From a virus: a stretch of DNA of 64,000 nt. Location of the stretch: positions 2,724-66,723 of IMG/VR virus record IMGVR_UViG_3300022841_000014; one strand, 5' to 3'. Below, one piece after another: positions 1-64,000 of this stretch. Positions within the stretch are counted from its first letter, which is position 1, and each line of letters begins with the position of its first letter. The position numbers were made by a program, and so were the translations under genes. Below the pieces are notes generated by a model. That model was given only the letters and a program-made list of their open reading frames with translations. It was not told the origin of the DNA and did not search any database.

Positions 1-317
1 ACATGAGTGTTGTTCACAACATTCTTAACGGATCTGACGATCTAGTTGCACCAGTTGCAACAGTTAAGTTAGCAATGGCAGCATAATGCCAATGGTGAAA
101 AAAGCATCGTAGTAACCATTATGTAGTAACTTATCACAGGATGCTTGATATTCTGGTATGTCCAGATAGACCCGAAGTACATTAGTATAGTGAAGCTGTA
201 TGATAAGTTAATTTAGTATGAGTAACTAGTGTAGAAGAAAACTATAAATTGAAAAACTGTATAATTTATTAATAATCAAATTGTTGGGACAGGGGTTCGA
301 CTCCCCTCAGCTCCACA
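1..317 (+). ncRNA. ssrA: tmRNA, 5' end outside window
   Basis: Tag-like frame ending ...VKLAMAA-TAA (stop 84-86). 3' tRNA-like domain GAC-AGGGG-TTCGACT-CCCCT-CAGCTCC-A (288-315) with U70 and A73 alanine identity elements. Confidence 0.88.
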
Positions 318-493
318 GACTTCGCCGTCTAAAAAGCTGCGCCAGCAGGATATCTGGCAAATATAACATCATCCAAAGTTTTTAACACTTTTATAGATTT
401 GGGAAAGGTTATGTATCAAAAGTGTAGTACATTGCAATTGATAAGGCTTGCATATATTATGTGAGCTTTTATCTAAATAAAAAATAAAATAAA

Positions 494-645
494 TATTCAT
501 TAGCTCAGTCAGGTAGAGTACTTGTATCAAATAACGCTACCAATGATTACTATAAGGAACTTTTTTATTTAAAGTTGCTAGATTTAATTTATTATAGATA
601 ATAGTGAATCACAAGAAGACACTGGTTCAAATCCAGTATGAATAT
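494..645 (+). tRNA. tRNA-like gene with 85-nt insertion in the anticodon loop (identity undetermined)
   Basis: Acceptor TATTCAT/ATGAATA; D-arm GCTC-AGTCAGGTA-GAGT; anticodon stem CTTGT (521-525)/ACAAG (611-615); T-arm ACTGG-TTCAAAT-CCAGT; loop 526-610. Confidence 0.75.
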
Positions 646-675
646 TTTTTAACAATTAACTTAAACAATTTAACC

Positions 676-873
676 ATGAATCAATCAACAATAGCTGTAA
701 TGGCAGAAAAAAGAAGAGAAAGATTAGCTAAAGTAGCTAAAATGACTTACATAGGAACTAGACCTACTTGCAAATCAGTAAGAGTAATAGCTAGTAATGT
801 AAGATGGAATAGAATAAATAACAGAATGAGAGCAGAAACTATTTCAGATATTTCTTTGTTTGAAACAATTTAA
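676..873 (+). CDS. small basic hypothetical protein
   Basis: The ORF-track start at 604 overlaps the tRNA; ATG at 676 is more plausible. Confidence 0.6.
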   Translation: MNQSTIAVMAEKRRERLAKVAKMTYIGTRPTCKSVRVIASNVRWNRINNRMRAETISDISLFETI

Positions 874-1002
874 ATTCTATTTTTAATAACAATATAAAAA
901 CTATAACATCGGGATTTCTATCTATCTATCCCACTTCTTTAAATCAAGTTCATACTTGAAAGGTGTTATAGTTTGATATTGTTAATAATTAAAATTAAAA
1001 AC

Positions 1003-1296
1003 ATGAAAAATGAAATAGAAATATTAAATAAAATTAATATTGTTAAACCAGTATTAAATGAATTATCAGAAAATATTGATTTTATATTTTATGAAACAAT
1101 TAGAATATTTACTGACAGTACAATAGTTATGTTTTCAATTACTATTACCTATTTAAATATGGCTAATAATGCTCAAATAGTTTATGATAAATTTATTATT
1201 AATTCTTTTATTAAAAGAAATAAAATAGATGGTATTACAATAACTAAAAGTAACGAAGAAGGTAGAAATTTTATTGAAATAATAATAAATACGTAA
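1003..1296 (+). CDS. hypothetical protein
   Basis: ORF with ATG at 1003 after an A-rich leader. Confidence 0.6.
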   Translation: MKNEIEILNKINIVKPVLNELSENIDFIFYETIRIFTDSTIVMFSITITYLNMANNAQIVYDKFIINSFIKRNKIDGITITKSNEEGRNFIEIIINT

Positions 1297-1297
1297 T

Positions 1298-1516
1298 ATG
1301 GATTTAATAAAAGCTTGTTTAAAAACAAAATTTGATGGTCCTAAAATAGAAACTGTTAAAAAAGAAAAAAAAACAATAACAGAAAATACTAATTTAGATG
1401 ATAAATGTTGTGATGCATGTATTAATTTAACATTTCCATTTACAACGTGTGGTATAGACGGTGAAATAGTACAACCTTATAATGTATGTAATCTTTTTCA
1501 AAGCGTTTATATATAA
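1298..1516 (+). CDS. small Cys-rich hypothetical protein
   Basis: CCDAC...C...C pattern; tightly packed with neighbours. Confidence 0.6.
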   Translation: MDLIKACLKTKFDGPKIETVKKEKKTITENTNLDDKCCDACINLTFPFTTCGIDGEIVQPYNVCNLFQSVYI

Positions 1517-1545
1517 ATTTTAAAATTAACTTAAATAATTAAATT

Positions 1546-1842
1546 ATGGGATTATTAAAATCAGGAACTCAAATAGGTTCTTTAACAGTAAGATATTCAT
1601 CAGGAATGGTTAATATTGGTAATAAAGGAAAACAAATAAAAGAAACTACTTGTTTTATAAAAGATATAAAAGGTAAAGTTGTTTCTCAAGCAACTGTTAA
1701 AAAATTTTCAAAAGATCAAGATGTTACTGATGTAGCTAGAAATTATGCAACAGAAACAGCTTTAAGTTTAGTAGAAAACAAAAAAATTAAAAAAGAATTA
1801 TACTCATGGTGGATACCTTTAAAAAATCAAATAAAGAATTAA
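1546..1842 (+). CDS. hypothetical protein
   Basis: 98-aa ORF in the co-directional gene string. Confidence 0.6.
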   Translation: MGLLKSGTQIGSLTVRYSSGMVNIGNKGKQIKETTCFIKDIKGKVVSQATVKKFSKDQDVTDVARNYATETALSLVENKKIKKELYSWWIPLKNQIKN

Positions 1843-2132
1843 AATTAGAAATACCTATACTTGGATTTCTAAACAACATAAAACCTATTTTTAATTTATT
1901 AATAGGTTTTGATATTGAAATAGATTATGACAATAGTGATGATTATAGATATTTAAGTATAGAAATAAAAGCTGATAAAAATAGTGAAAATTTAATATTA
2001 GCTAATTCATTTTCTAATATGGCAACATCTTTGTTAGATCTTAATTATACTAATGTATATACTTCTAATACAATTAATAAAAAAGATGAAATTGAAATTG
2101 TAATACATTATGACTTAGGAGTTCGTGTTTAA
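1806..2132 (+). CDS. hypothetical protein
   Basis: 108-aa ORF followed by a terminator hairpin. Confidence 0.55.
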   Translation: MVDTFKKSNKELKLEIPILGFLNNIKPIFNLLIGFDIEIDYDNSDDYRYLSIEIKADKNSENLILANSFSNMATSLLDLNYTNVYTSNTINKKDEIEIVIHYDLGVRV

Positions 2133-2145
2133 TCACGAACTTTTT
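2120..2145 (+). terminator. intrinsic terminator upstream of the DNA polymerase
   Basis: AGTTCGTG-TTTAAT-CACGAACT followed by TTTT. Confidence 0.65.
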
Positions 2146-2170
2146 GTTAGACTTTATAAAAATAAAAAAT

Positions 2171-4099
2171 ATGAAAAAACAATGAAGTAACAAAACTTAC
2201 ATATACGATTTAGAAACATATAAAGATTTATTTCTTGCTGTGTTTAAGAATATAGAAACTAATGAGTTTTGAAGATTTGAAATTAACAAATACAAAACAG
2301 ACATAGTAAAACTTTACGAGTTTCTTAATCAAAGAAACATGACTTTAATAGGTTATAATAATGTTAATTTTGACTACCCAGTCTTACATAACACTATACT
2401 TAAAGTTAAAAGAAAATGAACATCTGAAGAGATATACAATGAAGCACAAAATGTAATACAAGCTGATTATTCTGCAATATGGGATAATCAAGTTAAGATA
2501 TCTCAAGTAGATCTTTTTAGGATTAAACATTACGATAACAAAGCACGTAGAACGTCTCTTAAATGGCTTGAATATGCCATGAGAATGGATAATATACGTG
2601 ATCTTCCTTATCCACCAGACAGTGATCTTACAAAAGACATGATGTCTGAAATAATATCTTATTGTGACCATGATGTAAATGCTACACATTTATTTTATAA
2701 CAAATGTCAAAAAGAAATTGAGCTAAGGCTTCAGTTATCTGAGGAATATGGTTTAAATTTAATAAATGCTAATGACCCTAAAATTGGTAGTGAAATATTC
2801 TTAGATTTATTATCTAAAGAAATGAATATTAAAAAGAAAGAATTATCAGAGAAAAGAACTTATAGAAAATCAGTTATATTTAATGATATAATACTTGACT
2901 ATATTAAGTTTGATTCAAAAGAAATGCAAAAAGTTCTTTTTAATTTTAAATCATATGTATCAAAAGATACTAAAGGTGAATTTAAATTTAGTGGTAAGAT
3001 AGGTAACATTATTAATGATTTTGGTCAAGGTGGTATACATGGTTGTACTAAACCTGGAGTGTATGTAAGTGATAAAACTCATGTAATCATAGACATTGAC
3101 GTAGCAAGTTACTATCCTAACTTAGCTATTAACAATGAATTTAGACCAAAACACTTAGGAGAAGCTTTTAGTAAAATTTATAAAAGTATATATGAATTAA
3201 GAAAGACATTTCCTAAATCAGATCCACGTAATGCAGCTTGTAAATTAATGCTCAATGGTTCATTTGGTAAAATGAATGATATGTATAGTTTTTTGTATGA
3301 TCCCAAATGTCTGTTAAGTATTACTCTTAATGGTCAATTACTTTTAGCTATGCTTATGGAGAAAATATTTAAACATGTTAATGATATTACATTTTTGCAA
3401 TCAAACACTGACGGTTTTACTTTTATTATAAAGAGAACTGATGTAGATTACATGAAAAAGATAGTTACATCCTGGGAAAATAAAACTAATCTTGTAATGG
3501 AATATGCTGTTTATGACAAAATGATAATACGAGATGTTAATAATTACATGAGTATTACTGATACAGGTTATACTAAATACAAAGGTGCTTTTGAAATGGA
3601 TAGGGATTATAACAAAAATCATAGTAAAAGAATTGTAGCTATTGCTTTAGCTAATTATTTTGCAAACAATGTTAGTCCTGAAGATACTATTTATAATCAT
3701 TTGTCAAATCATTCAACATCAGAGAATTATACTTTTTGTGAAAACTACGGTATTCACGATTTTTGCTTAGGTGTAAAGATGACAGGTGATAATAAACTCG
3801 TTGAAAGGATTGTAAAAGACTATGAGCCAGAAGATCATGAATTAGGTAAGGTAACTAGATATTTCGTTTCTAACGATGGTGAAATGCTTGTTAAAAAGTT
3901 ACCACCATTGCCTGATAAAATACCTACATTACAAATAAACATATTTGGTGAGATAGATATGGGTGATAGAGAATCAAGTATTGAAGCTGGTTATAAAACA
4001 ACAGTTTTTAATCAGTATTACAACAATGATAATTATAATATAGATTATAACTATTATTTAAGAGAAGTTAATAAAATTATTAACGTAATTAAAAATTAA
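2171..4099 (+). CDS. polB: family B DNA polymerase (642 aa with TGA readthrough at 2183, 2270, 2417)
   Basis: Exonuclease motifs YDLET and IGYNNVNFD lie in frame upstream of the track ORF; polymerase motifs DIDVASYYPN, KLMLNGSFGK, NTDG. Confidence 0.92.
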
Positions 4100-4114
4100 A
4101 AATAATAAAAAAAA

Positions 4115-4612
4115 ATGATTAAATCAGTAAATATAAATAAACAAAACATAAAATTTTCAAATAATAAAGGTCAATTTTTGACTTTAAATAAATCTACAGA
4201 TAATTGTAAATTTGGAACATTAGAAAATTTAAATTGTGCAAGTAGAGATTTAAAAAACCTTGTTGATACTGTATTAAAAACAGAAAAATCAATGAGAGTT
4301 TTAATGGCTCATGTTAATCAAAAATCATTAGTAGAAAAACTTAAAAAAGATTTTGAAATAATATCTGTTTTAGAATTACCTATTGGATATAATATTGGTA
4401 AACAATATCATGTTCACATTAGAAACACTTATGATGAAACTTATAAACAAAGATTTATAAGAGAAGGTGCTAAATCTTCTCTTAACTCTATGCTAGACGT
4501 TAATACTAAAATTTTAATGGAAACTTTTAAAGCAGGTAAAGCTGACAAAACTTACCACACAACAAACGGATTTAAAAAATTCATAAAAAAAAACAATTAT
4601 GGAACTATGTAA
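4115..4612 (+). CDS. hypothetical protein (probable paralog of 29644 and 31464 ORFs)
   Basis: STDNCKFGTLEN resembles PTKNCQWGSIFN and PFDNCQNVSISN. Confidence 0.7.
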   Translation: MIKSVNINKQNIKFSNNKGQFLTLNKSTDNCKFGTLENLNCASRDLKNLVDTVLKTEKSMRVLMAHVNQKSLVEKLKKDFEIISVLELPIGYNIGKQYHVHIRNTYDETYKQRFIREGAKSSLNSMLDVNTKILMETFKAGKADKTYHTTNGFKKFIKKNNYGTM

Positions 4613-4751
4613 TATATGCTTAGGAGAAAAACAATATATGAAAGAAAAAGCTAACAAAGGTGGTTTTGTACATATTAATTGTAATATTTGTGATGATGAA
4701 GGTTTAATAGATAACAATTTGTTTATAGACAAAACAGATATGGATTATTAA
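4599..4751 (+). CDS. small zinc-finger protein (50 aa)
   Basis: MELCNICLG...NCNICDDEG, two CxxC motifs; below the ORF-track cutoff. Confidence 0.6.
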   Translation: MELCNICLGEKQYMKEKANKGGFVHINCNICDDEGLIDNNLFIDKTDMDY

Positions 4752-4780
4752 ATCTAAACAAAATTAATGAAAATATTAAA

Positions 4781-5368
4781 ATGAAATTATGAGATATAGA
4801 AAATTTATCATTTAATTTTAAAGACATTAAGTTACTTGATATAAATATTAATCAATTAATGTGTATTATAAAAATATATTTAAGCTCAAATAAAATTTAT
4901 TTTGATTATGACATGAACAAAGCTTACATTAATGACCTTATTGAAAAACAGTATTTAATATCTGATTCAAAAGGATTGTATCTTAGAGATAAAGGTAAGA
5001 AAGTTATTAAAGTATTTGTCAAAATAAAAGAAGATAGTAGAAAAGAAGAAGAATTAGATAATCAATTAAAAACATATAGATCTTTATTTAAAGATATAAA
5101 AGTTGGTTCAATGGGTTCAGGTCTTTCTACTAGAAAAAAATTACAAAGGTTTATGGATTCAAATCCAGACGTAACTTTTGATGAATTAATAAATGCAACT
5201 GAAATGTATATTGAAAATTTCAATGGTAATTTTAAATTCATACAAAGAGCAGATTATTTTATATACAAACAGAATTACAAAGGAGAAGAAACTTCTAATT
5301 TGGAAATATGGGTAGAGCAATCTAAAAAAGAACCAGAAAATTCAGATTGGACAACAGAATTAAAATAA
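4781..5368 (+). CDS. putative replication-associated protein (initiator/helicase-loader-like), TGA at codon 4 (4790)
   Basis: ATG AAA TTA TGA GAT... continues in frame into the 4859 ORF; lies upstream of DnaB. Function is inferred only. Confidence 0.6.
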
Positions 5369-5378
5369 TTACAAAAAA

Positions 5379-5552
5379 ATGAGTACAAAATGGAAAGTTT
5401 CAATTAACGGAGAATTAAATACAATTGGTTCAGAAGAAATTAATGAAAAAGATCAATTTATTGATATTAGAAAAAAAGTTCATAAAAAAATGAACATTAA
5501 TAAAAAAACATTGGTAAGACCAGAAATATACATTATTAATAAAATAAAATAG
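5379..5552 (+). CDS. small hypothetical protein (57 aa)
   Basis: ATG-TAG ORF filling the gap between genes. Confidence 0.5.
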   Translation: MSTKWKVSINGELNTIGSEEINEKDQFIDIRKKVHKKMNINKKTLVRPEIYIINKIK

Positions 5553-5558
5553 CATAAA

Positions 5559-6401
5559 ATGCAAACTAAAAAACAAATTAAAGAATTACCAGAACAAATT
5601 AATTGTCGAACTTTTAAACATAGTATTACTTATCCTGTTATTATAACAGAAAAAGACAAATTAAGAAATTCTGTTTGCTGGGATGGTTTATTTTTTAGAT
5701 CACAAGATAAAAATTTAAATTCTTATTCATGTTACATTAAATTAATAAATGGACAAGTTAATTATAATTTAGAAGATTTTGTAATATTAAAAAATTTACT
5801 TGATCGTTTAAAAGATATATGTTCTTATTCTAAAACAGTAGATGAAGATGGTTTTATTGAAATTACAACTAAAACTATAGCTCAAAGAATATTAGTTTTA
5901 AGAACAATAAGATGTTTATATGGAGCTACTGGTAGAAAATTTATTCAAGATGCTATGGATTATAGTAGTTCAAAAAGAAAAAATTTCATATATTGTTTGT
6001 TTTTTATAAGCAGGTATAATTCAATATTAAATATGTGTAGACCTGAATTGTTAATTAATGGTAAAGTTCATTCTAGATCTTTTTTTCCTGATTCAAGAGG
6101 GTATGAAACGTATTATAATATTAAATCAAAAGTTCTTAAGTTATCAAGAATTTGGTTTTACAGAGGTAATACTAAAAAAGAAATTTTAAAAATTTTATCT
6201 GTTAATACAAATATATATCATGTAGATACTAAAAATAGTATTTCTCATTTTTCATTATTAGAATATGAAGTAGCACAAAAAAATAATTCAATTTTTTTTG
6301 CTCTTAATAAAGAATTTTGGGAAATTAAAAAGTATGATATTGCAGCTTTTGAAAAAATATATCAAAAAGATAGAAAAGAATCAATAAAACTTAAAAATTA
6401 A
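5559..6401 (+). CDS. hypothetical protein
   Basis: 280-aa ORF. Confidence 0.7.
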   Translation: MQTKKQIKELPEQINCRTFKHSITYPVIITEKDKLRNSVCWDGLFFRSQDKNLNSYSCYIKLINGQVNYNLEDFVILKNLLDRLKDICSYSKTVDEDGFIEITTKTIAQRILVLRTIRCLYGATGRKFIQDAMDYSSSKRKNFIYCLFFISRYNSILNMCRPELLINGKVHSRSFFPDSRGYETYYNIKSKVLKLSRIWFYRGNTKKEILKILSVNTNIYHVDTKNSISHFSLLEYEVAQKNNSIFFALNKEFWEIKKYDIAAFEKIYQKDRKESIKLKN

Positions 6402-6405
6402 AAAA

Positions 6406-7107
6406 ATGTCAAAATTAGTAAAATGCGTAAGAGAAAACAATTATAATCTTACATTAAACAAAGAATACGAAGCAACAGTTGATGTTAATAACGGAAACCG
6501 TTATAATTTAATAAATGATCGTAATATTGTAGGTAGATATGGTACAAACATATTTGAAGATGTAATAGAAGAAGTGATTCCAGTAGCACCGCCTGCACCT
6601 GTTAAAAATACAATTGAACATATTTTACATAATATTAATAATGTTAATGGTTCTTTTGTTGTTGAAATTTTTCAAGGTCAAACTGCTAATATTCATAAAG
6701 GTATATTTAATACACATGCTTGTGATATAAGTTGCGGTTTAACTTCATTTAGTGGAATTACAAATATATATAGAGGAATTTCTGACAATGTTGGTGTTTT
6801 AGAGTTAACTCAAGCTGAAAAAATTGCTTTAACTAATAGATTATATTTATTAATGTTAACTGAATTTTTAGACACTATTACTGTAGGTGGTGCAATAGCA
6901 TCTACAAATACTAATTGTCAAGGTTTTGAAAATATGGATGAAATTATATCAACTTTTAATGTTAGCTCTTCTAGAATGGATAATCCTAATAGTGGTAATG
7001 AAATCATTGTTTATGTTTTTAATTTAGAACAAGATTTAGATGAAGAAGATGAAGAAGATTTTGATATGGTTGAAGAAAATGATGATTTTGAAGATGTACT
7101 TGAATAA
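6406..7107 (+). CDS. hypothetical protein with acidic tail
   Basis: 233-aa ORF, Pro-rich linker, D/E-rich C-terminus. Confidence 0.7.
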   Translation: MSKLVKCVRENNYNLTLNKEYEATVDVNNGNRYNLINDRNIVGRYGTNIFEDVIEEVIPVAPPAPVKNTIEHILHNINNVNGSFVVEIFQGQTANIHKGIFNTHACDISCGLTSFSGITNIYRGISDNVGVLELTQAEKIALTNRLYLLMLTEFLDTITVGGAIASTNTNCQGFENMDEIISTFNVSSSRMDNPNSGNEIIVYVFNLEQDLDEEDEEDFDMVEENDDFEDVLE

Positions 7108-7137
7108 TTTTAAAAACTTAATTAACAATTAATTTAA

Positions 7138-8268
7138 ATGCAAAAAGAAGAATTAGACAATTATGGTAGATTAAAAAAACATTTATGAAATAGAAGAGAA
7201 AATATAATATCTGGAAAAGCAAATTGTATACCCTTTGGACTACCTCGTTTTGAAGAAGTGGTTCCTGGTATACAACAAGGTAAAATGACTCTTGTTACAG
7301 CTAGTACTAAAGTTGGTAAAACAAAAGTTACAGATAATTTGTATATGTATAATCCTATTAAATGAAAGTTACAAAATCCTGAAAGTCCTATTACATTAAA
7401 AATAGTGTATTTTACATTAGAAATGTCTGAACGTCAAAAAATGACACAGGCTGCTTGTAATAGGCTTTTTACTACATCAAAAGGTAATATAAGAATAGAT
7501 CCTGTTAAATTACAATCTACTCGTGGTGCTGTTAGTGAAGAAATACTGTTAGAAATAGAAAAACAAAATGAATATTTTGAATTTTTTAATAAAACTGTAA
7601 CATTTATAGACAACATTAAACATGCTTACGGTATAATGAGGTATATGGATGATTACGCTAAGGCTAATGGTACTACTTATTATAAAACAGTTACTTTTAA
7701 AGATAATAAAACAGGTGAATCTAAAGATCATGAAGTATTTGATTATTACAAAGCAGATAGACCTGACGAGTATGTTATTATAATAGTTGATCACATATCT
7801 CTTTTATATCCAAAAAAAGGTAGTACTTTACATCAAGAAATATCAGATCTTTCTTCTAAATATTTTATACAACTTAGAAATAGATATAATTATAGTCCAG
7901 TTATTGTGCAGCAACAATCCGCAGCTTCAGAATCTCTTGATAATATGAAAGCTAACAGGTTAAAACCTAGTTTAGTAGATATAGCTGATAATAAGTTAAC
8001 TAGTAGAGATGTAGATTTAGCATTAGGTTTATTTAGTCCTTACAGACATGGTATAAGAAAATATCCTGAAAAAGACGGCTATAACATTGAAAAATTCAAA
8101 GACAATATAAGATTTTTAGAAATTTTAGCATGTAGAGATGGTGGTGGTAACACTGTTTGCCCTTTGTATTTTGATGGTGCAGTTGATTTTTTTAAAGAAT
8201 TACCTTTAACTAATGATGAAAAAGGAATAAAATCAGTATATAATATGCTTAACAAAATTAGAGAATAA
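7138..8268 (+). CDS. dnaB: DnaB-like replicative helicase (TGA readthrough at 7186, 7363)
   Basis: Walker A ASTKVGKT lies between the two TGAs; YFTLEM, IIVDHISLL and VIVQQQ motifs follow. Confidence 0.9.
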
Positions 8269-8333
8269 ATAATAAAGAATGGAATTATGAAGATTATTAA
8301 AAATAATTTCAACTATAACAACTAGAGATTGAT

Positions 8334-8726
8334 ATGTTTACAAAAGAATTATTAGGAAAAGTGTTTAATACAACTAGTATTGAAAATGAAAAAACAACTG
8401 AAAGTTTTTTTCAAAATAATGATAATATACTTGAAAAAGGTAGTATAAGACATACTATTACAGAAAATGATGACGACGACATTCCAGTTACTATAATAAC
8501 TAGAGAATACAGTGCTTTTGATGGTAGTCTTAATTACAAAGAACAAGTAACAGTTGCTTCAAGTGTTTTTAATGAAAGAAAAAAAATGATTGTTGGTGAT
8601 ATGAATATATTATCAAGAGTAAATTATTTAAAAAGACAAATTAGACATTATTCTGAAAAAGAAAGTTATGAAATATGTCAAGGAATGAAAGTTGAACTTG
8701 AAAAACTAGAAGAATTATTAAAATAA
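8334..8726 (+). CDS. hypothetical protein, UVR-like coiled-coil C-terminus
   Basis: C-terminal LKRQI...ESYEICQGMKVELEKL. Confidence 0.6.
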   Translation: MFTKELLGKVFNTTSIENEKTTESFFQNNDNILEKGSIRHTITENDDDDIPVTIITREYSAFDGSLNYKEQVTVASSVFNERKKMIVGDMNILSRVNYLKRQIRHYSEKESYEICQGMKVELEKLEELLK

Positions 8727-8732
8727 AAACAA

Positions 8733-9812
8733 ATGGCAAAAATAGATATTGAATATCACAAATTATTGCAAAAAATAAGAAATGAAGGTTTCAGATATGA
8801 AGATCCTAATCGCAAGAATGTATTTAGGTATCAGATACCAAGTTACACGTTGGTACACAATTTTGATGATGGTTTTCCCGCAATAACTACTAAAAAGTTA
8901 TATTGGAAAGGAGTTGTTGGAGAATTATTATGGTTTTTACGTGGTGATACTAATATTAAATATCTTGTAGATAATGGTATTAATATTTGGAATAAAGATG
9001 CTTATAACTGGTTAATTAAAAATTATTCTATATCTGAAGGGGAAACTCCAACTATTAAAGAAATATTTAAAAACCCAGACAGTTGGAATTTAGATTTAGG
9101 TAGAGTATATGGTGCTCAATGGAGAAATTGGTTTATTTCAGATAATAATCCAGGAGGTTTAGATCAAATATCCAATCTTATAAAAGGATTAAAAGAAACA
9201 CCTATGGGTACAAAGCACATAGTTACAGCTTGGAATCCTGCTGAGTTAGATGATATGGCTTTACCACCTTGTCATTGGAGTTTTGAAATATTAGTTGAAC
9301 CTTTAAATTGGTTTGAAAGAACTGGTTTAGTTAAACCTTCTGATCATATTAAACAAAAATTAAATGTAAAAGCTATTAAAAATGGCAAATGTAGTAAAGA
9401 ATTAGATATGGAATATTATAATTCTTTAGATACACCTAAATACCAATTTACTTTAAAATGGCATCAACGTTCAGTTGATACATTCTTAGGTTTACCTTTT
9501 AATATTGCAAGTTATGCATTATTAGCAAAGCTAATTGGTAAAATGACTAATATGATACCTAAAGGTATTATTGGAGATTTGTCTAATGTACATATTTATG
9601 AAGCACATATAGATGCTGTTAAAGAACAGTTATCTAGAGATGTTAATAAATATAATAATTGTGATTTAACTATTAGTACTAAAGCACAAGCTGAATTAAT
9701 AGATGGATTAAAATATATTAATAATAATAATATAGAAATTAAAGATCTTATGTTATTAGATTACGAATCATACCCATCTATAAAAGCAGAAATGCTAGCT
9801 TATAACAAATAA
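8733..9812 (+). CDS. thyA: thymidylate synthase
   Basis: TTKK, ELLWFLRG, YGAQWR, MALPPCH, QRSVDTFLGLPFN, HIY motifs. Confidence 0.97.
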   Translation: MAKIDIEYHKLLQKIRNEGFRYEDPNRKNVFRYQIPSYTLVHNFDDGFPAITTKKLYWKGVVGELLWFLRGDTNIKYLVDNGINIWNKDAYNWLIKNYSISEGETPTIKEIFKNPDSWNLDLGRVYGAQWRNWFISDNNPGGLDQISNLIKGLKETPMGTKHIVTAWNPAELDDMALPPCHWSFEILVEPLNWFERTGLVKPSDHIKQKLNVKAIKNGKCSKELDMEYYNSLDTPKYQFTLKWHQRSVDTFLGLPFNIASYALLAKLIGKMTNMIPKGIIGDLSNVHIYEAHIDAVKEQLSRDVNKYNNCDLTISTKAQAELIDGLKYINNNNIEIKDLMLLDYESYPSIKAEMLAYNK

Positions 9813-10068
9813 TATGAAAAAAAATAGATTAACATTTTTAGAAATTATACTTTTAAGTAGTATTCTTATTATAATGTTTTTAACATCTTTAACAGTTTCT
9901 TTTTATATTTGTAAATTAATTTTAGAATAATGAATCAAAATAAAAATAGCAGTCAATTAAACACTGTAAGAGATACTTTAAATGAAAAAGTAAGTAAATA
10001 TTCTATTGTTGGAAACAGTAAAAGAGTATTTTGGAATGCTAAACGTAGATTTAGAACTATTTAATTAA

Positions 10069-10091
10069 ATAAGTCAACAGTGTCAACTTAA
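10069..10091 (+). promoter_or_regulatory. 23-nt repeated upstream element, copy 1
   Basis: ATAAGTCAACAGTGTCAACTTAA, ending 17 nt before ATG 10109. Confidence 0.65.
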
Positions 10092-10108
10092 CTTATTAAT
10101 TTAAATAT

Positions 10109-10783
10109 ATGGCACATTTAGTATTTATAGTTGGTGAATCAGGTACTGGTAAATCAACAAGTCTCAGGAAATTAAATCCTGATGAAACCGTAATCATTAA
10201 TACGGATCAAAAAGCACTACCTTTTAGAAAGTACAAAGACGTTTATAATCAAGAAAAAGGAAATTATATGCAGTCTAGTAATATAAAAGATGTGGTTAAA
10301 TCACTTTCTGAAGCTAACGCTAATGAAAGCATTAAAACTGTAATTGTAGATACATGGTCTCGTATTATGACAGATTCTGTCATGAGCAATGAATTTAACA
10401 ATGCTAAGAATGGTATGCAAGCATGGGCTAACATGGCAAGAAATCAATACAAATTGATTAATTTTGTTAATGATACCATGCGTGACGACATTATTGTTTA
10501 TTTTTTTTGTCATCCAGAAAAAATATATGATGATATGGGAACCTTAAATCAAAGAATTGCAGTTCAAGGTAAGCAATTAGCTAAATTAAGCCCTGAAAGC
10601 TTTAGTAGTATGGTGTTATTTACAGATGTAAAAAAAGAGCCAGGAAAACCAGCTAGATATTTGTTTAGAACACAAAACGATGCTACAGATACTTGCAAGA
10701 CACCAATGGATATGTTTCAAGAAGAACATGTTGAAAATGATCTTGTAGAAGTAAATAAAGTAATTAGAGACTATTATGAGTAA
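10109..10783 (+). CDS. Sak4/AAA_24-like ATPase (ssDNA annealing)
   Basis: GESGTGKS Walker A, VIVDT Walker B, KTP motif; adjacent to SSB-like gene. Confidence 0.85.
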   Translation: MAHLVFIVGESGTGKSTSLRKLNPDETVIINTDQKALPFRKYKDVYNQEKGNYMQSSNIKDVVKSLSEANANESIKTVIVDTWSRIMTDSVMSNEFNNAKNGMQAWANMARNQYKLINFVNDTMRDDIIVYFFCHPEKIYDDMGTLNQRIAVQGKQLAKLSPESFSSMVLFTDVKKEPGKPARYLFRTQNDATDTCKTPMDMFQEEHVENDLVEVNKVIRDYYE

Positions 10784-10799
10784 TTATTAGTTTGTATGT

Positions 10800-10822
10800 A
10801 TAAGTCAACAATGTCAACTTAA
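10800..10822 (+). promoter_or_regulatory. 23-nt repeated upstream element, copy 2
   Basis: ATAAGTCAACAATGTCAACTTAA, ending 18 nt before ATG 10841. Confidence 0.65.
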
Positions 10823-10840
10823 TTTATATATATAAAAATA

Positions 10841-11452
10841 ATGATTGATTTAAATAGTTTTTCAGACAATGGTTCTGATGTAGTAATTTTTAACGAAGGT
10901 AATGCAGGTAAAGTAAATAATGTAGCAATTTCTGTTAAGAAAAAAAGTGCAGAAGACAATGCCAATGCACCTGATTATAAAATACATTACACACAAGAAA
11001 ATGGTTCTGATGTAAACGATGGTATTTATTACCCTCAAGATTCAGATAACAACCCAGCTTTTGTATTACAAAGGCTTGTTACAACGTTACACGCTGTAGA
11101 TGCAGAATCTATAGGTGTAGCTTTACCAACTCTTCCTAATTACCCAGCAGCTGTAGATTTTCTAATGAAGAAAATTAACGAAGCAGGTAAAAAAGGACAT
11201 AAAGTAAATGTATTTGTTAATTATGGAACACAAGGTTATCCTAAGAGTTTTTTAACTGTTAGAAAAATTAATTTTGTAGAACCTTTTAACAAAGATGAAA
11301 ATACAACTAGATTAAAACCAGCTAAAAGCACAGACGCAAATAAGTTAATGTATAATGACTTAATGTCTAGACCTCAGCCAGATAATGATGACGATGCTTT
11401 TGACACAGAGTCTACTGACTCTAAAGACGAAGCTAGTAATGATTTTTTCTAG
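10841..11452 (+). CDS. putative single-stranded DNA-binding protein
   Basis: Acidic tail ending DFF; position between Sak4-like ATPase and primase. Confidence 0.7.
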   Translation: MIDLNSFSDNGSDVVIFNEGNAGKVNNVAISVKKKSAEDNANAPDYKIHYTQENGSDVNDGIYYPQDSDNNPAFVLQRLVTTLHAVDAESIGVALPTLPNYPAAVDFLMKKINEAGKKGHKVNVFVNYGTQGYPKSFLTVRKINFVEPFNKDENTTRLKPAKSTDANKLMYNDLMSRPQPDNDDDAFDTESTDSKDEASNDFF

Positions 11453-11466
11453 TAGGTCATAAATAT

Positions 11467-11489
11467 AGAGGGGGAAACCCCTCTTTTTT
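11467..11489 (+). terminator. intrinsic terminator
   Basis: AGAGGGG-GAAA-CCCCTCT followed by a T tract. Confidence 0.85.
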
Positions 11490-11502
11490 ATTAAAAACAA
11501 AA

Positions 11503-12540
11503 ATGGTAGATTTAAATAAACACGTATCTAAACCATTAGTAACTAAAGCGGTATTAGATATAGAATTAAAAGACAGTGAAATATATTGTTTTTACATGAA
11601 TACTGATAGTATTAACTTAAATTCAGCTATGAGTTCACCTCTAAGAGAAGATCCAACACCATCGTTTGGTTTTTTTTTAAATAAAAGAGGTAATATTATA
11701 TATAATGATTTTGTAAATGGAGGTGGTGATTGTTATAAATTCGTAAAAGAATTTTTTGCATATTCACAATGGTATGATGTTTACAGTCAAATTGCAATTG
11801 ATTTTAATTTAGATAAAAAGTACAAATGTAGTAATAATTTATTAAACAATGAAAATAAAAATAAAGTAAAGTATGACGCTAACATACAAATACTTAAAAA
11901 AAAGAAATGTAAAATATCAGTAAACAAAAGAATTTGGGAAGTTCACGATTTAAATTATTGGAATAAATTTAACATAAATAAAGTTATGTTAATAAAATAC
12001 AGAGTTTTTCCATTAAAATATATTTTTATAAATAATAAACCTATAGCAGCAGATAAAAATGCATATGTTTATATAGAAAGTAAAGATGGTTTAATAACAC
12101 ATAAGATATATCAACCTTATAGTAAATTTAAATGGATAACAGACAATGATAATTCAGTATGGCAAGGTTGGGAACAACTTTCTTTAAATGGTAACATTTT
12201 AATCATAACAAAATCACTTAAAGATGTAATGTCTATAAAAAGTACAACAGGTTATGATGCAATAGCTTTACAAAATGAAAAAGCTAAACCAAAAGATAAT
12301 ATAATTGAACAATTAAAAGGTAGATTTACTAAAATTTTTATATTATTTGATAATGATTATGATAAAAAAGAAAACTGGGGTCAAATAAACGCCAAAGAAA
12401 TATCTAGAAATCATATGATTACTAATATAGTAATAAATAAAGAATATAAATCTAAGGATTTTTCTGATTTAGTTAATAATCATGGTAAAGATTTAGCAAA
12501 AGAAATATTAAATTCTAAAATAAATAAAAAAGATGAGTAA
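11503..12540 (+). CDS. dnaG: DNA primase (TOPRIM)
   Basis: SPLREDPTPSF, ITKSLKDVM, FDND and KDFSD motifs typical of crAss-like primases. Confidence 0.88.
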   Translation: MVDLNKHVSKPLVTKAVLDIELKDSEIYCFYMNTDSINLNSAMSSPLREDPTPSFGFFLNKRGNIIYNDFVNGGGDCYKFVKEFFAYSQWYDVYSQIAIDFNLDKKYKCSNNLLNNENKNKVKYDANIQILKKKKCKISVNKRIWEVHDLNYWNKFNINKVMLIKYRVFPLKYIFINNKPIAADKNAYVYIESKDGLITHKIYQPYSKFKWITDNDNSVWQGWEQLSLNGNILIITKSLKDVMSIKSTTGYDAIALQNEKAKPKDNIIEQLKGRFTKIFILFDNDYDKKENWGQINAKEISRNHMITNIVINKEYKSKDFSDLVNNHGKDLAKEILNSKINKKDE

Positions 12541-12919
12541 AAATATAAACATTAGTGTTTACGGAACATTAAGAACTGGTTATGGAAATCACAGAGTATT
12601 GGGTAATTCAAAATTAATTGGTGCTGGATGGACTAAAAATAAATATAAATTGACAGCAAATGGTATTCCTTTTGTTAATCCTAACGAGCAAGTTAGTAAA
12701 ATTAGAGTAGAAGTTTATTCAGTTACACCTGATCAATTACCTACAGTAGATAGATTAGAAGGTTATGATCCTAGAGATCATGAAGGTTCTTGGTATAAAA
12801 GAACACCTATTGAAATAACTCTTGATACAGGAGAAGATGTAAAAGCTTCTATTTACTTTGGTGAAAACGAAGGTAAAACATTAATTGAATCTGGAGATTA
12901 TGCCGATTATAGAAACTAA
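12533..12919 (+). CDS. gamma-glutamylcyclotransferase (AIG2-like)
   Basis: VYGTLR...N-H, VEVY, DRLEG, Y-R motifs. Confidence 0.9.
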   Translation: MSKNINISVYGTLRTGYGNHRVLGNSKLIGAGWTKNKYKLTANGIPFVNPNEQVSKIRVEVYSVTPDQLPTVDRLEGYDPRDHEGSWYKRTPIEITLDTGEDVKASIYFGENEGKTLIESGDYADYRN

Positions 12920-13361
12920 ATTAATATATTCTCGTTCTAAAAGAAGAAAATCTGCTAAATCTTATATAATTGATCTTTTAAAAAATAGACCTAATACTTA
13001 TAACGATAAAAAATTTACAGAAATTCAATGTCGCAGAAGTAAATATAGAACTATTTATGAAGTTTATTGTATTCTTAAAACTGAATATACATCTTTAACT
13101 TGGAAACGTTATTTAAGTATAGTTTTTAGTTTAGTTGATTGTGAAGAAACAGCTATTAATTTATGGTATTGTTTTCATGTATCAGGTATAGTTTTTAATA
13201 GTAGTGTGTCAACAGATAAAGATGAAAATTTTCCTTTTTTAAAAAGAATAGGTAGTACATCATGGCATTCAGCGGAAAGAATTGAACAAACTGGTTTTAA
13301 ACACAAATTTGCAAATTTAGAAAATTTAAACAAATATTATAAAAAATATAATGAAAAATAA
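12900..13361 (+). CDS. hypothetical protein
   Basis: ORF inside the amidoligase cluster; start uncertain (12885 or 12900). Confidence 0.6.
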   Translation: MPIIETKLIYSRSKRRKSAKSYIIDLLKNRPNTYNDKKFTEIQCRRSKYRTIYEVYCILKTEYTSLTWKRYLSIVFSLVDCEETAINLWYCFHVSGIVFNSSVSTDKDENFPFLKRIGSTSWHSAERIEQTGFKHKFANLENLNKYYKKYNEK

Positions 13362-14235
13362 ATATACAAAATTTCGTCCTGTAATATACAGTAGGCATCC
13401 TTCTCACACTAATCTTAGAAGAAATAATAAGACAATTGAATTATTACCATTTCGTTCAGTAGTAAGATTAGGTTCTAGTACTGAATGTAAAGACACTATT
13501 GCAAATGGAGGTGATAGATTAGAATTAAATACTGTTGATGCAATTCGTAATAGTAGTAGTAAACTTCGCATGAAAAATTGTTTTCAAAACGCACAACCAA
13601 GTGTTAAATCAGCAGATTGGTATAGATGTAGTAATGATAATAATAATTTTTTATTGCAAACAAAAGCTGAAATAATAACAGTTTCTTTAGAAGATATGCC
13701 ATTACCATTAGTTGCTAAATCATTATATGGTAGTAGAGGTCAAGGTAATACTTTACTTAAAACTATTGATGAAATTAGAAATTATTTACGTTCAGGTGTC
13801 AATTTAGAAAATCGCATTTTTGAACGTTATTATAATTACTCAAGAGAATATAGACTTCACGTTGATGCAAATGGATGTTTTTATACTTGTCGTAAAATGA
13901 TGAAAAGAGATACTCCTGAAGAAAATAAGTGGTATAGAAATGATGATAATTGTGTATGGATTCTTGAAAATAACGAAGCTTTTGATAAGCCTAGTAATTG
14001 GCAATCTATAATTGATGAATGCGTAAAAGCTCTTAATTCAACAGGTTTAGATTTTGGTGCAATTGATCTTAGAATACAAAGTTCTACAGATAGAAATGGT
14101 AATATTAATGAAAATCCAGATTTTATTATTGTAGAAATTAATTCTGCTCCATCATTTGGAGATATAACAGAAGAAACTTATATTAAACATATACCAGTAA
14201 TGCTTAAAAATAAATATAAAACTTTAAATAAATAA
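13351..14235 (+). CDS. ATP-grasp ligase (RimK-like)
   Basis: PLVAK..GSRGQG, REYRLHV, LDFGAID, EINSAPS. Confidence 0.9.
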   Translation: MKNKYTKFRPVIYSRHPSHTNLRRNNKTIELLPFRSVVRLGSSTECKDTIANGGDRLELNTVDAIRNSSSKLRMKNCFQNAQPSVKSADWYRCSNDNNNFLLQTKAEIITVSLEDMPLPLVAKSLYGSRGQGNTLLKTIDEIRNYLRSGVNLENRIFERYYNYSREYRLHVDANGCFYTCRKMMKRDTPEENKWYRNDDNCVWILENNEAFDKPSNWQSIIDECVKALNSTGLDFGAIDLRIQSSTDRNGNINENPDFIIVEINSAPSFGDITEETYIKHIPVMLKNKYKTLNK

Positions 14236-14237
14236 AA

Positions 14238-15008
14238 ATGTCAAAAACAAAAACGTTAATTGGAATATTAGGTCATAATCATACTGGTAAATATCAACCA
14301 GGTTATGGTCAAAATGCAGCTTACGTACACTTTGCAAGAAGTTTTGATGCAGATGTAGTTATAATAGATGCTGCAAATGAAACTATATTACCAGTAGATT
14401 TATTAATATTACCAGGTGGACGTGACGTTAATCCTTTACGATATGGTCAAAAACCACATTATATGACTGATAATCCTGATATGGAATATGAATCATTTTA
14501 TGATGTAAATCTTGGTGCTATTAATGGGTATATTGAACGTGCTAAACAAAATAAAACAGCAATTTATGGTATTTGTGCAGGTTTTCAAAATTTAAATGTC
14601 CACTTTGGTGGAAGTTTAAATCAACATGTTCACAATGATAGATCTACTACTTGGAGAGGTGAATTAGTAGATGATTTAGAAACAGTTATTGATAATTTTC
14701 CAAAAGATTATTTAGGTGAAATACTTATTTCTTCTAAAAAAGATAGATTAAATTATGTAAATAATGTTCCACGAAAATTTAAAACAAATTCTATACATCA
14801 TCAAGCTATTTTTATAGACAATTTATCTAATGATTTTTTACCATTAGCTTATGATGTCAAACATAAAAATATAGAATTTATGATTCACAAAGAATTACCT
14901 ATTGCTGCAGAACAATCTCACCCAGAAGAAAGATTTAACCCATTTGTTGCAATTGGAATTATTAACACATTATTAAATAGAATAGAAAATGAAAAAAGAA
15001 AAAATTAA
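14238..15008 (+). CDS. class I glutamine amidotransferase / peptidase C26 (PuuD-like)
   Basis: LILPGGRDV.P..YG, GICAGFQ, NSIHHQ, SHPE. Confidence 0.9.
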   Translation: MSKTKTLIGILGHNHTGKYQPGYGQNAAYVHFARSFDADVVIIDAANETILPVDLLILPGGRDVNPLRYGQKPHYMTDNPDMEYESFYDVNLGAINGYIERAKQNKTAIYGICAGFQNLNVHFGGSLNQHVHNDRSTTWRGELVDDLETVIDNFPKDYLGEILISSKKDRLNYVNNVPRKFKTNSIHHQAIFIDNLSNDFLPLAYDVKHKNIEFMIHKELPIAAEQSHPEERFNPFVAIGIINTLLNRIENEKRKN

Positions 15009-15636
15009 AATATTTACATTATATGCATATCTTACTAATCAATATTTAGAATTTTTTAGTAATAAATATGAAATTGTAATAACAGAAGATTCTTCTGAAG
15101 AAGATATAAGCATTGCTTTATTTACTGGTGGAGAAGATGTTAACCCTATTTATTATGATGAACAATTAGGTTCTAATACTTATATTAACGCTAAAAGAGA
15201 TACGTTAGAAGAAGAAGCATTTAATTCTTTAGCTCCTCATGTATTAAAAGTTGGTATATGTAGAGGTTCACAGTTTTTAACTGTAATGAGTGGTGGTAAA
15301 TTAATACAACATATTACTGGTCACAGTAGAAGTCACAATGTTGTTGATATTGAAAATAATATTTTTGAAGTAACTTCTACCCATCATCAAATGATGTATC
15401 CATTTAATCTTAATAAAGATAATTATGATATAATAGGAATTTCTCAAGATATTTTATCTGAAAAATATCTTAATGGTAATGATCAAGAAATTTTATTAGA
15501 TAAAAATTTTAAAGAGTGTGAAATAGTGTATTATAAAAATACAAATAGCCTTGCTATACAAGGACATCCAGAGTTTAATCATTCAACATTAGAATTTAAA
15601 AACTATTGTTATAATTTAATAGACAAATTACTATAA
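14989..15636 (+). CDS. class I glutamine amidotransferase / peptidase C26
   Basis: FTGGEDV.P..Y, GICRGSQ, STHHQ, QGHPE. Confidence 0.9.
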   Translation: MKKEKIKIFTLYAYLTNQYLEFFSNKYEIVITEDSSEEDISIALFTGGEDVNPIYYDEQLGSNTYINAKRDTLEEEAFNSLAPHVLKVGICRGSQFLTVMSGGKLIQHITGHSRSHNVVDIENNIFEVTSTHHQMMYPFNLNKDNYDIIGISQDILSEKYLNGNDQEILLDKNFKECEIVYYKNTNSLAIQGHPEFNHSTLEFKNYCYNLIDKLL

Positions 15637-15637
15637 T

Positions 15638-16465
15638 ATGAATAATAAATATAATTACAATAATCTTACTATTGGATCTGATCCAGAAGTATTTGTTAGA
15701 GATTTTGAAACTAAAGAATTAGCTTCTATTATTGGAGTTTTTAATGCAGGTAAAAACGATCCTCTTGATATAGGAACAGGTTGTTTTGTTCAAGAAGATA
15801 ATATACTTGCTGAATTTAATATTCCACCTTGTAAAACAAGAGAAGAATTTTTAAATTCAATAAATTATGCTAAATCTTACATTGAAATGTTTGTAGCACC
15901 TTTAGGTATGGAACTTCATTATTCAAGTAGTGAAATTGCTACTGAAGAATTACTTCTTGATCCTAAAGCTCATGTTTTTGGATGTTCACCTTCTTATAAC
16001 GCAATAACTGAATGTTCTTCAGATATTGCAGAAGAAGACACATCAGAATTAACTATGAGATCTTCTGGTTTTCACATTCATTATGGGTGGGACAACCCAA
16101 CAGAAGATGAAAGAGATAGATTATGTATGATGTTTGAATTAGCTGTATCATTACCTTTAATATTAGAAGATAATGATGATCATAATCGCAGATCATTATA
16201 TGGTAAAATCGGGGATTGTAGAGATAAAGATTACGGAATAGAATGTAGGTCTTTAGGTGGTTACTTTTTAAAAAGTGATGATAGTATATTAAACGTATGG
16301 GATCGTTCCGTTATGGCTGTCAAAATGGCAGAAGAACTTGAAATTTCTAATGAAGATTTAAGAAAAGATATATTAAATTATATTAATCCTGAATCAGATT
16401 TAGAAATTGAAAACGTAAATGAATTAATTGAAAAATACAAAATAAAAGAATATGTTAATATTTAA
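15638..16465 (+). CDS. phiEco32-like COOH-NH2 ligase type 2
   Basis: IGSDPEVF, QEDNILAEFNI, FGCSP, RSSGFHIHYG, RRSLYGK...YGIECRSL. Confidence 0.9.
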   Translation: MNNKYNYNNLTIGSDPEVFVRDFETKELASIIGVFNAGKNDPLDIGTGCFVQEDNILAEFNIPPCKTREEFLNSINYAKSYIEMFVAPLGMELHYSSSEIATEELLLDPKAHVFGCSPSYNAITECSSDIAEEDTSELTMRSSGFHIHYGWDNPTEDERDRLCMMFELAVSLPLILEDNDDHNRRSLYGKIGDCRDKDYGIECRSLGGYFLKSDDSILNVWDRSVMAVKMAEELEISNEDLRKDILNYINPESDLEIENVNELIEKYKIKEYVNI

Positions 16466-18572
16466 TATAGTAATTATAATGTTAATTATGCAAATGCTAT
16501 TAAACATTTTTAGTAAAACACAAAAAAAAGATGTTTTTAGTTGTGGATTATTTGGATGGACTGGTGAAAATCCATCTTCATTTGATATGGATAAACTTAA
16601 AATATTAGGTGTTTTAAATGAAGAAAGAGGTACTAATTCTTGTGGTTTATATATAAATGAAAAATTACATAAAGGTGACAGTATTGGTACAAACAATGAA
16701 GCTTTATTTAGAAATTTATTTATTAATGAAAGTATCCAAAAGTACAAAAAAAAAGTAGGTAACGTAATTATAGGTCACACTAGAAATGCATCAAGAGGAG
16801 GTATTAAAAGTGTAAATAATACACATCCTTTTATGTTTGATATTGGTGATGGTTTTAATTTTATAGGTGCTCATAACGGAACTTTAGATAATCACAAATT
16901 TTTAGCTGAAAAATATGAAGTAAATCTTAAAGATGATAAACATAGAGAAAAAGTAGATAGTGAAATTTTATTAGAAATAATATCTAAAGCTAATGTAAAA
17001 AAACCTGATTATATAAAAGTTTTACAAGATTACAAAGGTGCTGCTGCATTGGTTTTACATTCACAAAAAGAAAAAGAAACTGTTTTTGTATTTAGAGGTA
17101 AATCTAAAAAATGGGAATATAATACTAGTGTTGCTGAAGAAGAAAGACCATTGCATTATTGGCAAGAATCTAAAAATAGTATATATTATTCTTCTACAGT
17201 AGCTCCTTTAGAGCTTATATCAGGTAAAAGACATACTGAAAAAGATTCTAATATATATACTTTTGAAACAAATATACTTTATAAAATAAAAAATGGTGTA
17301 ATTGAAGCTTTGTTTAATATTGATAGAACTAAAAATGAAAAATACGATTCAATGTATGAATTTAATCGTAAAAAAGAAGAAAAAAACAGAAAAAATGTTG
17401 ATAAAACTAAAAATAACAATAAATCAGTAAAAAATTTAGTTGTTTATAAATCAAAACAACCACCTGTTAATTCTAAATTATTTATTAGTGCAAATAAAAT
17501 ACCAAATGATATTCAAAATGTTATTTCACCTTTAGAAAGTAAAATTGGAAAAAGTATTTTTTATGAGAAAATAATTAGGAGCAAAGAAATGGTTAATTAT
17601 AATAAAGTTATTTTTGAAAATTTTAGATATAAACAAAACAACGAGCTTGTTAAAGATGGTATTTATGTTTATAGTGAAAATAATGGTTTTATATATGTTA
17701 GTAATTTAATACATGAAGCTAAAAATTTAATTAATAATTTTTCATTTTTTGATAAAGTTAATTCTAAAAATATTGTTTTAGGAAAAGTTGATTTAACTTT
17801 GTTTTACATAGTTAATGGTATTATGTTACTTACTGAATTAGATTATGAAACTATTAATTATAAAGGATCAGAAAACTTTACTCTTGAAGAATATTCGCAC
17901 ATGAGTGTTTATCCTATAACTTCTTATTATGAAAATTCATTTTTAAAAAATAAAAAAGAAGATTTATTAGAATTTAATGCTCATTTATTTAAAAATAAAA
18001 TTTTAAGAAAAGGAAAAGTAGTACAAAGTGAATCTGTACAAGCAATAGGTTCTACTTATATTTATAGTATAAGAAAAGGTATTTGTGTTGCTAGTTTTTA
18101 TAATCATATTTTTAATAGTATAAAAAATAATAAAATAATTTTAAGTAATAAAAAAGTTATTGACAATGCTTATTTTGAAGACAAAAGTTTTGAAAAAAAT
18201 ATAAATAAACTTGTTAATAAAAATAATAAATTTGAAGAAGATTTTCAAGATTATGAATCAGGTATAGATTATTCAAATGTTGACGAATTTGAAGACGAAA
18301 ATGACGACATGAAAGTTGCATTAGATGATTTTAACACTTCAATAAAAGAATCTTTAGATTTAGGAATAGATTTTGTTAGTAAATATTCTGATAACAATGA
18401 ATTAGCAACTAATGTTTTTAATTTTTGCGAAAATTTAGAAGGTGTTTATAATCCGTTAAGTAAATGGATTGATAATATTTTAAATTCAAAAGAAATAAAA
18501 AATGATGATGATGAATATTTTGATGAAGATGAAATGGAATTTATTAATAGAAACAACAAATTTAACCAATAG
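16452..18572 (+). CDS. class II (Ntn) glutamine amidotransferase with long C-terminal extension
   Basis: CGLFG, ERG, GHTRNAS, NTHPF, AHNGTL, VDSE. Confidence 0.9.
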   Translation: MLIFNIVIIMLIMQMLLNIFSKTQKKDVFSCGLFGWTGENPSSFDMDKLKILGVLNEERGTNSCGLYINEKLHKGDSIGTNNEALFRNLFINESIQKYKKKVGNVIIGHTRNASRGGIKSVNNTHPFMFDIGDGFNFIGAHNGTLDNHKFLAEKYEVNLKDDKHREKVDSEILLEIISKANVKKPDYIKVLQDYKGAAALVLHSQKEKETVFVFRGKSKKWEYNTSVAEEERPLHYWQESKNSIYYSSTVAPLELISGKRHTEKDSNIYTFETNILYKIKNGVIEALFNIDRTKNEKYDSMYEFNRKKEEKNRKNVDKTKNNNKSVKNLVVYKSKQPPVNSKLFISANKIPNDIQNVISPLESKIGKSIFYEKIIRSKEMVNYNKVIFENFRYKQNNELVKDGIYVYSENNGFIYVSNLIHEAKNLINNFSFFDKVNSKNIVLGKVDLTLFYIVNGIMLLTELDYETINYKGSENFTLEEYSHMSVYPITSYYENSFLKNKKEDLLEFNAHLFKNKILRKGKVVQSESVQAIGSTYIYSIRKGICVASFYNHIFNSIKNNKIILSNKKVIDNAYFEDKSFEKNINKLVNKNNKFEEDFQDYESGIDYSNVDEFEDENDDMKVALDDFNTSIKESLDLGIDFVSKYSDNNELATNVFNFCENLEGVYNPLSKWIDNILNSKEIKNDDDEYFDEDEMEFINRNNKFNQ

Positions 18573-18598
18573 AGTTAACATTAAAAAAATAAAATGAA

Positions 18599-20113
18599 AT
18601 GATAGTTAAAACTTACAAAGGTAAGAATTTAGAAAAAAGTAAATGTCGTAAAATACAAAATGATTATTACGAAATAGGTGATAACAACATAGAAGGAAGT
18701 GGTGGATGTTACAAAGTAAACGGTAGATATCATAGATTTAATAATGGTCTTATTGAATTTGATCATGAAAATAAATCTTACGTTTTAGTAAATAAACAAC
18801 TTTTAACAAGGGGTATAGTAAGTATAAATAAAGATGATTCTTTTATATTAGGATTTTTTTCACCTAATCCTACTAAAAACATAAAAGTTGTTGTAGACAA
18901 TTTTAATGTAACTAATTGTATAGATGAAGAAACATTAGGTAGTAAGTATTCTGAACATTTAAATACAGGTAATTTTTATAAAAAAGATGAAATGTCAAAA
19001 TCTTCTTTTAATAAAATAGGAAAAGCACCTGTAGATAAAAATTCGTTAAACTACGATAGTAGATTTGTAACTAAAATGATTGAAAAATCATATAATCAGT
19101 ATTACAAAGTTCCTAGTGTTAAAAATCAAATGGTAGAAGAATTAGGTATTTTATTAGAAAAAAATAAAATAACTTTTGGTCTTGAATTTGAAACTTCAAA
19201 AGGTTATTTACCTGATAGATTGTGTTATAAACACGGTATAGTAGCATTAAGAGATGGTAGTATATCAGGTTTAGAATATGTTACAGTTCCTTTAGATGGT
19301 AGAAAAGGTTTATATAATGTAATGGAAATATGTAAATTATTAAAAAAAAGAACTGATTATGATTTTACATGTGCTTTACATTTACATTTAGGAGGTCTTA
19401 AAAGAGATGTTGACAATATTTTATCTATAAATAATATAGCAAATATGCTAGAAGAAGATATGTATTCTTTACAACCATTGTCTAAAAAAATTTCTACTGA
19501 TTACGGTAAAAATAAAAATTACAGTGGTCCAATGAATTGTACTCCTTTAAGTATTATGATGTCTGACACAGATAAACCTTTACCTAAACTTAAAAAATTA
19601 GCTTTTGATAGTTTATTTAAGCATTTATCTGGTGGATATTCATTTTCAGATTTTGGTAATGATTTAGAAAAAATACAAAATCATCCTAAAGACCCTAATG
19701 GTACATCTAAATGGAACATTAGAAGTCGTTACGTATGGTTTAACATGATTCCTATTATATTTACTAACAAACAAACTGTAGAATTTAGACAACATAATAA
19801 TACTTTTGACTTTTTTAAAATTTACAATTTTATGTTAAGTTCAGCAATAATGGTTATGGCAGCTAACAAATTAGAAGATAAATTTAATAATCCTAAATTT
19901 TTAAAATCTTTTAGTAAATTAAATAGTAAATATGAAACATTAGTAAAACTTACTAAAAGTGAATTCCCAGAACTTACAGATTCTCTTTGTGAAAATAATA
20001 TAAAATATTTTAAAGAAAGAGTTAAAGTTATGAAAAAAATGAATATTAATGACCCTAAAGGTCTTAATGAACATAAATTTTATGATGATTTTACAAATAC
20101 TGTAGATGAATAA
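18599..20113 (+). CDS. putative amidoligase (Amidoligase_2-like)
   Basis: FGLEFET, DGSI..LEYVT, CALHLHLG, TVEFRQH. Confidence 0.88.
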   Translation: MIVKTYKGKNLEKSKCRKIQNDYYEIGDNNIEGSGGCYKVNGRYHRFNNGLIEFDHENKSYVLVNKQLLTRGIVSINKDDSFILGFFSPNPTKNIKVVVDNFNVTNCIDEETLGSKYSEHLNTGNFYKKDEMSKSSFNKIGKAPVDKNSLNYDSRFVTKMIEKSYNQYYKVPSVKNQMVEELGILLEKNKITFGLEFETSKGYLPDRLCYKHGIVALRDGSISGLEYVTVPLDGRKGLYNVMEICKLLKKRTDYDFTCALHLHLGGLKRDVDNILSINNIANMLEEDMYSLQPLSKKISTDYGKNKNYSGPMNCTPLSIMMSDTDKPLPKLKKLAFDSLFKHLSGGYSFSDFGNDLEKIQNHPKDPNGTSKWNIRSRYVWFNMIPIIFTNKQTVEFRQHNNTFDFFKIYNFMLSSAIMVMAANKLEDKFNNPKFLKSFSKLNSKYETLVKLTKSEFPELTDSLCENNIKYFKERVKVMKKMNINDPKGLNEHKFYDDFTNTVDE

Positions 20114-20810
20114 GGATATTATTAATTTTAAAAAAACTTTTGGTAACTGGGTTAATGATGAAAGTTTTCTATATATAATTAAATCAGATTATTTTAGAAA
20201 ACTTATTGTTTTTTTAAACCAAGTTTATAATAAAAGACAAATATTTCCTTTAAAAAAAGATATATTTAAAGTTTTTAGATATGTCCCTTATAATAATATT
20301 AAAGTGGTGATATTAGGAGATTCTCCTTACCCTAATGAATCAGCAAACGGCTTTGCTGTAGCAAATACAGTTGATACACTTAGGGTGTCACCTTCTTTAT
20401 TTAAAATAAGAGAATGTATAGAAAAAACTACTAATACTTTAATTGTTGATTTTGATGTAACTTTGCAAAATTGGGCTTTACAAAATGTTTTATTGTTAAA
20501 TACATCATTAACTATTCAAGCAGGTATGGTAAATCCACACAAGCATATTTGGGATGAATTTATTAAAGTTACTATTAATACTATTATAGATAATAATCCA
20601 GGTGTAATATTTTGTTTATGGGGAAACGATGTTATGAGAACTTTTCACAAAGTTGTTCCAGAAAACAAATTAAAATTTTGTTATGCTTTAAAATGTATAC
20701 ATCCTGAACTTGCTGCAAAACGAAATGAAGAATGGAATTGTAATCATTTTAAACAAATTAACGAATTAATAAAAGAAAACAATGGAAAAGAATTTTGTAT
20801 TAAATGGTAA
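20106..20810 (+). CDS. ung: uracil-DNA glycosylase (family 1)
   Basis: KVVILGDSPY, ANGFA, SPSL, WALQNVLLLN, LWG, HP. Confidence 0.92.
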   Translation: MNKDIINFKKTFGNWVNDESFLYIIKSDYFRKLIVFLNQVYNKRQIFPLKKDIFKVFRYVPYNNIKVVILGDSPYPNESANGFAVANTVDTLRVSPSLFKIRECIEKTTNTLIVDFDVTLQNWALQNVLLLNTSLTIQAGMVNPHKHIWDEFIKVTINTIIDNNPGVIFCLWGNDVMRTFHKVVPENKLKFCYALKCIHPELAAKRNEEWNCNHFKQINELIKENNGKEFCIKW

Positions 20811-21134
20811 TAAGTTAATTGCTGAATTTATGGGTTGGGAAAAAAAGGATTAGTTTATACTACTCCTCACAATAGACCTTATTTAGCTGTAGATAGTAAC
20901 ATGTATGAAACAAATAAAGCTAGACTAGATGATTTTAAATTTCATGAATCATGGGATTGGTTAATGCCTATAATTCAAAAAATTGAAAGGTTAGATACAC
21001 TAGATAAAGATAAGGATTTCAATAAACAATTGGATAGAGTTATATGTAAATTTATTTATACAGATATTAAAACAATGTATAAAGCAGTAATTAAATTTAT
21101 TAAATGGTATAATGAAAACAACAAAAGTAACTAG
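20782..21134 (+). CDS. phage protein (NKLIAEFMG...SWDWLMP type) split by a -1 frameshift at A-AAA-AAG (20841-20847)
   Basis: Frame from 20782 gives MEKNFVLNGNKLIAEFMGWEKKD*; the -1 frame carries KFHESWDWLMPIIQKIE. Confidence 0.65.
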
Positions 21135-21252
21135 AGTAGAAATAATAGATCATAATGGTAGAAGTTATGTAAATATGAATTGTAGTATTGATGAAATACA
21201 ATTACAAGATAATAATAGAACTATGAAAATATTTCTAACTAAACAAAAATAA
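21112..21252 (+). CDS. small phage protein (46 aa)
   Basis: VTRVEIIDHNGRSYV...LQDNNRTMKIF; fills the gap between genes. Confidence 0.6.
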   Translation: MKTTKVTRVEIIDHNGRSYVNMNCSIDEIQLQDNNRTMKIFLTKQK

Positions 21253-21264
21253 AAATGAAATAAT

Positions 21265-21642
21265 ATGATGTTATTTTGCGATGGCTCAGTGCCATCAAGT
21301 AAAAATGGACGCAGATGAACTGGTAGACATTTTATAGCTTCTAAAGCTACTAAAAAATGAAAAACAAACACTGCAGAATGGTGGAAAGATAATAAAGATG
21401 CTTTCCACCAGATGATAGAAGGTAAAGAAAAACCTTATAAAATAGGGGTACATTTCATAAGAGGTACTCATCATAAATATGATTGGGTAAATCCTATTCA
21501 AACAATTCAAGATGAGATGACTCATGCTGGATGGATAGATGATGACAACATTACAGAAATGGTTCCCTTTCCTTTTAAAATTAAAGGAAAATACACTGGG
21601 TATAATAAAGAAAAACCTGGTTTTTATTTAAAAGTATATTAA
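21265..21642 (+). CDS. RusA-like Holliday junction resolvase (TGA readthrough at 21316, 21358)
   Basis: VPSSKNGRR*TGRHFIASK in frame with YDWVNP.Q..QD...GWIDDDN. Confidence 0.8.
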
Positions 21643-22986
21643 ATGTTAAACAAAGATAAAGATTATCATTCATATAGTTCTATCTTAAATTTTAAACAAG
21701 AAGGACCTTCTTCTCTTATAACAGAAAGAAAAAAGAGTACTAAAGGTTTATCAAAAGGTAAAATGTTAGATAATTATATTTATGAAAATTTTGATGATTT
21801 ATATTATGTAAGTGAAAATCCAATAAAGCTTACATCAATGGAAAATGCTTTTTTAGATATGGTTACTAAAGAGTTAGAAGGTACTATAAACGAAGAATCT
21901 CTTAATAGTGATGATTTTAAAGATATATGCATGGAGTTATGTATAGAAAATGGTTTATTTAAAAGTGATATTAAAACTCCTGCTAAAATATATGAAAGAA
22001 TAGATAAAATAAAAGATTCTTTAATTGATACATTAGAAGCTGGTAATAGAATTGTAATTACATCTGAAGATTATATTAGTGTTACTAATATGAACAATAA
22101 AATTAAAAAAAATAAATATACAAGTAAATTTTTTAATAATACTAATTCAAGTGATTTTCAGAATTTAAATCAAATTTTAATTGAATTTGAATATGAAGGT
22201 AATAAATTTAAATGTTATATTGATACTATTCATATTGATCATAAAAATAAAACAATTCAAGAAATAGATTTAAAATTTACTTCATTTAAAATGAATGATT
22301 TTAAAAATAGTTATTACAAATATAGATATGATATACAAGCTTGTATTTACACTCTTGCTATTAATCAATATAAAGATGATAATTTATCAATAAGTAAATA
22401 TAATGTTTTAGAACCTTGTATAGTTGCTGTTAATGATTTTGAAGAACCTTTATTATTTAAAATAAATAATGAAAATGTTTATGGGGCATATTATGGTTTT
22501 CACACAGATTTAGGTGTTTATATTGAAGGTATTCGTGAAACTATAACTAAAATTAAATATCACATAGATAATAAACTTTTTGAATATAGTTACGATTATT
22601 ATAAAAAAGGATATGAATCATTAGGAAATAACAGAAAAAGTGGTAACGGTTTTAATTTTATTAGGAGATTTACTAATAATAGGAATTTTGATAATTTAAT
22701 AAATGAAGAAGTTGAAACAGCTCCTGGATTTGAAGAATATGTAAAAAAATATAAAAAATTATCTAATAGTAAAGAAAAAGTATCATATTATAATAAAAAA
22801 GATACTGCAAAAAAAGTTACTAAAGAAAAAGTTATTGAAGAAAAATCTATTCAAGGTTTAGATGCAGCTTTTTTGGATCTATTAAGTAAACAATCAAATA
22901 ACGAAATTGTTAATTCAGCTCCAAAAGAAAATGATAATTTTATACAAAAATATTATGAAGATTTAAATAATATAAATTCTAAATAA
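21643..22986 (+). CDS. PD-(D/E)XK exonuclease (RecE/DUF3799-like)
   Basis: SYSS, KCYID, IDLK, YRYDIQACIY. Confidence 0.8.
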   Translation: MLNKDKDYHSYSSILNFKQEGPSSLITERKKSTKGLSKGKMLDNYIYENFDDLYYVSENPIKLTSMENAFLDMVTKELEGTINEESLNSDDFKDICMELCIENGLFKSDIKTPAKIYERIDKIKDSLIDTLEAGNRIVITSEDYISVTNMNNKIKKNKYTSKFFNNTNSSDFQNLNQILIEFEYEGNKFKCYIDTIHIDHKNKTIQEIDLKFTSFKMNDFKNSYYKYRYDIQACIYTLAINQYKDDNLSISKYNVLEPCIVAVNDFEEPLLFKINNENVYGAYYGFHTDLGVYIEGIRETITKIKYHIDNKLFEYSYDYYKKGYESLGNNRKSGNGFNFIRRFTNNRNFDNLINEEVETAPGFEEYVKKYKKLSNSKEKVSYYNKKDTAKKVTKEKVIEEKSIQGLDAAFLDLLSKQSNNEIVNSAPKENDNFIQKYYEDLNNINSK

Positions 22987-22987
22987 T

Positions 22988-23563
22988 ATGAAAAAAAATA
23001 TTAGTCATGGTTATGTTTTACCTATAATAACACAATGAGTTGATATAAATTCAAATATACAATCTCATATAATAAACACTTATTTATTTTCTAATTTAGA
23101 TTCTAAAATAGGTAAGTTTTATATTGAATGTAATTTTAATTACAGAGATGTTAAATTTACAGAAAAAGAAAATATACTTACTGACAATGATGTATATGTA
23201 AAATCTTATTCTGTTAATGCTAATGTTATTTATGAATATAAAATACCAGAAGAATATCATGAAGATATACTTAAATTGATAAAAGGTAATTATTCTAAAC
23301 TTTCAGATGATTACAAAATGCAAATTAAGAAATACTGAATAGAATTATATGGTAAAATACCAGGTTTTGTAAATTCAACTATTAAAAGATTTGATGATAT
23401 ATTTAACAAAAATGACAAGTTAAGAGAAAAAATGGAAAAAGATTTAAATGTCAAATTATCTAAAAATAGTGAACTTGGTCAATTGTTAAATATTAACAAT
23501 GAAACTTATGAGTTTCAAAACAATAAACAAATAAATTTAGAAAATATTTCTGATATATTCTAA
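22988..23563 (+). CDS. hypothetical protein (191 aa with TGA readthrough at 23036, 23336); absent from the ORF track
   Basis: ATG 22988 to TAA 23563 open except for two TGAs; fills the gap exactly. Confidence 0.75.
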
Positions 23564-23591
23564 AAAACAAAAACTTAATTCTAATAAAGAT

Positions 23592-23894
23592 ATGGAATAT
23601 AGTAAATTACAACCGTTAGTAGTAAAATGAGGAGCAGACAAAGGTATTCTTGAAAAAGCAACACCTATGGCTCAGGCTATCAAAACATTAGAGGAAGTTA
23701 ATGAACTTCTTGATGCAATAAACAAAAATGATAAAGAAGAAATCAATGACGCCCTTGGTGATATTTTGGTAACAATCATTTTACAAGCAGAATTACAAAA
23801 TGTAAATTTAACAGATTGCCTTGAAGGTGCTTATAATATTATAAGTAAAAGAACTGGTAAAATGCAAAATGGAGTATTTGTAAAAGATGCTTAA
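23592..23894 (+). CDS. MazG-like nucleotide pyrophosphohydrolase (TGA readthrough at 23628)
   Basis: VVK*GADKGIL..ATP.AQ..KTLEEV.E...DALGD; TGA at the family's N-terminal Trp. Confidence 0.88.
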
Positions 23895-23916
23895 CAAAAC
23901 GGTAAAAGATAGAAAA

Positions 23917-24099
23917 ATGAATAAAATTAAAACAAACACTGGATTTAAAGGAATTACTAAAAGAACAAACACTGGTAATTTTGAAATTAGAGTCAATGTA
24001 AAAGATAATTCTAAAGCAACAAGCTTTTATGTAGGTATAGGAAAAACTCTACAAGAAGCAGTAACAAGAAGAAATAACTTTATTAAAAATCTAATTTAA
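23917..24099 (+). CDS. stand-alone AP2-like DNA-binding protein
   Basis: NTGFKGI...FEIRV...YVG..KTLQEAV..RN. Confidence 0.6.
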   Translation: MNKIKTNTGFKGITKRTNTGNFEIRVNVKDNSKATSFYVGIGKTLQEAVTRRNNFIKNLI

Positions 24100-25073
24100 T
24101 GAATATATTTAAAAAAAGAAAAAACGTGTTACCTTATGAGTATCCCGAATTACTTAAATATAAAAATGCAATAAGGCATTCATACTGAATTCATACTGAG
24201 TTTAATATTACAGAAGACATTTCTGATTTTATGACTAAAGTTACAGACAGTCAACGTGAAGCAATCAAGCGATCCATGCTTGCAATTGCTCAGATAGAAG
24301 TTAACGTGAAAGCGTTTTGGGGTGATCTGTATAAACGTCTACCAAAATATGAAATTCAATCAGTAGGAGCTACATTTAGTGAGAGTGAAGCTAGGCACTT
24401 TGATGCTTATAAACACTTACTTGAAGTTCTTGGCTTAGAAAGTGAATTTGAAACAATTACCGATGTACCAGCTATTAAAGATAGGATTTCTTATCTTAGT
24501 AAATACCTTGATGGAACTAGAAGTAAAAGTGATAAGATGTATACAAAATCTATCCTTTTATTTAGTCTATTTATAGAACACGTTTCTTTATTTAGCCAGT
24601 TTCTGATAATGATGTCATTTAATAAAGAATTAAATTTATTTAAAGGAGTGTCAAATATAGTAGAAGCAACCAGCAAGGAAGAAGATGTACATGGTAATTT
24701 TGGTATTGAATTAATTAATATTATTAAAAAAGAAAACCCTGAATGGTTTGATAAAGAATTTGAAGAAATAATTAAATCTGCATGCGTTAAGGCTCTTGAA
24801 GCCGAGTGTAAAGTTTTGGATTGGATTTTTGAAAAAGGTGAACTAGATTTCTTATCAAAGGAAACAATTACTGAATTTATTAAAAACAGGTTTAATAACA
24901 GTTTAGAAAGCATTGGAATGAGTAAAGCTTTTGAGGTCCAAACTCAAAAGTTAGAAAGTACAATGTGGTTTGACGTTGAAATTAAATCAACCAAAGAAAG
25001 TGATTTCTTTTATAAAAAAAGTATTGATTATAACAAAAAATCAGAAAGTATAACAGAGGACGACTTGTTCTAA
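24099..25073 (+). CDS. nrdB: class I ribonucleotide reductase beta subunit (TGA readthrough at 24186)
   Basis: AIRHSY*IHTEFN; metal-ligand motifs EARH, IEHVSLF, EEDVH; DFF. Confidence 0.93.
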
Positions 25074-25126
25074 CAAAACTATTAATGGTTATGTTAATAT
25101 AGTCATTAATGTTATATAAAAATTAA

Positions 25127-26761
25127 ATGAATAAAACAGATAGATATTATTGGCTTAACGAAGAGTCAAGAAAATTTCTTTCTCGTGGATACTTAAGAGA
25201 AGGGGTATCTCCAGAGCAAAGAATTAAAGACATAGCAAATCACGCAGAAAGAATACTAGGAGTAAAAGGCTGAGCTGAAAAATTTGAAAACTATATGGCT
25301 TTAGGTTATTATAGTTTGTCAACTCCTGTATGGTGTAATTTTGGATATGAAAAAACTTTACCTATAAGTTGTTACGGATCTGACATTGATGATACGATGG
25401 ATAGTATTCTAAATGGAGCAAGAGAAATAGGTATGATGTCTAAATACGGTGGTGGAACATCCATGTACTTAGGTAACATTAGAAAACGCGGTTCGTCAAT
25501 CTCAGGTGGTGGGAATGCGGATGGACCTGTTCACTATGCAAAAATCTATGATACAATTATAGATAAATGTAAACAAGGTGAATCAAGAAGAGGAGCTTGT
25601 GCTTTATACCTACCAGTAGAGCATGAAGACATAATGGAGTTCCTTAGAATTGGTGACGAAGGAAATCCAATTCAGAATCTTCAATTTGGAGTCACGGTCA
25701 CGGATGCGTGGATGAATTCTATGAAAGAAAGTGATACTGATAAAAGAAAAATATGGGCTAAAATTATACAGAAACGTAAAGATTTTGGTTTTCCATATAT
25801 TATGTTTAAAGACAATTCCAATAACAATAGTCCATACAAAGAATTAGGACTAGATATTAAAGCTAGTAATCTTTGTTCGGAAATACAGCTACCACAGGAC
25901 AGTTACAACAGTTTTGTTTGTTGTTTAGGTAGTATCAATTTACTTCATTGGAAAGAAATTGAGAAGACTGATGCTGTAGAAACTTATATTCAATTCCTTA
26001 ATGCAGTAATAGATGACTTTATCATAAAATCTGAGCACCTTCCTGGTATGAAGAGAGCTTGGAGATTTGCTAAAAACCATAGAGCCATCGGGCTTGGCGT
26101 ACTAGGTTGGCATTCATTTCTGCAAAGTGAATTATTAGAAGTTGATAGTATAAAGGCTAAATATTGGAATAATGTAATATTTAAAGAAATAAATGAAAGA
26201 TCACAAAAAGCAAGTAAATGGTGTCATGATTTTTTAGGAAAAAAATCTATACGAGAAGGATATGCTAATACAACGGTAATGGCAATTGCACCAACTAAAA
26301 GCTCATCATATATATTAGGACAGGTTAGTATGGGTATTGAACCAATAAAATCTAATTATTTTATAAAAGATTTAGCTAAAGCTAAAACTGTATACAAGAA
26401 CGAAATGTTGAGAGCGCAACTCCAACAGTACAATCTTGATACACCAGAAACATGGAATAGTATTCTTGATAATGATGGTAGTGTTCAACATTTAGATTTT
26501 CCTACAAAGGAAGTATTTAAATCGTTTATTGAAATTTCACCAAGAGAACTTGTGTTACAAGCAGCACAAAGACAAAAATATATTGATCAATCACAATCAT
26601 TAAATTTAATGATACACCCTTCAGTACCAGCAAAAGAGATAAATAAACTCTATATGTATGCTTGGGAATCAGGAGTAAAGACCTTGTATTATCAATTTAG
26701 TCAAAGCGCAGCACAAAGTTTTGCAAGAGAAATAAATGACTGTGATTCATGTCATAGTTAA
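25127..26761 (+). CDS. nrdA: class I ribonucleotide reductase alpha subunit (TGA readthrough at 25271)
   Basis: PISC, GGGTS, RRGA, SNLCSEI, IAPT, IDQSQS, KTLYY, C-terminal CxxC. Confidence 0.93.
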
Positions 26762-26808
26762 TAAATTAAATTAGCTTAAAGGCTGGGTGGGATGGTGGTA
26801 ATTAGATT

Positions 26809-26982
26809 ATGGAAAAAAAGGAAATAGTTGAAAAACTAAAACAACACAATTTATTATGGATAGATTTTTACAAATGGGTAACGAATCAAAAATCAGAATC
26901 AGAAAAAGTTTTGTATTATATTCACGATGTAGATCAATTTATAGCTTTAAAAACAGTAGGCTTAAACAGTTACTGAAATTAA
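26809..26982 (+). CDS. small hypothetical protein (TGA at 26974, two codons before TAA)
   Basis: ATG 26809 ... TAC TGA AAT TAA. Confidence 0.5.
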
Positions 26983-27018
26983 TTATAAATTTTCATATTA
27001 AAATTAATAAGCATAAAC

Positions 27019-28206
27019 ATGGATAAAAGAGATAAAATCCAAAAAGAAGCTTTAATAAAATGAATTGTTAATAAAAAAGGAACTGTTTGTCTTGCAACAT
27101 CATTAGGTAAAATGTTTGTATTTTTACATGCATTACATACGATGAATGTTAATGATGATATTCATTTGTTTTTAGCAGAAACAACAGCAAGAAAAATAGA
27201 TTTACTAAATTCTATTAAAGCTTTTGATGAAAAATTTAATAAAGAAACAATGAATACTTATAATCTTAAGTTTTATTGTTATCAAACAGTTTACAAATGA
27301 AGAAATAAATCATTTGGATTAGTAGGTTGTGACGAAATTCACATGCAACTTACTTCTTCTTATGTGCAGTTTCATAAATTTAACAAAGCAAAAGCAGTTT
27401 TAGGTTTATCTGCTACTATTGATAGAACAGTTGAATACGAAGATGGAGGTATAATTGTTACTAAAGGTCAATATTTAGATAAATATGCACCTGTATGTTA
27501 CACGTATAGCTTAGATAAAGCTCGTATAAACGATATTAATAGAGAAGTGGACATACATATCATTTACAATGAATTAGACATTGTAAAGAAGTCTGTTAAG
27601 AGCGGTAATAAAGCTAAACCTTTTTATCAAACAGAAGAAGAATCTTACAAATACTGAAATAAAAAATTAGGACAAAGCATGTTTGCTGGTCCTGAAAAAA
27701 AAGATTTATTTGCTAGATTAGCTATTGGAGGTAGAAGTAGATTACTATATAATTTACCTAGTAAAACTGTATTAATTAATAAATTATTACCTCATCTTAA
27801 TAATGTATTAATTTTTGGTAATTCTATTGATAGTTTATTAACTGTTACTAATAATGTTATTTCTTCACGTAATAATGAAAAGAAAAATAACTTTATTAGA
27901 AATCAGTTTGAAACAGGTAAGGAAAATGTAATTGCTAGTTTTAAAATGCTAGAACAAGGTGCTACTATTCAAGGTATGGAAAACCTTATTATGATGTCTT
28001 ATTATAGTAAATCATTAGGTGCTGTACAAAAAATGGGTAGACATAGACGTATAGGTGACACTAAAGGTAAAGCTTTTATAATAGTTACAAAAAACACACA
28101 AGAAGAAAAATGGTTAGCTAAATTTATAGGAAATTTTAAATCTTATAATATTATTAATCATGAAAATGTAAATGAATGCATAAAATACTTAAAAAATGAA
28201 AATTAA
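27019..28206 (+). CDS. superfamily 2 (DExH) helicase (TGA readthrough at 27061, 27298, 27655)
   Basis: Three track ORFs share one frame; motifs ATSLGK, DEIH, LSAT, LEQG, QKMGRHRR. Confidence 0.9.
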
Positions 28207-28486
28207 AGATTTAATAAAAAAATACCCTAATGCAGAATTATTTTTAACTGGCTTTTTGCAAGTTATACTAGTATGTTTAAATACATATCAAATAGCAGCA
28301 TTTGTTAAAAAACAAGATTTTATAATTCTAATAGGAATATTTATTATAGGATTTTTAATATCTTTATTATGGTCTTTTAATGTAAAAAAAGTGGCATTCG
28401 GAAGTTTGCTAAACAGAATTTGGTATGCTAGTGGTGCTGCATGTGGTAGTGTTATTGGTGTTATCATAGGTTATATATTATATTAA
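28196..28486 (+). CDS. membrane protein (about 3 TM)
   Basis: Three hydrophobic segments. Confidence 0.7.
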   Translation: MKIKDLIKKYPNAELFLTGFLQVILVCLNTYQIAAFVKKQDFIILIGIFIIGFLISLLWSFNVKKVAFGSLLNRIWYASGAACGSVIGVIIGYILY

Positions 28487-28803
28487 TGATAAAAGGAACA
28501 CAAATTAAATTAATAAGAGAACTTGATGCTAAAACATTAAGTATTATGAGCTCTAAAGGTAAAGATTATGCAGATGAAGATGTATTATCTAACTTTAAAC
28601 AAGTATCATCAGTAGTTAATACGTTAAATATTAATGTTGGTACTCCAGAAGGATATGCAATGTTAATGATTATACTTAAATTATCAAGAATTAACAATCT
28701 TAAAAAAGATAACAAAGATCCAACTAACGAAAGTTTACTTGATTCATATGAAGATATGATAAATTATGCTAAATTAGCTTATCTTTGTGAATACGAAAAT
28801 TAA
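28486..28803 (+). CDS. Nmad1/DUF1599-like nucleotide-modification-associated protein
   Basis: KGKDYA...NF, K..R..NL, ES..DS..D..NYA. Confidence 0.7.
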   Translation: MIKGTQIKLIRELDAKTLSIMSSKGKDYADEDVLSNFKQVSSVVNTLNINVGTPEGYAMLMIILKLSRINNLKKDNKDPTNESLLDSYEDMINYAKLAYLCEYEN

Positions 28804-28810
28804 ACAAAAC

Positions 28811-28836
28811 AACCCATCTAGAAATAGGTGGGTTTT
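28811..28836 (+). terminator. intrinsic terminator
   Basis: AACCCATCTA-GAAA-TAGGTGGGTT followed by TT. Confidence 0.75.
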
Positions 28837-28847
28837 AAAAACAAACT

Positions 28848-29174
28848 ATGAAAAAATTTATAATAATCTTAATTTTAGGATTAACACTATCATCATGTAA
28901 TGATTCAACAGCACCATTTACATCAGGTCATTTTAATGAACAACAAAGAAAAAATGTTGCAGAAAGAATTAATCAAATAGAAACTATAGGTGATACAATT
29001 ATTGCTTATGAAGAAGGTAATACTTTGTATTATAAAACAAAAAAAAATCAATATTATAATGCTCAAATAACTTCAGGCACAGATTTAGTTACTATTAATT
29101 TTTTTGTGTATTTAATAACTGGTGTAATATGTATTTTTATTGGTATAATTTTTGGAATGGCATGTCAAGTGTAA
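28848..29174 (+). CDS. lipoprotein with C-terminal TM helix
   Basis: MKK-hydrophobic-LSSC lipobox; hydrophobic C-terminus. Confidence 0.7.
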   Translation: MKKFIIILILGLTLSSCNDSTAPFTSGHFNEQQRKNVAERINQIETIGDTIIAYEEGNTLYYKTKKNQYYNAQITSGTDLVTINFFVYLITGVICIFIGIIFGMACQV

Positions 29175-29659
29175 TAAGATATATATCTGATCCACATTTT
29201 GGTCATAAAAGTATGGCTACAATGAGAGGTTTTCATGATGAATTTTATCATGATGAGCATATAATAGAAGAGTGGAATAAAACAGTAAGAAAACATGATA
29301 CAACATGGATACTTGGTGACATAACAATGGAAAAAGCTAATTATGAAATATTAAATAGGTTAAATGGAATAAAACGTATTGTATTAGGTAATCATGATAT
29401 GGGAAATCATGTGAAATCAACTCTTGTAAATTATGTAAACTCTATTCACGGCATGGTTAAATTACGTCATAAAAAATATGGCAACATATGGCTTACTCAT
29501 TGCCCTGTACACCCACAGGAACTTGAACATAGAATTAATTATAACATTCATGGTCATGTTCATAAAAATACTTTAAAAGATAAAAGATATATTAATGTAT
29601 GTGCTGAAAACATAAATTACATACCTAAAACAATAGAAGAATTATGGAAAAATTTATAA
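29162..29659 (+). CDS. calcineurin-like metallophosphoesterase
   Basis: SDPHFGH, LGD, GNHD, THCP, HGHVH. Confidence 0.9.
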   Translation: MSSVIRYISDPHFGHKSMATMRGFHDEFYHDEHIIEEWNKTVRKHDTTWILGDITMEKANYEILNRLNGIKRIVLGNHDMGNHVKSTLVNYVNSIHGMVKLRHKKYGNIWLTHCPVHPQELEHRINYNIHGHVHKNTLKDKRYINVCAENINYIPKTIEELWKNL

Positions 29660-30186
29660 AATGGTTAATTAGAATTTTTGCAAAAGATTGCATTTTAATT
29701 AAAAAATCTTCACATGAAAAAGATTGTCAAAAAATAGAAATACTTAGTATGAAACTAAATAAATTAACTTCCAATAGAGGAGATTCTATTTATAAAGAAA
29801 TAGAAACTAGAGGTGGTGTAATTAGAATAATTAAATCACCTACTAAAAATTGTCAATGGGGAAGTATATTTAATAGTCAAATCTTATTAAATTGTGATGA
29901 CATTTTTGTTAGTAAATTTCTTGATACTTGTTGTTCTTATTTAAGTAAAAAAATGATATTAGTAGATATTAATTCTAGATATTATGACAGAATAGTAGAA
30001 TTATTTAGCAAAAATTATATTGTTAACTTTAAACTTAAATATAAAAACAGTAATGCTTCAGACATGACTTTAATAATGTTTTCTATGAATATGAAATCTC
30101 TAAATAAATTTTCAGTAAATGATGATAATGCTCCTCTTATTAATAGAGTAATGTTTGGTAGTTTTGATAGAGATTATAATTTATAA
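29644..30186 (+). CDS. hypothetical protein (paralog of 31464 ORF)
   Basis: Shared NCQ, VDINS and YxxxNxSDM motifs. Confidence 0.7.
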   Translation: MEKFIKWLIRIFAKDCILIKKSSHEKDCQKIEILSMKLNKLTSNRGDSIYKEIETRGGVIRIIKSPTKNCQWGSIFNSQILLNCDDIFVSKFLDTCCSYLSKKMILVDINSRYYDRIVELFSKNYIVNFKLKYKNSNASDMTLIMFSMNMKSLNKFSVNDDNAPLINRVMFGSFDRDYNL

Positions 30187-30228
30187 TTTTTAATAGTTTT
30201 TAAATATTAATAATAAAAAAATAAAATA

Positions 30229-31203
30229 ATGAAAAGATATAAATTAAAACAATGGTATCCAGGTTGTGGAAAGCTTGAAATAGGTTCAATAATAAGTAAT
30301 AAAAGAGATAATTTAGTTTACTTTCCAGAAGGTTTTTTTTATCTTTTGTATTTTGGTAAATCATCTATTGAAAATAATCCATTATATTGGGAATTAATAA
30401 ATTCTGAAATTAAACAAGAAAAAATAAAAAGTTATGAGATAATATGCGTTAAACATAAAGAAAATAAATTTTTTTATACAAAAGTAATTGATTTAAGAAC
30501 TTTACATTTATATGATATACAATCAATTAAAAGGTTATCTGATGGTGAAATATTTACTGTTGGAGATGACATTAAAGGTCATATAGCTAATGGAAAAATA
30601 GAAAAATTTAAAACAAACAATAATTTAGATATTATAATATTTTTTGATTACTATACACAAGGGTTAAGTAATATTTCTCATATTAAAAAATCATTGTTTA
30701 AAACTGAAGATGGAGTTGATATATATAAAGATGATAAATGTTGTTGGATTAATAAAGGTATAGTTACATCTATGTTTAAATGGAAAGGTGATTTAAATAA
30801 TGTTAAATATTTTTCAACTAAAAAAGCTGCTTTTAAATATATTGAAGATAATAAACCTAAATTATTGTTTACTACAGAAGACAGTTTTAAAATTTATTCA
30901 AATTCTAATGATTTAACTTTATATGGTGTAGCTCCACAATCTAATGGTGCTGATTGTATAATTGCTAAAACATATCAAGTAAGTTATGAAACTCAACTAC
31001 CTAAAAATAGATTATGGTTTTATGACACAGGTAAAGCAGAAGAATATCTTTTGTATAATAAACCTGTACTTTCATTAATGGATATTGCTAAAGTTTATAT
31101 TACAGCAAATCCTAATTATGGAAAACGATCAACAAGCACAGATACTCAATATAAAAAACTTATAAAAATAATTAAAGAAAAAATTTACAATGATAAAAAT
31201 TAG
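30229..31203 (+). CDS. hypothetical protein with internal repeat
   Basis: LFKTEDGVDIY...YFST..AA..YI repeated as LFTTEDSFKIY...WFYD..KA..YL. Confidence 0.7.
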   Translation: MKRYKLKQWYPGCGKLEIGSIISNKRDNLVYFPEGFFYLLYFGKSSIENNPLYWELINSEIKQEKIKSYEIICVKHKENKFFYTKVIDLRTLHLYDIQSIKRLSDGEIFTVGDDIKGHIANGKIEKFKTNNNLDIIIFFDYYTQGLSNISHIKKSLFKTEDGVDIYKDDKCCWINKGIVTSMFKWKGDLNNVKYFSTKKAAFKYIEDNKPKLLFTTEDSFKIYSNSNDLTLYGVAPQSNGADCIIAKTYQVSYETQLPKNRLWFYDTGKAEEYLLYNKPVLSLMDIAKVYITANPNYGKRSTSTDTQYKKLIKIIKEKIYNDKN

Positions 31204-31462
31204 TAAAGTACTTAGAGATTTATTAATTAAAAAAAATAAACCTAAGTTTAATCATACTAAAGCTGCTGAAGAACTTTCTGAACTTAATACAGTTCTTTTA
31301 CAACGTGTTAATAAAGGCAATGGAGTAAGTGATGATAAAATTTATGAAGAACTTGCTCATGTTTTAATACGATGTAATTTACTTGTAAAAATATACGGTA
31401 AACACAATATTCAAAAAGAAATTAATAAAAAAGAAAAAGAATTATTTAAAAAATATTCATAA
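31190..31462 (+). CDS. MazG-like helical protein
   Basis: KAAEELSEL...EELAHV. Confidence 0.6.
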   Translation: MIKISKVLRDLLIKKNKPKFNHTKAAEELSELNTVLLQRVNKGNGVSDDKIYEELAHVLIRCNLLVKIYGKHNIQKEINKKEKELFKKYS

Positions 31463-31463
31463 T

Positions 31464-32087
31464 ATGAAAAATATAAATCAAATAATGCAAAATGATGATC
31501 ATAATTTTAAAATTGGATTATTTTTAACACTGTTTTTATTTTTAACAATGCTTATAACAATACCTTTTTTAACAATATTATTTATTTTTTTATTAATTTT
31601 TATAATAACATTATATAACATAACAGATAAAGAACATTATCAAACTCTTATAAATGAAGACATAATACCTGAATGGTATTTAGTTTATAAAAGAAAAAAA
31701 GTTCTTGATAATTTTAAAAAATACCAAATTAAAACACCTGTTGTAAAAGTTTCATCACTTAATAATTGTCAAATTAAAACATATCATAATAGATCAGGTA
31801 AACTTAATGTAATATCAAATCCTTTTGATAATTGCCAAAATGTTTCTATAAGTAATTTTCAATCTTTATTAAATTCTTATTCTAAAAAAAATGAAATTAA
31901 TAAAATATTAGAAGACATAAAATTATATTATAATAAAAATATAATTGTTGTAGACATAAATAGTTATAAAGATTGTGATTTTGAAATATTTAAAAAAGAA
32001 TTTAATTTAAAAAATGTTAAAAAAATGCCATACGTTAGTACAAACGGTAGTGATATGATATTAATAAAATTTGAATTCTATATATAA
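31464..32087 (+). CDS. membrane-anchored hypothetical protein (paralog of 29644 ORF)
   Basis: N-terminal hydrophobic stretch plus the shared motifs. Confidence 0.7.
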   Translation: MKNINQIMQNDDHNFKIGLFLTLFLFLTMLITIPFLTILFIFLLIFIITLYNITDKEHYQTLINEDIIPEWYLVYKRKKVLDNFKKYQIKTPVVKVSSLNNCQIKTYHNRSGKLNVISNPFDNCQNVSISNFQSLLNSYSKKNEINKILEDIKLYYNKNIIVVDINSYKDCDFEIFKKEFNLKNVKKMPYVSTNGSDMILIKFEFYI

Positions 32088-32088
32088 T

Positions 32089-32129
32089 AAAAAAACCTTT
32101 ACTGCATTTAAGCGATAAAGGTTTTTTTT
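32089..32129. terminator. bidirectional terminator between convergent + and - strand gene blocks
   Basis: A-tract-CCTTTA...TAAAGG-T-tract at the strand switch. Confidence 0.8.
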
Positions 32130-32145
32130 AGACTTTTTAATATGG

Positions 32146-35100
32146 TTATTTAGCAGAATTTTCAAGAAAATTATAAAGTTCTTTTGGGTCACGTTCTGTT
32201 TGTGCAATCATTGGTATTAACTTTTTAAATTTAATCCAAGATTTTAATTCACCTCTATTTTTACCATTTTCATATTCTTCATCAATACTCCAAGGCATTA
32301 TTTGAGTCATAAAAGAATAAGTTTTTTCTAAAGTGTTAAGTGAAACTGCAGGTGATCTAAACACTCTAAGATTTTCACGTATATCGTAAAATTGCATAAA
32401 TTCTGATTGTTGTCTTCTAAATATGTAAGCTAATGTAAATAATAGATCATCATCATCTTCTTCAGCTGCTGCATATGTTAACATTGCTGCTGCTGCCATT
32501 ATACCTGTTATCATAAGTTCAGTTACTGTTTTTCTAACGTTAGATCTTTCCATATCAGACATTTCTTTCCAGTTTTCAGTAGCTAATTGTAATTTAAAAC
32601 TAGATACAGCTGGAAAGACAGAATGTCTCATAAATCTAATAAAGCTAGTGTAAGTACCTTCATCAAATCTTTTCATTTCATAATCATAAATTTTTTGTTC
32701 ATCTGTTAAATCTTTTGATTCAATTGTAGAATGCATAACACCTGCGTACCTACGTTTATAAGAACTTATCATCCATTTTCTAAACATCATAAATAGTTTA
32801 CCCCACCATGCTCTTTCTATATGTGCTTGCAATTTAGAATCATATTGACCGTGTAATTTAATAATTAATTTTCTTATTAATTGTTGATGATGTATTTCAC
32901 CAACTTCTCTTATTGGCTTAGAACTATGGGAACTAAATTCAGCATGTTTGTTTATTTCAACACTTGATACACCGTCTTTATCAGTTTTCATTTCATAAGC
33001 TTCATACAAAGACATTGCTTCTTTTTTAGTAACTACTTTACCATTTTTGTTTATAAATTTACCATCTTTGTTTTTAACTTTAGTAGCAGTCATTATAGCA
33101 ATCATTAATGTTGATTGAGCTTCATGTTCCCCCATTGCATTTAAAGAATGCATTGTTCCAGAATGAGCTAATGATCTTAATTTACTTTTATTTTCAAAAG
33201 CATTTTTAATAATGTTAAAATCACCCATTGTATCAAAAAGTTCATTTAATATATTAATTTTACTAGTATTAATAGTACTACCTACATCGTTTAATATTTT
33301 AGGTAATTCTTTCATATATATACCTTGTGCTTTTACTAAATCTTTTAAAGTAAATATATCAGCACCAGCTGCTTCAATCATATTTTGAAGTTTAGCTTGT
33401 ACAACGTTAGGTACAGCAGTCATTGCATTTAAAGCAAGTTGTAAATCAGCTGTATAACCAGCTATAGAATTTGAAACTTGATTTATACTAACTCCCATAA
33501 ATTTACCTGCATATACATCACTTATACCATAAATTCTGTTTTCAATCATTGATTGAACTTTTTTGTATAAATTAGAATCTTTACCAGGCATTTTTACAAG
33601 ATCTTCTTCTGATATAGTACCATCTTTTTTAAACATTGCAACAAATGCTTTTGTAGTAGAATTTCTTTTAATAACTTGTGAACCACTTATTACATGTAAC
33701 AACACATCAGCTTCTGCTTCTATTTCTTTTTTGTTATGATAATTTTCGGACATCATAGTGTCCATAGCAAGCATAGTACCCAAATCATATGATTGATCTT
33801 TTGCTTCTAATTTATTTCTATAGTAAACTGGAATAGAATGAATAGGTTTATTATTAAGATCAGTACGAGTACGTTCGTACATTGTATCTTCTTCTTCATT
33901 AATTACATTACCATATGTATCTTCATCTTTTCTTGATTTAAATACGTCACCAACGTTAGTTTTAATTGCGTTTAAAGCTTGACCACTTAATATTTTATCA
34001 CTAGTTGATTGGGTTATACCTCCCATTTTAATAAATATAGGACCTTTTTCTATTGGTTGATTAAATAAACTATTTATACCTACTGTTTTTTTATTATTTT
34101 CTTTTAACTGTTGAACATAAGAATCATAATATTCTTTTTGAACACCTGTTAAACTTTTATATTTAGGATTTAACCATTTAGAAATAGGTATTCCTTTTTT
34201 AAAGTTAGCTTTAATCCAATCTTTCTTTTCTTTTGAAACTTTTTTATGTTCTTTTTCTCCGTATTCTAACTTACTTAATTTATTTTGAAAATTTTCAAGT
34301 ATATCATTAAATTCACCTTTGTATTTAGTTATAAAATATTGATTATCTTTAGTAATATCAAGCATAAAATCATAACGTTTTTTATTAGAAGAACCTTGAA
34401 AATTAGCTTTTCTTTCTCTTACTGCTATTTTATTACGTTGAATAATAGAAGCTTTTCTTGTTTTTGCTTCTACAGTGTCTATTTTTTCGCTTAATATGCT
34501 AATTAAAGGATGGTCTATTAGTTTTTCACTTGAAAGTTGTAAATCAAGACTGCTGATATCCATATTAATAATGTCAAGACCTTTTCTTATTCTACTTCTT
34601 TTTTCAGCTTCTATAACTTCCATGTTTTCATTCATTTTATTGAAAACATATTCATCTTTAGTTATACCATAAGGCATTTCATTTCTATAATCAATTTTAT
34701 ATTGATCTTGATATTCAGTATTTACTCTATCAAATTTTATAGCTAATGGTTCAGTTAAAGCATCTCTCATTTTATTATCTAATGCTTTACTAACTTTTTT
34801 ATATTTTCCTACTACAAAAGTTAAAGTTTTATCTATTTTATTATAATCTTCTTGTGTAATTTTATCATACTTTTTTAAATTTATAAGTACGTTAGCAATA
34901 GCATCATTATTAGAAAATACAGCCATATAAGCTTTAAATCTACTTAAATAATTAAAATCAGGATTTTCTTTATTTTCTAAACCTTTTTCTAAACCTATTA
35001 ATTCAGTTACTGAAAATTCAAGATATTCAAGTATTGCTTTTTCTTTAGATTTATCTTGTAATTCTTTAAGTCTTTCTTGAATTTCTCTATATTTTTCTTT

Positions 35101-37668
35101 ATATTTACCACCTTTAGCATCTGCTGATTTAATTTTAACATCTTCAAGAGTTGCATAAATTCTAGTAATAAGACTTTTTACATTTGTTAAATTATCTATT
35201 AAATTTAATTCAATTTCTTCTTTAGTTCTAGTTTCTTTTTTACTACTTGTTCTTTTTTCAAAAGTCATGTTAAGAGATGACTGATTATTATCAGTATATT
35301 CTTCTGATGCAATGTCTATAATAGAATTTATAATTTGATCAACTTTAATAGAGTCGTATTTTTCAATATTTAATCCTAAAAATTGTTTAATTGCATTTAT
35401 AAATTGTTTCCATACAGATTCTTGACTTTCAACAGCTTTTAATTTACTTCTAAAAGCAGTGTTAGTCATTATTTCTGATGCAAATTCATTTATATCAGTA
35501 AAACCATAATTATCACCTTTTAAATCTTTATATTCAACAGCTTTAGTATAATAATCGTAAGCTTTTTGTATACTATTTCTAAAAGCAATTTGTTTATCAG
35601 TTTTAGGTTGATTAAGAGCTACAGCTGTTATGTCATGCGTTCCTTCATGTAATATAGACTCTATAGCATAATAAAGATTAGAGTCTCCTATAATGTCTTT
35701 ATTTATTAATATAGTACGAGTTAAACTATCATATCTACCAAAAACTTCATCTGTTAAAACTGCAGATGTTACAAATTTAATTTTAGATCTACTAGGTAAT
35801 AAAGCTTTCATTAAAGCTAAACCTTCTTCATTCATATTTATATTAGGATTAGAATATAAATTTCTAAGAAAATCATTTAATGTTGTAGGTTTAAATGTAC
35901 CATCAAACAATTGATTTAATACATCTGATTTGTTTTTATTTGTTTCTTCTTCTGATATGTTAGCAGGAGCTATTGAAACTTTTGTTTTGTCAAACGCAAA
36001 AGATTTGTATTCTTTTTTTTCAGATTGCTGACGTTCTAACTTTAAAGTAAATGATTGATTTGCATCTTCTAATTTTGTAGTAACTTCATTCCAAGTATTT
36101 CCAAATTCATCAGTAATTTCTTGAACACGTCCTTTGTATAATTTATTAAGAACACTAGTTAGTTTATTAGTATAAAAAGCTTCAACAGGTTTATTTTTTT
36201 CTAAACTTTCAGTTTCTAATTCTTGTCTTTTTTCTTTTGCTTTTTTAATAAAACCTTCTTTTGTTTTACTATATAAAATATAATCATTATTAATTTCTGC
36301 AGTATATCCTCCTGGTAATCTTTCATTACCTTTATTATAATATTTATCTGCATTATTAATTAAATCATCATATTTTATTAATTCTTGCATCAAGGTTTTA
36401 TGCTTTTGTACTTTAGCAGCAGTTTCACCTGTAGGAAATAATACTTTTGTATAACCTTTTTTAACACTATCTTGTACAATAGATTTTACAAAGAAATTAA
36501 CCCAATTACCTTCTTTGTTTAATAATTGTAAAAATTGATTATTATTATTTGAATTATTGTTTTTACTAGAAGATTCTAAATATTCTTCGTATTCTTCAAC
36601 CGTATCAAAGTTTTCAGAAATTAATTTTGTGTCTAAACTAGCATCATTAATAATTAAATCTTTTTTATCTCTATTTTTTTGAAATAAGTCAGATTGTAAT
36701 TCTAATATTCTACGTACTCCAGATTTTTCAACTTTTTCTAACTCAGATATTTCATATTCAGACATACCCTCATCTCTAAGAGCATCTTTACCCATCTCTG
36801 TTAGTTTATTTCTATTTTTAGATTGTTGTTCATCACTTCTAAACCATCCAATCATATTAGCAATTCCATTACTAAACTCATTAATATGAGCTATTGATTT
36901 GTTTATAATATTAGGAGTTTTTATAGCATTTTCTGTATAATTACTACCACCTGGAACTGTTAAAGTAGAATGATATGATGTGTTAGGAAGTACTTCATTA
37001 TATATTTTATCAAATTCTTTTTTTGTTATTTCAACTTTTCCCCCTCCATCATCAACACTTTTAAATTGATAATATATATTTCTATCACTATAATATTTAT
37101 ATAAACTATTATTAGCTTCAAATTCTACATCTTTAGAGTTATTTCTAGTTTGAGTTTTTTTAGCAATTTTAATTTCAACAGCAAAACTATTATCAGCTAA
37201 TAAAGATGTAATAATTTCTTCTCTATCAGTAATATTTTTATCTAATATAAGTTGTTTTTGCGCTTTAGGTATTTGAAGTTTTGTTAAAGTCTCATTAATA
37301 TCCCAACCATTCTTTTTACCTTTAGCAAATACTTGTATAGCTTTATCAGTATTAAGAATTTCTACAGCTGACAATTTATAATTAACATTATTACTGTTCC
37401 TAAACTTGTCAATAGCAATCATGTAACGATTATAAAGTTTATCTGATATTGTTATATTAACAGTACCAGGAAGATCAGTTACGTCGTTTCTTACGTAACT
37501 AATCATTTTTTCGTTTACTTTATCATTAATTCTTTTAATAGAATCTAAATCACTTTTATCAAATTTTTGAGTAACAGTTGCTACACCGTTAGTAATTTTA
37601 CTTATATTTTTTACTTCTCTTTGTACAAGATTTTGTACAGTTACATCTACGTCTAATTTACACGCCAT
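32146..37668 (-). CDS. giant virion/ejection polyvalent protein with zincin metallopeptidase domain
   Basis: 1840 aa; HEGTH...NEFASE zincin motif; adjacent to the vRNAP. Confidence 0.8.
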   Translation of the reverse strand: MACKLDVDVTVQNLVQREVKNISKITNGVATVTQKFDKSDLDSIKRINDKVNEKMISYVRNDVTDLPGTVNITISDKLYNRYMIAIDKFRNSNNVNYKLSAVEILNTDKAIQVFAKGKKNGWDINETLTKLQIPKAQKQLILDKNITDREEIITSLLADNSFAVEIKIAKKTQTRNNSKDVEFEANNSLYKYYSDRNIYYQFKSVDDGGGKVEITKKEFDKIYNEVLPNTSYHSTLTVPGGSNYTENAIKTPNIINKSIAHINEFSNGIANMIGWFRSDEQQSKNRNKLTEMGKDALRDEGMSEYEISELEKVEKSGVRRILELQSDLFQKNRDKKDLIINDASLDTKLISENFDTVEEYEEYLESSSKNNNSNNNNQFLQLLNKEGNWVNFFVKSIVQDSVKKGYTKVLFPTGETAAKVQKHKTLMQELIKYDDLINNADKYYNKGNERLPGGYTAEINNDYILYSKTKEGFIKKAKEKRQELETESLEKNKPVEAFYTNKLTSVLNKLYKGRVQEITDEFGNTWNEVTTKLEDANQSFTLKLERQQSEKKEYKSFAFDKTKVSIAPANISEEETNKNKSDVLNQLFDGTFKPTTLNDFLRNLYSNPNINMNEEGLALMKALLPSRSKIKFVTSAVLTDEVFGRYDSLTRTILINKDIIGDSNLYYAIESILHEGTHDITAVALNQPKTDKQIAFRNSIQKAYDYYTKAVEYKDLKGDNYGFTDINEFASEIMTNTAFRSKLKAVESQESVWKQFINAIKQFLGLNIEKYDSIKVDQIINSIIDIASEEYTDNNQSSLNMTFEKRTSSKKETRTKEEIELNLIDNLTNVKSLITRIYATLEDVKIKSADAKGGKYKEKYREIQERLKELQDKSKEKAILEYLEFSVTELIGLEKGLENKENPDFNYLSRFKAYMAVFSNNDAIANVLINLKKYDKITQEDYNKIDKTLTFVVGKYKKVSKALDNKMRDALTEPLAIKFDRVNTEYQDQYKIDYRNEMPYGITKDEYVFNKMNENMEVIEAEKRSRIRKGLDIINMDISSLDLQLSSEKLIDHPLISILSEKIDTVEAKTRKASIIQRNKIAVRERKANFQGSSNKKRYDFMLDITKDNQYFITKYKGEFNDILENFQNKLSKLEYGEKEHKKVSKEKKDWIKANFKKGIPISKWLNPKYKSLTGVQKEYYDSYVQQLKENNKKTVGINSLFNQPIEKGPIFIKMGGITQSTSDKILSGQALNAIKTNVGDVFKSRKDEDTYGNVINEEEDTMYERTRTDLNNKPIHSIPVYYRNKLEAKDQSYDLGTMLAMDTMMSENYHNKKEIEAEADVLLHVISGSQVIKRNSTTKAFVAMFKKDGTISEEDLVKMPGKDSNLYKKVQSMIENRIYGISDVYAGKFMGVSINQVSNSIAGYTADLQLALNAMTAVPNVVQAKLQNMIEAAGADIFTLKDLVKAQGIYMKELPKILNDVGSTINTSKINILNELFDTMGDFNIIKNAFENKSKLRSLAHSGTMHSLNAMGEHEAQSTLMIAIMTATKVKNKDGKFINKNGKVVTKKEAMSLYEAYEMKTDKDGVSSVEINKHAEFSSHSSKPIREVGEIHHQQLIRKLIIKLHGQYDSKLQAHIERAWWGKLFMMFRKWMISSYKRRYAGVMHSTIESKDLTDEQKIYDYEMKRFDEGTYTSFIRFMRHSVFPAVSSFKLQLATENWKEMSDMERSNVRKTVTELMITGIMAAAAMLTYAAAEEDDDDLLFTLAYIFRRQQSEFMQFYDIRENLRVFRSPAVSLNTLEKTYSFMTQIMPWSIDEEYENGKNRGELKSWIKFKKLIPMIAQTERDPKELYNFLENSAK

Positions 37669-37679
37669 AATTTATTTTT

Positions 37680-40600
37680 TTAACATTGTGGTTCATTTGG
37701 TACATCATTTTCACCAAATAAATCTAATTGTTCTCCTTCTTTTTGTTCATTATTAACGTTTAATAATTCTTTTTGTGCAAGATATAAACCTTTTAAAAAA
37801 GCTTTATCTATTAATTGATTAGTATTATGAGTAAATTTATTATATTCTAAAAGTTTTATAGCTGCTTCAGAATTTTTATTTTGTAAAAAGCTTTCTACAA
37901 CTAAATCTTTCATTATTTCTAAATTACCTTTTTTACCTTTTTCTGTTAATTTAGTTGTTATTTTTTTACCATAACCTCCTATTTTTACATAATTATCGTA
38001 AATAGTTTTATTAAAATTTCCATTTTTATTAGTTTGATAAGCATGTTCTACACTTCCATATTCTCTAAATATACCATCTACACTTTCATATGTAAATTTA
38101 CGAGATGCTAAATTAGATAATATCTTTGTAGATTTTTCAGATTCAGCTTGACCATAGTACACATTTATAGTTTTATTAGGAATTAATTTATCATTAGATT
38201 CTTGTAAAGATACAATATTTTCATCAGTTTTATTATTAATTAAATAATCCAATGCTGTAGCATGAGAAGGTTCTCCAAGTTCTTTATAATAAACAATAGC
38301 TTTATCTTTTAAAACACCTGATTTAAGTTGTTCTTGAATCCATTCTTTTCTTTCATTTAATTTATTATATATAGTACCATCAAGATTATTTAAATATTTT
38401 TCAGCAAAAGCATTGTTAACATCACCATTATCAAAAATCCAACTGATATAAGCTTTAACACTTTCTTTAGTAGATTTAGTAGCTATTAAACCTTTAGCTA
38501 TTTCAGTAGGTACAGAACTAAATGGATTGCCAAAATGAGTATTAGAATTATTAACTCTCATACTAAACACACCATCAATAGATTTAGCATAAGCTACACC
38601 TGCTTTTTGATATACAGATTTAAGAACTACATTATCAGTAGCAGTTTTATTTCCTAACTGTGAATAAATTTTAATAGTTTCTACATTTACATTTTGTAAA
38701 GATACATTATTTTCTTGACTTTCTACTGTTTCTTCAGATTCTTTTATCTCATTATTAAATATAAGATCTTTTAATTGATTTGTATTTTTATATTCTTGAG
38801 TTTCTAAAAAATGAGAAGTTTTACTCATATCAACAAATTCAAAGATTGCAAGCTGTTTATTTGCATTATCTTTAATTGGATTAACTCCAAAATTATTAAT
38901 TTCAAAACTACTATTTTCTTTACCGTATTCTTTATAATTTACTTTAGAAGATTTATTTTTATAACCTTTTAATTCTATTTGCTCATAGACAGGTCTATAT
39001 TCTTTGTTAAATTTCATATTACCTTTATATTCATATAAAAAGGTTGTATTTGCATCTAAATTTTTAGAATTAGTTTCTGTTTTAATATAAGGAGTGTAAG
39101 ATATTGTAGATTTATCAACTACCCCAAATTCATCTTCTCTACTGGATACTTGATAAGATTTTTGTGCACCTAATTCTTTAATAAAAACTAAATTATTAGT
39201 ATTATTTCCAATTTTTTGAATTAAATCACTATTAATTTGTCTTACAAGTTTATTATCATCATAATTATTCTGAGCATATTCTTTATGAAAACTTTGAGCA
39301 TAACTAGAGTTTCCCATTTCATTCATTTTTTCTTTAATAAATGCTTGAACTGATTGAAACTTAGTATTATTTATTTTATGATAATTTAAAAAGAATTCAT
39401 GGGGAATCATTTCATTAAAATCAATTAATGATTGATTAAATCCATTCATTAAAAATGATGCTTTAATAATATCTTTAGCTAATTTAAAATCTTGTTTATA
39501 AATATCATAAAAAGCATTTGATATATCATTTTTTTGATTTACTTCAAGTCTACCAATGTCAATACCAAAAGATTCATTATAAAAAGTTAAAGAATTAACA
39601 AAAGCATTGTCTGAATTTTCATTTTTATTATCTTTATATGCAACTAATCTTTCTTTTACATTTTTAACAAACTCAACAGGATTTCCTTCAACTTCTAATA
39701 CTTCATATTTAGACATTAAAGAAGTGTAAAGTTCTTTACTTAATTTAGATATCATTTTCTTATCACTAGATCTACCCATTGAACCACCATAAGAACCTGC
39801 TGTTGTCATTGAAATATTGTCTATAACATTTAAAAATTCTTTATTAGCACTAAGAAATATACTTGGATTAGCATTTAAAACATCAGATGCAAAAAATACA
39901 GAATTTTTTAATTGACTACCTAATGAAGTTAATACACCATCTCTAATGTATTTATCCATATGACCATTAATTTCACCTTTAGTTTCTTGTTTGTTAAATA
40001 ACTTTAATAAATTATTTTGATAAACTAACATATCTGAAAAATTTCTACCTGATCCTAATGTATCAAATCTAGAAAGGTTAACAGAAGCATCTAGTTTTTT
40101 AGATTGGTCTTGATATTCTTTAAATGTCATTAATAATTCTACATTTTTTCTTTTATCATCTTTTTCATTATAATTATTAGCAAGATCTTCATAAGAATAT
40201 ACTATTCTTTTTTGATTTTTAAGTTTTTCTATTTCTGCAATTATTAGTTTTTTATTATTTGTATTAATTAAATTAGCAACTGCATCATATAACATTGCAT
40301 CATAAGAAGACATTGATTTATATTTATCATCTTTTTTAACAGATATAGATTCAAAATCTTTTGTAAATTTAGTAAGCTCTTTTAATATTGGTTGACCCAT
40401 AAAAGCATCAGTCCAATAAGGATGTACACCCGCTCTAGTAAGCATAAATGCTACACCAGATGTGTATGTATTATAATTACCTAATTCTATGTAAGGATCT
40501 TTAGCATTATCAACAAAAGCATTCATAAAAGCAGATATAGTATCTCCTATTTTAAATGACATTAATGTTTCATAATTAACACTTTTGCCTGTTTTTTCTT

Positions 40601-43600
40601 TTATTCTTGCAGCAGCTATTTTAGCTTGATTTACAGTAAGTTTTACAGAATTAGAATTTCCTGTATCTGGATTATTATCAAATACAGTTTCATTATTTTC
40701 ATTTATAAAACCTACTCCTAAATTATAACCATTAAATCTAAGATTAACCATGTTTTTAGATATATTATGATCAACAGCCATGTTTGCTGATATACCAACA
40801 CCTGATTTACCTAACATGTAAGTATTTTTAAGTTCTACTTGGTATATACCATCATAAAACTTAAAATTTTCATTAACTTGTTTATCGCTATTTAAAGATT
40901 TAATGTGATTTTGTAAATAATCAAAATCAATAGGTTTAATAATTTCTGAATATGTAGATTTATTAGTTAATATAGACCAATACGAGTCAAATAACATATT
41001 GTTAAGACCTTTTGTAGAATCTCTATTAGATTCACTTTTAATTATTTTTCTAACACCACCTTCGTTTATACTTTCACTTAATGCTTTTGCTCCTTCTGAT
41101 TCACCTTTAACTAAATGATCTACTATTATATTAAAATAATCATTATTTAAAAGAGTTTCATCAGTAGCAGAAAACAATTTTACCATTTCTTCTTGTGATA
41201 AATCAATACCAGTATTTTCTACAAGTGCATCATAAAAATCAGTAATATTAAATACATCCGTAGTATCAGATACATTATCTTTTACTAATGTTTTTAAATA
41301 TTCTTTAGCAGCTTTATAAGTTTTTTTAGTATATAAAGTTTTAAGTTCAGGTAACATTACAAACATTTTGTCAATATCAAAGTCACTACCTGTCTTAGTA
41401 GTGATTTCAGTATAAGCTACAATGGTATCATTCATATGAGGAGGTAATATACCAACTATTTCTAAAGCGTCGTTAGAACTCATCCCTTGGTTTGGTATAC
41501 GATATCCAATTGCTTTTAAAACATCTTTACCAAGCATGTCTTTTAATTTTCCTTCTTTAGCTAACTGTCTATAGTTAGGAATAGCCTTAGCTATATCAGA
41601 ATGTGAAATAAATATTTGACCTGGTCTTTGTTTTATTGTAGTTATTTTAGTCCCATCTTCATTTGTTACTATATCTTCATATAATGTAGGTGGTTTTAAT
41701 TCATTCTTTTCAGCTAACCAAGTTACACCTTGTTCATCAGCTGTAACAATATCTAAACCATAGTTAGACATTTGTATAAATGATCCACCGTTTGTTTTAA
41801 TATTACTTGCTGCTTTTCTTATTTTAGAAAATAATATAGAATACATTTTATCCCTCATTGAAGGCATTGCTTCAATTAACATTTTCTTATTTACAGCATC
41901 TTTCATGTTATCTGTATAATCTTCAGGGTTGTCATTAATTTCACCCTGTATGATATCATACATTTTATCAGAATTTATTTTATTATCAGCACCTTTTTCT
42001 AATAATTTAGAAAGTTTGTTTATACCATTGTTAGAAAGATCTGATAAAATACTATTTATATGATCTATAATACCAAAACCTTGATAGTCAACACCATCAA
42101 CATCATACACTTCATCTTTTTTTACTGTTGAGTATATGTTTTTTTGTATTTGAGAACCAAGTAATGTTTGTTTCATTAATTTAACTGGAAGATCTTGTTG
42201 AAGTTTCCATTCAAAATTATTTAAAACTTGAATATTAAAATTTATTTTATCACCAGATATATCAGTTGGTATATCGGCTCCTACTTTTACACCATCAAGA
42301 GTAACAGCTTCATCAATTTTTTGCTCAATCATTTGATTATAAAAAGACTCTAATTTAGAACCTTTAACAAGCATTGGTGTAAGAACCGCTTGTGAATATT
42401 TCATATAAGTAGGAGCTCCATTTACTACACCGTAATAAACACCTTTTAATGGTTGTGCTGATAACTTAAGTTCAGAAGATGTAAAAGGTTCTTTATTTTT
42501 TTCAATCATTTTATCATAAACTACATTATGAGCATCTGTCCATTTACCTGTTCTTTCAAGAATAAATTTCCATCTCATAGGTGTAATCCATGCTTGTGCA
42601 TCTGTTTGATTTACCCCTTCTTTGTAAGCACCTATTATAGATTTTCTTTCTGATTCTTTTTCTATACCAGCTAGTTTTAATGAATCATCTAAATTATCGT
42701 AAAATTTAGAATCAACTATTTGATTTTCAACTACTGACATATTAAAAGTTTCATCACCTTCTGTTAAACCTAATCTTAAATATGTACCATCTGTATAAGT
42801 TGCAGGTACACGCTTAAAGAAATCTACCATATTTTTATAATAAGCAGGATCTCCAGTAAATAATTTAGTATACTCTACATTTGCTATAATAGTATTGATA
42901 GCATAATCAGATACCATTTGATACAAAGAAGCTCTTGTAAACACACCGTTTTCTGCACCATAACTTCTTCTTATTTGATTATCAATAGCAGCAAAAGTAT
43001 AAGCGTTTTCACCAGTTTTTTTAATTATACCTTTAGACATTAAATCGGTTACATTATCACCAACTCTATTTGTCATCATTTTATTTAAAATATTAGTTAT
43101 AACATCTTTATGATCTTCATTTAATGAATCTTTTTCTAAATAACTAGGTGAACCATCTTTATTAAATATATTAGAACCAACTAATTTAGATTGTAAAGTA
43201 TTATAGTTAATTTCAGGTGATATTTGAGAAACAAAAGCTTGACCTAATAATTTTTTAGAAGTTTCTTTGCTATTTTCATATTCTTCAAATGTTTTTAAAA
43301 ATATATCTTTACCATTATTATCCTTGTAAGAACCTATATTACCTCCTTTATCTGTGTGATAATGTATTTTTAATTTACTATATTCTTTGTTTTTTAAATC
43401 ATCATAAGCTTCAACCATTCTATTGTATTCATCTGTAAAATAATTGTAAAAAATGTCTTTAGTTTTTTTAGAAAAATCCATATCTTCAAAACTTTTCATT
43501 TCAGCTAATGTTTCATTCATAAACAAGCCTATTTTAATTTCATAAGCAGTGTTTTTATCAGCAGGTAATATAGTAGAATAAATAGGCTTTACAGATTGAG

Positions 43601-45656
43601 TTAATTCATTTGTATTAAGATTAGTTACACTAGCACCCATTACACCACCAAATCTACTTATTATTTGATCTATTACCGATACAGATTTATTATCAACAGC
43701 ATCTTTACTTTTAAATTCTTCTTGATATTGTAAAAATCTAGTAGCAGAAAACTCTTCTAATCTTTTATTAGATTCAATTTCTCTATTTTTTTCTGAATAA
43801 ACATATGTACCATCTGCACGTAAGTCTTCAGCAAGTAAATAGTCAGCAAATAATGTATGACCGTTTATTGCATTTTTTTTAAGATTTCTTAATAAATCTT
43901 TATTTTCTTTAAATAAATTAATTGTATTTGATAAAAAAGAAGCATTACCATAAACCCAAAACATTTTATTCATACTGTAAACAGTAGAATCTTTTACATC
44001 ATTTTGAGTTTTAGCAGTATAAACAGCTAAGTCATTAAATAATCTAGATTTATTGTTTTCAATAAAAGAATAATCTTCGTTATTTTGATTTTTAGTAAAG
44101 TCTTTTAATGCTAAATTTAAAGCACCATAAAGATCAGTAATTTGTATTTTAACATCACTTTTAAAAGTGTCAGTATTTGCATTTTCAATAAGCATTGAAT
44201 GCATTACAAAATCATCTATATTATTAATTCCTAATTTATTAAATATAGAAATTAAACCTTTTTTCTTATTTAAAACACTTCTACTGTAAGCAAGTGAAAA
44301 ATCATCATCAGTCATAATTGATAAATCTTCCCCAGAAAAAATATCATTAAATCTTTTAAATGAATCTTTAAATTCATTACTTAAAGATTGTAAAAGTGCT
44401 GTATCTATTTTACCATTTTTAATAAAAACTTTATTAATTTTTTCTTGCCAGTTTTTAAGAATTTTAGATTCTACACTAGATTGTTTAGCAGCGTCAAATG
44501 CTTTAAAAACACCTTTAATTATATTATTTTCATAAACCATGTGTTGGTTTTTGAAATGAGTCATTGCTACTACAAATTCACTTTTTTTATTTTGATTATA
44601 TTCTTCACTTTCAAGTAAATTAATAAGATCTTCATAATGAGGTTTTATTTTAATTTCATTTTTAATAAGACTTATCATCTTTACAAAAACGTCTTCTATT
44701 TTACCACCTACCATATTAGGTACAACATTTGCCAATAATCTTAATAAATCTTCATGTACTGCATTACCTTCTATAAATTTACTTTGTTCAAATACATCTG
44801 TAAGCATGGGAATAAACATGCTATTACCTTGTGTTATATTATAATTGGGATCTATTTCATAAGCACGTAAAAAAGACAAAAGAAGTTTTACATTAGCTCC
44901 TGCTTTATTTTTACTGTTTTTTTCTACAGAATTAACTGCTTCACCCCTATCAGAATTATCATCCTTTTCTTTTTCTTCTTCTATTTCATTAGTTTTATCA
45001 TTAATAGTCAAACCTTTAGATATAAAATAAGAAATTATTTCATTTTTAAGATCAGCTTTACCATGTTCTAAACCTTCTGATATTCTTATTCTTTCATCAT
45101 TTAAAATTATTTCAGAATTTATTTCGTCTTTGTTAGTGTCAAAATCTTCAAGAAGTTGTTTATCTGAAAAAGTAAGAAGATTTTCAAGACCTGTTTTTAA
45201 ATCTTTTGCAGAACTTAAAGTAGATTGTATAAAATTATTTATATATTTTTCTATATTAATATTTTTAATAGATTCTAAATCATTAAAATTGTTTTTAATA
45301 TTTTCATTAAATATTTCAGCTGCAATAATATTTACAACTTCTTTTATTTTAGTACTTCTATTATCTACATTAAGATATTCAAAATTTCTAGGTGTTATAT
45401 CAATATGATTATTTTCTTTATCTAAAAAATAATGTATAGACTTACCATTTCTAATTTCAGTATATAACAATGGTTCACCTTGATCGTTAAGTCTTTTACC
45501 TTCTGGATCAAAGTTATTACTGTCAATATTTTTCCAATCACCAAAAACTTTTAAAAAATTAAGCGAACTTAATTTATTATATTTTTCTTTAGCAACAGTA
45601 GGGTTTTTAAATACTTTAACTAATTTATTGTATGTTTTACTTATTGTGCAGTTCAT
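37680..45656 (-). CDS. virion-packaged RNA polymerase (phi14:2 gp66-like)
   Basis: 2658 aa; GYRIPNQG and catalytic GSDFDIDK; TDAQAWI; AFVDNAKDP. Confidence 0.92.
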   Translation of the reverse strand: MNCTISKTYNKLVKVFKNPTVAKEKYNKLSSLNFLKVFGDWKNIDSNNFDPEGKRLNDQGEPLLYTEIRNGKSIHYFLDKENNHIDITPRNFEYLNVDNRSTKIKEVVNIIAAEIFNENIKNNFNDLESIKNINIEKYINNFIQSTLSSAKDLKTGLENLLTFSDKQLLEDFDTNKDEINSEIILNDERIRISEGLEHGKADLKNEIISYFISKGLTINDKTNEIEEEKEKDDNSDRGEAVNSVEKNSKNKAGANVKLLLSFLRAYEIDPNYNITQGNSMFIPMLTDVFEQSKFIEGNAVHEDLLRLLANVVPNMVGGKIEDVFVKMISLIKNEIKIKPHYEDLINLLESEEYNQNKKSEFVVAMTHFKNQHMVYENNIIKGVFKAFDAAKQSSVESKILKNWQEKINKVFIKNGKIDTALLQSLSNEFKDSFKRFNDIFSGEDLSIMTDDDFSLAYSRSVLNKKKGLISIFNKLGINNIDDFVMHSMLIENANTDTFKSDVKIQITDLYGALNLALKDFTKNQNNEDYSFIENNKSRLFNDLAVYTAKTQNDVKDSTVYSMNKMFWVYGNASFLSNTINLFKENKDLLRNLKKNAINGHTLFADYLLAEDLRADGTYVYSEKNREIESNKRLEEFSATRFLQYQEEFKSKDAVDNKSVSVIDQIISRFGGVMGASVTNLNTNELTQSVKPIYSTILPADKNTAYEIKIGLFMNETLAEMKSFEDMDFSKKTKDIFYNYFTDEYNRMVEAYDDLKNKEYSKLKIHYHTDKGGNIGSYKDNNGKDIFLKTFEEYENSKETSKKLLGQAFVSQISPEINYNTLQSKLVGSNIFNKDGSPSYLEKDSLNEDHKDVITNILNKMMTNRVGDNVTDLMSKGIIKKTGENAYTFAAIDNQIRRSYGAENGVFTRASLYQMVSDYAINTIIANVEYTKLFTGDPAYYKNMVDFFKRVPATYTDGTYLRLGLTEGDETFNMSVVENQIVDSKFYDNLDDSLKLAGIEKESERKSIIGAYKEGVNQTDAQAWITPMRWKFILERTGKWTDAHNVVYDKMIEKNKEPFTSSELKLSAQPLKGVYYGVVNGAPTYMKYSQAVLTPMLVKGSKLESFYNQMIEQKIDEAVTLDGVKVGADIPTDISGDKINFNIQVLNNFEWKLQQDLPVKLMKQTLLGSQIQKNIYSTVKKDEVYDVDGVDYQGFGIIDHINSILSDLSNNGINKLSKLLEKGADNKINSDKMYDIIQGEINDNPEDYTDNMKDAVNKKMLIEAMPSMRDKMYSILFSKIRKAASNIKTNGGSFIQMSNYGLDIVTADEQGVTWLAEKNELKPPTLYEDIVTNEDGTKITTIKQRPGQIFISHSDIAKAIPNYRQLAKEGKLKDMLGKDVLKAIGYRIPNQGMSSNDALEIVGILPPHMNDTIVAYTEITTKTGSDFDIDKMFVMLPELKTLYTKKTYKAAKEYLKTLVKDNVSDTTDVFNITDFYDALVENTGIDLSQEEMVKLFSATDETLLNNDYFNIIVDHLVKGESEGAKALSESINEGGVRKIIKSESNRDSTKGLNNMLFDSYWSILTNKSTYSEIIKPIDFDYLQNHIKSLNSDKQVNENFKFYDGIYQVELKNTYMLGKSGVGISANMAVDHNISKNMVNLRFNGYNLGVGFINENNETVFDNNPDTGNSNSVKLTVNQAKIAAARIKEKTGKSVNYETLMSFKIGDTISAFMNAFVDNAKDPYIELGNYNTYTSGVAFMLTRAGVHPYWTDAFMGQPILKELTKFTKDFESISVKKDDKYKSMSSYDAMLYDAVANLINTNNKKLIIAEIEKLKNQKRIVYSYEDLANNYNEKDDKRKNVELLMTFKEYQDQSKKLDASVNLSRFDTLGSGRNFSDMLVYQNNLLKLFNKQETKGEINGHMDKYIRDGVLTSLGSQLKNSVFFASDVLNANPSIFLSANKEFLNVIDNISMTTAGSYGGSMGRSSDKKMISKLSKELYTSLMSKYEVLEVEGNPVEFVKNVKERLVAYKDNKNENSDNAFVNSLTFYNESFGIDIGRLEVNQKNDISNAFYDIYKQDFKLAKDIIKASFLMNGFNQSLIDFNEMIPHEFFLNYHKINNTKFQSVQAFIKEKMNEMGNSSYAQSFHKEYAQNNYDDNKLVRQINSDLIQKIGNNTNNLVFIKELGAQKSYQVSSREDEFGVVDKSTISYTPYIKTETNSKNLDANTTFLYEYKGNMKFNKEYRPVYEQIELKGYKNKSSKVNYKEYGKENSSFEINNFGVNPIKDNANKQLAIFEFVDMSKTSHFLETQEYKNTNQLKDLIFNNEIKESEETVESQENNVSLQNVNVETIKIYSQLGNKTATDNVVLKSVYQKAGVAYAKSIDGVFSMRVNNSNTHFGNPFSSVPTEIAKGLIATKSTKESVKAYISWIFDNGDVNNAFAEKYLNNLDGTIYNKLNERKEWIQEQLKSGVLKDKAIVYYKELGEPSHATALDYLINNKTDENIVSLQESNDKLIPNKTINVYYGQAESEKSTKILSNLASRKFTYESVDGIFREYGSVEHAYQTNKNGNFNKTIYDNYVKIGGYGKKITTKLTEKGKKGNLEIMKDLVVESFLQNKNSEAAIKLLEYNKFTHNTNQLIDKAFLKGLYLAQKELLNVNNEQKEGEQLDLFGENDVPNEPQC
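38202..38714. repeat. 21-nt direct repeats (38202-38222, 38694-38714) flanking an in-frame module of the RNAP gene
   Basis: TTGTAAAGATACA(A/T)TATTTTC, one mismatch, 492 nt apart. Confidence 0.7.
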
Positions 45657-45659
45657 ATA

Positions 45660-48600
45660 TTATTTATTACAACCTGGATCAAGGTCATCTTTTTGTTCGT
45701 CTTCTTTATTAATTTTATTAACTTTACTTACTATATTTACAAATTTAGATTTATTTCTAGAATTACTTTTTACCTTAACTACAGGTTTAATTACATCTTC
45801 AAGTTTTTCAGCTTTATCTTTTGTTTCTTTTGCTTCTTTATCATTTTCAGCCATTGTAATTTGATTTTCTAAATTATCTAAAAATATTTTTTCTTCAGCA
45901 CTAATTTGATTAGCATCATCTTCTAATGTTTCTTTTTTAGACTTTTTATTTTCTTTTAAAATTTTAATAGGTGTTTTTTCAATCTTTTCTTTTAAATCAC
46001 TCTTTGCTTTTTTCTTTTTATTAGCTTTAACTTGTAATGGATCTATTCCCAAATTAGGATCTATATAAATTGCAGTAGAATCTTGAAACATAGCTTGTCC
46101 TAATTTAGAATCAGTACTTAATATGCTATTAAATAAATGTTTTTTGTAAGCAACTGTGTTAGAAGCTTTTTTATTTATTTGTCTATTTTTTTCAGTAGTA
46201 AGCCATTCAATTATTCTAGGTTTAGCATCTTTAAAATTTTCTGAAGATATTAATTCATCTTGCATTCTTAAACTACTACCTTCTATACTAAATGCATTTT
46301 TATCACTTTGACCTTCATATACTAAATTATTGACTAAATCAATAATAGTTGTATTTTTAGTGTTTTTATCTAAAGCTTTTAATTCAGTATTTATATATTC
46401 TAATTCAAGTTCTGTAAAGATACTATTTTTTATTAACATATCCAAACTATCTTTATATGTTAATTTAATAGAAGAGCCTATCATTACTTCTACAATCTTA
46501 TATAGTAATTCAGCTTCTATATTGTTTATACGTCTTTGGTTAAGCTTTAAAGGCATTTTACGACCATTAGCCATTGGTACTGATATATATATTTGACCAG
46601 CATTTTTAACAGTTCCAAAACTTTCTGTTGTTTTATTACTGCTATTTTTAAGAACACCTATTGAATCAGAAAACAAAACTTCTACTTTGTCAATAGATTC
46701 TACTCCAAATAAATTAGATTTACCATTTTCATCAAATATTTTATTTGCAGCTGGTTTACCATCAACCCTATCCATTTGTATTCTACCAGGTTTTTGAAAC
46801 ATTATAATACTTTTAGGTTTTTTACCTTCTAGCATTTGCATAATAACATTTCTTTTTATAGTAGCTGCAGCAGCAAATACTTCAATACCAAGTTCTTCGT
46901 TTGCAAATGATAAATGACTAAATCCACCGTTTGCAACGTTAACTTTAATTGGTAAAAACTGAACTAAAGAATCAATTTCTTCTTCTGTTAATGTGCCGTT
47001 ATTATCTAACACATCTCTAAATAAAAATAAAGCTTCATTTGCTCTATCATTAGTTTGACCGTTACCTAATTCAAAAGTAACTTCTTCTCCTTTTTTATCA
47101 CGTTGTTCTTCTGAATATTGAAAAAACAATGGGTCTGCAGATAAGTTACCTTTAGAATCTACTAATTTAGCATGACTTTCACTACTTCTATTAACAGTGT
47201 TTTCAGGTAATCTATTTATATCATTAGATGTACCTTCATTAATAGTACCTCCTGTTGAAATATTATCACTATTAGTAAATTCATTACCAGGTTGTTGTGA
47301 AGAACTACTTGACTTATTTTTTTTAGTTTGTAGATAATTTACACCTCTTTGAAACCAATTTCTTATTTTCCCATTTAAACCAGGTATTGCTGCTTTAGCT
47401 TGTTCTAATGTAACTTTATTTGCACTAAATGATTCTGATACTTCAAGTCCACTAGCATTTATAGGAAAAAACAACTTACCTCCAGAATAAACAGATATTA
47501 ATTCTTTTACACCAGCACTTCTTTCTCCTTCATTAGTTTTATTTAAAGCGTCTCTGTCAGCCTGATATTTAGCTTTAATTTTAGAAACTAAGCCAGTGTA
47601 AGTTTTATCTTTTATAGTACTTACTTTTTTTGAAAAGCTGTTTGACTCCTCACCAGCTTTAACATCGTACAATACTATAAAATCAGTATCATCTATTATA
47701 GAAGTTTCTTTAAATTTTTCATCTCTATAATCTTTAATATCTAAAGCTTCTTTTAAAAGAATCTTTTCTTCTTCATTAATCTCTTTAAGATTAGAGTTTT
47801 CTTCTTCTACGTTATCAACTTCTTCTTGTTGATCATTTGTAGTAACTGTAGGATTAGTTTTAGGATTAGGCTTACTTTCTTTAGGAACTTCTTTCCTACT
47901 TACTTCTAATTCAACAATACTTTTATAATTTTCATTAAGTATTTCTACTACTAAAGTTGATTCATTAGCTTTATTATATTTAATTTGATTAGAAATATTT
48001 AAATCTTTTAACTCAGGATTAGACATAACTATAATATCAATTAATTCTTGAGTTAATGGTTCTAATATAAGATCTTCACTTGTTTTTGAAAGTTTAGTTG
48101 TTAAAATATCAAATAAAGCATTATTATTATCAACTTGTTTAACTAAATTAACTTTTTTAGATCTAACTTTTTTTCTTTCTTGAGTTTTCTTTTCTTTATT
48201 ATCTTTTTTAATTATTTCTTTTTCAGAGTCTTCTTTTTTTGTTACTTCTTCTTCTTGTTTTTTAACAGTTTCTTCTTTAATAGTTTTTTCAGCTTCTATG
48301 TCTTGTTCTACTTTAAGATCAAATAAATTTTGAAGTTGTGTAGGATCATAAAGCATATCTAAGATTGCATTTTGTTGAATTATAGAATTACTAATATCAG
48401 ATTGTTCTCTTAATTTATTACCATAAATATTATTACCTTTATTTTTTTTATTAGCAAAATTAAGAAATTCTTCACTTGTACCATATCCTAAATTTTTTGC
48501 ATTAAATTCTTCTAAAGTTAAAGATAACCCTACGTCATCTTTAAATTTATTATAACCTTTAGTTGATTGTTCAGTTTGTAATGCATATTCTTTTAATAAT

Positions 48601-50501
48601 TCAAGTTCTTGTAATGTTACTTCATTTTCTACTTCAATTTTGTTAGATTCAAGAAATCTTTTACGTTGTTTTGTAAAAGTTTCAAATGCATTCATTTGAT
48701 TATAAAAAGCTGAAACTTTTTCAGTGTCTTCACCTTTTATTGGATTAAAATATTTAAGATATTCAGAAGATTTTTCATAATCTTTCTGCATAGATTTAGC
48801 TTGTTCTACAATATTAGTTACAACAGATTTTTTTGTTTGATTTTCACCTGTTACTTCATTAGAAGCATTTACTTTATCTATAATATCTTCATTTTGACTA
48901 AGAGCTTTTTCAAGTATTTCAACACCCATTTCACCATTAGTTATAAAAGGCATTAAAAAAGACGATGTAAAATCATTTTGAGCCACTTTAAGACGTGCTT
49001 TTTGTGGAGCTGGTAATACACCATCATTAGCTTCTTTTATTGCATTCATTTCATCAAAAACCTTATCAAGAGCTTCTAATTTTTTTACTTCATTACCATA
49101 TTCAGTAACATATTTATCATTAATTTCTCTTTTACCGTTTTCATCAACTGTATATAATTTATCTGTACCCATTGTATACAAATTTATCATAGACTCCATA
49201 TGTGGAGCTAATTCAGCTTTTCTTTTTTTAGTAGCTTTATTATTAGATATTTGACTATATACATTCATTGGACCACCAAGTATACCACCTAATGCAATAG
49301 CTTTTTGACCTTCTACAGATGTTAAAGTGTGTAAATAAGAATCTAGTAAGCCAGTTTCTTTTCCTTCTGCTTTGTCCATAAACTTATGTTCAACAGAACT
49401 TTGCATAGCTTCTTCCCAAAAACCTTCTCTTGCAAAACCTTTACCAAATTCACCAGCATATTCTTCTATTCTTCCTTTTGTAAGTAAAGATTTAGGATCT
49501 TTTATAAACTTACCAGCATCATCTAAATATTGAGAAGCTACTTTAGAACCACCTTTTGCTCCAAATAATATTTTATTACTAATTGCATTAGGTCCTACTA
49601 GTATAGCTACGTTAGACCAAAATATATTTCTACCAAGGTCAGCTTTATTTTCAGTAAAAAGTTTTTCAGCTTCTTCTTCAGTTAATCCTTTTTCTAATTG
49701 TTTATTTATAAAGTTTTCTTTTTTATTTTCAAAAGCTCTCATTGCGCCTCCTGATTCAGCACCTGCTTCAAAAAAAGTATTAGCTACAGTTGCGTTAAAC
49801 ACATCCATACCTTTATCAGTTGCTTTAATAGTTTTTAAAGCATTCTGAGCAGCTTCTGCTGATTTATACATGCTATTAGCTCCTTTAGTAACACTATTCA
49901 TCATGATTTTACCAAGACCTAGTGACTTAAGAGCTGCTCCTGGAACAAACATACTTGCAATATAACCAACTCCATCAGCACCTTCTGTAGCCCAAAAATC
50001 TATAGAAGTTAAATTATCCATTAAACTACCATTCTTTACAGAATTTTTAACATAAACAGGTAAAGCTTCATTATTTATATATTGATTAGCGTCTTCTATA
50101 GTTCTTATCCAAGCATTGTCAAATATAGTTTCAACAGCAGGGTCATCACCAAAAGGTGTTGCAATTGCGGCAACTAAACCACCAATCATACCTGGCATTT
50201 TAGCAACTTCAGCAAGTACTTTAACTCCAACTCTACCAACACCTGTCATAGTTTTGTCAAAATTAGATTGACGATATGCTCTTATTTCATCTAAGTCTTG
50301 ACGAAGAGGATCTTCCTTACCTGTTAAATAATCTTGATTAGTAAAATCAATTTCATGTTCTCTTTCTTCTAAGTTATTAAATAAATTATCAGATAAAGTT
50401 TCGGTTTTTACATTTGGATCAAATATATCACTATTTGAATTTTCCATTTTATTAAGATTATCCTTTTTGGTAGGATCAAATATGTCTGAATTATTTTGCA
50501 T
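45660..50501 (-). CDS. giant virion/ejection protein
   Basis: 1613 aa; Gly/Ala-rich amphipathic N-terminal region; directly upstream of the vRNAP. Confidence 0.8.
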   Translation of the reverse strand: MQNNSDIFDPTKKDNLNKMENSNSDIFDPNVKTETLSDNLFNNLEEREHEIDFTNQDYLTGKEDPLRQDLDEIRAYRQSNFDKTMTGVGRVGVKVLAEVAKMPGMIGGLVAAIATPFGDDPAVETIFDNAWIRTIEDANQYINNEALPVYVKNSVKNGSLMDNLTSIDFWATEGADGVGYIASMFVPGAALKSLGLGKIMMNSVTKGANSMYKSAEAAQNALKTIKATDKGMDVFNATVANTFFEAGAESGGAMRAFENKKENFINKQLEKGLTEEEAEKLFTENKADLGRNIFWSNVAILVGPNAISNKILFGAKGGSKVASQYLDDAGKFIKDPKSLLTKGRIEEYAGEFGKGFAREGFWEEAMQSSVEHKFMDKAEGKETGLLDSYLHTLTSVEGQKAIALGGILGGPMNVYSQISNNKATKKRKAELAPHMESMINLYTMGTDKLYTVDENGKREINDKYVTEYGNEVKKLEALDKVFDEMNAIKEANDGVLPAPQKARLKVAQNDFTSSFLMPFITNGEMGVEILEKALSQNEDIIDKVNASNEVTGENQTKKSVVTNIVEQAKSMQKDYEKSSEYLKYFNPIKGEDTEKVSAFYNQMNAFETFTKQRKRFLESNKIEVENEVTLQELELLKEYALQTEQSTKGYNKFKDDVGLSLTLEEFNAKNLGYGTSEEFLNFANKKNKGNNIYGNKLREQSDISNSIIQQNAILDMLYDPTQLQNLFDLKVEQDIEAEKTIKEETVKKQEEEVTKKEDSEKEIIKKDNKEKKTQERKKVRSKKVNLVKQVDNNNALFDILTTKLSKTSEDLILEPLTQELIDIIVMSNPELKDLNISNQIKYNKANESTLVVEILNENYKSIVELEVSRKEVPKESKPNPKTNPTVTTNDQQEEVDNVEEENSNLKEINEEEKILLKEALDIKDYRDEKFKETSIIDDTDFIVLYDVKAGEESNSFSKKVSTIKDKTYTGLVSKIKAKYQADRDALNKTNEGERSAGVKELISVYSGGKLFFPINASGLEVSESFSANKVTLEQAKAAIPGLNGKIRNWFQRGVNYLQTKKNKSSSSSQQPGNEFTNSDNISTGGTINEGTSNDINRLPENTVNRSSESHAKLVDSKGNLSADPLFFQYSEEQRDKKGEEVTFELGNGQTNDRANEALFLFRDVLDNNGTLTEEEIDSLVQFLPIKVNVANGGFSHLSFANEELGIEVFAAAATIKRNVIMQMLEGKKPKSIIMFQKPGRIQMDRVDGKPAANKIFDENGKSNLFGVESIDKVEVLFSDSIGVLKNSSNKTTESFGTVKNAGQIYISVPMANGRKMPLKLNQRRINNIEAELLYKIVEVMIGSSIKLTYKDSLDMLIKNSIFTELELEYINTELKALDKNTKNTTIIDLVNNLVYEGQSDKNAFSIEGSSLRMQDELISSENFKDAKPRIIEWLTTEKNRQINKKASNTVAYKKHLFNSILSTDSKLGQAMFQDSTAIYIDPNLGIDPLQVKANKKKKAKSDLKEKIEKTPIKILKENKKSKKETLEDDANQISAEEKIFLDNLENQITMAENDKEAKETKDKAEKLEDVIKPVVKVKSNSRNKSKFVNIVSKVNKINKEDEQKDDLDPGCNK

Positions 50502-52611
50502 AGAATCTATTATTTTCTTTAAAGTAATCTTTTAATGCGTTATTTATCTCATCATCAGTTGGTTTAGTTTTTAAAAACATACCTTTTTTTCTAAATTCAA
50601 CAGCTAATTTTTGTAATACAAAAGGTGAAATGTCATTATAATCAGGATTAGTTACATCAAGTTTTATATTAGGATTTCTTACACTTCTCATTTCTGAAAA
50701 TTTTGTACCGTTTAAAAGACTTAATTGTCTATTATTTTGCATGTCCATTTGCATTTGTTTACCTATATTAGATACTTCACCTGTCATTGGATTAATTATA
50801 CCTTCACCACTAGCAGCTATATAATCTTCTAAATAACCGTTTACAGTATTTACTATACCATTATCAACTTCATTAAAAGAAACTCTTAAATCTATAGGTT
50901 TTCCTTCTCCTATATTTATATCTCCAAACATACCAGTTCCATCAAGGTCATTTTTAAAATTTTTATCTGGAGTTATTCTAAGTACATATTCAGGTTTTTG
51001 ACTAAAACCTTCTGGTATAACTGAAACTAATTTCATACTTTTAGGAGGCGAATTATATATAGCTTGAGATATTACGTCTTGATGTTGTGGTGTTAATGAA
51101 TTTAGCATTTCATTATCTGCAAATACGCTTTCAATATTAACCATTGTATTTATATTTACAGGATTTGCTTTAAATACATTTTCCATGGTTTCATTTAGTA
51201 AGTCTAAACTAGTATTTTGTTTTGGAGTTGATGGAACTAACTGATATCCTGTAAATTGTAAAGTAACAGCTTTAGTTTTTTCATCTACATAATCTCTATT
51301 ACTTTCATAACTTTCAATTAATTTATATTGAGCTGGTGTAATTTCTTCACCTACAGTATTTGTTTGATCAGCTCCACTACCTGTAGTAAAAGTTTTAGAC
51401 ATTTGATAATTACCATTATCTAATTTATCATAAGAATATCTTTCACCTGTACTTATTTTACCAATAATTCTACTTGCTCCAGTACCTTTTTTACCTTCTA
51501 GTCCTCCTAGTTCTTCAGCAGCTTTAAAATCTTTATATATTGGATCGTCTTTTAATGTTTCATCAATTTTATTTTTAAAAATTTCAAGTTGTTTATATTC
51601 TTTATATTCTTCTCTATTTAAATCTAATTTTTTATTATCAAGTTCTTTAAATCTACTTGAAACAGCTTCATATCCTTGTTCTGATAATTGATGTGGAGAA
51701 TATTCTCTATTGTTTAATATAATACCCATTGGAGTATCTGGTTTTTTACTTGTACCACTTTTATAACTAGGGTTTGTCATATAACCAGTTTTCATAGTTT
51801 CACTAATTCCACCAAAACTAGTGTTTGCTTGTGAAATCATTCCTTGTACTTTACTTTCTATATCAGATTCTGGATTGTATCTTTTTTGATGAGCAATATC
51901 TGCTTGAATTTCATTATCTTGACTAACCATACTTGCAATATGTTGTTCTAAAAGATTATCCATAGTTATTCCTTTACCTTCATTAAAATCTAAATTATTT
52001 CTAGATTCAAAACTACCACTGGCGTAAGTTAATACACCATCTACTTCAGATTCAATTAGTCCGTAATTAGCTGCTACTTTATTTCTATCAAGGTCTTTAG
52101 CGTATTTAGTTATTTTTTCACCTATGTTTACATCCTTAGCACCCATGTAAGATTCATAAGGTCCATTTTTATGACCTTTATATTCTCTTTCCGCTACTTC
52201 TAATATTTCATCATAACGATTTCCTGTTATTTCATTTCTAGCTAATTTAGCATCTAAAACTTTTTTATTTTCTTGAAAGCCTTGATAATTTTTTATAATA
52301 TCTCTACCTTCATTTTTAAGAAAACTATCTCTTTTGCGTTTTAATTTCATAACATCACGCATACTTTGACTATTTACACCACCTGCCATTATAGCATCAG
52401 CTTGTGCATTTACTTCATCTGTATAGTTATTAATATAGTCACTTGTAAAATTTTCATCTTGTTTTAACCTTTCTATATCAAAAAGACCTAATTCATCAAG
52501 TCTTTGCATTGATGTATCATGAATTTGTTGTTTGGCTAAAGCTGGAGCCATTATTTCAGAAAGAGATAATGGATTAAATTGACTAGGTGTTACTCTTGAA
52601 TATCTGTTCAT
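50491..52611 (-). CDS. putative internal virion (cargo) protein
   Basis: 706 aa; synteny with crAss-like cargo genes. Confidence 0.7.
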   Translation of the reverse strand: MNRYSRVTPSQFNPLSLSEIMAPALAKQQIHDTSMQRLDELGLFDIERLKQDENFTSDYINNYTDEVNAQADAIMAGGVNSQSMRDVMKLKRKRDSFLKNEGRDIIKNYQGFQENKKVLDAKLARNEITGNRYDEILEVAEREYKGHKNGPYESYMGAKDVNIGEKITKYAKDLDRNKVAANYGLIESEVDGVLTYASGSFESRNNLDFNEGKGITMDNLLEQHIASMVSQDNEIQADIAHQKRYNPESDIESKVQGMISQANTSFGGISETMKTGYMTNPSYKSGTSKKPDTPMGIILNNREYSPHQLSEQGYEAVSSRFKELDNKKLDLNREEYKEYKQLEIFKNKIDETLKDDPIYKDFKAAEELGGLEGKKGTGASRIIGKISTGERYSYDKLDNGNYQMSKTFTTGSGADQTNTVGEEITPAQYKLIESYESNRDYVDEKTKAVTLQFTGYQLVPSTPKQNTSLDLLNETMENVFKANPVNINTMVNIESVFADNEMLNSLTPQHQDVISQAIYNSPPKSMKLVSVIPEGFSQKPEYVLRITPDKNFKNDLDGTGMFGDINIGEGKPIDLRVSFNEVDNGIVNTVNGYLEDYIAASGEGIINPMTGEVSNIGKQMQMDMQNNRQLSLLNGTKFSEMRSVRNPNIKLDVTNPDYNDISPFVLQKLAVEFRKKGMFLKTKPTDDEINNALKDYFKENNRFYAK

Positions 52612-52612
52612 T

Positions 52613-54295
52613 TTATTTCTTTTTTGGCATTAAGCTATTCATATGTGAACTGTAAGAAGATTGATAACCTCCCATTGAACTATCATTAGTTTCTTCAGAT
52701 TTACCGTCTTCTTTTAATGGTTTTCCGTCTTTACCTAATTTAAAAGTTGTACCATCTTTCATTTCAATATTATAATTACCATTTGCATCATAAGTCATAC
52801 CCATCATTTCAGGATATTTTTTAAACAATTGTTCTTTTCCTAAGTTACCTAAATCATTACCCATTTGAGTAAGTAATGCAGCTCTGTTAGTATCGTAAGT
52901 TCCTTTGTTTCTATCGGTTAATTCTTGCTCAAGATTATTTTGTTGAATATTAAAATTTTCATTTGCATTATCAAATTGTTGACCAAATTGAGTTTGTGAA
53001 TTATTCTGAGCTTGTGCGTTTACAGATGCTTGACCTATAGCTTTAGATGTATTAAGATCGGAACCAAGCATGTTAGCAGCTACAAATCCTTTAGAACCAT
53101 TAGCAGCATTTTGCAAAGCTCTATTTGTATTACTTTGGTTAGCTAAAATATCTCTTTGAGCTCTATTTTCATCTATTAATGCAGGATCAAATTTTCTATT
53201 GTTTTTTTGTCTAACTTCTACTTCAGGATCTTCCATAGTGGCAAGTTGAAAAGCATTCATTGCTACTGGAGCTAATCTCATTGCGTTTTCTAAATAATTA
53301 CTATTTTTTTTATCATTATTATTTTTGTCAGTAGATAAATCAGTTTTATTAGCATTATTATTACCTATAATACCTACTTTTGATTGCTTAGATTGATCTG
53401 CAGCTTCTTGAGTTGTTAATTTTTTTACTGAACTATTTAGAGCTATTTGATTAGGTTCAGCTAAAGATTTATAAGCAGGTACTTCACCAGGAATACCCAT
53501 AACTTTTGTCATTGAACCAAATCCATTAGCACCGTTATTTTCATTTGGATTATCTGGATCTATGTATTCAAAAAATTTACCTTCTGAATTAGTGTAACCA
53601 GGTTTTTTAGGATTAATATCTAACAAACTACCTTTTGCATATTTATTTTGATTAACATAACCACCTTTTTTAAAACTGTTTAAATCTTTGTTAACACTAG
53701 CAATGTCAAAGTTTTGATTAGCTTTTGATATGTCTTTATTTTTACGACTAGTTCCTATTAAAGAACCTGTTCCTCCTACAACTCCTCCTATGGCAGCTCC
53801 CCATGGACCTGCTATTTGAGCACCTGCACTTACTCCTTTTGCAGTTGCAGCTATTGCAGGCATTGTTGCATCTTTTTTTTGCATGTTACCTACTGCGCCA
53901 GATGTATCAACATCAGTATTACCAAACATACCATCTGCTGATTCAAAAATAGTTTCTGCTCCTGCTAAATAAGCACCTGGACCAGCTTTACTGTTTGCTT
54001 GACCTGAAGCTTCTGACATTGATGCTCCTTCTTCTCCACCAAACATACCACCAAGAAAAGCTTGATTTTGTTGCATTGGATTTTGATATTGTTCAGCAGG
54101 TGCTTCTTGTTCTTTAATATATTCTTGCATATTAGCAAGACGCTGCATAAGAGCTTGTTCAGTATCTTTTGCAGCTTTATCGTTAAGTCCTTCAAATTTT
54201 GCACTTATAGCTTTACTTGCATCAGCAAAACTTTTTCCTTTTATATACTTAGGTAAATTAAATTTCTTACATAAGTCTTCGTTGTATTTTTTCAT
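52613..54295 (-). CDS. putative internal virion (cargo) protein with glycine zipper
   Basis: GPWGAAIGGVVGG; N/Q-rich coiled region. Confidence 0.7.
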   Translation of the reverse strand: MKKYNEDLCKKFNLPKYIKGKSFADASKAISAKFEGLNDKAAKDTEQALMQRLANMQEYIKEQEAPAEQYQNPMQQNQAFLGGMFGGEEGASMSEASGQANSKAGPGAYLAGAETIFESADGMFGNTDVDTSGAVGNMQKKDATMPAIAATAKGVSAGAQIAGPWGAAIGGVVGGTGSLIGTSRKNKDISKANQNFDIASVNKDLNSFKKGGYVNQNKYAKGSLLDINPKKPGYTNSEGKFFEYIDPDNPNENNGANGFGSMTKVMGIPGEVPAYKSLAEPNQIALNSSVKKLTTQEAADQSKQSKVGIIGNNNANKTDLSTDKNNNDKKNSNYLENAMRLAPVAMNAFQLATMEDPEVEVRQKNNRKFDPALIDENRAQRDILANQSNTNRALQNAANGSKGFVAANMLGSDLNTSKAIGQASVNAQAQNNSQTQFGQQFDNANENFNIQQNNLEQELTDRNKGTYDTNRAALLTQMGNDLGNLGKEQLFKKYPEMMGMTYDANGNYNIEMKDGTTFKLGKDGKPLKEDGKSEETNDSSMGGYQSSYSSHMNSLMPKKK

Positions 54296-55314
54296 TATTT
54301 GTATATTTTTACTCTATTACTAAATATAAACTTACCTTCTGGAAAATCAAAAGAAGTTTCATCTTCTTCAACTGTGTTACGTTTACCATTAGAACCCATT
54401 CCTTGATCTATTCCACCCATTGGATTTTGTTCATGTGTACCACCACCTTTAAAATGATTTAACATTCCACCATCTGCATTTTCATTAGTCATTGTATTAA
54501 CAGCAGAAGATGTTTCAGCTTGCATAGGTTCACTTTGTATTGGCTGACCATCTATTGGCTGTATTTGAGATTGAGCTTGAAATTTTTTTTGATTTTCTTC
54601 TCTTCTTTTAGATAAAAAATTATCAAAATCTCCTTTAGAAAATCCTTTATCTGATTTTTTATTATAAATAGGAGTTTGATCAACTCGTCTTTCTAAAGGT
54701 TGTTGTCTAAACTCGTTAGATTTTGAATTACCAGACATACCTAAATCTTCTCTAGGTGTAAAATCTTCATCATAAGCATTATCCCAACGATCATTTAATT
54801 TTTTTCTATGATCTTTATCTTTACCCGCCCACCAATTATCTAAGTATATATCTTTACCTTTTATAGTACCTTCTGCATAATCTTTTAAATTAACAGGACC
54901 CATTCTAAGGTCACCTAATGCAAGTATATCTTGTTGTTTTTCAGTAAGAATGCTTGCGTCACCTGTTTCATTGTCTATAATATCAGTTATATATTGAGGT
55001 ATTTTTTTACCTAAAGTTTTTAAATAATTTTTAGTACGAACAGCTGAGTAATATATTCTATTACTTGTTCCTTTGAAATGACCAGTTTGATGTTTACCAT
55101 CTTCACCATACATTTTACTGTAACCAACACCAGTTTCAAATTGATATTTACCTCGACCTGGACCACCACTACGTTGTTTAATAGTAGGGTCTCCTCCTGA
55201 TTCTAAATTACTAATTTGATACAAAAGATTTTCATAGGTTTCTCTTGTACCACCTTTCTCTTTAACAATGTTATTTAAAACATCATCATATAAATCTTTT
55301 GTTTTATCTGGCAT
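54295..55314 (-). CDS. virion protein with lysozyme-like/transglycosylase domain
   Basis: LESGG...GRGKYQF; C-terminal GGTHEQNP.GG...VE..ET...IFSNR. Confidence 0.65.
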   Translation of the reverse strand: MPDKTKDLYDDVLNNIVKEKGGTRETYENLLYQISNLESGGDPTIKQRSGGPGRGKYQFETGVGYSKMYGEDGKHQTGHFKGTSNRIYYSAVRTKNYLKTLGKKIPQYITDIIDNETGDASILTEKQQDILALGDLRMGPVNLKDYAEGTIKGKDIYLDNWWAGKDKDHRKKLNDRWDNAYDEDFTPREDLGMSGNSKSNEFRQQPLERRVDQTPIYNKKSDKGFSKGDFDNFLSKRREENQKKFQAQSQIQPIDGQPIQSEPMQAETSSAVNTMTNENADGGMLNHFKGGGTHEQNPMGGIDQGMGSNGKRNTVEEDETSFDFPEGKFIFSNRVKIYK

Positions 55315-55375
55315 AATTACAAATATATTATTTTTATTTTTCTTAAACTAATTTTAATTGATTTATTTTATACTA

Positions 55376-58300
55376 TTATATAGTATACAAAACGTTAATG
55401 TCATGCAATACTAATTTTTTATTGTCATTACTTTCAAATCCTAGTTCTAAATACATCCACGGATTTCTAATTCTATCTCTACCAACTCTTGGTACTAAAG
55501 CTTTCCAATCTCTAAATTTTCTAGCTATGTTAACACTATATTGATAAGGAACAGTACTAGTTTCTTGATGTTCATTATAAGCTCTACTGTAAGTAAGAGT
55601 TTGATATTGTTGATCTATACCATCTATAGTAACTTCTGATTTATATACTATATTGTTAAATATACAATCTAAATCTGGTTCTGGGTTTACTAATAATGTT
55701 ATAATGCTACGAATTATATAACCGTAATAATTATTGTAAAGACCTTTTCCGTGTTCATATACATATATACCATTAACTGTTCCAAAGAATTTATGAGATG
55801 AATCTATATATATTCTAGGTACATAAAATTTAGTGTCAACAAACTGATCAATTTTTTCATTAAAAACTCTAGTTTTATTTACTTTACCTGAAAGTGTTAT
55901 ATAAACGTCTTTATTATAAGTATCATATCCTAATAAAACACCTTGATCTATTAAAGGATTGTCAATTTTAAAACCTGTATAATCATGATTATTATGAAAC
56001 CAAGATCTTAAACCTTTAGAGTCAGACAAACTCATTTCCATATTATCTTGAACTCTAAACAAAGATTTATTAAGAGTATCATAATAATAAATACCTCTAG
56101 CACCTGCTACTATTCCCCATTTATTAATAGATCCCGATTTAGTAGTAATATATTTGTAATCTTGCAATACTCTACCTGTACCTAATTCTAAACTTAAACC
56201 GTCTGAAGCTTGAGTTTGTACTCTAGGATTAATAGATATTGCACACACTGCCTTGTCTTGAAATGTATATATTTGATCTTTAAAATTTATAGTTCCATTA
56301 ATTGAACCATATTTACCATCAAGATCTATTGTTTCGTTAACAAGATTATCTGTCCAACTGTCTATAAATTCACCTGCTATCTTTTTTTTACTTGCTACAA
56401 TTGTTGTACCAAAATCATTTATTTCTTTAAAGTTAGCGTCTACATTTCTACGTTTTAAAATACTTTGTTTTTGTGAATATATTTTATTATATTTTTGAAA
56501 ACTTTCATAAGTAGGTTGGAATGTAGAATCCCAATCTTGTATAGAATTATCATTTCTATTTTTAAGATCTACAGTAGTTTCCACTTTAAAAGAAATTATT
56601 TCAGTAAGTTGATTAACTCCAGCTGATGCTATTGTAGTATTAATTTTAGAACTTTTTGTAAATGTATAATCACTTACAAAAGTATCCCCAGGTGAATCAA
56701 TTACATTAATGTTAACACTAATGTCTTTATAATCACCTACTCCTATATAACTTGTACGAAGTTTAGATTCATAATTGTTACCACCATATATATTTCCTAT
56801 ATATTTATAAGAATCAGGTTTAACAAATTCAGAAACTATTAAACCATTAGTAGTTGAAAAGCCACCTTGTTCATGTAGTTTTTCAATAGTAGGTCTTAAA
56901 TAACTAGGAAGAGAAAAATTTTCATCACCTAATACAAAAGTAATAGAATTTATTGAATTTGAATTATAACCTCTACCTGCTGGTTTGTCCTTATCTAATT
57001 TTTGACTTAAATCTTGAAGTATAGTAGTATAATTATTACTATATCTAAAATCAGAATCATTATTATAAGTTCTTACACCTTGACCTAAAACTTGAACTTC
57101 TGGAGAACCATATACAGAATAGTTATAGTATTGAGAAATAGAAACGTTAGGTTCATATGCACCTTTAAATTCTCTATAGAATTGATGTAAATTAGCTACT
57201 CCACTTGCTCCAGGTGGTGCAAATATACCAGCAGTCAAAGGTACTCTTGCATCTCCTGAGATTGTTACAGTGTTTGCATTTGGTGCATATGGAGATAGAG
57301 CACCACTAATTTTACCTGAATGCCCTATTACTTGAGTTACATAATTTATTTCACTAGCTTGAGTTTGTTGATTTGATTGTTCAATCATACCTTTAATTCT
57401 AAGTTCATGAGTAGAATCTGGTATTAATGAATCAAACAATACATCAGGTGTATACATTTGCATCATGTTATTAAATTGAAATAACTGACCTCTAAATTCA
57501 CTACTTGACGAAGCTTTATATCCTTCGCTATCTGAGTTACCTGTTAATTGATTCGAATCTAAACCTAAAGAGTTATTAGCTAAAGGTGCGTTGTTAGCAC
57601 ATTGAAGCATTGGGTAATTGAATTCAAAAGTTCTTATAAGACTTGGGTATTTAACAACTTGTTGATCGTATTGATAACCTGTATTTTTTACTTGTCCATA
57701 ATTTTTCTTATCAGCTCCAATTTTATTACCTATCATTGGGTTAATAATTCCTTGACATAGTATAGTACGATCAGAAACTTTTCTATCAGCTCTTAATATT
57801 TTATAACCAATAGGTTTTTCGTTTTTTGGTAATAAATTTATTAAATCATAAAATTCACTTTTAAGTTCTACAGTTAATGTATTATACAAACCATTAAGAT
57901 TATTGTCAGGAGCTATAAAATCACCAATCCATTTAGGTAATGCTTTTTGACCTCTACTATTATAAAACTCTACAGATATTCTATATATTTCATTAGATTT
58001 AAAGTATTGACTATCTTTATTGTATACATCTGTTGTAGATAATTCATATTTTAAATATTTACCTTCACCACCTAATGTACTTCCATCTTTTTGATACTTG
58101 TATATATTATAATCTGGATTAATTGAATCATGAGTTTTAGACAATACATAATTTAATGGTATGTTTGTAAATGGAGTAGCAGGTTTATTATTTATAATAT
58201 TTCCTGTATTACTCCATACACTAGCTGCATTTAAACTATTAAAACTATAAGCTCTTGCATCAAAATTTTCTAATTGATAAAAATCTTCTCTAATGTTAAA

Positions 58301-59353
58301 TTTAAATAATTGATTATCTTTTGATTCTATATGTTTAGGTACAGTAACTTCAGATCCTAAAAATGCAAATTGCTCTAAAGATATATCAGAAATAGTATTA
58401 CCATCATCATATATAGTTAAACTACCATTATCAGGTATAGACCTATCAGAAATAATAGAAACTTTAGGTGTTTCATTAATTGAATTATATTTTAAAGCGT
58501 ATACTCTAATATTAGTATATGAAAGATCTAAATTATTTAATTCTATTATAGGTATAGAGCTTACTACATCGTTTACATTACCTCCTTCACTTGTTATGTT
58601 GGAACTTAAAGGTGTTAAACTAGTAAGTGGACTAATTACACTTTGATTTAAATTTGTTTTATATAAATTATAACCGTATTGTACTAACCCAGATGTATGT
58701 ATACCACCTTGGCTAAATCTTGTTATTTTTGGTTGAGATAAAGTTATGTTACTAACTGAATTAATTAAATCTGCATTTAAGTCAATTAAATTTTCTTTAT
58801 CACCATTTTCTATTGAATGACGTAAATTTAAAAATCTCAATTGATTTTTGCCATCTACCCAATATATTTTTTCATTTTTTTCATTTTCATAATTATATAT
58901 AAGTTGTATAGGATTATTTATAGATAAATTTAAATTTCTAATATATAATAATTCTATATTATAAGCAGTATTATCATTATAAATATCTTTAACTTCCCAT
59001 ACTACATTAGTTGTACCAGAACCTGTAATTAATATTACACTATCTTTAGTGTTTACATGACCTAATATATCAGGATAATTAGTAATATTCATATCACTAA
59101 TTTCAGTATTTTCGTATGTTAAAACACTAGATCCATAAGATATTAATTTTGTAGTAGTATCTACAGATATATTATTAGGAATAATAAAAGCTAACTCAGT
59201 TCCTTTTTCATTTGTAACAGCACCTGTAGTCTGAGAATCTTCAGATATAATTCTAATATGTTGTGCTTCATAATAAAACTGAGGTTGATGTTTTGATTTA
59301 CTTGTATCTTGGTTAATACCACCATACGTATATTTTGCGCTTTTAATTGGCAT
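55376..59353 (-). CDS. tail stabilization/muzzle protein
   Basis: 1325 aa beta-rich; GGINQD start and RIRNPW end; synteny. Confidence 0.8.
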   Translation of the reverse strand: MPIKSAKYTYGGINQDTSKSKHQPQFYYEAQHIRIISEDSQTTGAVTNEKGTELAFIIPNNISVDTTTKLISYGSSVLTYENTEISDMNITNYPDILGHVNTKDSVILITGSGTTNVVWEVKDIYNDNTAYNIELLYIRNLNLSINNPIQLIYNYENEKNEKIYWVDGKNQLRFLNLRHSIENGDKENLIDLNADLINSVSNITLSQPKITRFSQGGIHTSGLVQYGYNLYKTNLNQSVISPLTSLTPLSSNITSEGGNVNDVVSSIPIIELNNLDLSYTNIRVYALKYNSINETPKVSIISDRSIPDNGSLTIYDDGNTISDISLEQFAFLGSEVTVPKHIESKDNQLFKFNIREDFYQLENFDARAYSFNSLNAASVWSNTGNIINNKPATPFTNIPLNYVLSKTHDSINPDYNIYKYQKDGSTLGGEGKYLKYELSTTDVYNKDSQYFKSNEIYRISVEFYNSRGQKALPKWIGDFIAPDNNLNGLYNTLTVELKSEFYDLINLLPKNEKPIGYKILRADRKVSDRTILCQGIINPMIGNKIGADKKNYGQVKNTGYQYDQQVVKYPSLIRTFEFNYPMLQCANNAPLANNSLGLDSNQLTGNSDSEGYKASSSSEFRGQLFQFNNMMQMYTPDVLFDSLIPDSTHELRIKGMIEQSNQQTQASEINYVTQVIGHSGKISGALSPYAPNANTVTISGDARVPLTAGIFAPPGASGVANLHQFYREFKGAYEPNVSISQYYNYSVYGSPEVQVLGQGVRTYNNDSDFRYSNNYTTILQDLSQKLDKDKPAGRGYNSNSINSITFVLGDENFSLPSYLRPTIEKLHEQGGFSTTNGLIVSEFVKPDSYKYIGNIYGGNNYESKLRTSYIGVGDYKDISVNINVIDSPGDTFVSDYTFTKSSKINTTIASAGVNQLTEIISFKVETTVDLKNRNDNSIQDWDSTFQPTYESFQKYNKIYSQKQSILKRRNVDANFKEINDFGTTIVASKKKIAGEFIDSWTDNLVNETIDLDGKYGSINGTINFKDQIYTFQDKAVCAISINPRVQTQASDGLSLELGTGRVLQDYKYITTKSGSINKWGIVAGARGIYYYDTLNKSLFRVQDNMEMSLSDSKGLRSWFHNNHDYTGFKIDNPLIDQGVLLGYDTYNKDVYITLSGKVNKTRVFNEKIDQFVDTKFYVPRIYIDSSHKFFGTVNGIYVYEHGKGLYNNYYGYIIRSIITLLVNPEPDLDCIFNNIVYKSEVTIDGIDQQYQTLTYSRAYNEHQETSTVPYQYSVNIARKFRDWKALVPRVGRDRIRNPWMYLELGFESNDNKKLVLHDINVLYTI

Positions 59354-59357
59354 ATTA

Positions 59358-60110
59358 TTATATGTGATTTAAATTATTAGTAGTGTTATCGTTATGTCTT
59401 TTCTTTATTTTTTCTTGTTGATGGAGACCTTTAAAACCTTGAGCGTTCATACTTGAATCATGTATCATTCTATTAATACCTTTCATAGTAGTATCCCAAT
59501 GATCCATACCTGCTAATTTAAGACTACTTGTAGCCTGTCCAATAGCCCAAGCATATTCTTGTTCCACTTTGCTGTAAAAACGATCTGTAACCTTTCCTAT
59601 TGCCATTAAACCAAATAGATGTTCTTTCATCATATAGTAATACAAAGCGTCTATAAAAGATTGATCATCTGGAAGTTTAGGATATCCATCTTCATCTAAT
59701 AATATACCATAATAAGATATTTCTAAAAACCCATTTGGAGTGTTAATGTCTATATAATTATCATTCATAGTATAAAGAACATCACAACTTACATCTTGAT
59801 TGTATTCATTACAATGAAAACCACTAGAAAATATATCACCATTATATCTTACTGGTTGATACATTGAATCATCAAAATTTGTTTTATATCTCATACCTCT
59901 CATTGTAAGTAAATCAGATGGTATTTTAGCTTTATAATTAGATATTTCAATTATCTCAGTAGTTTGATTTAATATAAAACCCATTTTAATTCTTCTAATC
60001 AATTCATAAGCATAATCTGCAGCTTGTTCTTCTGATAAATCAGACATAAATGAATGATTCATTACTTTCCATAAGACAGTTTGAAATGATCTAGTTTTTC
60101 CGTTGTACAT
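59358..60110 (-). CDS. tail ring/tubular protein
   Basis: DEDGYPKLPD...AL..Y motif; synteny. Confidence 0.7.
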   Translation of the reverse strand: MYNGKTRSFQTVLWKVMNHSFMSDLSEEQAADYAYELIRRIKMGFILNQTTEIIEISNYKAKIPSDLLTMRGMRYKTNFDDSMYQPVRYNGDIFSSGFHCNEYNQDVSCDVLYTMNDNYIDINTPNGFLEISYYGILLDEDGYPKLPDDQSFIDALYYYMMKEHLFGLMAIGKVTDRFYSKVEQEYAWAIGQATSSLKLAGMDHWDTTMKGINRMIHDSSMNAQGFKGLHQQEKIKKRHNDNTTNNLNHI

Positions 60111-60112
60111 AG

Positions 60113-60613
60113 TTATTGTTTTATTTGAGCGTCATATTTGCTCTTAGAATAATCATTAATTCTTTTAGTTATACTTCTTGAGAAATCTCTTACTGGTTTA
60201 AAAAAATAAACAGTTTTGTTTTTATATTTACCTATATTTTTATTATAAAATATTCTAAATACAAAACCACCAGTATGTTTATTATTATGTCTTATTAATA
60301 TTTTGTTAATTTTAGCTTCTTTATTTTCTTTCCATAAATCTTTAGTAGCTTTCCAATTGATAGGTTTATTATTAATAACTACACCTTCTTTATTTATATA
60401 AACTTTTCTTTCTTTTTTAATAATTTCTATTTGACCAAATCTCTTAGGTAATTTAATTTGACCTTTTTCAATTACTTCTTTTACTAATTCTATATTAAAT
60501 AAACTATATATATTTTTAAATTCTTTTTTTGTTATATCTCTGTTAGGATATTTTTCTTTATAATATTTATAGTAATCATTTATTCCGTAATGAGATATTA
60601 TTTTATTGGTCAT
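60113..60613 (-). CDS. IHF/HU-like protein of the crAss structural module
   Basis: IKLPKRFGQIEI, INWKAT..LW, FKP.R; start likely 60613. Confidence 0.7.
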   Translation of the reverse strand: MTNKIISHYGINDYYKYYKEKYPNRDITKKEFKNIYSLFNIELVKEVIEKGQIKLPKRFGQIEIIKKERKVYINKEGVVINNKPINWKATKDLWKENKEAKINKILIRHNNKHTGGFVFRIFYNKNIGKYKNKTVYFFKPVRDFSRSITKRINDYSKSKYDAQIKQ

Positions 60614-61286
60614 CGTCTGAGTTGTTTGATCTGTCTTGTAGTCTTGGATCTTTTCTTCCAAGTAATTCGTTAATTATTTCCATTCTTATTATATCAAGTA
60701 AATCTGGACTTAAAGGATAATCAGTTTTCATTTCATCAAAACATGGAATTGAATCATCACAACTACAACAATTTTTATATTCTTTTAATTCTAATGGATT
60801 TTCAAAAACACCACTAATACTAATACAATCAGTAAAAATAGGTTTAGATGATATTAAATATATATGACCATCATCATGTAAATAAGATTTTATTTTATTT
60901 GCAAAGTTACTTTTTAAATAATAAGGAGCTTTTTCTCTTGGTATGTTATTAAATTTTTTACTTAATTGATCAGAAGGAGAAACTCTTTCAATTGCATCTT
61001 TATCACTTAATTGTAAAAGCTTAGGTATAGGTCTTTTAGTAGTCATTATTTTATCACAACCATCTAATCCACACATATCTGAACTTACTTCATGTAATTC
61101 AAGACATAAAGATTGTAATACTCTATTATCAAACTTACGACCAAATCTATCTAAACGTTGTTTTAAATACTTAGCTCTTTTAATATTATACAAATACAAT
61201 ATGTATTCATTTGAAAACTCACTATCATCTGAGTATTCTTTAATTCCTTCACGAACATCGTAAACAATTTCTTCAATTAATGCCAT
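60603..61286 (-). CDS. tail ring protein
   Basis: 227 aa; GVFENP and DYPL motifs; synteny. Confidence 0.65.
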   Translation of the reverse strand: MALIEEIVYDVREGIKEYSDDSEFSNEYILYLYNIKRAKYLKQRLDRFGRKFDNRVLQSLCLELHEVSSDMCGLDGCDKIMTTKRPIPKLLQLSDKDAIERVSPSDQLSKKFNNIPREKAPYYLKSNFANKIKSYLHDDGHIYLISSKPIFTDCISISGVFENPLELKEYKNCCSCDDSIPCFDEMKTDYPLSPDLLDIIRMEIINELLGRKDPRLQDRSNNSDDDQ

Positions 61287-61306
61287 AGTTTCTTTTTATT
61301 TTAAAT

Positions 61307-61342
61307 AAAAAAACCCTCCCCCTGTTTTTGGAGAAGGGTTTT
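61307..61342 (-). terminator. intrinsic terminator
   Basis: AACCCT...AGGGTT stem with an A-tract on the + strand. Confidence 0.6.
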
Positions 61343-61363
61343 ACACTCAACTTAAATATATAT

Positions 61364-62299
61364 TTATCTGTTTAAATATTTCTGATAATTAGAATCGTTC
61401 ATTTCAAACATTCTATCAGTATCTAAATCTTTCATTATGTGTTTAACTGTTCCAGCTGTTGTTACAGTTTCTTTAATTTTTTCTAGATTATAACCTCCGT
61501 TAATTGGAGAACTAAATCTTTCTTTACCTTGCATTACGCCTGCATGAAACTTAGGTTTTTCCCAACCTACCAATTTGCAATATACGTTTTCAAGTTGTCT
61601 AACATCTTCGTCACAATAAGTAACCATGTCTTTAAGAGCTTGAGCGTCTTTTTTAAATACTATATCAGTCCAAAGAGCAATGTTAGTTTTAATTTTTCCT
61701 TCAAACCCTAAATATTTAGCTATATAGTCAAGTCTATTACTGTTAAAGTTAAATTTCTTCTTAGCTAATTTAAGAGTGTCTAATGACTTATAATCAATTA
61801 GCATTCCTTTGATGCCGTGATACAATGCACGTGTCTTAATCCATTTTAAATCAAACCTGTCGCCATTGTGAGCAACCATCATGTCAGCTTCATTCATTAC
61901 TACAATAAAGTTTTCAATAAGGAATTTATCACATTGATTTTTGTCCCATACTAAATTGTAAACTTCTTCTTCTCCTAACCATTTATAACTAACACAAATA
62001 ATTGCTCTTTCTTTAGTTATATTTTCAGGAGAAATATTTAATTTATATCCAGCTCTCCAAAACCATCCAATGTTAGGAGAGGTTTCTATATCATATATAA
62101 GAACTCGACCTCCTTGTTCTTGTGGTTTGTAACTAGCTTCTTTGAGTTCTAATTTAACTTCACTCAATGCTTGATAACAAGTTGCTATATCTACATCTTT
62201 AATATAACCACTAAATAATCTTTCTGCTAATACTATTCCTGATTTTTTAAGATATCCAGGTTTATCAATTAAAAATTGTTTAATTTCTTGTAAATTCAT
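61364..62299 (-). CDS. DnaQ/RNase H-like 3'-5' exonuclease
   Basis: YDIET, AHNGDRFD, DTL, SNRLD, YCDEDV. Confidence 0.85.
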   Translation of the reverse strand: MNLQEIKQFLIDKPGYLKKSGIVLAERLFSGYIKDVDIATCYQALSEVKLELKEASYKPQEQGGRVLIYDIETSPNIGWFWRAGYKLNISPENITKERAIICVSYKWLGEEEVYNLVWDKNQCDKFLIENFIVVMNEADMMVAHNGDRFDLKWIKTRALYHGIKGMLIDYKSLDTLKLAKKKFNFNSNRLDYIAKYLGFEGKIKTNIALWTDIVFKKDAQALKDMVTYCDEDVRQLENVYCKLVGWEKPKFHAGVMQGKERFSSPINGGYNLEKIKETVTTAGTVKHIMKDLDTDRMFEMNDSNYQKYLNR

Positions 62300-62320
62300 A
62301 TTTTATATTTAAGTTCAGTA

Positions 62321-62328
62321 CAAAGGTA
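62321..62328 (-). promoter_or_regulatory. possible Bacteroidota housekeeping-sigma -7 element
   Basis: TACCTTTG (TAnnTTTG) 21 nt upstream of the exonuclease ATG; -33 spacing is non-ideal. Confidence 0.4.
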
Positions 62329-62363
62329 GTTATAATAATTGACAATTCCTAATGTTTAAGTTA

Positions 62364-62873
62364 TTATTTTATATTATTTTTTCTTATCTTTTGTATCTTC
62401 TCTAAACCTCTTGATCCAAAATATGCTCCATATACTAGTAATAACAAAGAACTTAATAAATCAACCCAATGTTTTTTTACTTCAAAACCATTAACTGAAC
62501 TATCTACAATTATATATATAGACATTATTATAGTTAAAAACAATACAATAGTAGGTCTAACGTTTTTTGATAACCAACTATCTGAAGTCATATCAGATTC
62601 CCAACGTTTTGTTATTTCTTTAGCTTCTAATACATCGTATTCAAGTTCTTTTAATGCAAATTCTTTGTTAACAGGTGATATAGTATTAGTTCCTTTTATT
62701 TTATCAGCTAATACTTCTAACGCACCTATACCTGTAACTTTACCTGCTATATCTAATATCTCAGGAGCTACACCACCTATAGTTCTAAGAAAATCACCTA
62801 CGCGAGTAGTTCCATTTCTTTCTTTATACGATCCTTTTTTTGGAGGATTTAAATCACTCATTCTCTGTTTCAT
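62364..62873 (-). CDS. holin (GTA 3TM-holin-like)
   Basis: RWESDM.SDSWLSKNVRP, TM helices, AYFGSRGLEK. Confidence 0.8.
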   Translation of the reverse strand: MKQRMSDLNPPKKGSYKERNGTTRVGDFLRTIGGVAPEILDIAGKVTGIGALEVLADKIKGTNTISPVNKEFALKELEYDVLEAKEITKRWESDMTSDSWLSKNVRPTIVLFLTIIMSIYIIVDSSVNGFEVKKHWVDLLSSLLLLVYGAYFGSRGLEKIQKIRKNNIK

Positions 62874-62874
62874 A

Positions 62875-63234
62875 TTAATATGTCCAAATTACATCTTGAA
62901 CTTTTTCAAGATCGCTATCTACATGTATAAAATTATTAGCTATTCCTATTCTAGTAAAACCTGCTATTAATAATGCATTAACTATTATAAATCTATTAGC
63001 TGAACTACTGCATGAAATGTCAGCAGCTAATCCTTTAGTATGAGAGCTTCCGTTTACTCCTCCTACTTTTTCATTGTGAGTAACTGTTCTGTAACCAGAA
63101 GTTATTCTAAATGAAATCTCAGCTATATCTCTTGCTTTGTCTAAAGACAATAAAAATGAAGATTCCATTTTAGAACCTGAATTTACTAAATCAGGAGAAT
63201 CAAATTCGTTTATTGTAAAATATTTTAATTTCAT
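62875..63234 (-). CDS. endolysin, peptidase M15 family
   Basis: ITSGYR...HN..VGG...SSH..G.AADI, FIHVD. Confidence 0.9.
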   Translation of the reverse strand: MKLKYFTINEFDSPDLVNSGSKMESSFLLSLDKARDIAEISFRITSGYRTVTHNEKVGGVNGSSHTKGLAADISCSSSANRFIIVNALLIAGFTRIGIANNFIHVDSDLEKVQDVIWTY

Positions 63235-63235
63235 A

Positions 63236-63538
63236 TTATTTATCTCTAAAAATTTCTAATATTAAGTTTTTAAGCTCTTCCATTTTTCTATCTTGTCTTT
63301 CAGATTGTGTATCTAATTTTTCTAAGATTTGCTCATTTGCATTTTCCATTTTATTTTTTATTAAAATTAATTCCTTATCATTTCTAAGATTTTCTTTTTC
63401 AATATTAGATATTCTGTTTTTAAGAGCTTCTTCTTTTGTAGCTGAACTTTGTGCAAAACTATAAAATCTCCAAACTATACCTACTATAGTTATAATAGGT
63501 AAATAGTTCAATACGTCAGTGTATGTCATTTTTGTCAA
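63236..63538 (-). CDS. membrane-anchored coiled-coil protein (lysis module)
   Basis: N-terminal TM plus coiled coil, next to the endolysin; start codon TTG or ATG 63529. Confidence 0.6.
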   Translation of the reverse strand: MTKMTYTDVLNYLPIITIVGIVWRFYSFAQSSATKEEALKNRISNIEKENLRNDKELILIKNKMENANEQILEKLDTQSERQDRKMEELKNLILEIFRDK

Positions 63539-63563
63539 TTTACTATATTATTATTTATTTTAT

Positions 63564-64000
63564 TTAACCTACAAAAATACCAGAACCTAAATCTGCTATT
63601 TTAAAATTAAAAGTCATATTATAAGGAGCTGAATCATCTGGAGTGTATGTTAATTCTCCATCTTTTATTTCATTAAACAAAATTATTTGATTAATATTTA
63701 CAGGTATTGAATTTAGATTAATAATACCAGTAGATGGTAAGCTTGTTATTTTAAGTTTATTTGCAGGGTCTCCTTCTGGGTCAGCATATGTAGGAGTAGT
63801 TTCAGTTGTAAAATTTTCTACAGTAAAAACTACTATTTCGTTATCACTTATAGTAAATGTTTTATTACCAACAGAACTAGGTGCTTGATTCATTATTGCT
63901 GTTACATCTGCTTTATAAGAAGCATTTGAACCTGTAAAATAATTTTCAGAACCTGTATCAGATAAATTAAAAGTAAAATTAAAACTGTAACCTGTTGTAA
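63564..64000 (-). CDS. structural protein with Ig/cadherin-like repeats, partial
   Basis: Frame is open to the window edge; FNFTFNLSDTGS is echoed by MTFNFKIADLGS. Confidence 0.65.
   Translation of the reverse strand, partial: TTGYSFNFTFNLSDTGSENYFTGSNASYKADVTAIMNQAPSSVGNKTFTISDNEIVVFTVENFTTETTPTYADPEGDPANKLKITSLPSTGIINLNSIPVNINQIILFNEIKDGELTYTPDDSAPYNMTFNFKIADLGSGIFVG

What the first reader, a model, noticed from the sequence alone, without database searches (positions are those of the whole stretch)
494..645. tRNA scaffold with an 85-nt structured insertion replacing the anticodon loop
Seen: all four stems pair, but the anticodon loop is 85 nt (526-610). It has internal pairings (TGATT-ACTAT with ATAGT-G-AATCA; AACTTT/AAAGTT). 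It is too short for a group I intron. Canonical numbering gives anticodon CAA without a Leu-type variable arm, and TCA triplets occur at both insert edges (527-529, 609-611). Inference: it could be an intron-containing tRNA needing protein-mediated splicing (possibly a conditional UGA suppressor), a decoy for anticodon nucleases, or a new tRNA-like ncRNA. The suppressor link is speculative.
Basis: partly seen in the sequence, partly recalled or inferred. Interest (0 to 1): 0.75.

Follow-up and report, generated by a model that had tools for sequence, protein, structure and literature searches.

The report
Phage tRNA gene with 78-base insert
A crAss-like phage from a salt lake carries one tRNA-shaped gene with about 78 extra bases in its anticodon loop; a related phage keeps the same odd gene, so it is functional, but how the extra piece is handled is unknown.

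Summary
Window 494-645 is a full tRNA cloverleaf (Rfam tRNA 40.6 bits; ARAGORN intron mode) with an 85-nt anticodon loop.

The contig is a crAss-like phage. A complete relative, G001/L011 (DNA polymerase 76% identical), has the same gene at the same place, with a 77-nt loop.
- All 22 stem pairs hold in both genes, and 8 changed on both sides.
- The D and T arms are identical. The inserts cannot be aligned.

So this is a selected RNA, not a decaying pseudogene. It is the only tRNA-like gene found in G001.
- No group I match.
- No bulge-helix-bulge motif that leaves a proper tRNA.
- No RtcB, RNA ligase or splicing endonuclease in either phage.
- No simple splice gives anticodon UCA or a shared anticodon: CAA or GAA here, AGA or CUU in L011.

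Both phages do read in-frame TGA as Trp in replication genes, so the suppressor idea stays open but lacks support.

Best reading (0.4): an intron-bearing phage tRNA, as in Lak megaphages, excised by host enzymes.

The parts
493..500 (+). Acceptor stem, 5' strand. 494-500 is the usual 7 bp. Base 493 can form an eighth pair with 645.
   Evidence: In the orthologue L011, 4 of these 8 pairs changed on both sides and all still pair.
503..519 (+). D arm: stem GCTC/GAGT (with a G10-U25 pair) and a 9-nt loop that holds G18 G19.
   Evidence: It is identical in L011. The 21-mer TTAGCTCAGTCAGGTAGAGTA occurs in only one other IMG/VR record, G001, and in 0 of the bacterial and archaeal genome contigs.
521..525 (+). 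Anticodon stem, 5' strand (CTTGT).
   Evidence: It pairs with 611-615. In L011, 3 of the 5 pairs changed on both sides and all are kept.
526..531 (+). 5' edge of the loop: A32 U33 C34 A35 A36 A37 in canonical numbering, giving anticodon CAA.
   Evidence: ARAGORN. In L011 this edge reads AUAGAA, and the first 10 loop bases match at 8 of 10 positions.
532..609 (+). The 78-nt A+U-rich insert, if the splice is at 37/38. If the splice is at 33/34 it is 528-605 and the anticodon is GAA.
   Evidence: There is no second copy in the contig; other matches are 17 nt or shorter. It cannot be aligned with the L011 insert: local score 27 against shuffles of 24.9 +/- 4.6. No Rfam family other than tRNA covers it at E up to 10.
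610..615 (+). C38 and the anticodon stem 3' strand (ACAAG).
616..637 (+). Short variable loop AAGAC, with no class II arm, followed by the T arm ACTGG-TTCAAAT-CCAGT.
   Evidence: The T loop and 4 of 5 T-stem pairs are identical in L011; the fifth pair changed on both sides.
638..646 (+). Acceptor stem 3' strand (638-644 or 638-645) and the discriminator (U645 or U646). No CCA is encoded; a T run follows.
1..318 (+). 3' two-thirds of a phage-encoded tmRNA (contig C1:2595-3041, tag ATVKLAMAA*), 175 nt upstream of the tRNA.
   Evidence: ARAGORN. Rfam RF00023 at 58.1 bits, cut-off 47. A tmRNA also lies beside odd tRNAs in relatives.
372..470 (+). Spacer between the tmRNA and the tRNA, conserved between the two phages, with hairpins and a TTGCAA-17-TATTAT promoter-like site at 432-460.
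   Evidence: Alignments (2 of 16 predicted pairs changed on both sides). Promoter-like site; 7 such sites were found against 7.4 expected from shuffles, so it is not evidence on its own.
2171..4099 (+). Family B DNA polymerase gene with in-frame TGA at 2183, 2270 and 2417. This is context for the suppressor question.
   Evidence: The TGA at 2417 aligns with W in phi14:2 and with a TGA in L011 and L001.
22988..28206 (+). Further replication-module genes with in-frame TGA, in the ORFs starting at 22988, 24099, 25127 and 27019. Coordinates computed by me from the codon numbers: 23036, 23336, 24186, 25271, 27061, 27298, 27655. The ORF at 4781-5368 has one at 4790.
   Evidence: In the RNR small subunit the TGA aligns with W in the block AIRHSYWIHTEFN of PDB 6sf4 and 5olk.

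Best explanation
This is a functional phage tRNA gene whose anticodon loop is interrupted by a fast-evolving, intron-like insert of about 78 nt. The only published precedent I found is the 'enigmatic' tRNA introns of Lak megaphages, which infect Prevotella.

Shown: the transcript would fold as a normal cloverleaf carrying an extra A+U-rich arm.

Inferred:
- The insert cannot catalyse its own removal, and the phage encodes no splicing enzyme. An endonuclease and an RNA ligase of the host would therefore cut it out and reseal the loop. RtcB-type ligases are present in Bacteroides thetaiotaomicron, one of the tool's control genomes.
- The host CCA-adding enzyme would then complete the 3' end.
- The mature tRNA would carry anticodon CAA (reads UUG) if the cut is at the canonical 37/38 site, or GAA (reads UUU/UUC) if it is at 33/34.
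- The need for splicing would make supply of the tRNA conditional on host processing.
For: The tRNA body is canonical. Rfam tRNA scores 40.6 bits here and 46.6 bits for the orthologue. U8, A14, G18G19, A21, U33, A37, the T loop TTCAAAT and the G15/C48 pair are all present.

The orthologue sits at the same place, between the tmRNA and a homologous small ORF, in phage G001/L011.
- 44 of 44 stem cells pair.
- 8 of 22 pairs changed on both sides and none is broken; 3 of 500 shuffles reach this.
- Of the 25 unpaired positions of the tRNA body (insert left out), 24 are identical (my count on the alignment).

Both genes keep a large insert, of 78 and 70 nt, inside the anticodon loop. The insert sequences are free to diverge, as expected for an intron recognised by proteins through the tRNA body.

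Once the insert is removed in silico, ARAGORN in ordinary mode calls a 76-nt tRNA for both cut sites in both phages, 4 of 4 variants.

Precedent: passages of PMC6784885 and of its preprint 10.1101/356790 report introns in Lak phage tRNA-Phe(GAA), Gly(TCC), Thr(TGT) and Tyr(GTA), with alleles with and without the intron.
Against: - No RNA data exist for this phage, so excision is not shown.
- No strict bulge-helix-bulge motif leaves a proper tRNA: 0 of 5 hits here and 0 of 8 in L011.
- Neither phage encodes RtcB, an Rnl2-type ligase or a splicing endonuclease, and one of the two genomes is complete.
- From recall, bacteria are not known to splice tRNA by proteins.
- The two orthologues share no anticodon under any simple splice: CAA or GAA here, AGA or CUU (also AUU or AGU) in L011 (and by eye).
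- CAA and AGA belong to Leu and Ser, whose bacterial tRNAs have a long variable arm that this gene lacks. The discriminator is U or C, not the A73 of Leu, Phe and Lys. These identity rules are recalled, not tested.
- The 33/34 model puts U at position 37 in this gene.
Confidence: 0.4

Rival explanations
1. It is a tRNA-shaped non-coding RNA that is never spliced. The tRNA body provides RNase P/Z processing, CCA addition and stability. The variable insert is either the working part (a scaffolded small RNA) or simply blocks decoding, so that the RNA acts as a decoy for tRNA-binding host factors such as anticodon nucleases.
For: - Between the orthologues the elbow (D and T arms) is identical, while the acceptor and anticodon stems co-vary freely and positions 34-35 differ. 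Selection therefore acts on shape, not on a fixed amino-acid identity.
- No shared anticodon is possible.
- The discriminator and variable loop fit none of the candidate identities (recalled rules).
- An extra -1:73 pair is possible in both genes, A-U here and G-C in L011 (pair 1/155).
- No splicing machinery was found.
- It lies next to a tmRNA, another tRNA mimic, in this phage and in relatives.
Against: - The insert shows no conserved sequence, and its fold is no more stable than chance, which is odd for a working small RNA.
- Both genes keep A32-U33 and a purine at position 37 at the 5' edge of the loop.
- No complementary target stands out in the genome: the best antisense matches are 14-17 nt in A+T-rich DNA.
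- No decoy of this form is in the papers I searched.
Confidence: 0.3
2. It is the phage's conditional device for reading UGA as Trp: a suppressor whose active form depends on processing of the insert. This would gate translation of the replication genes.
For: In-frame TGA codons sit at 13 places in 7 plus-strand ORFs here and 9 places in 7 ORFs of G001. Seven sites are shared between the phages.
- They align with W in the phi14:2 polymerase, in G001 ORF 41451, and in the AIRHSYWIHTEFN block of solved RNR subunits.
- Late genes have 0 TGA against 57 TGG; early genes have 11 TGA against 68 TGG (Fisher p = 0.0026).
- All 22 TGA are followed by a purine, against a background of 0.67. From recall, this is the context that favours tRNA suppression.

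Of 83 loci with a polymerase homologue, only L001 and L011 show in-frame stops, all TGA, as does the window itself. This is the same small clade that carries this tRNA.

No other credible tRNA was found in the 100,000 of 100,482 bases of the complete G001 that I scanned. The gene lies upstream of all the TGA-bearing genes.
Against: - No join of loop prefix and suffix gives U33-UCA in either phage. L011 has no UCA at either loop edge at all (by eye).
- From recall, the Trp identity marks (G73, CCA-like anticodon) are absent.
- The co-occurrence rests on two genomes of one clade, and the third (L001) ends before the tRNA site.
- The suppressor could instead be host tRNA-Trp helped by an unknown phage protein.
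Confidence: 0.1
3. It is a tRNA gene inactivated by insertion of junk or selfish DNA. That makes it a pseudogene, or a gene that works only in rare intron-less variants.
For: - The insert is A+T-rich, unconserved and weakly structured.
- 4-nt direct repeats flank it in both phages: ATCA here and TAGA in L011 (by eye).
- Default tRNA finders reject the gene.
Against: - All 16 base differences in the stems are compensated, and the loops of the tRNA body are nearly identical. This is not expected after inactivation.
- Removing one repeat copy together with the insert does not restore a 7-nt loop (by eye).
- No second copy of the insert exists in the contig.
- An insert is kept in both lineages.
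Confidence: 0.07
4. It is a self-splicing (group I-like) or self-cleaving ribozyme intron.
For: - From recall, bacterial tRNA introns known so far are group I introns in the anticodon loop.
- The contig holds a twister-P1-like match elsewhere, at 43.6 bits, below its cut-off of 67.2.
Against: - At 70-78 nt the insert is far below the roughly 200 nt of the smallest natural group I introns (recalled).
- No intron or ribozyme family matches at E up to 10.
- The insert is about 80% A+U and not conserved.
Confidence: 0.03

Closest known systems
tRNA introns of Lak megaphages (Devoto et al. 2019, PMC6784885; preprint 10.1101/356790).
   Same: - A phage with a likely Bacteroidota host.
- tRNA genes that bacterial-mode finders miss and intron-mode finders call.
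- An insert in the anticodon loop.
- No known splicing mechanism; the authors call the introns 'enigmatic'.
- One of their cases is tRNA-Phe(GAA), which is one possible reading here.
   Different: - Lak phages have genomes of about 540 kb with 30-35 tRNAs, of which 1-4 carry introns. Here it is the only tRNA-like gene of a crAss-like genome of about 100 kb.
- Lak introns are reported as identical across cohorts. Here the insert cannot be aligned between two relatives.
- I could not compare sequences or intron positions.
Protein-spliced tRNA introns of archaea and eukaryotes (37/38 position, bulge-helix-bulge motif, EndA/Sen endonuclease plus RtcB or Trl1 ligase).
   Same: - ARAGORN places the insert exactly at 37/38.
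- The insert sequence is free to vary.
- Eukaryotic tRNA-Leu(CAA) also carries an intron (title and abstract of PMC1635329, listed).
   Different: - The host is bacterial, as the phage carries a tmRNA.
- No bulge-helix-bulge motif is present.
- No endonuclease gene is present.
- The body is class I although the anticodon is Leu or Ser.
Group I introns in bacterial tRNA anticodon loops, such as cyanobacterial tRNA-Leu(UAA) and Azoarcus tRNA-Ile (recalled).
   Same: A bacterial-world tRNA gene interrupted in the anticodon loop.
   Different: The insert is about one third of the minimal group I size. No Rfam match was found, and there is no conserved core.
Suppressor tRNAs of stop-codon-recoded crAss-like phages (Yutin et al. 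2021, PMC7886860; Borges et al. preprint 10.1101/2021.08.26.457843; passages read).
   Same: - A crAss-like phage that reads TGA as Trp in part of its genome.
[quoted passage not shown]
   Different: - No UCA anticodon can be formed here.
- The recoded genes are the replication genes, not the late genes described in those papers.
tmRNA.
   Same: A tRNA-like body with a large insert, and the neighbouring gene is a true tmRNA.
   Different: This gene keeps a full D arm and anticodon stem. It has no G3-U70 pair (by eye). Rfam scores it as tRNA, not tmRNA.

Membership tests
tRNA (Rfam RF00005) | Score above the curated cut-off, with the full cloverleaf aligned end to end. | tested here: met
   40.6 bits against a cut-off of 29, model positions 1-71, with 81 nt skipped in the anticodon loop. 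The orthologue scores 46.6 bits.
tRNA (Rfam RF00005) | Stems maintained by compensatory change in relatives. | tested here: met
   22 of 22 pairs are kept in both sequences and 8 changed on both sides; 3 of 500 shuffles reach this. Only two sequences are available.
tRNA (decoding) | 7-nt anticodon loop in the mature RNA, plus aminoacylation. | not testable with these tools
   The gene has an 85-nt loop. No RNA runs are listed for this sequence.
Group I intron | Conserved P3-P9 catalytic core, about 200 nt or more, and a match to the Rfam intron models. | tested here: not met
   The insert is 78 nt. No intron family matches at E up to 10 in 1-1200. There is no conservation with the orthologue's insert.
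Archaeal/eukaryal protein-spliced tRNA intron | Bulge-helix-bulge motif (3-nt bulge, 4-bp helix, 3-nt bulge) at the splice sites. | tested here: not met
   My own strict scan gave 5 hits here and 8 in L011. None leaves intact exons with a 7-nt loop. Relaxed forms were not scanned.
Archaeal/eukaryal protein-spliced tRNA intron | Splicing endonuclease and ligase available. | tested here: inconclusive
   PF01974, PF01139 and PF09414 are absent from both phage genomes. The host is unknown. RtcB is present in the Bacteroides control genome.
UGA suppressor tRNA | Anticodon UCA preceded by U33. | tested here: not met
   All 8 prefix-plus-suffix joins of the loop give CAA or GAA here, and AGA, AGU, AUU or CUU in L011 (by eye; four variants run).
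UGA suppressor tRNA | The genome uses in-frame TGA as a sense codon. | tested here: met
tmRNA | G3-U70 alanine identity pair, tag reading frame, and a match to RF00023. | tested here: not met
   There is no G-U pair in the acceptor stem (pair table). Rfam assigns tRNA. The true tmRNA is the gene upstream.
Lak-type phage tRNA intron (descriptive class) | A phage tRNA gene with an insert in the anticodon loop that is found only with intron-aware settings and matches no known intron class. | tested here: met
   compared with the methods passages of PMC6784885. Sequence likeness to the Lak introns could not be tested because the supplement was closed.

The most novel reading that the evidence does not exclude
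The insert-bearing tRNA is part of a so far undescribed way of reading UGA as tryptophan. A small clade of crAss-like phages places conserved UGA 'gates' near the start of its replication genes and carries no UCA tRNA. Its single, structurally odd tRNA, encoded just upstream of those genes, would be the conditional factor that opens the gates. It could do this through unconventional processing that builds a new anticodon loop, or by acting on host tRNA-Trp or on termination rather than by ordinary decoding.
Probability: 0.1. Interest if true: 0.9.

Novelty: new member of a known kind. Interest (0 to 1): 0.6.

Why it matters
Interrupted tRNA genes in phages of bacteria have been reported once, in Lak megaphages, and were never explained. 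Bacteria are not known to splice tRNA with proteins.

This case offers a small, tractable system:
- a phage of about 100 kb related to a cultured Cellulophaga phage;
- a single such gene;
- an orthologue that proves selection on the tRNA shape.

The same two phages also read UGA as Trp at conserved sites in replication genes without any recognisable suppressor tRNA. The gene is therefore an obvious first candidate to test for that puzzle.

Either outcome would be new biology: a bacterial tRNA-splicing pathway, or a tRNA-shaped RNA with another job. If the gene turns out to be an ordinary spliced tRNA, the finding adds one more member to a rare class.

Tried and rejected
Expression and population data
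- Expression: the look-up of sequencing runs listed 5 DNA runs from salt-lake metagenomes and no RNA holder.
I could not look for intron-less or variant alleles in the runs that hold 86% and 11% of the words.

Search for more family members
- Three DNA patterns in IMG/VR gave nothing except G001, and the genome contigs gave 0.
- blastn against 50,697 phage records gave only short chance or generic tRNA-arm matches.
- Protein-anchored searches gave L001, whose contig ends before the site, 2 + 5 distant loci without this gene, and 80 polymerase loci of which only L011 has it.

Ideas tested and dropped
- Mobile-element idea: no second copy of the insert in the contig.
- Other suppressor candidates: low-threshold and mitochondrial-mode ARAGORN gave only poor, non-syntenic hits.
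- Other routes to UGA reading: no cytidine deaminase (PF00383), release factor (PF00472) or SmpB (PF01668) in either phage.
- A tmRNA-like tag frame in the insert (GTFLFKVARFNLL* here, GSRHLIILFI* in L011, by eye) was dropped because there is no alanine identity pair.
- A loose home-made tRNA scan gave 287 mostly spurious hits and was not used.

Literature and other
- Six searches found no paper on tRNA introns or tmRNA in crAss-like phages. PMC10879173 and PMC12386605 hold none of the intron terms I searched for.

Full report
**What the window is.** The window is 64,000 of the 66,723 bases of an IMG/VR virus record. The record has 25.7% G+C, is linear, and is estimated 66% complete. A 1,325-aa virion protein finds 84 phage records. 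The best is Cellulophaga phage phi14:2 (Crassvirales, 42% identity) and the rest are Bacteroides crAss-like phages. Gene layout agrees: a plus-strand replication block, then a minus-strand block with ORFs of 1,840, 2,658 and 1,613 aa. Near-identical DNA occurs in 5 salt-lake metagenome runs.

**The observation.**
- All four stems are present and the canonical tertiary nucleotides are in place.
- The variable loop is short (AAGAC).
- 85 nt lie between the two strands of the anticodon stem.
- TCA occurs at both edges of the loop.

Default ARAGORN and Rfam at gathering thresholds miss the gene. Rfam with lax filters scores it at 40.6 bits against a cut-off of 29, skipping 81 nt in the loop. The fold of the insert is not better than chance (z = -0.89). 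The whole precursor folds somewhat better than shuffles (z = -2.44).

**An orthologue shows selection.** A profile of the DNA polymerase returned 80 loci, kept from 556 relatives in IMG/VR. Only L011 has the same gene. L011 comes from a 100,482-base record with terminal repeats that is rated 100% complete (G001); its polymerase is 76% identical. The gene sits in the same place, after a tmRNA-like region and a conserved spacer and before a homologous small ORF. Rfam scores it at 46.6 bits. Its loop is 77 nt.

On the two-sequence alignment all 22 base pairs hold in both genes. Eight pairs changed on both sides: 4 in the acceptor stem, 3 in the anticodon stem and 1 in the T stem. None changed on one side only. 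Only 3 of 500 shuffles do as well, and sliding the partners destroys the pairing. The D arm and the T loop are identical.

The inserts cannot be aligned: 165 of 500 shuffles score at least as high. Only the first 10 loop bases (8 of 10 identical) and short collinear words are shared. This is the opposite of a decaying pseudogene. The tRNA shape is under selection, an insert is retained, and the insert sequence is free to change.

The D-arm 21-mer occurs in no other IMG/VR record and in none of the held bacterial or archaeal genomes. The family as seen here therefore has two members. A third relative, L001 (81% identical polymerase over the aligned part), ends before the site.

**What the insert is not.**
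- Not group I. It is 70-78 nt, no intron or ribozyme family matches at E up to 10, and there is no conserved core.
- Not a repeated element. No second copy exists in the contig.
- Not an archaeal-type intron by motif. A strict bulge-helix-bulge scan gave only hits that destroy the tRNA.
- The phages encode no RtcB, no Rnl2-type ligase, no splicing endonuclease and no SmpB.

**Which anticodon.** A 7-nt mature loop must be a prefix of the loop plus a suffix of it. Here that gives only CAA (A37, cut at 37/38) or GAA (U37, cut at or before 33/34). In L011 it gives AGA, AGU, AUU or CUU. After in-silico removal of the insert, ARAGORN accepts all four variants tested as ordinary 76-nt tRNAs. There is no shared anticodon, and UCA preceded by U33 cannot be made in either gene.

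From recall, CAA (Leu) and AGA (Ser) would need a class II body, and Phe, Lys and Leu would need A73. The discriminator here is U, or C in L011 if the stem is read as 7 bp. An extra -1:73 pair is possible in both genes. The amino-acid identity therefore cannot be assigned.

**The genome does read TGA as a sense codon.** The polymerase frame runs through TGA at 2183, 2270 and 2417. The phi14:2 enzyme aligns across the last two at 48% identity, with Y and W opposite them.

With TGA read through, 7 plus-strand ORFs carry 13 in-frame TGA, and 7 ORFs of G001 carry 9. Seven sites are shared, inside well-conserved protein blocks. In the RNR small subunit the TGA lies opposite W in the block AIRHSYWIHTEFN of PDB 6sf4 and 5olk (E 3e-132).

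| Codon | Early-gene set | Late-gene set |
|---|---|---|
| TGA | 11 | 0 |
| TGG | 68 | 57 |

Fisher's test on this table gives p = 0.0026. No credible gene ends in TGA. All 22 TGA are followed by A or G, against a background of 0.67; shared sites are not independent.

Among 83 loci with a polymerase homologue, only L001 (2) and L011 (1) have in-frame stops, all TGA, besides the window itself. Published recoding in crAss-like phages concerns mostly late genes and comes with UCA or CUA suppressor tRNAs (passages of PMC7886860 and 10.1101/2021.08.26.457843).

In G001 I scanned 100,000 of the 100,482 bases with ARAGORN, and the tool searched the record with RF00005. The interrupted tRNA is the only tRNA-like gene found. 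Low-threshold scans add nothing credible. No deaminase or release-factor gene is present.

**Reading.** I rank the possibilities as follows.

| Reading | Confidence |
|---|---|
| Intron-bearing tRNA processed by host enzymes | 0.4 |
| Unspliced tRNA-shaped RNA: scaffolded small RNA or decoy | 0.3 |
| Direct part in reading UGA as Trp | 0.1 |
| Inactivated gene | 0.07 |
| Self-splicing or self-cleaving intron | 0.03 |

The first fits the canonical body, the loop position and the free divergence of the insert. It also fits the one precedent, the Lak megaphage tRNA introns in Phe(GAA), Gly, Thr and Tyr, some with intron-less alleles. The second is favoured by the unstable anticodon and the odd identity marks. 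The third has striking circumstantial support, but no anticodon can do the job. None of these can be settled without RNA data.

**Limits.**
- Only two sequences carry the comparison.
- The host is unknown. The likeness of the RNR subunit to a flavobacterial enzyme rests on my recall of what entries 6sf4 and 5olk are.
- tRNA identity rules, group I size limits and suppression-context effects are recalled, not tested.
- Supplementary tables of the Lak paper were closed.

Noticed in passing
window 2183, 2270, 2417, 4790, 23036, 23336, 24186, 25271, 27061, 27298, 27655; also the ORF at 7138-8268: In-frame TGA is read as Trp in replication-module genes only: polymerase, both RNR subunits, a helicase-like gene and others. 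Seven sites are shared with phage G001, and every TGA is followed by a purine. Late genes use only TGG, and no credible gene ends in TGA. This is the reverse of the late-gene recoding described for crAss-like phages, and no UCA tRNA was found.
   Followed up: yes
window 1-318 (contig C1:2595-3041); L003:4031-4502; L011 about 6440-6850; L062:5127-5351: This phage clade encodes tmRNA.
- Here: 58.1 bits, tag ATVKLAMAA*.
- phi14:2: an unannotated one, 46 bits against a cut-off of 47, with ARAGORN tag GSSVQKLAMVA*.
- L011: a frame ending LAMVA*.
- L062: a permuted tmRNA, 47.3 bits.
No SmpB gene is present in G000 or G001.
   Followed up: partly
L002 (contig C1):503-552, plus strand; this lies upstream of the window: A twister-P1 ribozyme-like match in an intergenic stretch: 43.6 bits, below the cut-off of 67.2, E 1.6e-7.
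   Followed up: no
window 319-362: A G+C-richer stretch lies directly after the tmRNA 3' end. The scan reports a terminator-like hairpin there on the minus strand (359-340).
   Followed up: no
window 372-470 and L011:6787-6880: The spacer between tmRNA and tRNA is far better conserved than the tRNA insert. It has hairpins that keep pairing through changes: CCAAA/TTTGG here against CCAGA/TCTGG in L011. A hairpin plus T run lies about 30 nt before the tRNA in both phages (by eye).
   Followed up: partly
L008:1648-1724: A distant relative has, right after the homologue of the gene that precedes the tmRNA here, a tRNA (43.4 bits) with a 13-nt anticodon loop instead of 7.
   Followed up: partly
L033:5185-5300, L062:5004-5122, L020:2310-2422: Three more distant polymerase relatives carry tRNA genes (35.5 and 44.2 bits for the two that were scored). 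Each has an insert of about 45 nt between the D arm and a normal-looking anticodon arm. The inserts share the pattern TAAA, a co-varying 7-8-bp hairpin, then ACAGCAA. In L062 the gene is 4 nt upstream of the permuted tmRNA. A conserved element of about 56 nt precedes the gene in L033 and L062; it gives weak matches (about 30 bits) to Rfam RF01414.
   Followed up: partly
L011:8956-9609: A GIY-YIG-type ORF (motif read by eye), itself with one in-frame TGA, sits directly upstream of the polymerase gene in G001 and is absent at that place in the window.
   Followed up: no
window 2171-4099 against L003:9636-12081: The phi14:2 polymerase is annotated as joined from two pieces, and tblastn finds its two halves in separate stop-free pieces. 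The window's gene is continuous apart from its TGA codons. L033, L050 and L062 also give two separate matches.
   Followed up: no
window 24099-25073: The RNR small subunit is very close to solved structures 6sf4 and 5olk (E about 1e-132). From recall these come from a flavobacterium, which would fit a Flavobacteriia host.
   Followed up: no

What the first reader, a model, noticed from the sequence alone, without database searches (positions are those of the whole stretch)
2171..28206. TGA(Trp) readthrough concentrated in replication/dNTP genes, mostly near 5' ends: a candidate translational gate on phage DNA replication
Seen: 17 in-frame TGAs in ten genes: PolB (2183, 2270, 2417), 4781 ORF (4790), DnaB (7186, 7363), RusA-like (21316, 21358), 22988 ORF (23036, 23336), MazG (23628), NrdB (24186), NrdA (25271), 26809 ORF (26974), SF2 helicase (27061, 27298, 27655). 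Essential motifs (Exo I, Walker A, DEIH) are cut off if TGA is a stop. NrdB HSY*IHTEF is the conserved R2 Trp, and GRR*TG and K*GADKG also sit at Trp positions. Later Trp codons in the same genes are mostly TGG. ThyA, primase, UNG, the amidoligase cluster and about 32 kb of late genes have no in-frame TGA, and the gene ends checked are TAA/TAG. Known: code 4/15 recoding occurs in crAss-like phages but is reported as enriched in late structural/lysis genes. Inference: the pattern here is inverted and 5'-biased, so replication may depend on a suppressor tRNA, RF2 inhibition or host state.
Basis: partly seen in the sequence, partly recalled or inferred. Interest (0 to 1): 0.92.

Follow-up and report, generated by a model that had tools for sequence, protein, structure and literature searches.

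The report
Stop-codon tryptophans in phage replication genes
A salt-water crAss-like phage spells a few tryptophans near the start of its DNA-replication genes with the stop codon TGA, and never does so in its virion genes; this is the reverse of the published pattern, and how the codon is read is still unknown.

Summary
Observation confirmed. All 17 in-frame TGAs lie at the stated coordinates in ten + strand genes. No gene ends in TGA. The 15 minus-strand virion and RNA-polymerase genes have 0 TGA against 62 TGG.

TGA means Trp. It swaps with TGG in relatives, and NrdB codon 30 is Trp (TGG) in 80 of 80 bacterial homologues.

The pattern is not chance:
- Strand bias, P=7e-4.
- 5' bias, P=1.5e-4.
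- A purine follows every TGA, in five genomes.
- Gene-class effect, P=6e-6.

It is conserved. Against a complete 100-kb relative, ordinary synonymous codons are scrambled (phi -0.03 to 0.22), but the TGA/TGG choice is kept (phi 0.78).

By homology with Cellulophaga phage phi14:2, the TGA genes are a subset of the early module that the injected virion RNA polymerase transcribes. Published recoded phages put such codons mainly in late genes.

I found no UCA tRNA, release factor or TrpRS. The only tRNA-like gene has a conserved 76-85-nt insert in its anticodon loop and no UCA anticodon.

Best reading: suppression that depends on sequence context and competes with termination. A deliberate "gate" is plausible but not shown; tolerated drift at cheap sites fits equally.

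The scan noted similar patterns before in other crAss-like phages.

The parts
1..318 (+). 3' part of a phage tmRNA gene. The whole gene is G000:C1:2595-3041, that is window -128..318.
   Evidence: Rfam RF00023 scores 58.1 bits (gathering score 47), E 2.4e-21. ARAGORN reads the tag as ATVKLAMAA. Homologues lie at the same place in L033 and L034. phi14:2 has a match of 46.0 bits.
493..646 (+). tRNA-like gene with an insert in its anticodon loop (85 nt between the stem strands; ARAGORN -i reads a 78-nt intron). It is the only tRNA-shaped gene in this phage group and has no UCA anticodon.
   Evidence: ARAGORN -i calls it Leu(CAA) with a 78-nt intron. Homologues occur in G001, L033 and L034. RNAalifold finds both-sided changes at five pairs of the acceptor stem. 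It is absent from phi14:2.
2144..4099 (+). Family B DNA polymerase. TGA at 2183, 2270 and 2417 (codons 14, 43, 92); TGG at codons 113, 141 and 444.
   Evidence: Codon 92 is TGA in all five genomes and TGG in phi14:2 and L032.
4781..5368 (+). Homologue of phi14:2 g022, the 'putative replisome organizer'. TGA at 4790 (codon 4).
   Evidence: Codon 4 is TGA in W, G002, L033, G001 and L034.
7138..8268 (+). DnaB-like helicase. TGA at 7186 and 7363 (codons 17, 76). It has no TGG.
8334..21134 (+). Early block without TGA: ThyX-like, Sak4, SSB-like, primase, GGCT, ATP-grasp, two GATase genes, amidoligases and UDG. All of its Trp codons are TGG.
21265..21642 (+). RusA-like resolvase. TGA at 21316 and 21358 (codons 18, 32); TGG at codons 39, 40, 74 and 90.
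   Evidence: Both sites are TGA in G002 and G001 and TGG in phi14:2.
22988..23563 (+). 191-aa protein, homologue of phi14:2 g047. TGA at 23036 and 23336 (codons 17, 117).
   Evidence: Codon 117 is TGG in G001, G002 and phi14:2, which shows that TGA and TGG interchange.
23592..23894 (+). MazG-like pyrophosphatase. TGA at 23628 (codon 13).
24099..25073 (+). Ribonucleotide reductase small subunit. TGA at 24186 (codon 30).
   Evidence: The codon aligns with Trp in PDB 6sf4 and with TGG Trp in 80 of 80 GTDB homologues.
25127..26761 (+). Ribonucleotide reductase large subunit. TGA at 25271 (codon 49), with 11 TGG. Codon 9 is TGG and is followed by C.
26809..26982 (+). 57-aa ORF. TGA at 26974 (codon 56), two codons before TAA.
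   Evidence: The codon aligns with TGG in G001, whose own TGA is at codon 23, so it is a sense codon and not a stop.
27019..28206 (+). SF2/SNF2-family helicase. TGA at 27061, 27298 and 27655 (codons 15, 94, 213).
   Evidence: All three are TGG Trp in phi14:2.
28196..32087 (+). End of the rightward module, without TGA.
32146..63893 (-). Leftward block: 15 ORFs, most matching phi14:2 g065-g075 and g080, including the virion RNA polymerase, ejected proteins and tail proteins. 0 TGA and 62 TGG; all stops here are TAA.
   Evidence: These are the middle and late classes in phi14:2.

Best explanation
What it is. The window is about two thirds of a crAss-like phage of roughly 97-100 kb. It is colinear with Cellulophaga phage phi14:2 (Steigviridae) and comes from salt-lake water; a relative comes from a Tara ocean-survey contig.

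What it does. In this phage and its relatives, UGA is translated as tryptophan, but only at a few Trp positions:
- mostly within the first 100 or so codons;
- in about ten genes of the early, rightward module (PolB, replisome organizer, DnaB, RusA, MazG, NrdA, NrdB, SF2 helicase and two unknowns);
- always in the context (mostly A or C)-TGA-purine.

Every other Trp codon is TGG, including all those in the virion and RNA-polymerase genes. TGA has been purged as a stop.

Mechanism I think most likely. UGA is suppressed in competition with release factor 2 in a standard-code Bacteroidota host. An agent that I could not identify, made or induced early in infection, provides the suppression. Because readthrough can fail, TGA survives only where the context is good and a failure is cheap. 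The result is that replisome and dNTP proteins are throttled or delayed relative to the other early genes, although by analogy with phi14:2 the same injected RNA polymerase transcribes them all.

Shown: TGA means Trp; the placement; the context rule; conservation across synonymous saturation; the lack of a standard suppressor toolkit.

Inferred: competition with RF2; a standard-code host; the throttle or timer effect. Whether the placement is selected for that effect is open.
For: TGA means Trp.
- TGA and TGG swap at aligned Trp columns. Against G001: 8 TGA/TGA, 3 TGA/TGG, 1 TGG/TGA, 64 TGG/TGG. Against G002: 5, 1, 1, 32.
- 8 of 13 alignable sites are TGG Trp in phi14:2.
- NrdB codon 30 is TGG Trp in 80/80 bacterial homologues.

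Selection on codon identity.
- At conserved residues between the window and G001, the nine other two-fold amino acids give phi -0.03 to 0.22. Trp gives phi 0.78, P=7.6e-8.

Context.
- A purine follows every TGA: 17/17, 12/12, 6/6, 12/12 and 5/5 in five genomes, counting sites gained in single lineages.
- T before the codon is depleted and C is enriched.
- From memory, not from any call: purines at +4 favour nonsense suppression over termination in E. coli.

Gene class, beyond position and context.
- Among Trp codons at index 100 or less that are followed by a purine: 15 TGA / 6 TGG in the ten genes against 0 / 16 in the other + strand genes, P=6e-6.

Whole-genome pattern.
- In the complete relative G001, 45 minus-strand ORFs hold 0 TGA and 143 TGG by my sum of the rows.

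TGA stops.
- 0/62 here and 0-4/107 in G001, against 11/107 in phi14:2 and 3/21 in L032.
- Two first-expressed small ORFs of G001 look as if they end in TGA.

Timing.
- In phi14:2 the whole replicative rightward module is the early class, transcribed by virion RNA polymerase gp66 (passages read).

Literature.
- Recoded TGA/TAG codons are reported mainly in late, structural and lysis genes (passages read).
Against: - No decoder was found. The window and the complete G001 have no tRNA with a UCA anticodon, no RF-1-domain protein and no TrpRS.
- The tRNA-like gene offers no consistent UCA under any simple splice. ARAGORN reads CAA, AAA, TAT and CTT in the four copies.
- The host is unknown, so a host that already reads UGA as Trp is not excluded.
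- A gate is not needed to explain the data. If about 85% A at permissive sites is the neutral equilibrium, 8 shared and 4 discordant sites is what drift would give (my arithmetic).
- TGA sites are no more often non-Trp in the outgroup than TGG sites are.
- The gene set is not functionally clean, and it shifts between relatives.
- No stimulatory structure lies downstream.
- There are no RNA or protein data.
Confidence: 0.5

Rival explanations
1. Tolerated drift, no gate. Some form of UGA suppression exists, but the placement is a by-product. AT mutation pressure turns TGG into TGA wherever failed readthrough costs least: the 5' end, a good context, genes needed in small amounts. Selection keeps TGG everywhere else.
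For: - The boundary between TGA and TGG differs by gene, as a cost that scales with position and expression would predict: RusA between codons 32 and 39, NrdB 30 and 74, NrdA 49 and 69, PolB 92 and 113, helicase beyond 213.
- Discordant sites (4 of 12 against G001) fit neutral turnover at permissive sites.
- TGA sites are ordinary Trp positions in phi14:2: 8/13 against 44/69 for TGG sites.
- The gene set drifts. L034 has TGA in the ThyX-like gene and in Sak4.
Against: - Sixteen early Trp codons in a purine context, in other + strand genes, are all TGG (P=6e-6). A strong factor specific to the gene is still needed.
- Every gene that has Trp in 21265-28206 carries at least one TGA.
- Expression levels are not known.
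Confidence: 0.3
2. The host itself reads UGA as Trp (code 4, no RF2). The phage needs no decoder. TGA is just a rare, slowly read synonym that highly expressed genes avoid.
For: - A complete relative has no suppressor tRNA, RF or TrpRS.
- TGA is essentially absent as a stop.
Against: - At 25% GC, TGA should dominate if it were a free synonym. Here it is 17 of 176 Trp codons, and 0 of 62 in virion genes.
- A strict purine at +4 and a bias at -1 point to competition with a release factor; this step is inference.
- Two first-expressed ORFs of G001 seem to end in TGA.
- The nearest cultured relative infects a flavobacterium.
- Among 80 bacterial NrdB homologues, none has an in-frame TGA.
Confidence: 0.15
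3. Natural leaky readthrough by the host's ordinary tRNA-Trp(CCA), with no phage factor. The TGAs act as fixed attenuators that set low levels of replication proteins.
For: - No decoder is encoded.
- A follows the codon in 13 of 17 cases.
Against: - PolB and the helicase carry three TGAs each. Readthrough of a few percent per site would leave almost no full-length protein.
- The purge of TGA stops across the whole genome argues for efficient suppression.
Confidence: 0.1
4. The codon is changed at the RNA level (A-to-I editing of UGA to UGI, read as UGG), or the TGAs are sequencing errors or pseudogene lesions.
For: Nothing positive. Editing cannot be excluded without RNA reads.
Against: - The same TGAs stand in independent assemblies and at up to 330x contig depth.
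- No conserved hairpin or motif surrounds the sites beyond the -1 and +4 bases.
- No deaminase was seen among the proteins I scanned. That was 30 protein scans covering 26 different window ORFs, not all of them.
Confidence: 0.03

Closest known systems
TGA-to-Trp (code 4) and TAG-to-Gln (code 15) recoded phages, including crAss-like ones (Yutin et al. 2021, PMC7886860; Borges et al. bioRxiv 10.1101/2021.08.26.457843; Zeta-group phage Lera, PMC12386605). I read passages of each.
   Same: - In-frame TGA at Trp positions of conserved genes.
- TGA depleted as a stop.
- A low-GC genome.
- Recoding confined to part of the genome.
- Both papers also note recoded genomes without a detectable suppressor tRNA.
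   Different: - There the recoded genes are mainly late, structural and lysis genes. Replication genes are standard or 'variably' recoded.
- Here the virion genes have no TGA at all, and only a subset of early replication genes is recoded.
- Here there is a 5' bias and a strict purine after the codon.
- A complete relative has no UCA tRNA, RF or TrpRS.
Cellulophaga phage phi14:2 (NC_021806; Crassvirales, Steigviridae, Akihdevirus)
   Same: - The gene order is colinear, from PolB to the virion RNA polymerase.
- Protein identities run from about 28% to 61%.
- A tmRNA-like gene lies upstream of PolB.
   Different: - phi14:2 uses the standard code. It has 11 TGA stops among 107 ORFs, and TGG at 8 of the 13 alignable sites.
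- It lacks the tRNA-like gene with the insert.
- Its NrdB is only 28% identical.
Natural UGA readthrough by tRNA-Trp that depends on the 3' neighbour base.
   Same: UGA is read as Trp, with a purine (mostly A) after the codon.
   Different: In those cases a single leaky stop at the end of a gene gives a minor extended product. Here there are up to three internal codons in front of essential motifs.

Membership tests
Stop-codon-recoded (TGA to Trp) phages | In-frame TGA at conserved Trp positions of essential genes | tested here: met
Stop-codon-recoded (TGA to Trp) phages | TGA avoided as a stop codon | tested here: met
   0/62 ORFs here against 11/107 in phi14:2, Fisher P=0.0076.
Stop-codon-recoded (TGA to Trp) phages | Phage-encoded suppressor tRNA(UCA). 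This is common but not universal: Borges et al. find it in 35% of TGA-recoded genomes. | tested here: not met
   ARAGORN, the Rfam tRNA model and my own T-arm and acceptor scan find none in the window or in the complete G001. The window's own genome is incomplete.
Stop-codon-recoded (TGA to Trp) phages | Recoded codons concentrated in late, structural and lysis genes | tested here: not met
   0 TGA / 62 TGG in the leftward block here, and 0 / 143 in G001. All TGAs are in the early rightward module.
Stop-codon-recoded (TGA to Trp) phages | A host that uses the standard code | not testable with these tools
   The host is unknown. The nearest cultured relative infects Cellulophaga. NrdB homologues are spread over Flavobacteriales, Patescibacteria and other groups.
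Phage of a code-4 host (Mycoplasma type) | TGA is the main Trp codon and occurs in all gene classes | tested here: not met
   17 TGA against 159 TGG, with none in the 15 minus-strand genes.
Crassvirales, phi14:2-like | Colinear replication module plus the giant virion RNA polymerase and its neighbours | tested here: met
   The capsid, portal and terminase genes lie outside this contig and I did not check them in it.
tRNA (Rfam RF00005), for the gene at 493-646 | Acceptor, D and T arms | tested here: met
   RNAalifold finds both-sided changes at five acceptor pairs across four homologues. The G001 copy scores 46.6 bits.
tRNA (Rfam RF00005), for the gene at 493-646 | A 7-nt anticodon loop and, for a UGA decoder, the anticodon UCA | tested here: not met
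   The loop holds a conserved insert of 76-85 nt. The predicted anticodons differ between copies (CAA, AAA, TAT, CTT). cmscan did not report the window's own copy.
tmRNA (Rfam RF00023) | Score above the curated threshold | tested here: met
   58.1 bits against 47.

The most novel reading that the evidence does not exclude
This branch of crAss-like phages changes the meaning of UGA in the infected cell without a conventional suppressor tRNA. The agent would be new. Candidates are the conserved tRNA-like RNA with a structured insert in its anticodon loop, which lies next to the phage tmRNA, or an early protein that disables RF2. The phage then uses 5'-proximal UGA codons as a translational checkpoint. 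The checkpoint splits one block of genes, all transcribed by the injected polymerase, into 'now' genes and 'only after the switch' replisome genes.
Probability: 0.25. Interest if true: 0.85.

Novelty: new variant of a known kind. Interest (0 to 1): 0.68.

Why it matters
Published work treats stop-codon recoding in phages as a way to hold back late and lysis genes until a phage suppressor tRNA is made. Here the same trick sits at the other end of the infection programme: in the replisome and dNTP genes, close to their starts, under a strict context rule.

The placement is kept across relatives whose ordinary silent sites are fully scrambled, and no known decoder is present. If the placement is functional, it is a translational timer inside a block of genes that phi14:2-type phages transcribe all at once. 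If it is not, it is still a clean natural case of how the cost of failed readthrough shapes where a recoded stop can live.

Either way it points to an unknown way of reading UGA. It also matters for annotation: gene callers that use code 11 cut PolB, DnaB, NrdA, NrdB and the helicase of these phages into pieces.

Tried and rejected
- **Alternative starts.** Starts downstream of the TGAs do not explain the pattern. In the translation, the PolB DLET motif, the DnaB GKT motif, and the helicase GKM and DEIH motifs lie between or just after the TGAs. The motif names are my own reading.
- **orf57 codon 56 as a true stop.** Rejected. It aligns with TGG in G001.
- **Downstream stimulatory structure.** The folding energy of the 60 nt after TGA does not differ from that after TGG (P=0.85).
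- **TGA sites as newly created Trp codons.** Not supported: 8/13 against 44/69.
- **The tRNA-like gene as a split tRNA(UCA).** I found no consistent UCA. Folding each copy alone gave weak z-scores of -2.4 and -2.2. tRNAs in IMG/VR with the same D and T arms but no insert are tRNA-Met(CAT) genes in two other contigs, which I did not relate to this phage. Pattern scans found only the copies I already had. My T-arm and acceptor scan found no second tRNA-shaped gene here.
- **Phage RF or TrpRS.** None.
- **Unknown small early proteins.** Pfam matched only the two GATase-like genes, plus one weak sub-threshold hit. PHROGs matched none of the ten sent.
- **Host from NrdA or NrdB.** The NrdA scan of genome contigs found nothing. 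NrdB homologues at 60-75% identity sit in many phyla, so they give no host.
- **RNA evidence.** No RNA holder was listed, so I could test neither splicing of the tRNA-like RNA nor editing.
- **Tools and records that were out of reach.** The records behind L033 and L034 are not held for whole-record searches.
- **Supplements.** They were closed. Supplementary Table 2 of the phi14:2 preprint, which gives per-gene timing and abundance, could tell whether the TGA-class orthologues differ from the other early genes. I did not see it.
- **Literature searches.** Searches turned up no report of TGA confined to the 5' ends of early replication genes. This covers only the held library.

Full report
**What is there.**
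The window is bases 2724-66723 of a 66,723-nt virus record with about 25% GC.

With TAA and TAG as the only stops, the + strand from 2144 to 28206 closes into full-length genes. There are 17 in-frame TGAs in ten genes, at exactly the reported coordinates. Pfam and PHROG profiles align across the TGAs: PolB residues 8-650, NrdB 3-322, NrdA 17-543, SF2 helicase 8-375, MazG 2-99.

No gene ends in TGA. The only two code-11 ORFs that end in TGA are fragments of the helicase.

The nearest named relative is Cellulophaga phage phi14:2, a member of the Crassvirales. The window is colinear with it, from PolB through the replisome organizer, DnaB, ThyX, Sak4, primase, the amidoligase cluster, UDG, RusA, the exonuclease, the RNR genes and the SNF2 helicase, to the virion RNA polymerase and tail genes.

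Four salt-lake metagenome runs hold the sequence.

**TGA is tryptophan.**
- In aligned Trp columns, TGA and TGG replace one another between this phage and its relatives. Examples are orf191 codon 117, helicase codon 213, orf57 codon 56 and RusA codon 90.
- In the standard-code phi14:2, 8 of the 13 alignable sites are TGG Trp.
- NrdB codon 30 aligns with Trp in the solved homologue 6sf4.
- NrdB codon 30 is TGG Trp in 80 of the 80 best bacterial homologues kept by the scan. None of the 80 has an in-frame TGA.

**It is not an error.**
- Single contigs of three runs match the window over 8301-28300 with no differing letter, at word depths of 37 to 330. These runs may be the source.
- Listed pieces of a fourth run cover four of the sites with no differing letter.
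- Independent assemblies of relatives carry the same TGAs.

**The placement is not random.**
- *Strand.* 17 TGA / 97 TGG on the + strand against 0 / 62 in the 15 minus-strand genes (P=7e-4).
- *Position.* The median codon index is 31 for TGA and 194 for TGG in the same genes (P=1.5e-4; shuffling labels within genes gives P=0.0026). In 8 of the 10 genes every TGA precedes every TGG.
- *Context.* A purine follows all 17 TGAs, against 107 of 159 TGGs (P=0.0035). T before the codon is rare (1/17 against 36/97) and C is enriched (5/17 against 5/97).
- *Gene class.* Among Trp codons at index 100 or less that are followed by a purine, the ten genes have 15 TGA and 6 TGG. The other + strand genes have 0 and 16 (P=6e-6).

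So there are two kinds of early gene. The split is not simply 'replication'. Primase, Sak4, the ThyX-like gene and UDG use TGG only, and the SSB-like gene has no Trp codon at all.

**Relatives.**
I fetched:
- a complete 100,482-nt relative with terminal repeats, G001;
- partial genomes G002, G003 and L031;
- two loci from 100-kb metagenome contigs, L033 and L034, the second from a Tara contig;
- a more distant partial genome, L032.

In G001 the 45 minus-strand ORFs hold 0 TGA and 143 TGG by my sum of the rows. Its TGAs lie in the same genes and mostly at the same codons as here:

| Gene and codon | Genomes with TGA |
|---|---|
| PolB 92 | 5 of 5 |
| Replisome organizer 4 | 5 of 5 |
| RusA 18 and 32 | 3 of 3 |
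| orf191 17 | 3 of 3 |
| MazG 13 | 3 of 3 |
| NrdB 30 | 3 of 3 |
| NrdA 49 | 2 of 2 |
| Helicase 15 and 94 | 2 of 2 |

Every TGA in all five genomes is followed by a purine. This holds for the sites gained in single lineages too.

phi14:2 uses TGA as a stop in 11 of 107 ORFs, and L032 in 3 of 21. So the recoding, and the loss of TGA stops, arose within this branch.

**Selection on the codon.**
At conserved residues between the window and G001, the choice between the two codons of Lys, Glu, Gln, Phe, Tyr, Asn, Asp, His and Cys is almost uncorrelated (phi -0.03 to 0.22). Silent sites are therefore saturated. The TGA/TGG choice has phi 0.78, P=7.6e-8.

This shows that TGA is not a free synonym of TGG. 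It does not by itself show that TGA is wanted. If TGG-to-TGA change is neutral at a few permissive sites and harmful elsewhere, AT pressure alone would keep those sites mostly TGA. The 8 shared and 4 discordant sites fit that too. TGA sites are Trp in phi14:2 as often as TGG sites are (8/13 against 44/69), so I see no sign that Trp codons were created to carry TGA.

**Timing.**
The phi14:2 preprint (passages read) states two things. The whole replicative rightward module is the early class and is transcribed by the injected virion RNA polymerase gp66. The leftward modules are middle and late and are transcribed by the host polymerase.

By homology, the TGA genes here are a subset of the early genes. 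Yutin 2021 and Borges 2021 (passages) and the Lera paper place recoded stops mainly in late, structural and lysis genes, with replication genes standard or variably recoded. The pattern here is the reverse. My four literature searches found no report of it.

**What reads UGA?**
- ARAGORN and the Rfam tRNA model find no ordinary tRNA in the window or in the complete G001.
- Neither genome has an RF-1 domain or a TrpRS.
- My own scan for a T arm plus an acceptor stem finds a single tRNA-shaped gene.

That gene lies at 493-646, just after a phage tmRNA. It has acceptor, D and T arms; five acceptor pairs show both-sided changes among four homologues. Its anticodon loop holds a conserved insert of 76-85 nt. 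The anticodon that ARAGORN predicts differs in every copy and is never UCA.

All four recoded relatives for which that region is held have this gene. phi14:2 lacks it. This is one clade, so the association is weak.

The strict -1 and +4 context, the avoidance of TGA in abundant virion genes, and two first-expressed ORFs of G001 that seem to stop at TGA make me favour suppression in competition with RF2 in a standard-code host. A code-4 host is not excluded.

**Verdict.**
The mechanism of decoding is open. The 'gate' is one of two readings that the data cannot separate.

Earlier notes of this scan describe the same kind of pattern in other crAss-like phages: e1-6044319 without a suppressor tRNA and e1-5887027 with one. 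So this is probably a wider habit of the group. I did not check those notes.

Noticed in passing
window 1-318 (whole gene G000:C1:2595-3041); L037 4031-4502: The phage encodes a tmRNA (58.1 bits, above the Rfam threshold). phi14:2 has a match of 46.0 bits, just under the 47-bit threshold (E 7e-16), between g005 and g006. This is one of two intergenic regions that the phi14:2 preprint reports as highly transcribed early RNAs of unknown function. The passages I read do not call it a tmRNA.
   Followed up: partly
window 493-646; L021 1500-1643 (-); L033 6295-6448; L034 2542-2694: A tRNA-like gene with a conserved, structured insert of 76-85 nt in the anticodon loop. The acceptor helix can extend to 9 bp, and the -1:73 pair covaries (A-U or G-C). 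The function is unknown.
   Followed up: partly
L022 503-552 (G000:C1:503-552, upstream of the window): A match to the type-P1 twister ribozyme: 43.6 bits, E 1.8e-7, below the gathering score of 67.2.
   Followed up: no
window 24099-26761: NrdB and NrdA are far more conserved among these phages (89-96% identity) than their neighbours (about 50-80%). NrdB is only 28% identical to that of phi14:2 but 60-75% identical to bacterial homologues from several phyla. This suggests the RNR genes were replaced by transfer.
   Followed up: partly
G001 (reverse orientation) 28396-28710 and 29187-29510; L034 2939-3331: Small ORFs at the start of the rightward module have TGA 3-17 codons before the next TAA or TAG. 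These look like true TGA stops in the first-expressed genes.
   Followed up: partly
G001 (reverse orientation) 34322-34975: G001 and L031 carry a 217-aa ORF directly in front of PolB that has no window homologue. It has an early TGA, in the translated stretch MKY*TINEIK. From its sequence I take it to be a GIY-YIG-type homing endonuclease; no profile search was run on it.
   Followed up: no
window 20839: Contigs of two runs (X1 at depth 124 and X4) have one extra A after 20839, at the start of the 99-aa ORF 20835-21134.
   Followed up: no
window 14238-15636: Two Peptidase_C26/GATase-like genes lie inside the amidoligase cluster. G001 and G002 have them; phi14:2 does not.
   Followed up: no

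Follow-up and report, generated by a model that had tools for sequence, protein, structure and literature searches.

Facing cysteines at the inner ends of three giant crassvirus proteins suggest a likely disulfide-linked chain equivalent to a fused polypeptide

We found that three giant proteins of a crassvirus virion RNA polymerase module, here called X, R and Z, carry their few cysteines only at the ends that face one another, that this pattern is conserved across Crassvirales, and that it accompanies the fission and fusion of the genes independently of whether these are adjacent in the genome. The most likely reading of this comparative evidence is that X, R and Z are joined by head-to-tail disulfides into one covalent chain, equivalent to the fused polypeptide of some relatives, although no crass virion has been shown to contain the bond, and what it does is an inference.

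In the window (the whole stretch of 64,000 nucleotides that was analysed, positions 2,724 to 66,723 of IMG/VR record IMGVR_UViG_3300022841_000014), the X-R-Z chain as a whole occupies 32146-50501 (Table 1), with a gap of 3 nt between the X and R genes and of 11 nt between R and Z. R matches PDB 6VR4 (E = 0) and shares 37% identity with phi14:2 gp66 across 78% of the protein's length, phi14:2 gp67 (L081, 8560-13953) is matched by the X profile, and the Z profile, which spans residues 549-1838 of the window Z, matches phi14:2 gp65 too. Searches of Pfam and PHROGs with seven proteins of the module gave nothing informative for X, R or Z, the sole domain-search matches of the three being a weak PHROG match for Z and a sub-threshold Fve match for R, and Pfam (E up to 0.01) revealed no Hint, intein or redox domain in any of them. 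The muzzle protein shows the block to be the tail and cargo module, and a large protein with the DFDxD catalytic motif, flanked by homologues of gp67 upstream and of the zincin-like gp65 downstream, with muzzle and cargo genes further upstream, identifies it as the Crassvirales virion RNA polymerase module of the phi14:2 gp67/gp66/gp65 type. The presence of the proteins in virions is known only for homologues: phi14:2 gp67-gp66-gp65 and crAss001 gp47-gp50-gp49 are direct homologues of X, R and Z with the same terminal Cys, MS/MS is noted in the phi14:2 record, and MS of crAss001 detected gp47, gp49 and gp50 (PMC10172136).

Table 1. Features of the X-R-Z chain and of the neighbouring cargo and tail genes in the window
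Feature	Coordinates	Strand	Basis and remarks
Z, RNAP-associated protein, 1840 aa	32146..37668	-	Homologue of phi14:2 gp65; HEGTH at 674; sole Cys 3 (MAC...)
Codon of Z Cys3 (TGT), facing R C-terminus	37660..37662	-	ORF translation
R, virion RNA polymerase, 2658 aa	37680..45656	-	DFDID at 1425; Cys 3 (MNC...) and Cys 2658 (...EPQC) only
Codon of R Cys2658 (TGT), final residue	37683..37685	-	ORF translation
Codon of R Cys3 (TGC), facing X C-terminus	45648..45650	-	ORF translation
X, 1613 aa	45660..50501	-	Virion protein, homologue of phi14:2 gp67; sole Cys 1611 (...PGCNK)
Codon of X Cys1611 (TGT), residue 3 from C-terminus	45669..45671	-	ORF translation
706-aa cargo-protein-2-like gene	50491..52611	-	Directly upstream of X; 0 Cys, so none facing X; marks chain start
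ORFs of 339 aa and 560 aa	52613..55314	-	Single crAss_CARG1 domain (cargo protein 1) common to both
Crassvirus muzzle protein, 1325 aa	55376..59353	-	Pfam crAss_MUZ, PF25731, E = 1e-191; 4 internal Cys

An earlier note on this DNA had claimed that some 6100 residues contain only four Cys, all at facing termini and none at the two outer ends. This held in a computed count on the translated minus-strand ORFs, which gave 4 Cys per 6111 residues of X, R and Z together (residue 3 from the end of X, at the end of its low-complexity C-terminal tail; residue 3 of R; the last residue of R; residue 3 of Z) and no Cys at the X N-terminus or the Z C-terminus; the interval reported in that note, 37660 to 45671, is bounded by the outer bases of the Z Cys3 and X Cys1611 codons. 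The window's remaining ORFs of at least 150 aa hold 127 Cys in 11,732 residues (1.08%), a background at which about 66 Cys would be expected in the chain against the four seen. By our own arithmetic, four Cys placed at random in 6111 positions would each fall within 3 residues of a different inner terminus with a probability of about 1e-12. As a separate observation, the neighbouring cargo genes are Cys-poor as well (0, 0 and 1 Cys in the 706-, 339- and 560-aa products, the single one being Cys 9), and the C2 profile matched 12 proteins (10 different), including crAss001 gp46 (534 aa, a minus-strand match in L082), 11 of the 12 being without Cys.

The pattern extends well beyond the window. 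To 80 IMG/VR loci we added phi14:2, crAss001 and the window, which made 83 chains. Clustering by the RNAP core (70% identity or more) gave 50 groups; with one representative of each and without L045, 49 chains remained. Iterated profiles were used to label divergent chains, single-sequence phmmer being too insensitive, and three loci with frameshifts or truncation (L028, L034, L045) were excluded from the counts. Across the 49 lineages, a facing Cys pair with each member within 10 residues of its terminus was present at 63 of the 64 junctions between chain proteins. On the C-terminal side the Cys lies 1-9 residues from the end (mode 2) and on the N-terminal side at position 2-7 (mode 3-4), 127 of the 128 junction Cys being no more than 9 residues from a chain end; at the single off-pattern junction (L001), the X Cys is 32 residues from the C-terminus. 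At the outer ends, a Cys within 10 residues was present in 0/44 complete Z C-termini and in 5/34 first-protein N-termini, three of these five belonging to crAss001-like phages, in which X lies on the other strand with a C-terminal Cys of its own. Altogether the chain proteins contain 249 Cys in 281,969 residues (0.088%), 132 of them terminal, compared with 0.99% in neighbouring ORFs. In an alignment of the last 300 residues of X from 10 homologues, the C-terminal Cys is the only near-invariant column, and the low-complexity tail of about 250 residues has no other conserved residue.

Candidate exceptions to the pattern were considered and rejected: a TTG start in the L062 Z gives MAKKGC and restores the pattern, L045 (928 + 1278 aa) and L028 are both broken by frameshifts in runs of A, and L034, which is closely related to the all-fused L019, is truncated. 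An independent library yielded the same picture for Z. When 1.84 billion representatives were searched with the Z module, the best 150 matches included 131 that were Z-sized and started with M; the first Cys stood at position 3-7 in 124 of these 131 (the window Z being one of the 124), it was the sole Cys in 119, and a C-terminal Cys occurred in none of the 131. The seven homologues without an N-terminal Cys hold no Cys at all, and could possibly be fragments of fused genes, which is an assumption made without genomic context.

The presence of the Cys pair follows the state of the genes. Five lineages (L019, L026, L035, L038 and L055) encode all-in-one X+R+Z proteins of 4627-5346 aa, and these contain no Cys. 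Their C-terminal 1300 aa match the Z profile; for the N-terminal 1500-2500 aa of fused proteins, equivalence to X rests on position and size alone, the X profile being narrow (14 proteins matched) and recognising, among fused forms, only L059 and L061. When mapped, the flanks of split junctions were colinear with the fused proteins. Partly fused forms keep just the pair at the junction that remains, R|Z in the XR|Z forms and X|R in the X|RZ form (L067), while one extra split in L012 comes with one extra Cys pair. On a tree of the RNAP core (FastTree, a single region), the fused or split state switches at least three times for R|Z and at least five times for X|R, and the Cys pair follows in 8/8. 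The sign test per junction gave p = 0.25 and p = 0.0625, neither reaching 0.05, and the pooled 8/8 corresponds, by our own arithmetic, to p of about 0.008. With facing Cys in split genes and none in fused genes, the working unit is probably one covalent chain, an inference from comparison without an observed bond in crass virions. The earlier note had predicted that the terminal Cys would be conserved across Crassvirales and lost where genes are fused, and both came out as predicted; its proposal of covalent concatenation is supported by the comparison and by the phage A4 precedent described below, with no bond seen in crass virions.

The signal resides in the proteins rather than in the DNA. 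The pair is kept with X on the opposite strand (crAss001 gp47/gp50/gp49, DAC15, L033, L047 and L052), despite intergenic gaps of 354-541 nt, and in loci where TAG is recoded as Q; junctions use both Cys codons, their gaps fall in all three frames, and the Cys positions vary. The order of the chain is thus the order of the proteins, X-R-Z, and not strictly that of the genes, as the crAss001-like phages with X on the other strand show, so the part of the earlier claim that placed the concatenation in gene order held only partly. These observations bear on a first rival explanation, in which the pattern is non-functional, reflecting neutral leftover Cys at chain ends, a nucleotide-level feature of the junctions such as translational coupling, or an artefact of ORF calling. 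In its favour, the genes are tightly packed, as the 3- and 11-nt gaps of the window illustrate, and the genomes are AT-rich with TGT as the usual codon. Against it, 118 non-chain ORFs of the same loci, taken as a control, have Cys in the first 10 residues in 7.6% and in the last 10 in 13.6% of cases, so that a pair would be expected at about 1% of junctions (7.6% x 13.6%) and not at 63 of 64; moreover, the pair survives non-adjacency, opposite strands and large gaps, with variable positions, codons and frames, and the separate gene calls of the independent library give the same pattern. We consider this explanation virtually ruled out.

Two ways in which neighbouring products could be joined at the polypeptide level were also rejected. 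Readthrough of the stop between X and R, whose genes in the window are in frame and 3 nt apart, fails generally, with junction gaps in all three frames. Protein trans-splicing by a split intein would require about 100 aa of intein N-fragment behind the upstream Cys and a C-fragment ahead of the downstream one; the Cys, 1-9 residues from one C-terminus and at positions 2-7 of the protein that follows, leave no room for either.

A second rival holds that each terminal Cys acts alone, pairing with another copy of the same protein or anchoring it to a third virion component. Terminal Cys without a partner do occur in other cargo proteins, such as the 560-aa protein of the window (Cys 9), FpV4 gp30 (Cys 5) and p-crAssphage gp47 (Cys at -2). 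However, in the chain the Cys are found at inner termini only, being absent from all 44 Z C-termini, with the first-protein N-terminal cases explained by the separately encoded X; both Cys of a junction are gained or lost together across eight fission or fusion events, and the extra split in L012 adds exactly one extra pair. A solitary role for these residues is therefore very improbable.

Evidence that such a signature can correspond to a real bond comes from the cyanopodophage A4 (Anabaena phage A-4L), where cryo-EM of the pre-ejectosome inside the packed capsid shows a disulfide between gp27 Cys1715 and gp26 Cys5 (PMC12002296). In this phage gp27 (1717 aa) has its sole Cys at 1715, three residues from the end, and the product of the next gene, gp26 (1114 aa), has its sole Cys at 5; the two are giant internal or ejection proteins encoded one after the other, with single terminal Cys that face each other as at X|R and R|Z. 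The rule of an upstream C-terminal Cys and a downstream N-terminal Cys in proteins otherwise free, or nearly free, of Cys is met by the window and by 63/64 junctions, the S-S bond itself being inferred by analogy with A4. The X, R, Z and C2 profiles gave no match to A-4L gp26-29 at E up to 10; with no sequence similarity detected, the resemblance is one of mechanism and not of family. The number of links differs too, being one in A4 and as many as two or three in series in crass phages, where one of them is on an RNA polymerase, and the passages of PMC12002296 bearing on the bond contain no conservation, gene-fusion link or chain model. A third rival, in which the facing thiols are joined without a disulfide, through a shared metal ion or another thiol-based link, draws some support from the facts that sequence alone cannot separate a disulfide from a metal bridge and that His adjoins the Cys in a few lineages (e.g. 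MNKHCV, LLNHCR). Yet with a single Cys at each terminus a junction would offer a metal no more than two ligands, the neighbouring residues include no conserved His, Asp or second Cys, and in A4, where the signature is identical, cryo-EM resolved a disulfide, which leaves little to recommend this alternative.

A fourth rival, less likely than our main reading but possible, is that the disulfides are real but structural. While the procapsid is assembled and DNA is packaged, they would hold the three proteins together as a stable internal body of fixed stoichiometry, with threading and reductive release irrelevant or incidental. The A4 bond lies where the C-terminal helix of gp27 enters a cleft of gp26 in the folded pre-ejectosome, its authors' word for it is stabilising, and they treat it as a local stabiliser of a folded core and not as part of a thread (PMC12002296); in addition, fused homologues would secure a 1:1:1 stoichiometry equally well as they would a thread. 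On the other hand, a bond that stabilises would be free to occupy any part of an interface, yet all but one of the junction Cys are found no more than 9 residues from an end, and the X Cys closes its long low-complexity tail devoid of other conserved residues, which is more tether-like than a docking surface, although neither function has data.

Other systems help to delimit the pattern. In N4-like phages (Schitoviridae), the giant vRNAP and its companions (gp50/gp71, gp51/72, gp52/73) are nearly Cys-free, which has been explained by the oxidising periplasm (PMC11445570), and the depletion of internal Cys in the crass proteins fits this logic. The N4 vRNAP differs in being a single chain of about 3500 aa without Cys, with nothing to join and no terminal pairs, and the polymerase folds are unrelated (PMC13434306). 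In T7, the consecutive podovirus ejection proteins gp14, gp15 and gp16 are Cys-poor (none in gp15 and gp16, Cys 2 only in gp14) and lack a facing pair, so the signature is not general for podovirus core proteins. For crAss001, virion disulfides are reported only for the tail and gp57 in the Bayfield paper (PMC10172136), of which we saw the main text, with the tables listing disulfides as legends only. The text of the Drobysheva preprint, which describes the fused polyprotein as "likely cleaved", does not mention cysteine or disulfide. In the literature searched, without supplements, no paper was found to describe disulfides or terminal Cys for the crass RNAP proteins, and the pattern of facing Cys appears to be new for Crassvirales.

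In the mechanism that we propose, X, R and Z would be packaged in the capsid as a single covalent chain, the Cys of the X C-terminal tail bonding R Cys3 and the last-residue Cys of R bonding Z Cys3. The product would be a linear polymer of about 6100 residues with the polarity of the single giant polypeptide of fused-gene relatives, and because the links sit a few residues from the chain ends it would be almost unbranched and could thread a narrow channel. The link would hold the three proteins at 1:1:1 during packaging and let them leave the capsid as one thread. Ejected proteins would pass the tail and the oxidising periplasm unfolded, a setting in which other Cys would be avoided, as already described for N4-like phages (PMC11445570); the link would endure the periplasm, and cytoplasmic thiol reductants would then cut it and free the subunits. 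The formation of the bond in crass virions, its timing and its purpose are all inferred, and the purposes suggested in the earlier note (ordered packaging, threading through the tail and release in the reducing cytoplasm) remain inference, no result here bearing on them. A caveat to the disulfide reading is that the cytoplasm in which virions are put together is reducing and that anaerobes are common among the hosts, which leaves the timing and route of bond formation unexplained. The window's record, which is 66% complete, gave no match to thioredoxin or glutaredoxin, and a search for Erv1/ALR is uninformative, as it matched nothing even in control genomes. A complex prediction that paired the C-terminal 120 aa of X and the N-terminal 320 aa of R, from alignments of 10 rows, scored 0.17, below the mark of 0.32, with the partner's own fold uncertain, and counts neither for nor against the link.

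A bolder reading, which we put forward tentatively and hold to be less likely than not, is that the terminal Cys pairs are post-translational stitches, a disulfide restoring the continuity that gene splits removed. The cargo would leave as one thread in the order X, polymerase, Z, the periplasm would preserve the stitch and the cytoplasm would cut it, and the same device would have arisen independently in A4; bond and function are again inferred. If this reading were true, the virion RNA polymerase would be set free by the very act of reaching the cytoplasm, which would serve as the signal, and the ejection order of unknown phages could be read from their sequences alone.

Crassviruses are among the most abundant viruses of the human gut. 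How they deliver three giant RNA polymerase proteins through a narrow tail is unresolved. The structural atlas of 2023 could not see these proteins (PMC10172136), and a 2026 paper on N4 lists the relation of the crass proteins to the single-chain N4 polymerase as unresolved (PMC13434306). A unit made of one covalent chain would reverse the suggestion in print that the fused polyprotein undergoes cleavage and, if real, would give the three proteins a defined order and stoichiometry. It would also show a disulfide making up, in nature, for the splitting of a gene, and the pattern is a simple signature by which linked ejection proteins of other phages could be sought in sequence data.

The window comes from a crAss-like phage, a relative of Cellulophaga phage phi14:2, and represents the tail and cargo module, given the homologies of its three giant predicted virion proteins and the muzzle and cargo-protein-1 genes upstream of them. 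R, the virion RNA polymerase (RNAP), is 37% identical to phi14:2 gp66, hits the crystal structure of that protein (6VR4; E = 0) and carries a DFDID motif at residue 1425, and profiles made from X and from Z recognise phi14:2 gp67 and gp65 respectively. Upstream of the chain we found a crassvirus muzzle protein and cargo-protein-1 domains. The phi14:2 and crAss001 homologues of the chain proteins are virion proteins by mass spectrometry (phi14:2 record; crAss001, PMC10172136).

Chain genes and the cargo-protein-1 site in the window
Feature	Position	Strand	Size and cysteines
X	45660-50501	minus	1613 aa; sole Cys at residue 1611 of 1613
R	37680-45656	minus	2658 aa; Cys 3 and Cys 2658 (last residue)
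Z	32146-37668	minus	1840 aa; sole Cys at residue 3
Cargo protein 1	52613-55314	minus	two ORFs, 339 aa and 560 aa, 1-nt overlap

In the ORF listing X, R and Z are three consecutive ORFs on one strand, with intergenic gaps of 3 nt and, between R and Z, 11 nt. X and R lie in the same frame, with nothing but TAA and a Tyr codon between them (window 45657-45662). We call the meeting point of two consecutive chain proteins a junction and the two ends there facing termini. The three proteins together hold 4 Cys in 6111 residues, each within three residues of one of the four facing termini, and the outer ends of the window's chain have no Cys. An earlier note, made from the sequence alone, had claimed about 6100 aa with four Cys, at facing termini only, and this held exactly on the computed count. 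Other window ORFs of at least 150 aa contain 1.08% Cys, a background rate that predicts about 66 for a chain of this length, against the 4 observed. The cargo genes upstream are also Cys-poor (706 aa, none; 339 aa, none; 560 aa, Cys 9 only). The two cargo-protein-1 ORFs divide a single Pfam crAss_CARG1 domain, profile positions 7-66 ending the first and 67-125 starting the second, and phi14:2 likewise has two genes at this site (g070 and g069); this split bears no Cys pair.

A scan of IMG/VR with R matched 91 stretches, 87 of which were confirmed, and the best 80 loci were retained; phi14:2 and crAss001 enlarged the sample to 83 chains including the window. ORFs were started at the first ATG after a stop, and chain members were assigned by iterated profiles of the RNAP core, Z and cargo protein 2. 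Clustering the chains by RNAP-core identity gave 57 groups at 90%, 50 at 70% and 33 at 50%, and one representative was taken per 70% cluster. L034, a truncated relative of L019, was left out, as were L028 and L045, whose ORFs are broken by frameshifts at A-runs. These breaks (L028 about 15300-15400, L045 about 8560-8700) lie in Lys-rich stretches after which reading resumes in another frame; assembly error or slippage could account for them and cannot be told apart here.

In the resulting 49 chains, both facing termini carry a Cys within ten residues at 63 of 64 junctions, its distance from the end being 1-9 (mode 2) on the C-terminal side and its position 2-7 (mode 3-4) on the N-terminal side. 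The sole off-pattern junction, in L001, has its X Cys 32 residues from the end and the partner Cys at position 3. At the outer ends of these chains, none of 44 complete Z C-termini has a Cys within ten residues, and five of 34 complete first proteins have one that close to the N-terminus. Three of the five (L033, L052, crAss001) have X on the opposite strand with its own C-terminal Cys, one (L016) belongs to a chain cut by the contig end, and that of L025, in a protein set with 12 Cys in all, may be incidental. Chain proteins contain 249 Cys in 281,969 residues (0.088%), 132 of them terminal, compared with 0.99% in non-chain ORFs of the same loci. Among these ORFs a Cys falls within ten residues of the N-terminus in 7.6% and of the C-terminus in 13.6%, so a facing pair would be expected at about 1% of junctions. 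Internal Cys are tolerated in L033, L047, L052, L053, L025, L082 and L087 (the Bacteroides phages crAss001 and DAC15 among them), R holding as many as 13; in the clade of the window they are nearly absent.

Across loci the Cys pattern tracks gene architecture exactly. Separate X, R and Z genes have two Cys pairs; a fused XR (X-equivalent plus R) followed by Z has the R-Z pair only; X followed by a fused RZ (L067) has the X-R pair only; one additional split (L012) comes with one additional pair; and the all-in-one proteins of five lineages (4627-5346 aa) have zero Cys. The Z profile matches the all-in-one proteins over their C-terminal 1300 residues, and the flanks of split junctions are colinear with fused proteins, the L067 X tail corresponding to L038 residues 1123-1458 and the RZ head to 1552-1843. 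The N-terminal part of fused proteins was labelled X-equivalent from position and size, the X profile recognising it in L059 and L061 only. On a quick RNAP-core tree (FastTree, 790 columns, one region only) the architectures are interspersed, with at least three changes for R-Z and at least five for X-R, and the Cys pair follows architecture in 8/8 changes. Sign tests by junction give p = 0.25 and 0.0625, neither below 0.05 alone; pooling the eight changes gives p ~0.008 by our own arithmetic. The two comparative checks proposed in the earlier note, conservation of terminal Cys across Crassvirales and their loss upon gene fusion, thus both held.

That the pattern is a nucleotide-level or annotation artefact can be dismissed almost entirely: conservation and the fusion test speak against it, as do strand, gap, codon and frame data and an independent protein sample. 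In crAss001, gp47 is encoded on the strand opposite to gp50 and gp49, yet its sole Cys is at -3 (counted from the C-terminus); gp50 has Cys 5, Cys -9 and one internal, and gp49 has Cys 5 alone. DAC15 resembles crAss001 in layout and Cys, and FpV4 and p-crAssphage have the pair at their single adjacent-gene junction. The pair is kept across R-Z gaps of 354-541 nt in L005, L006, L007, L017 and L021 (three clusters). Junction Cys are encoded by both Cys codons, and the in-frame X-R arrangement is not general, relatives' gaps occurring in all three frames. Residues beside the junction Cys are not conserved; when ten X homologues are compared over their final 300 residues, no column but that of the Cys, which sits in a K/N/E/D-rich tail, is close to invariant.

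To obtain the independent sample, we compared the 1191-aa Z module with 1.84 billion representative proteins, which gave 1597 matches (E up to 0.001), of which the best 150 were analysed without genomic context. Among the 131 Z-sized proteins (1000-2500 aa, starting with M), the first Cys is at position 3-7 in 124, the window's own Z included, and is the only one in 119 of these. A C-terminal Cys is absent from all 131, and the seven without an N-terminal Cys are entirely Cys-free. Seven proteins reach at least 2500 aa (three with N-terminal Cys only, three with none, one with 10, none terminal), and the 12 short or non-M entries are all Cys-free. Cys-free entries could be fragments of fused genes, which we assume in the absence of genomic context.

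Some further observations concern the termini. Sixteen loci (L031, L063, L064, L066, L069-L080) have long RNAP ORFs only with TAG = Gln (table 15), none appearing under table 11 or table 4; their chain proteins have more internal Cys (3-13), with the junction pair still kept. At 18 of 64 junctions a Pro comes directly after the N-terminal Cys, often with N..S..EW-like residues beyond it (MxxCPN...; for example L011, L029, L049, L050, L058, L065-L067, L070); depending on the lineage this stretch is on R or on Z, and it might be a small docking motif beside the link. Single terminal Cys without a facing partner occur in FpV4 gp30 (Cys 5), p-crAssphage gp47 (Cys -2) and the window's 560-aa protein (52613-54295); these cargo-region Cys could potentially join two copies of the same protein or attach it to a different part of the virion. 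Similar-sized ORFs upstream of the cargo protein 2 homologue in close relatives (L004, L005, L010, phi14:2 g070) have no Cys.

We consider it likely, on comparative evidence, that X, R and Z are joined by head-to-tail disulfides, as the earlier note had proposed. A bond between the facing thiols is the best explanation because both appear together and vanish together once a peptide bond joins the ends. Concatenation is thus supported; the bond itself is inferred, without bench evidence, and no disulfide between X, R and Z homologues has been observed so far in a crass virion. Two rivals, that the thiols are bridged by metal or other thiol chemistry, or that each terminal Cys has an independent role, seem improbable, and this joint appearance and loss speaks against the second. 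A disulfide that mainly stabilises or co-packages an internal body remains conceivable, and differs only in purpose, the chemistry being the same. Against the disulfide chain, assembly takes place in a reducing cytoplasm and many hosts are anaerobic, so the timing of bond formation is unexplained; a search of the window's IMG/VR record, which is incomplete, turned up no phage redox enzyme.

The chemistry is already known from one structural precedent: cryo-EM of cyanopodophage A4 resolved a disulfide between gp27 Cys1715 and gp26 Cys5 in the packed pre-ejectosome (PMC12002296). The record of Anabaena phage A-4L shows Cys 1715 alone in gp27 (1717 aa) and Cys 5 alone in the next gene product, gp26 (1114 aa), the same facing-Cys signature as at crass junctions, although profile comparison detected no sequence similarity between these and the crass proteins. 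The internal Cys depletion of the crass chain matches that of N4-like ejection proteins, where it is ascribed to transit of the oxidising periplasm (PMC11445570). T7 core proteins are Cys-poor but lack the facing pair, and the device is therefore not universal among podoviruses. In crAss001 virions, the published atlas gives disulfides only for tail and gp57 (PMC10172136).

The full-text literature that we searched, which excluded supplements and the Nature-published phi14:2 paper, holds no report of this terminal-Cys and disulfide pattern in crass phages. The Drobysheva preprint on phi14:2 mentions neither cysteine nor disulfide and suggests that the fused polyprotein is 'likely cleaved', and a 2026 N4 paper leaves open how the three crass proteins relate to the single N4 chain. 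What appears to be new is the order-wide facing-Cys rule, a serial two-link chain that includes the polymerase, and its coupling to gene fission and fusion. The purposes suggested in the earlier note (ordered packaging, threading, release in the reducing cytoplasm) are inferred only, and no result bears on them. In the proposed mechanism X-R-Z would be packaged as one covalent chain, the equivalent of the fused polypeptide; links at the extreme ends would keep the polymer effectively linear and threadable, the chain would set a 1:1:1 ratio and the order of exit, and the bonds would withstand the periplasm and then be reduced in the cytoplasm.
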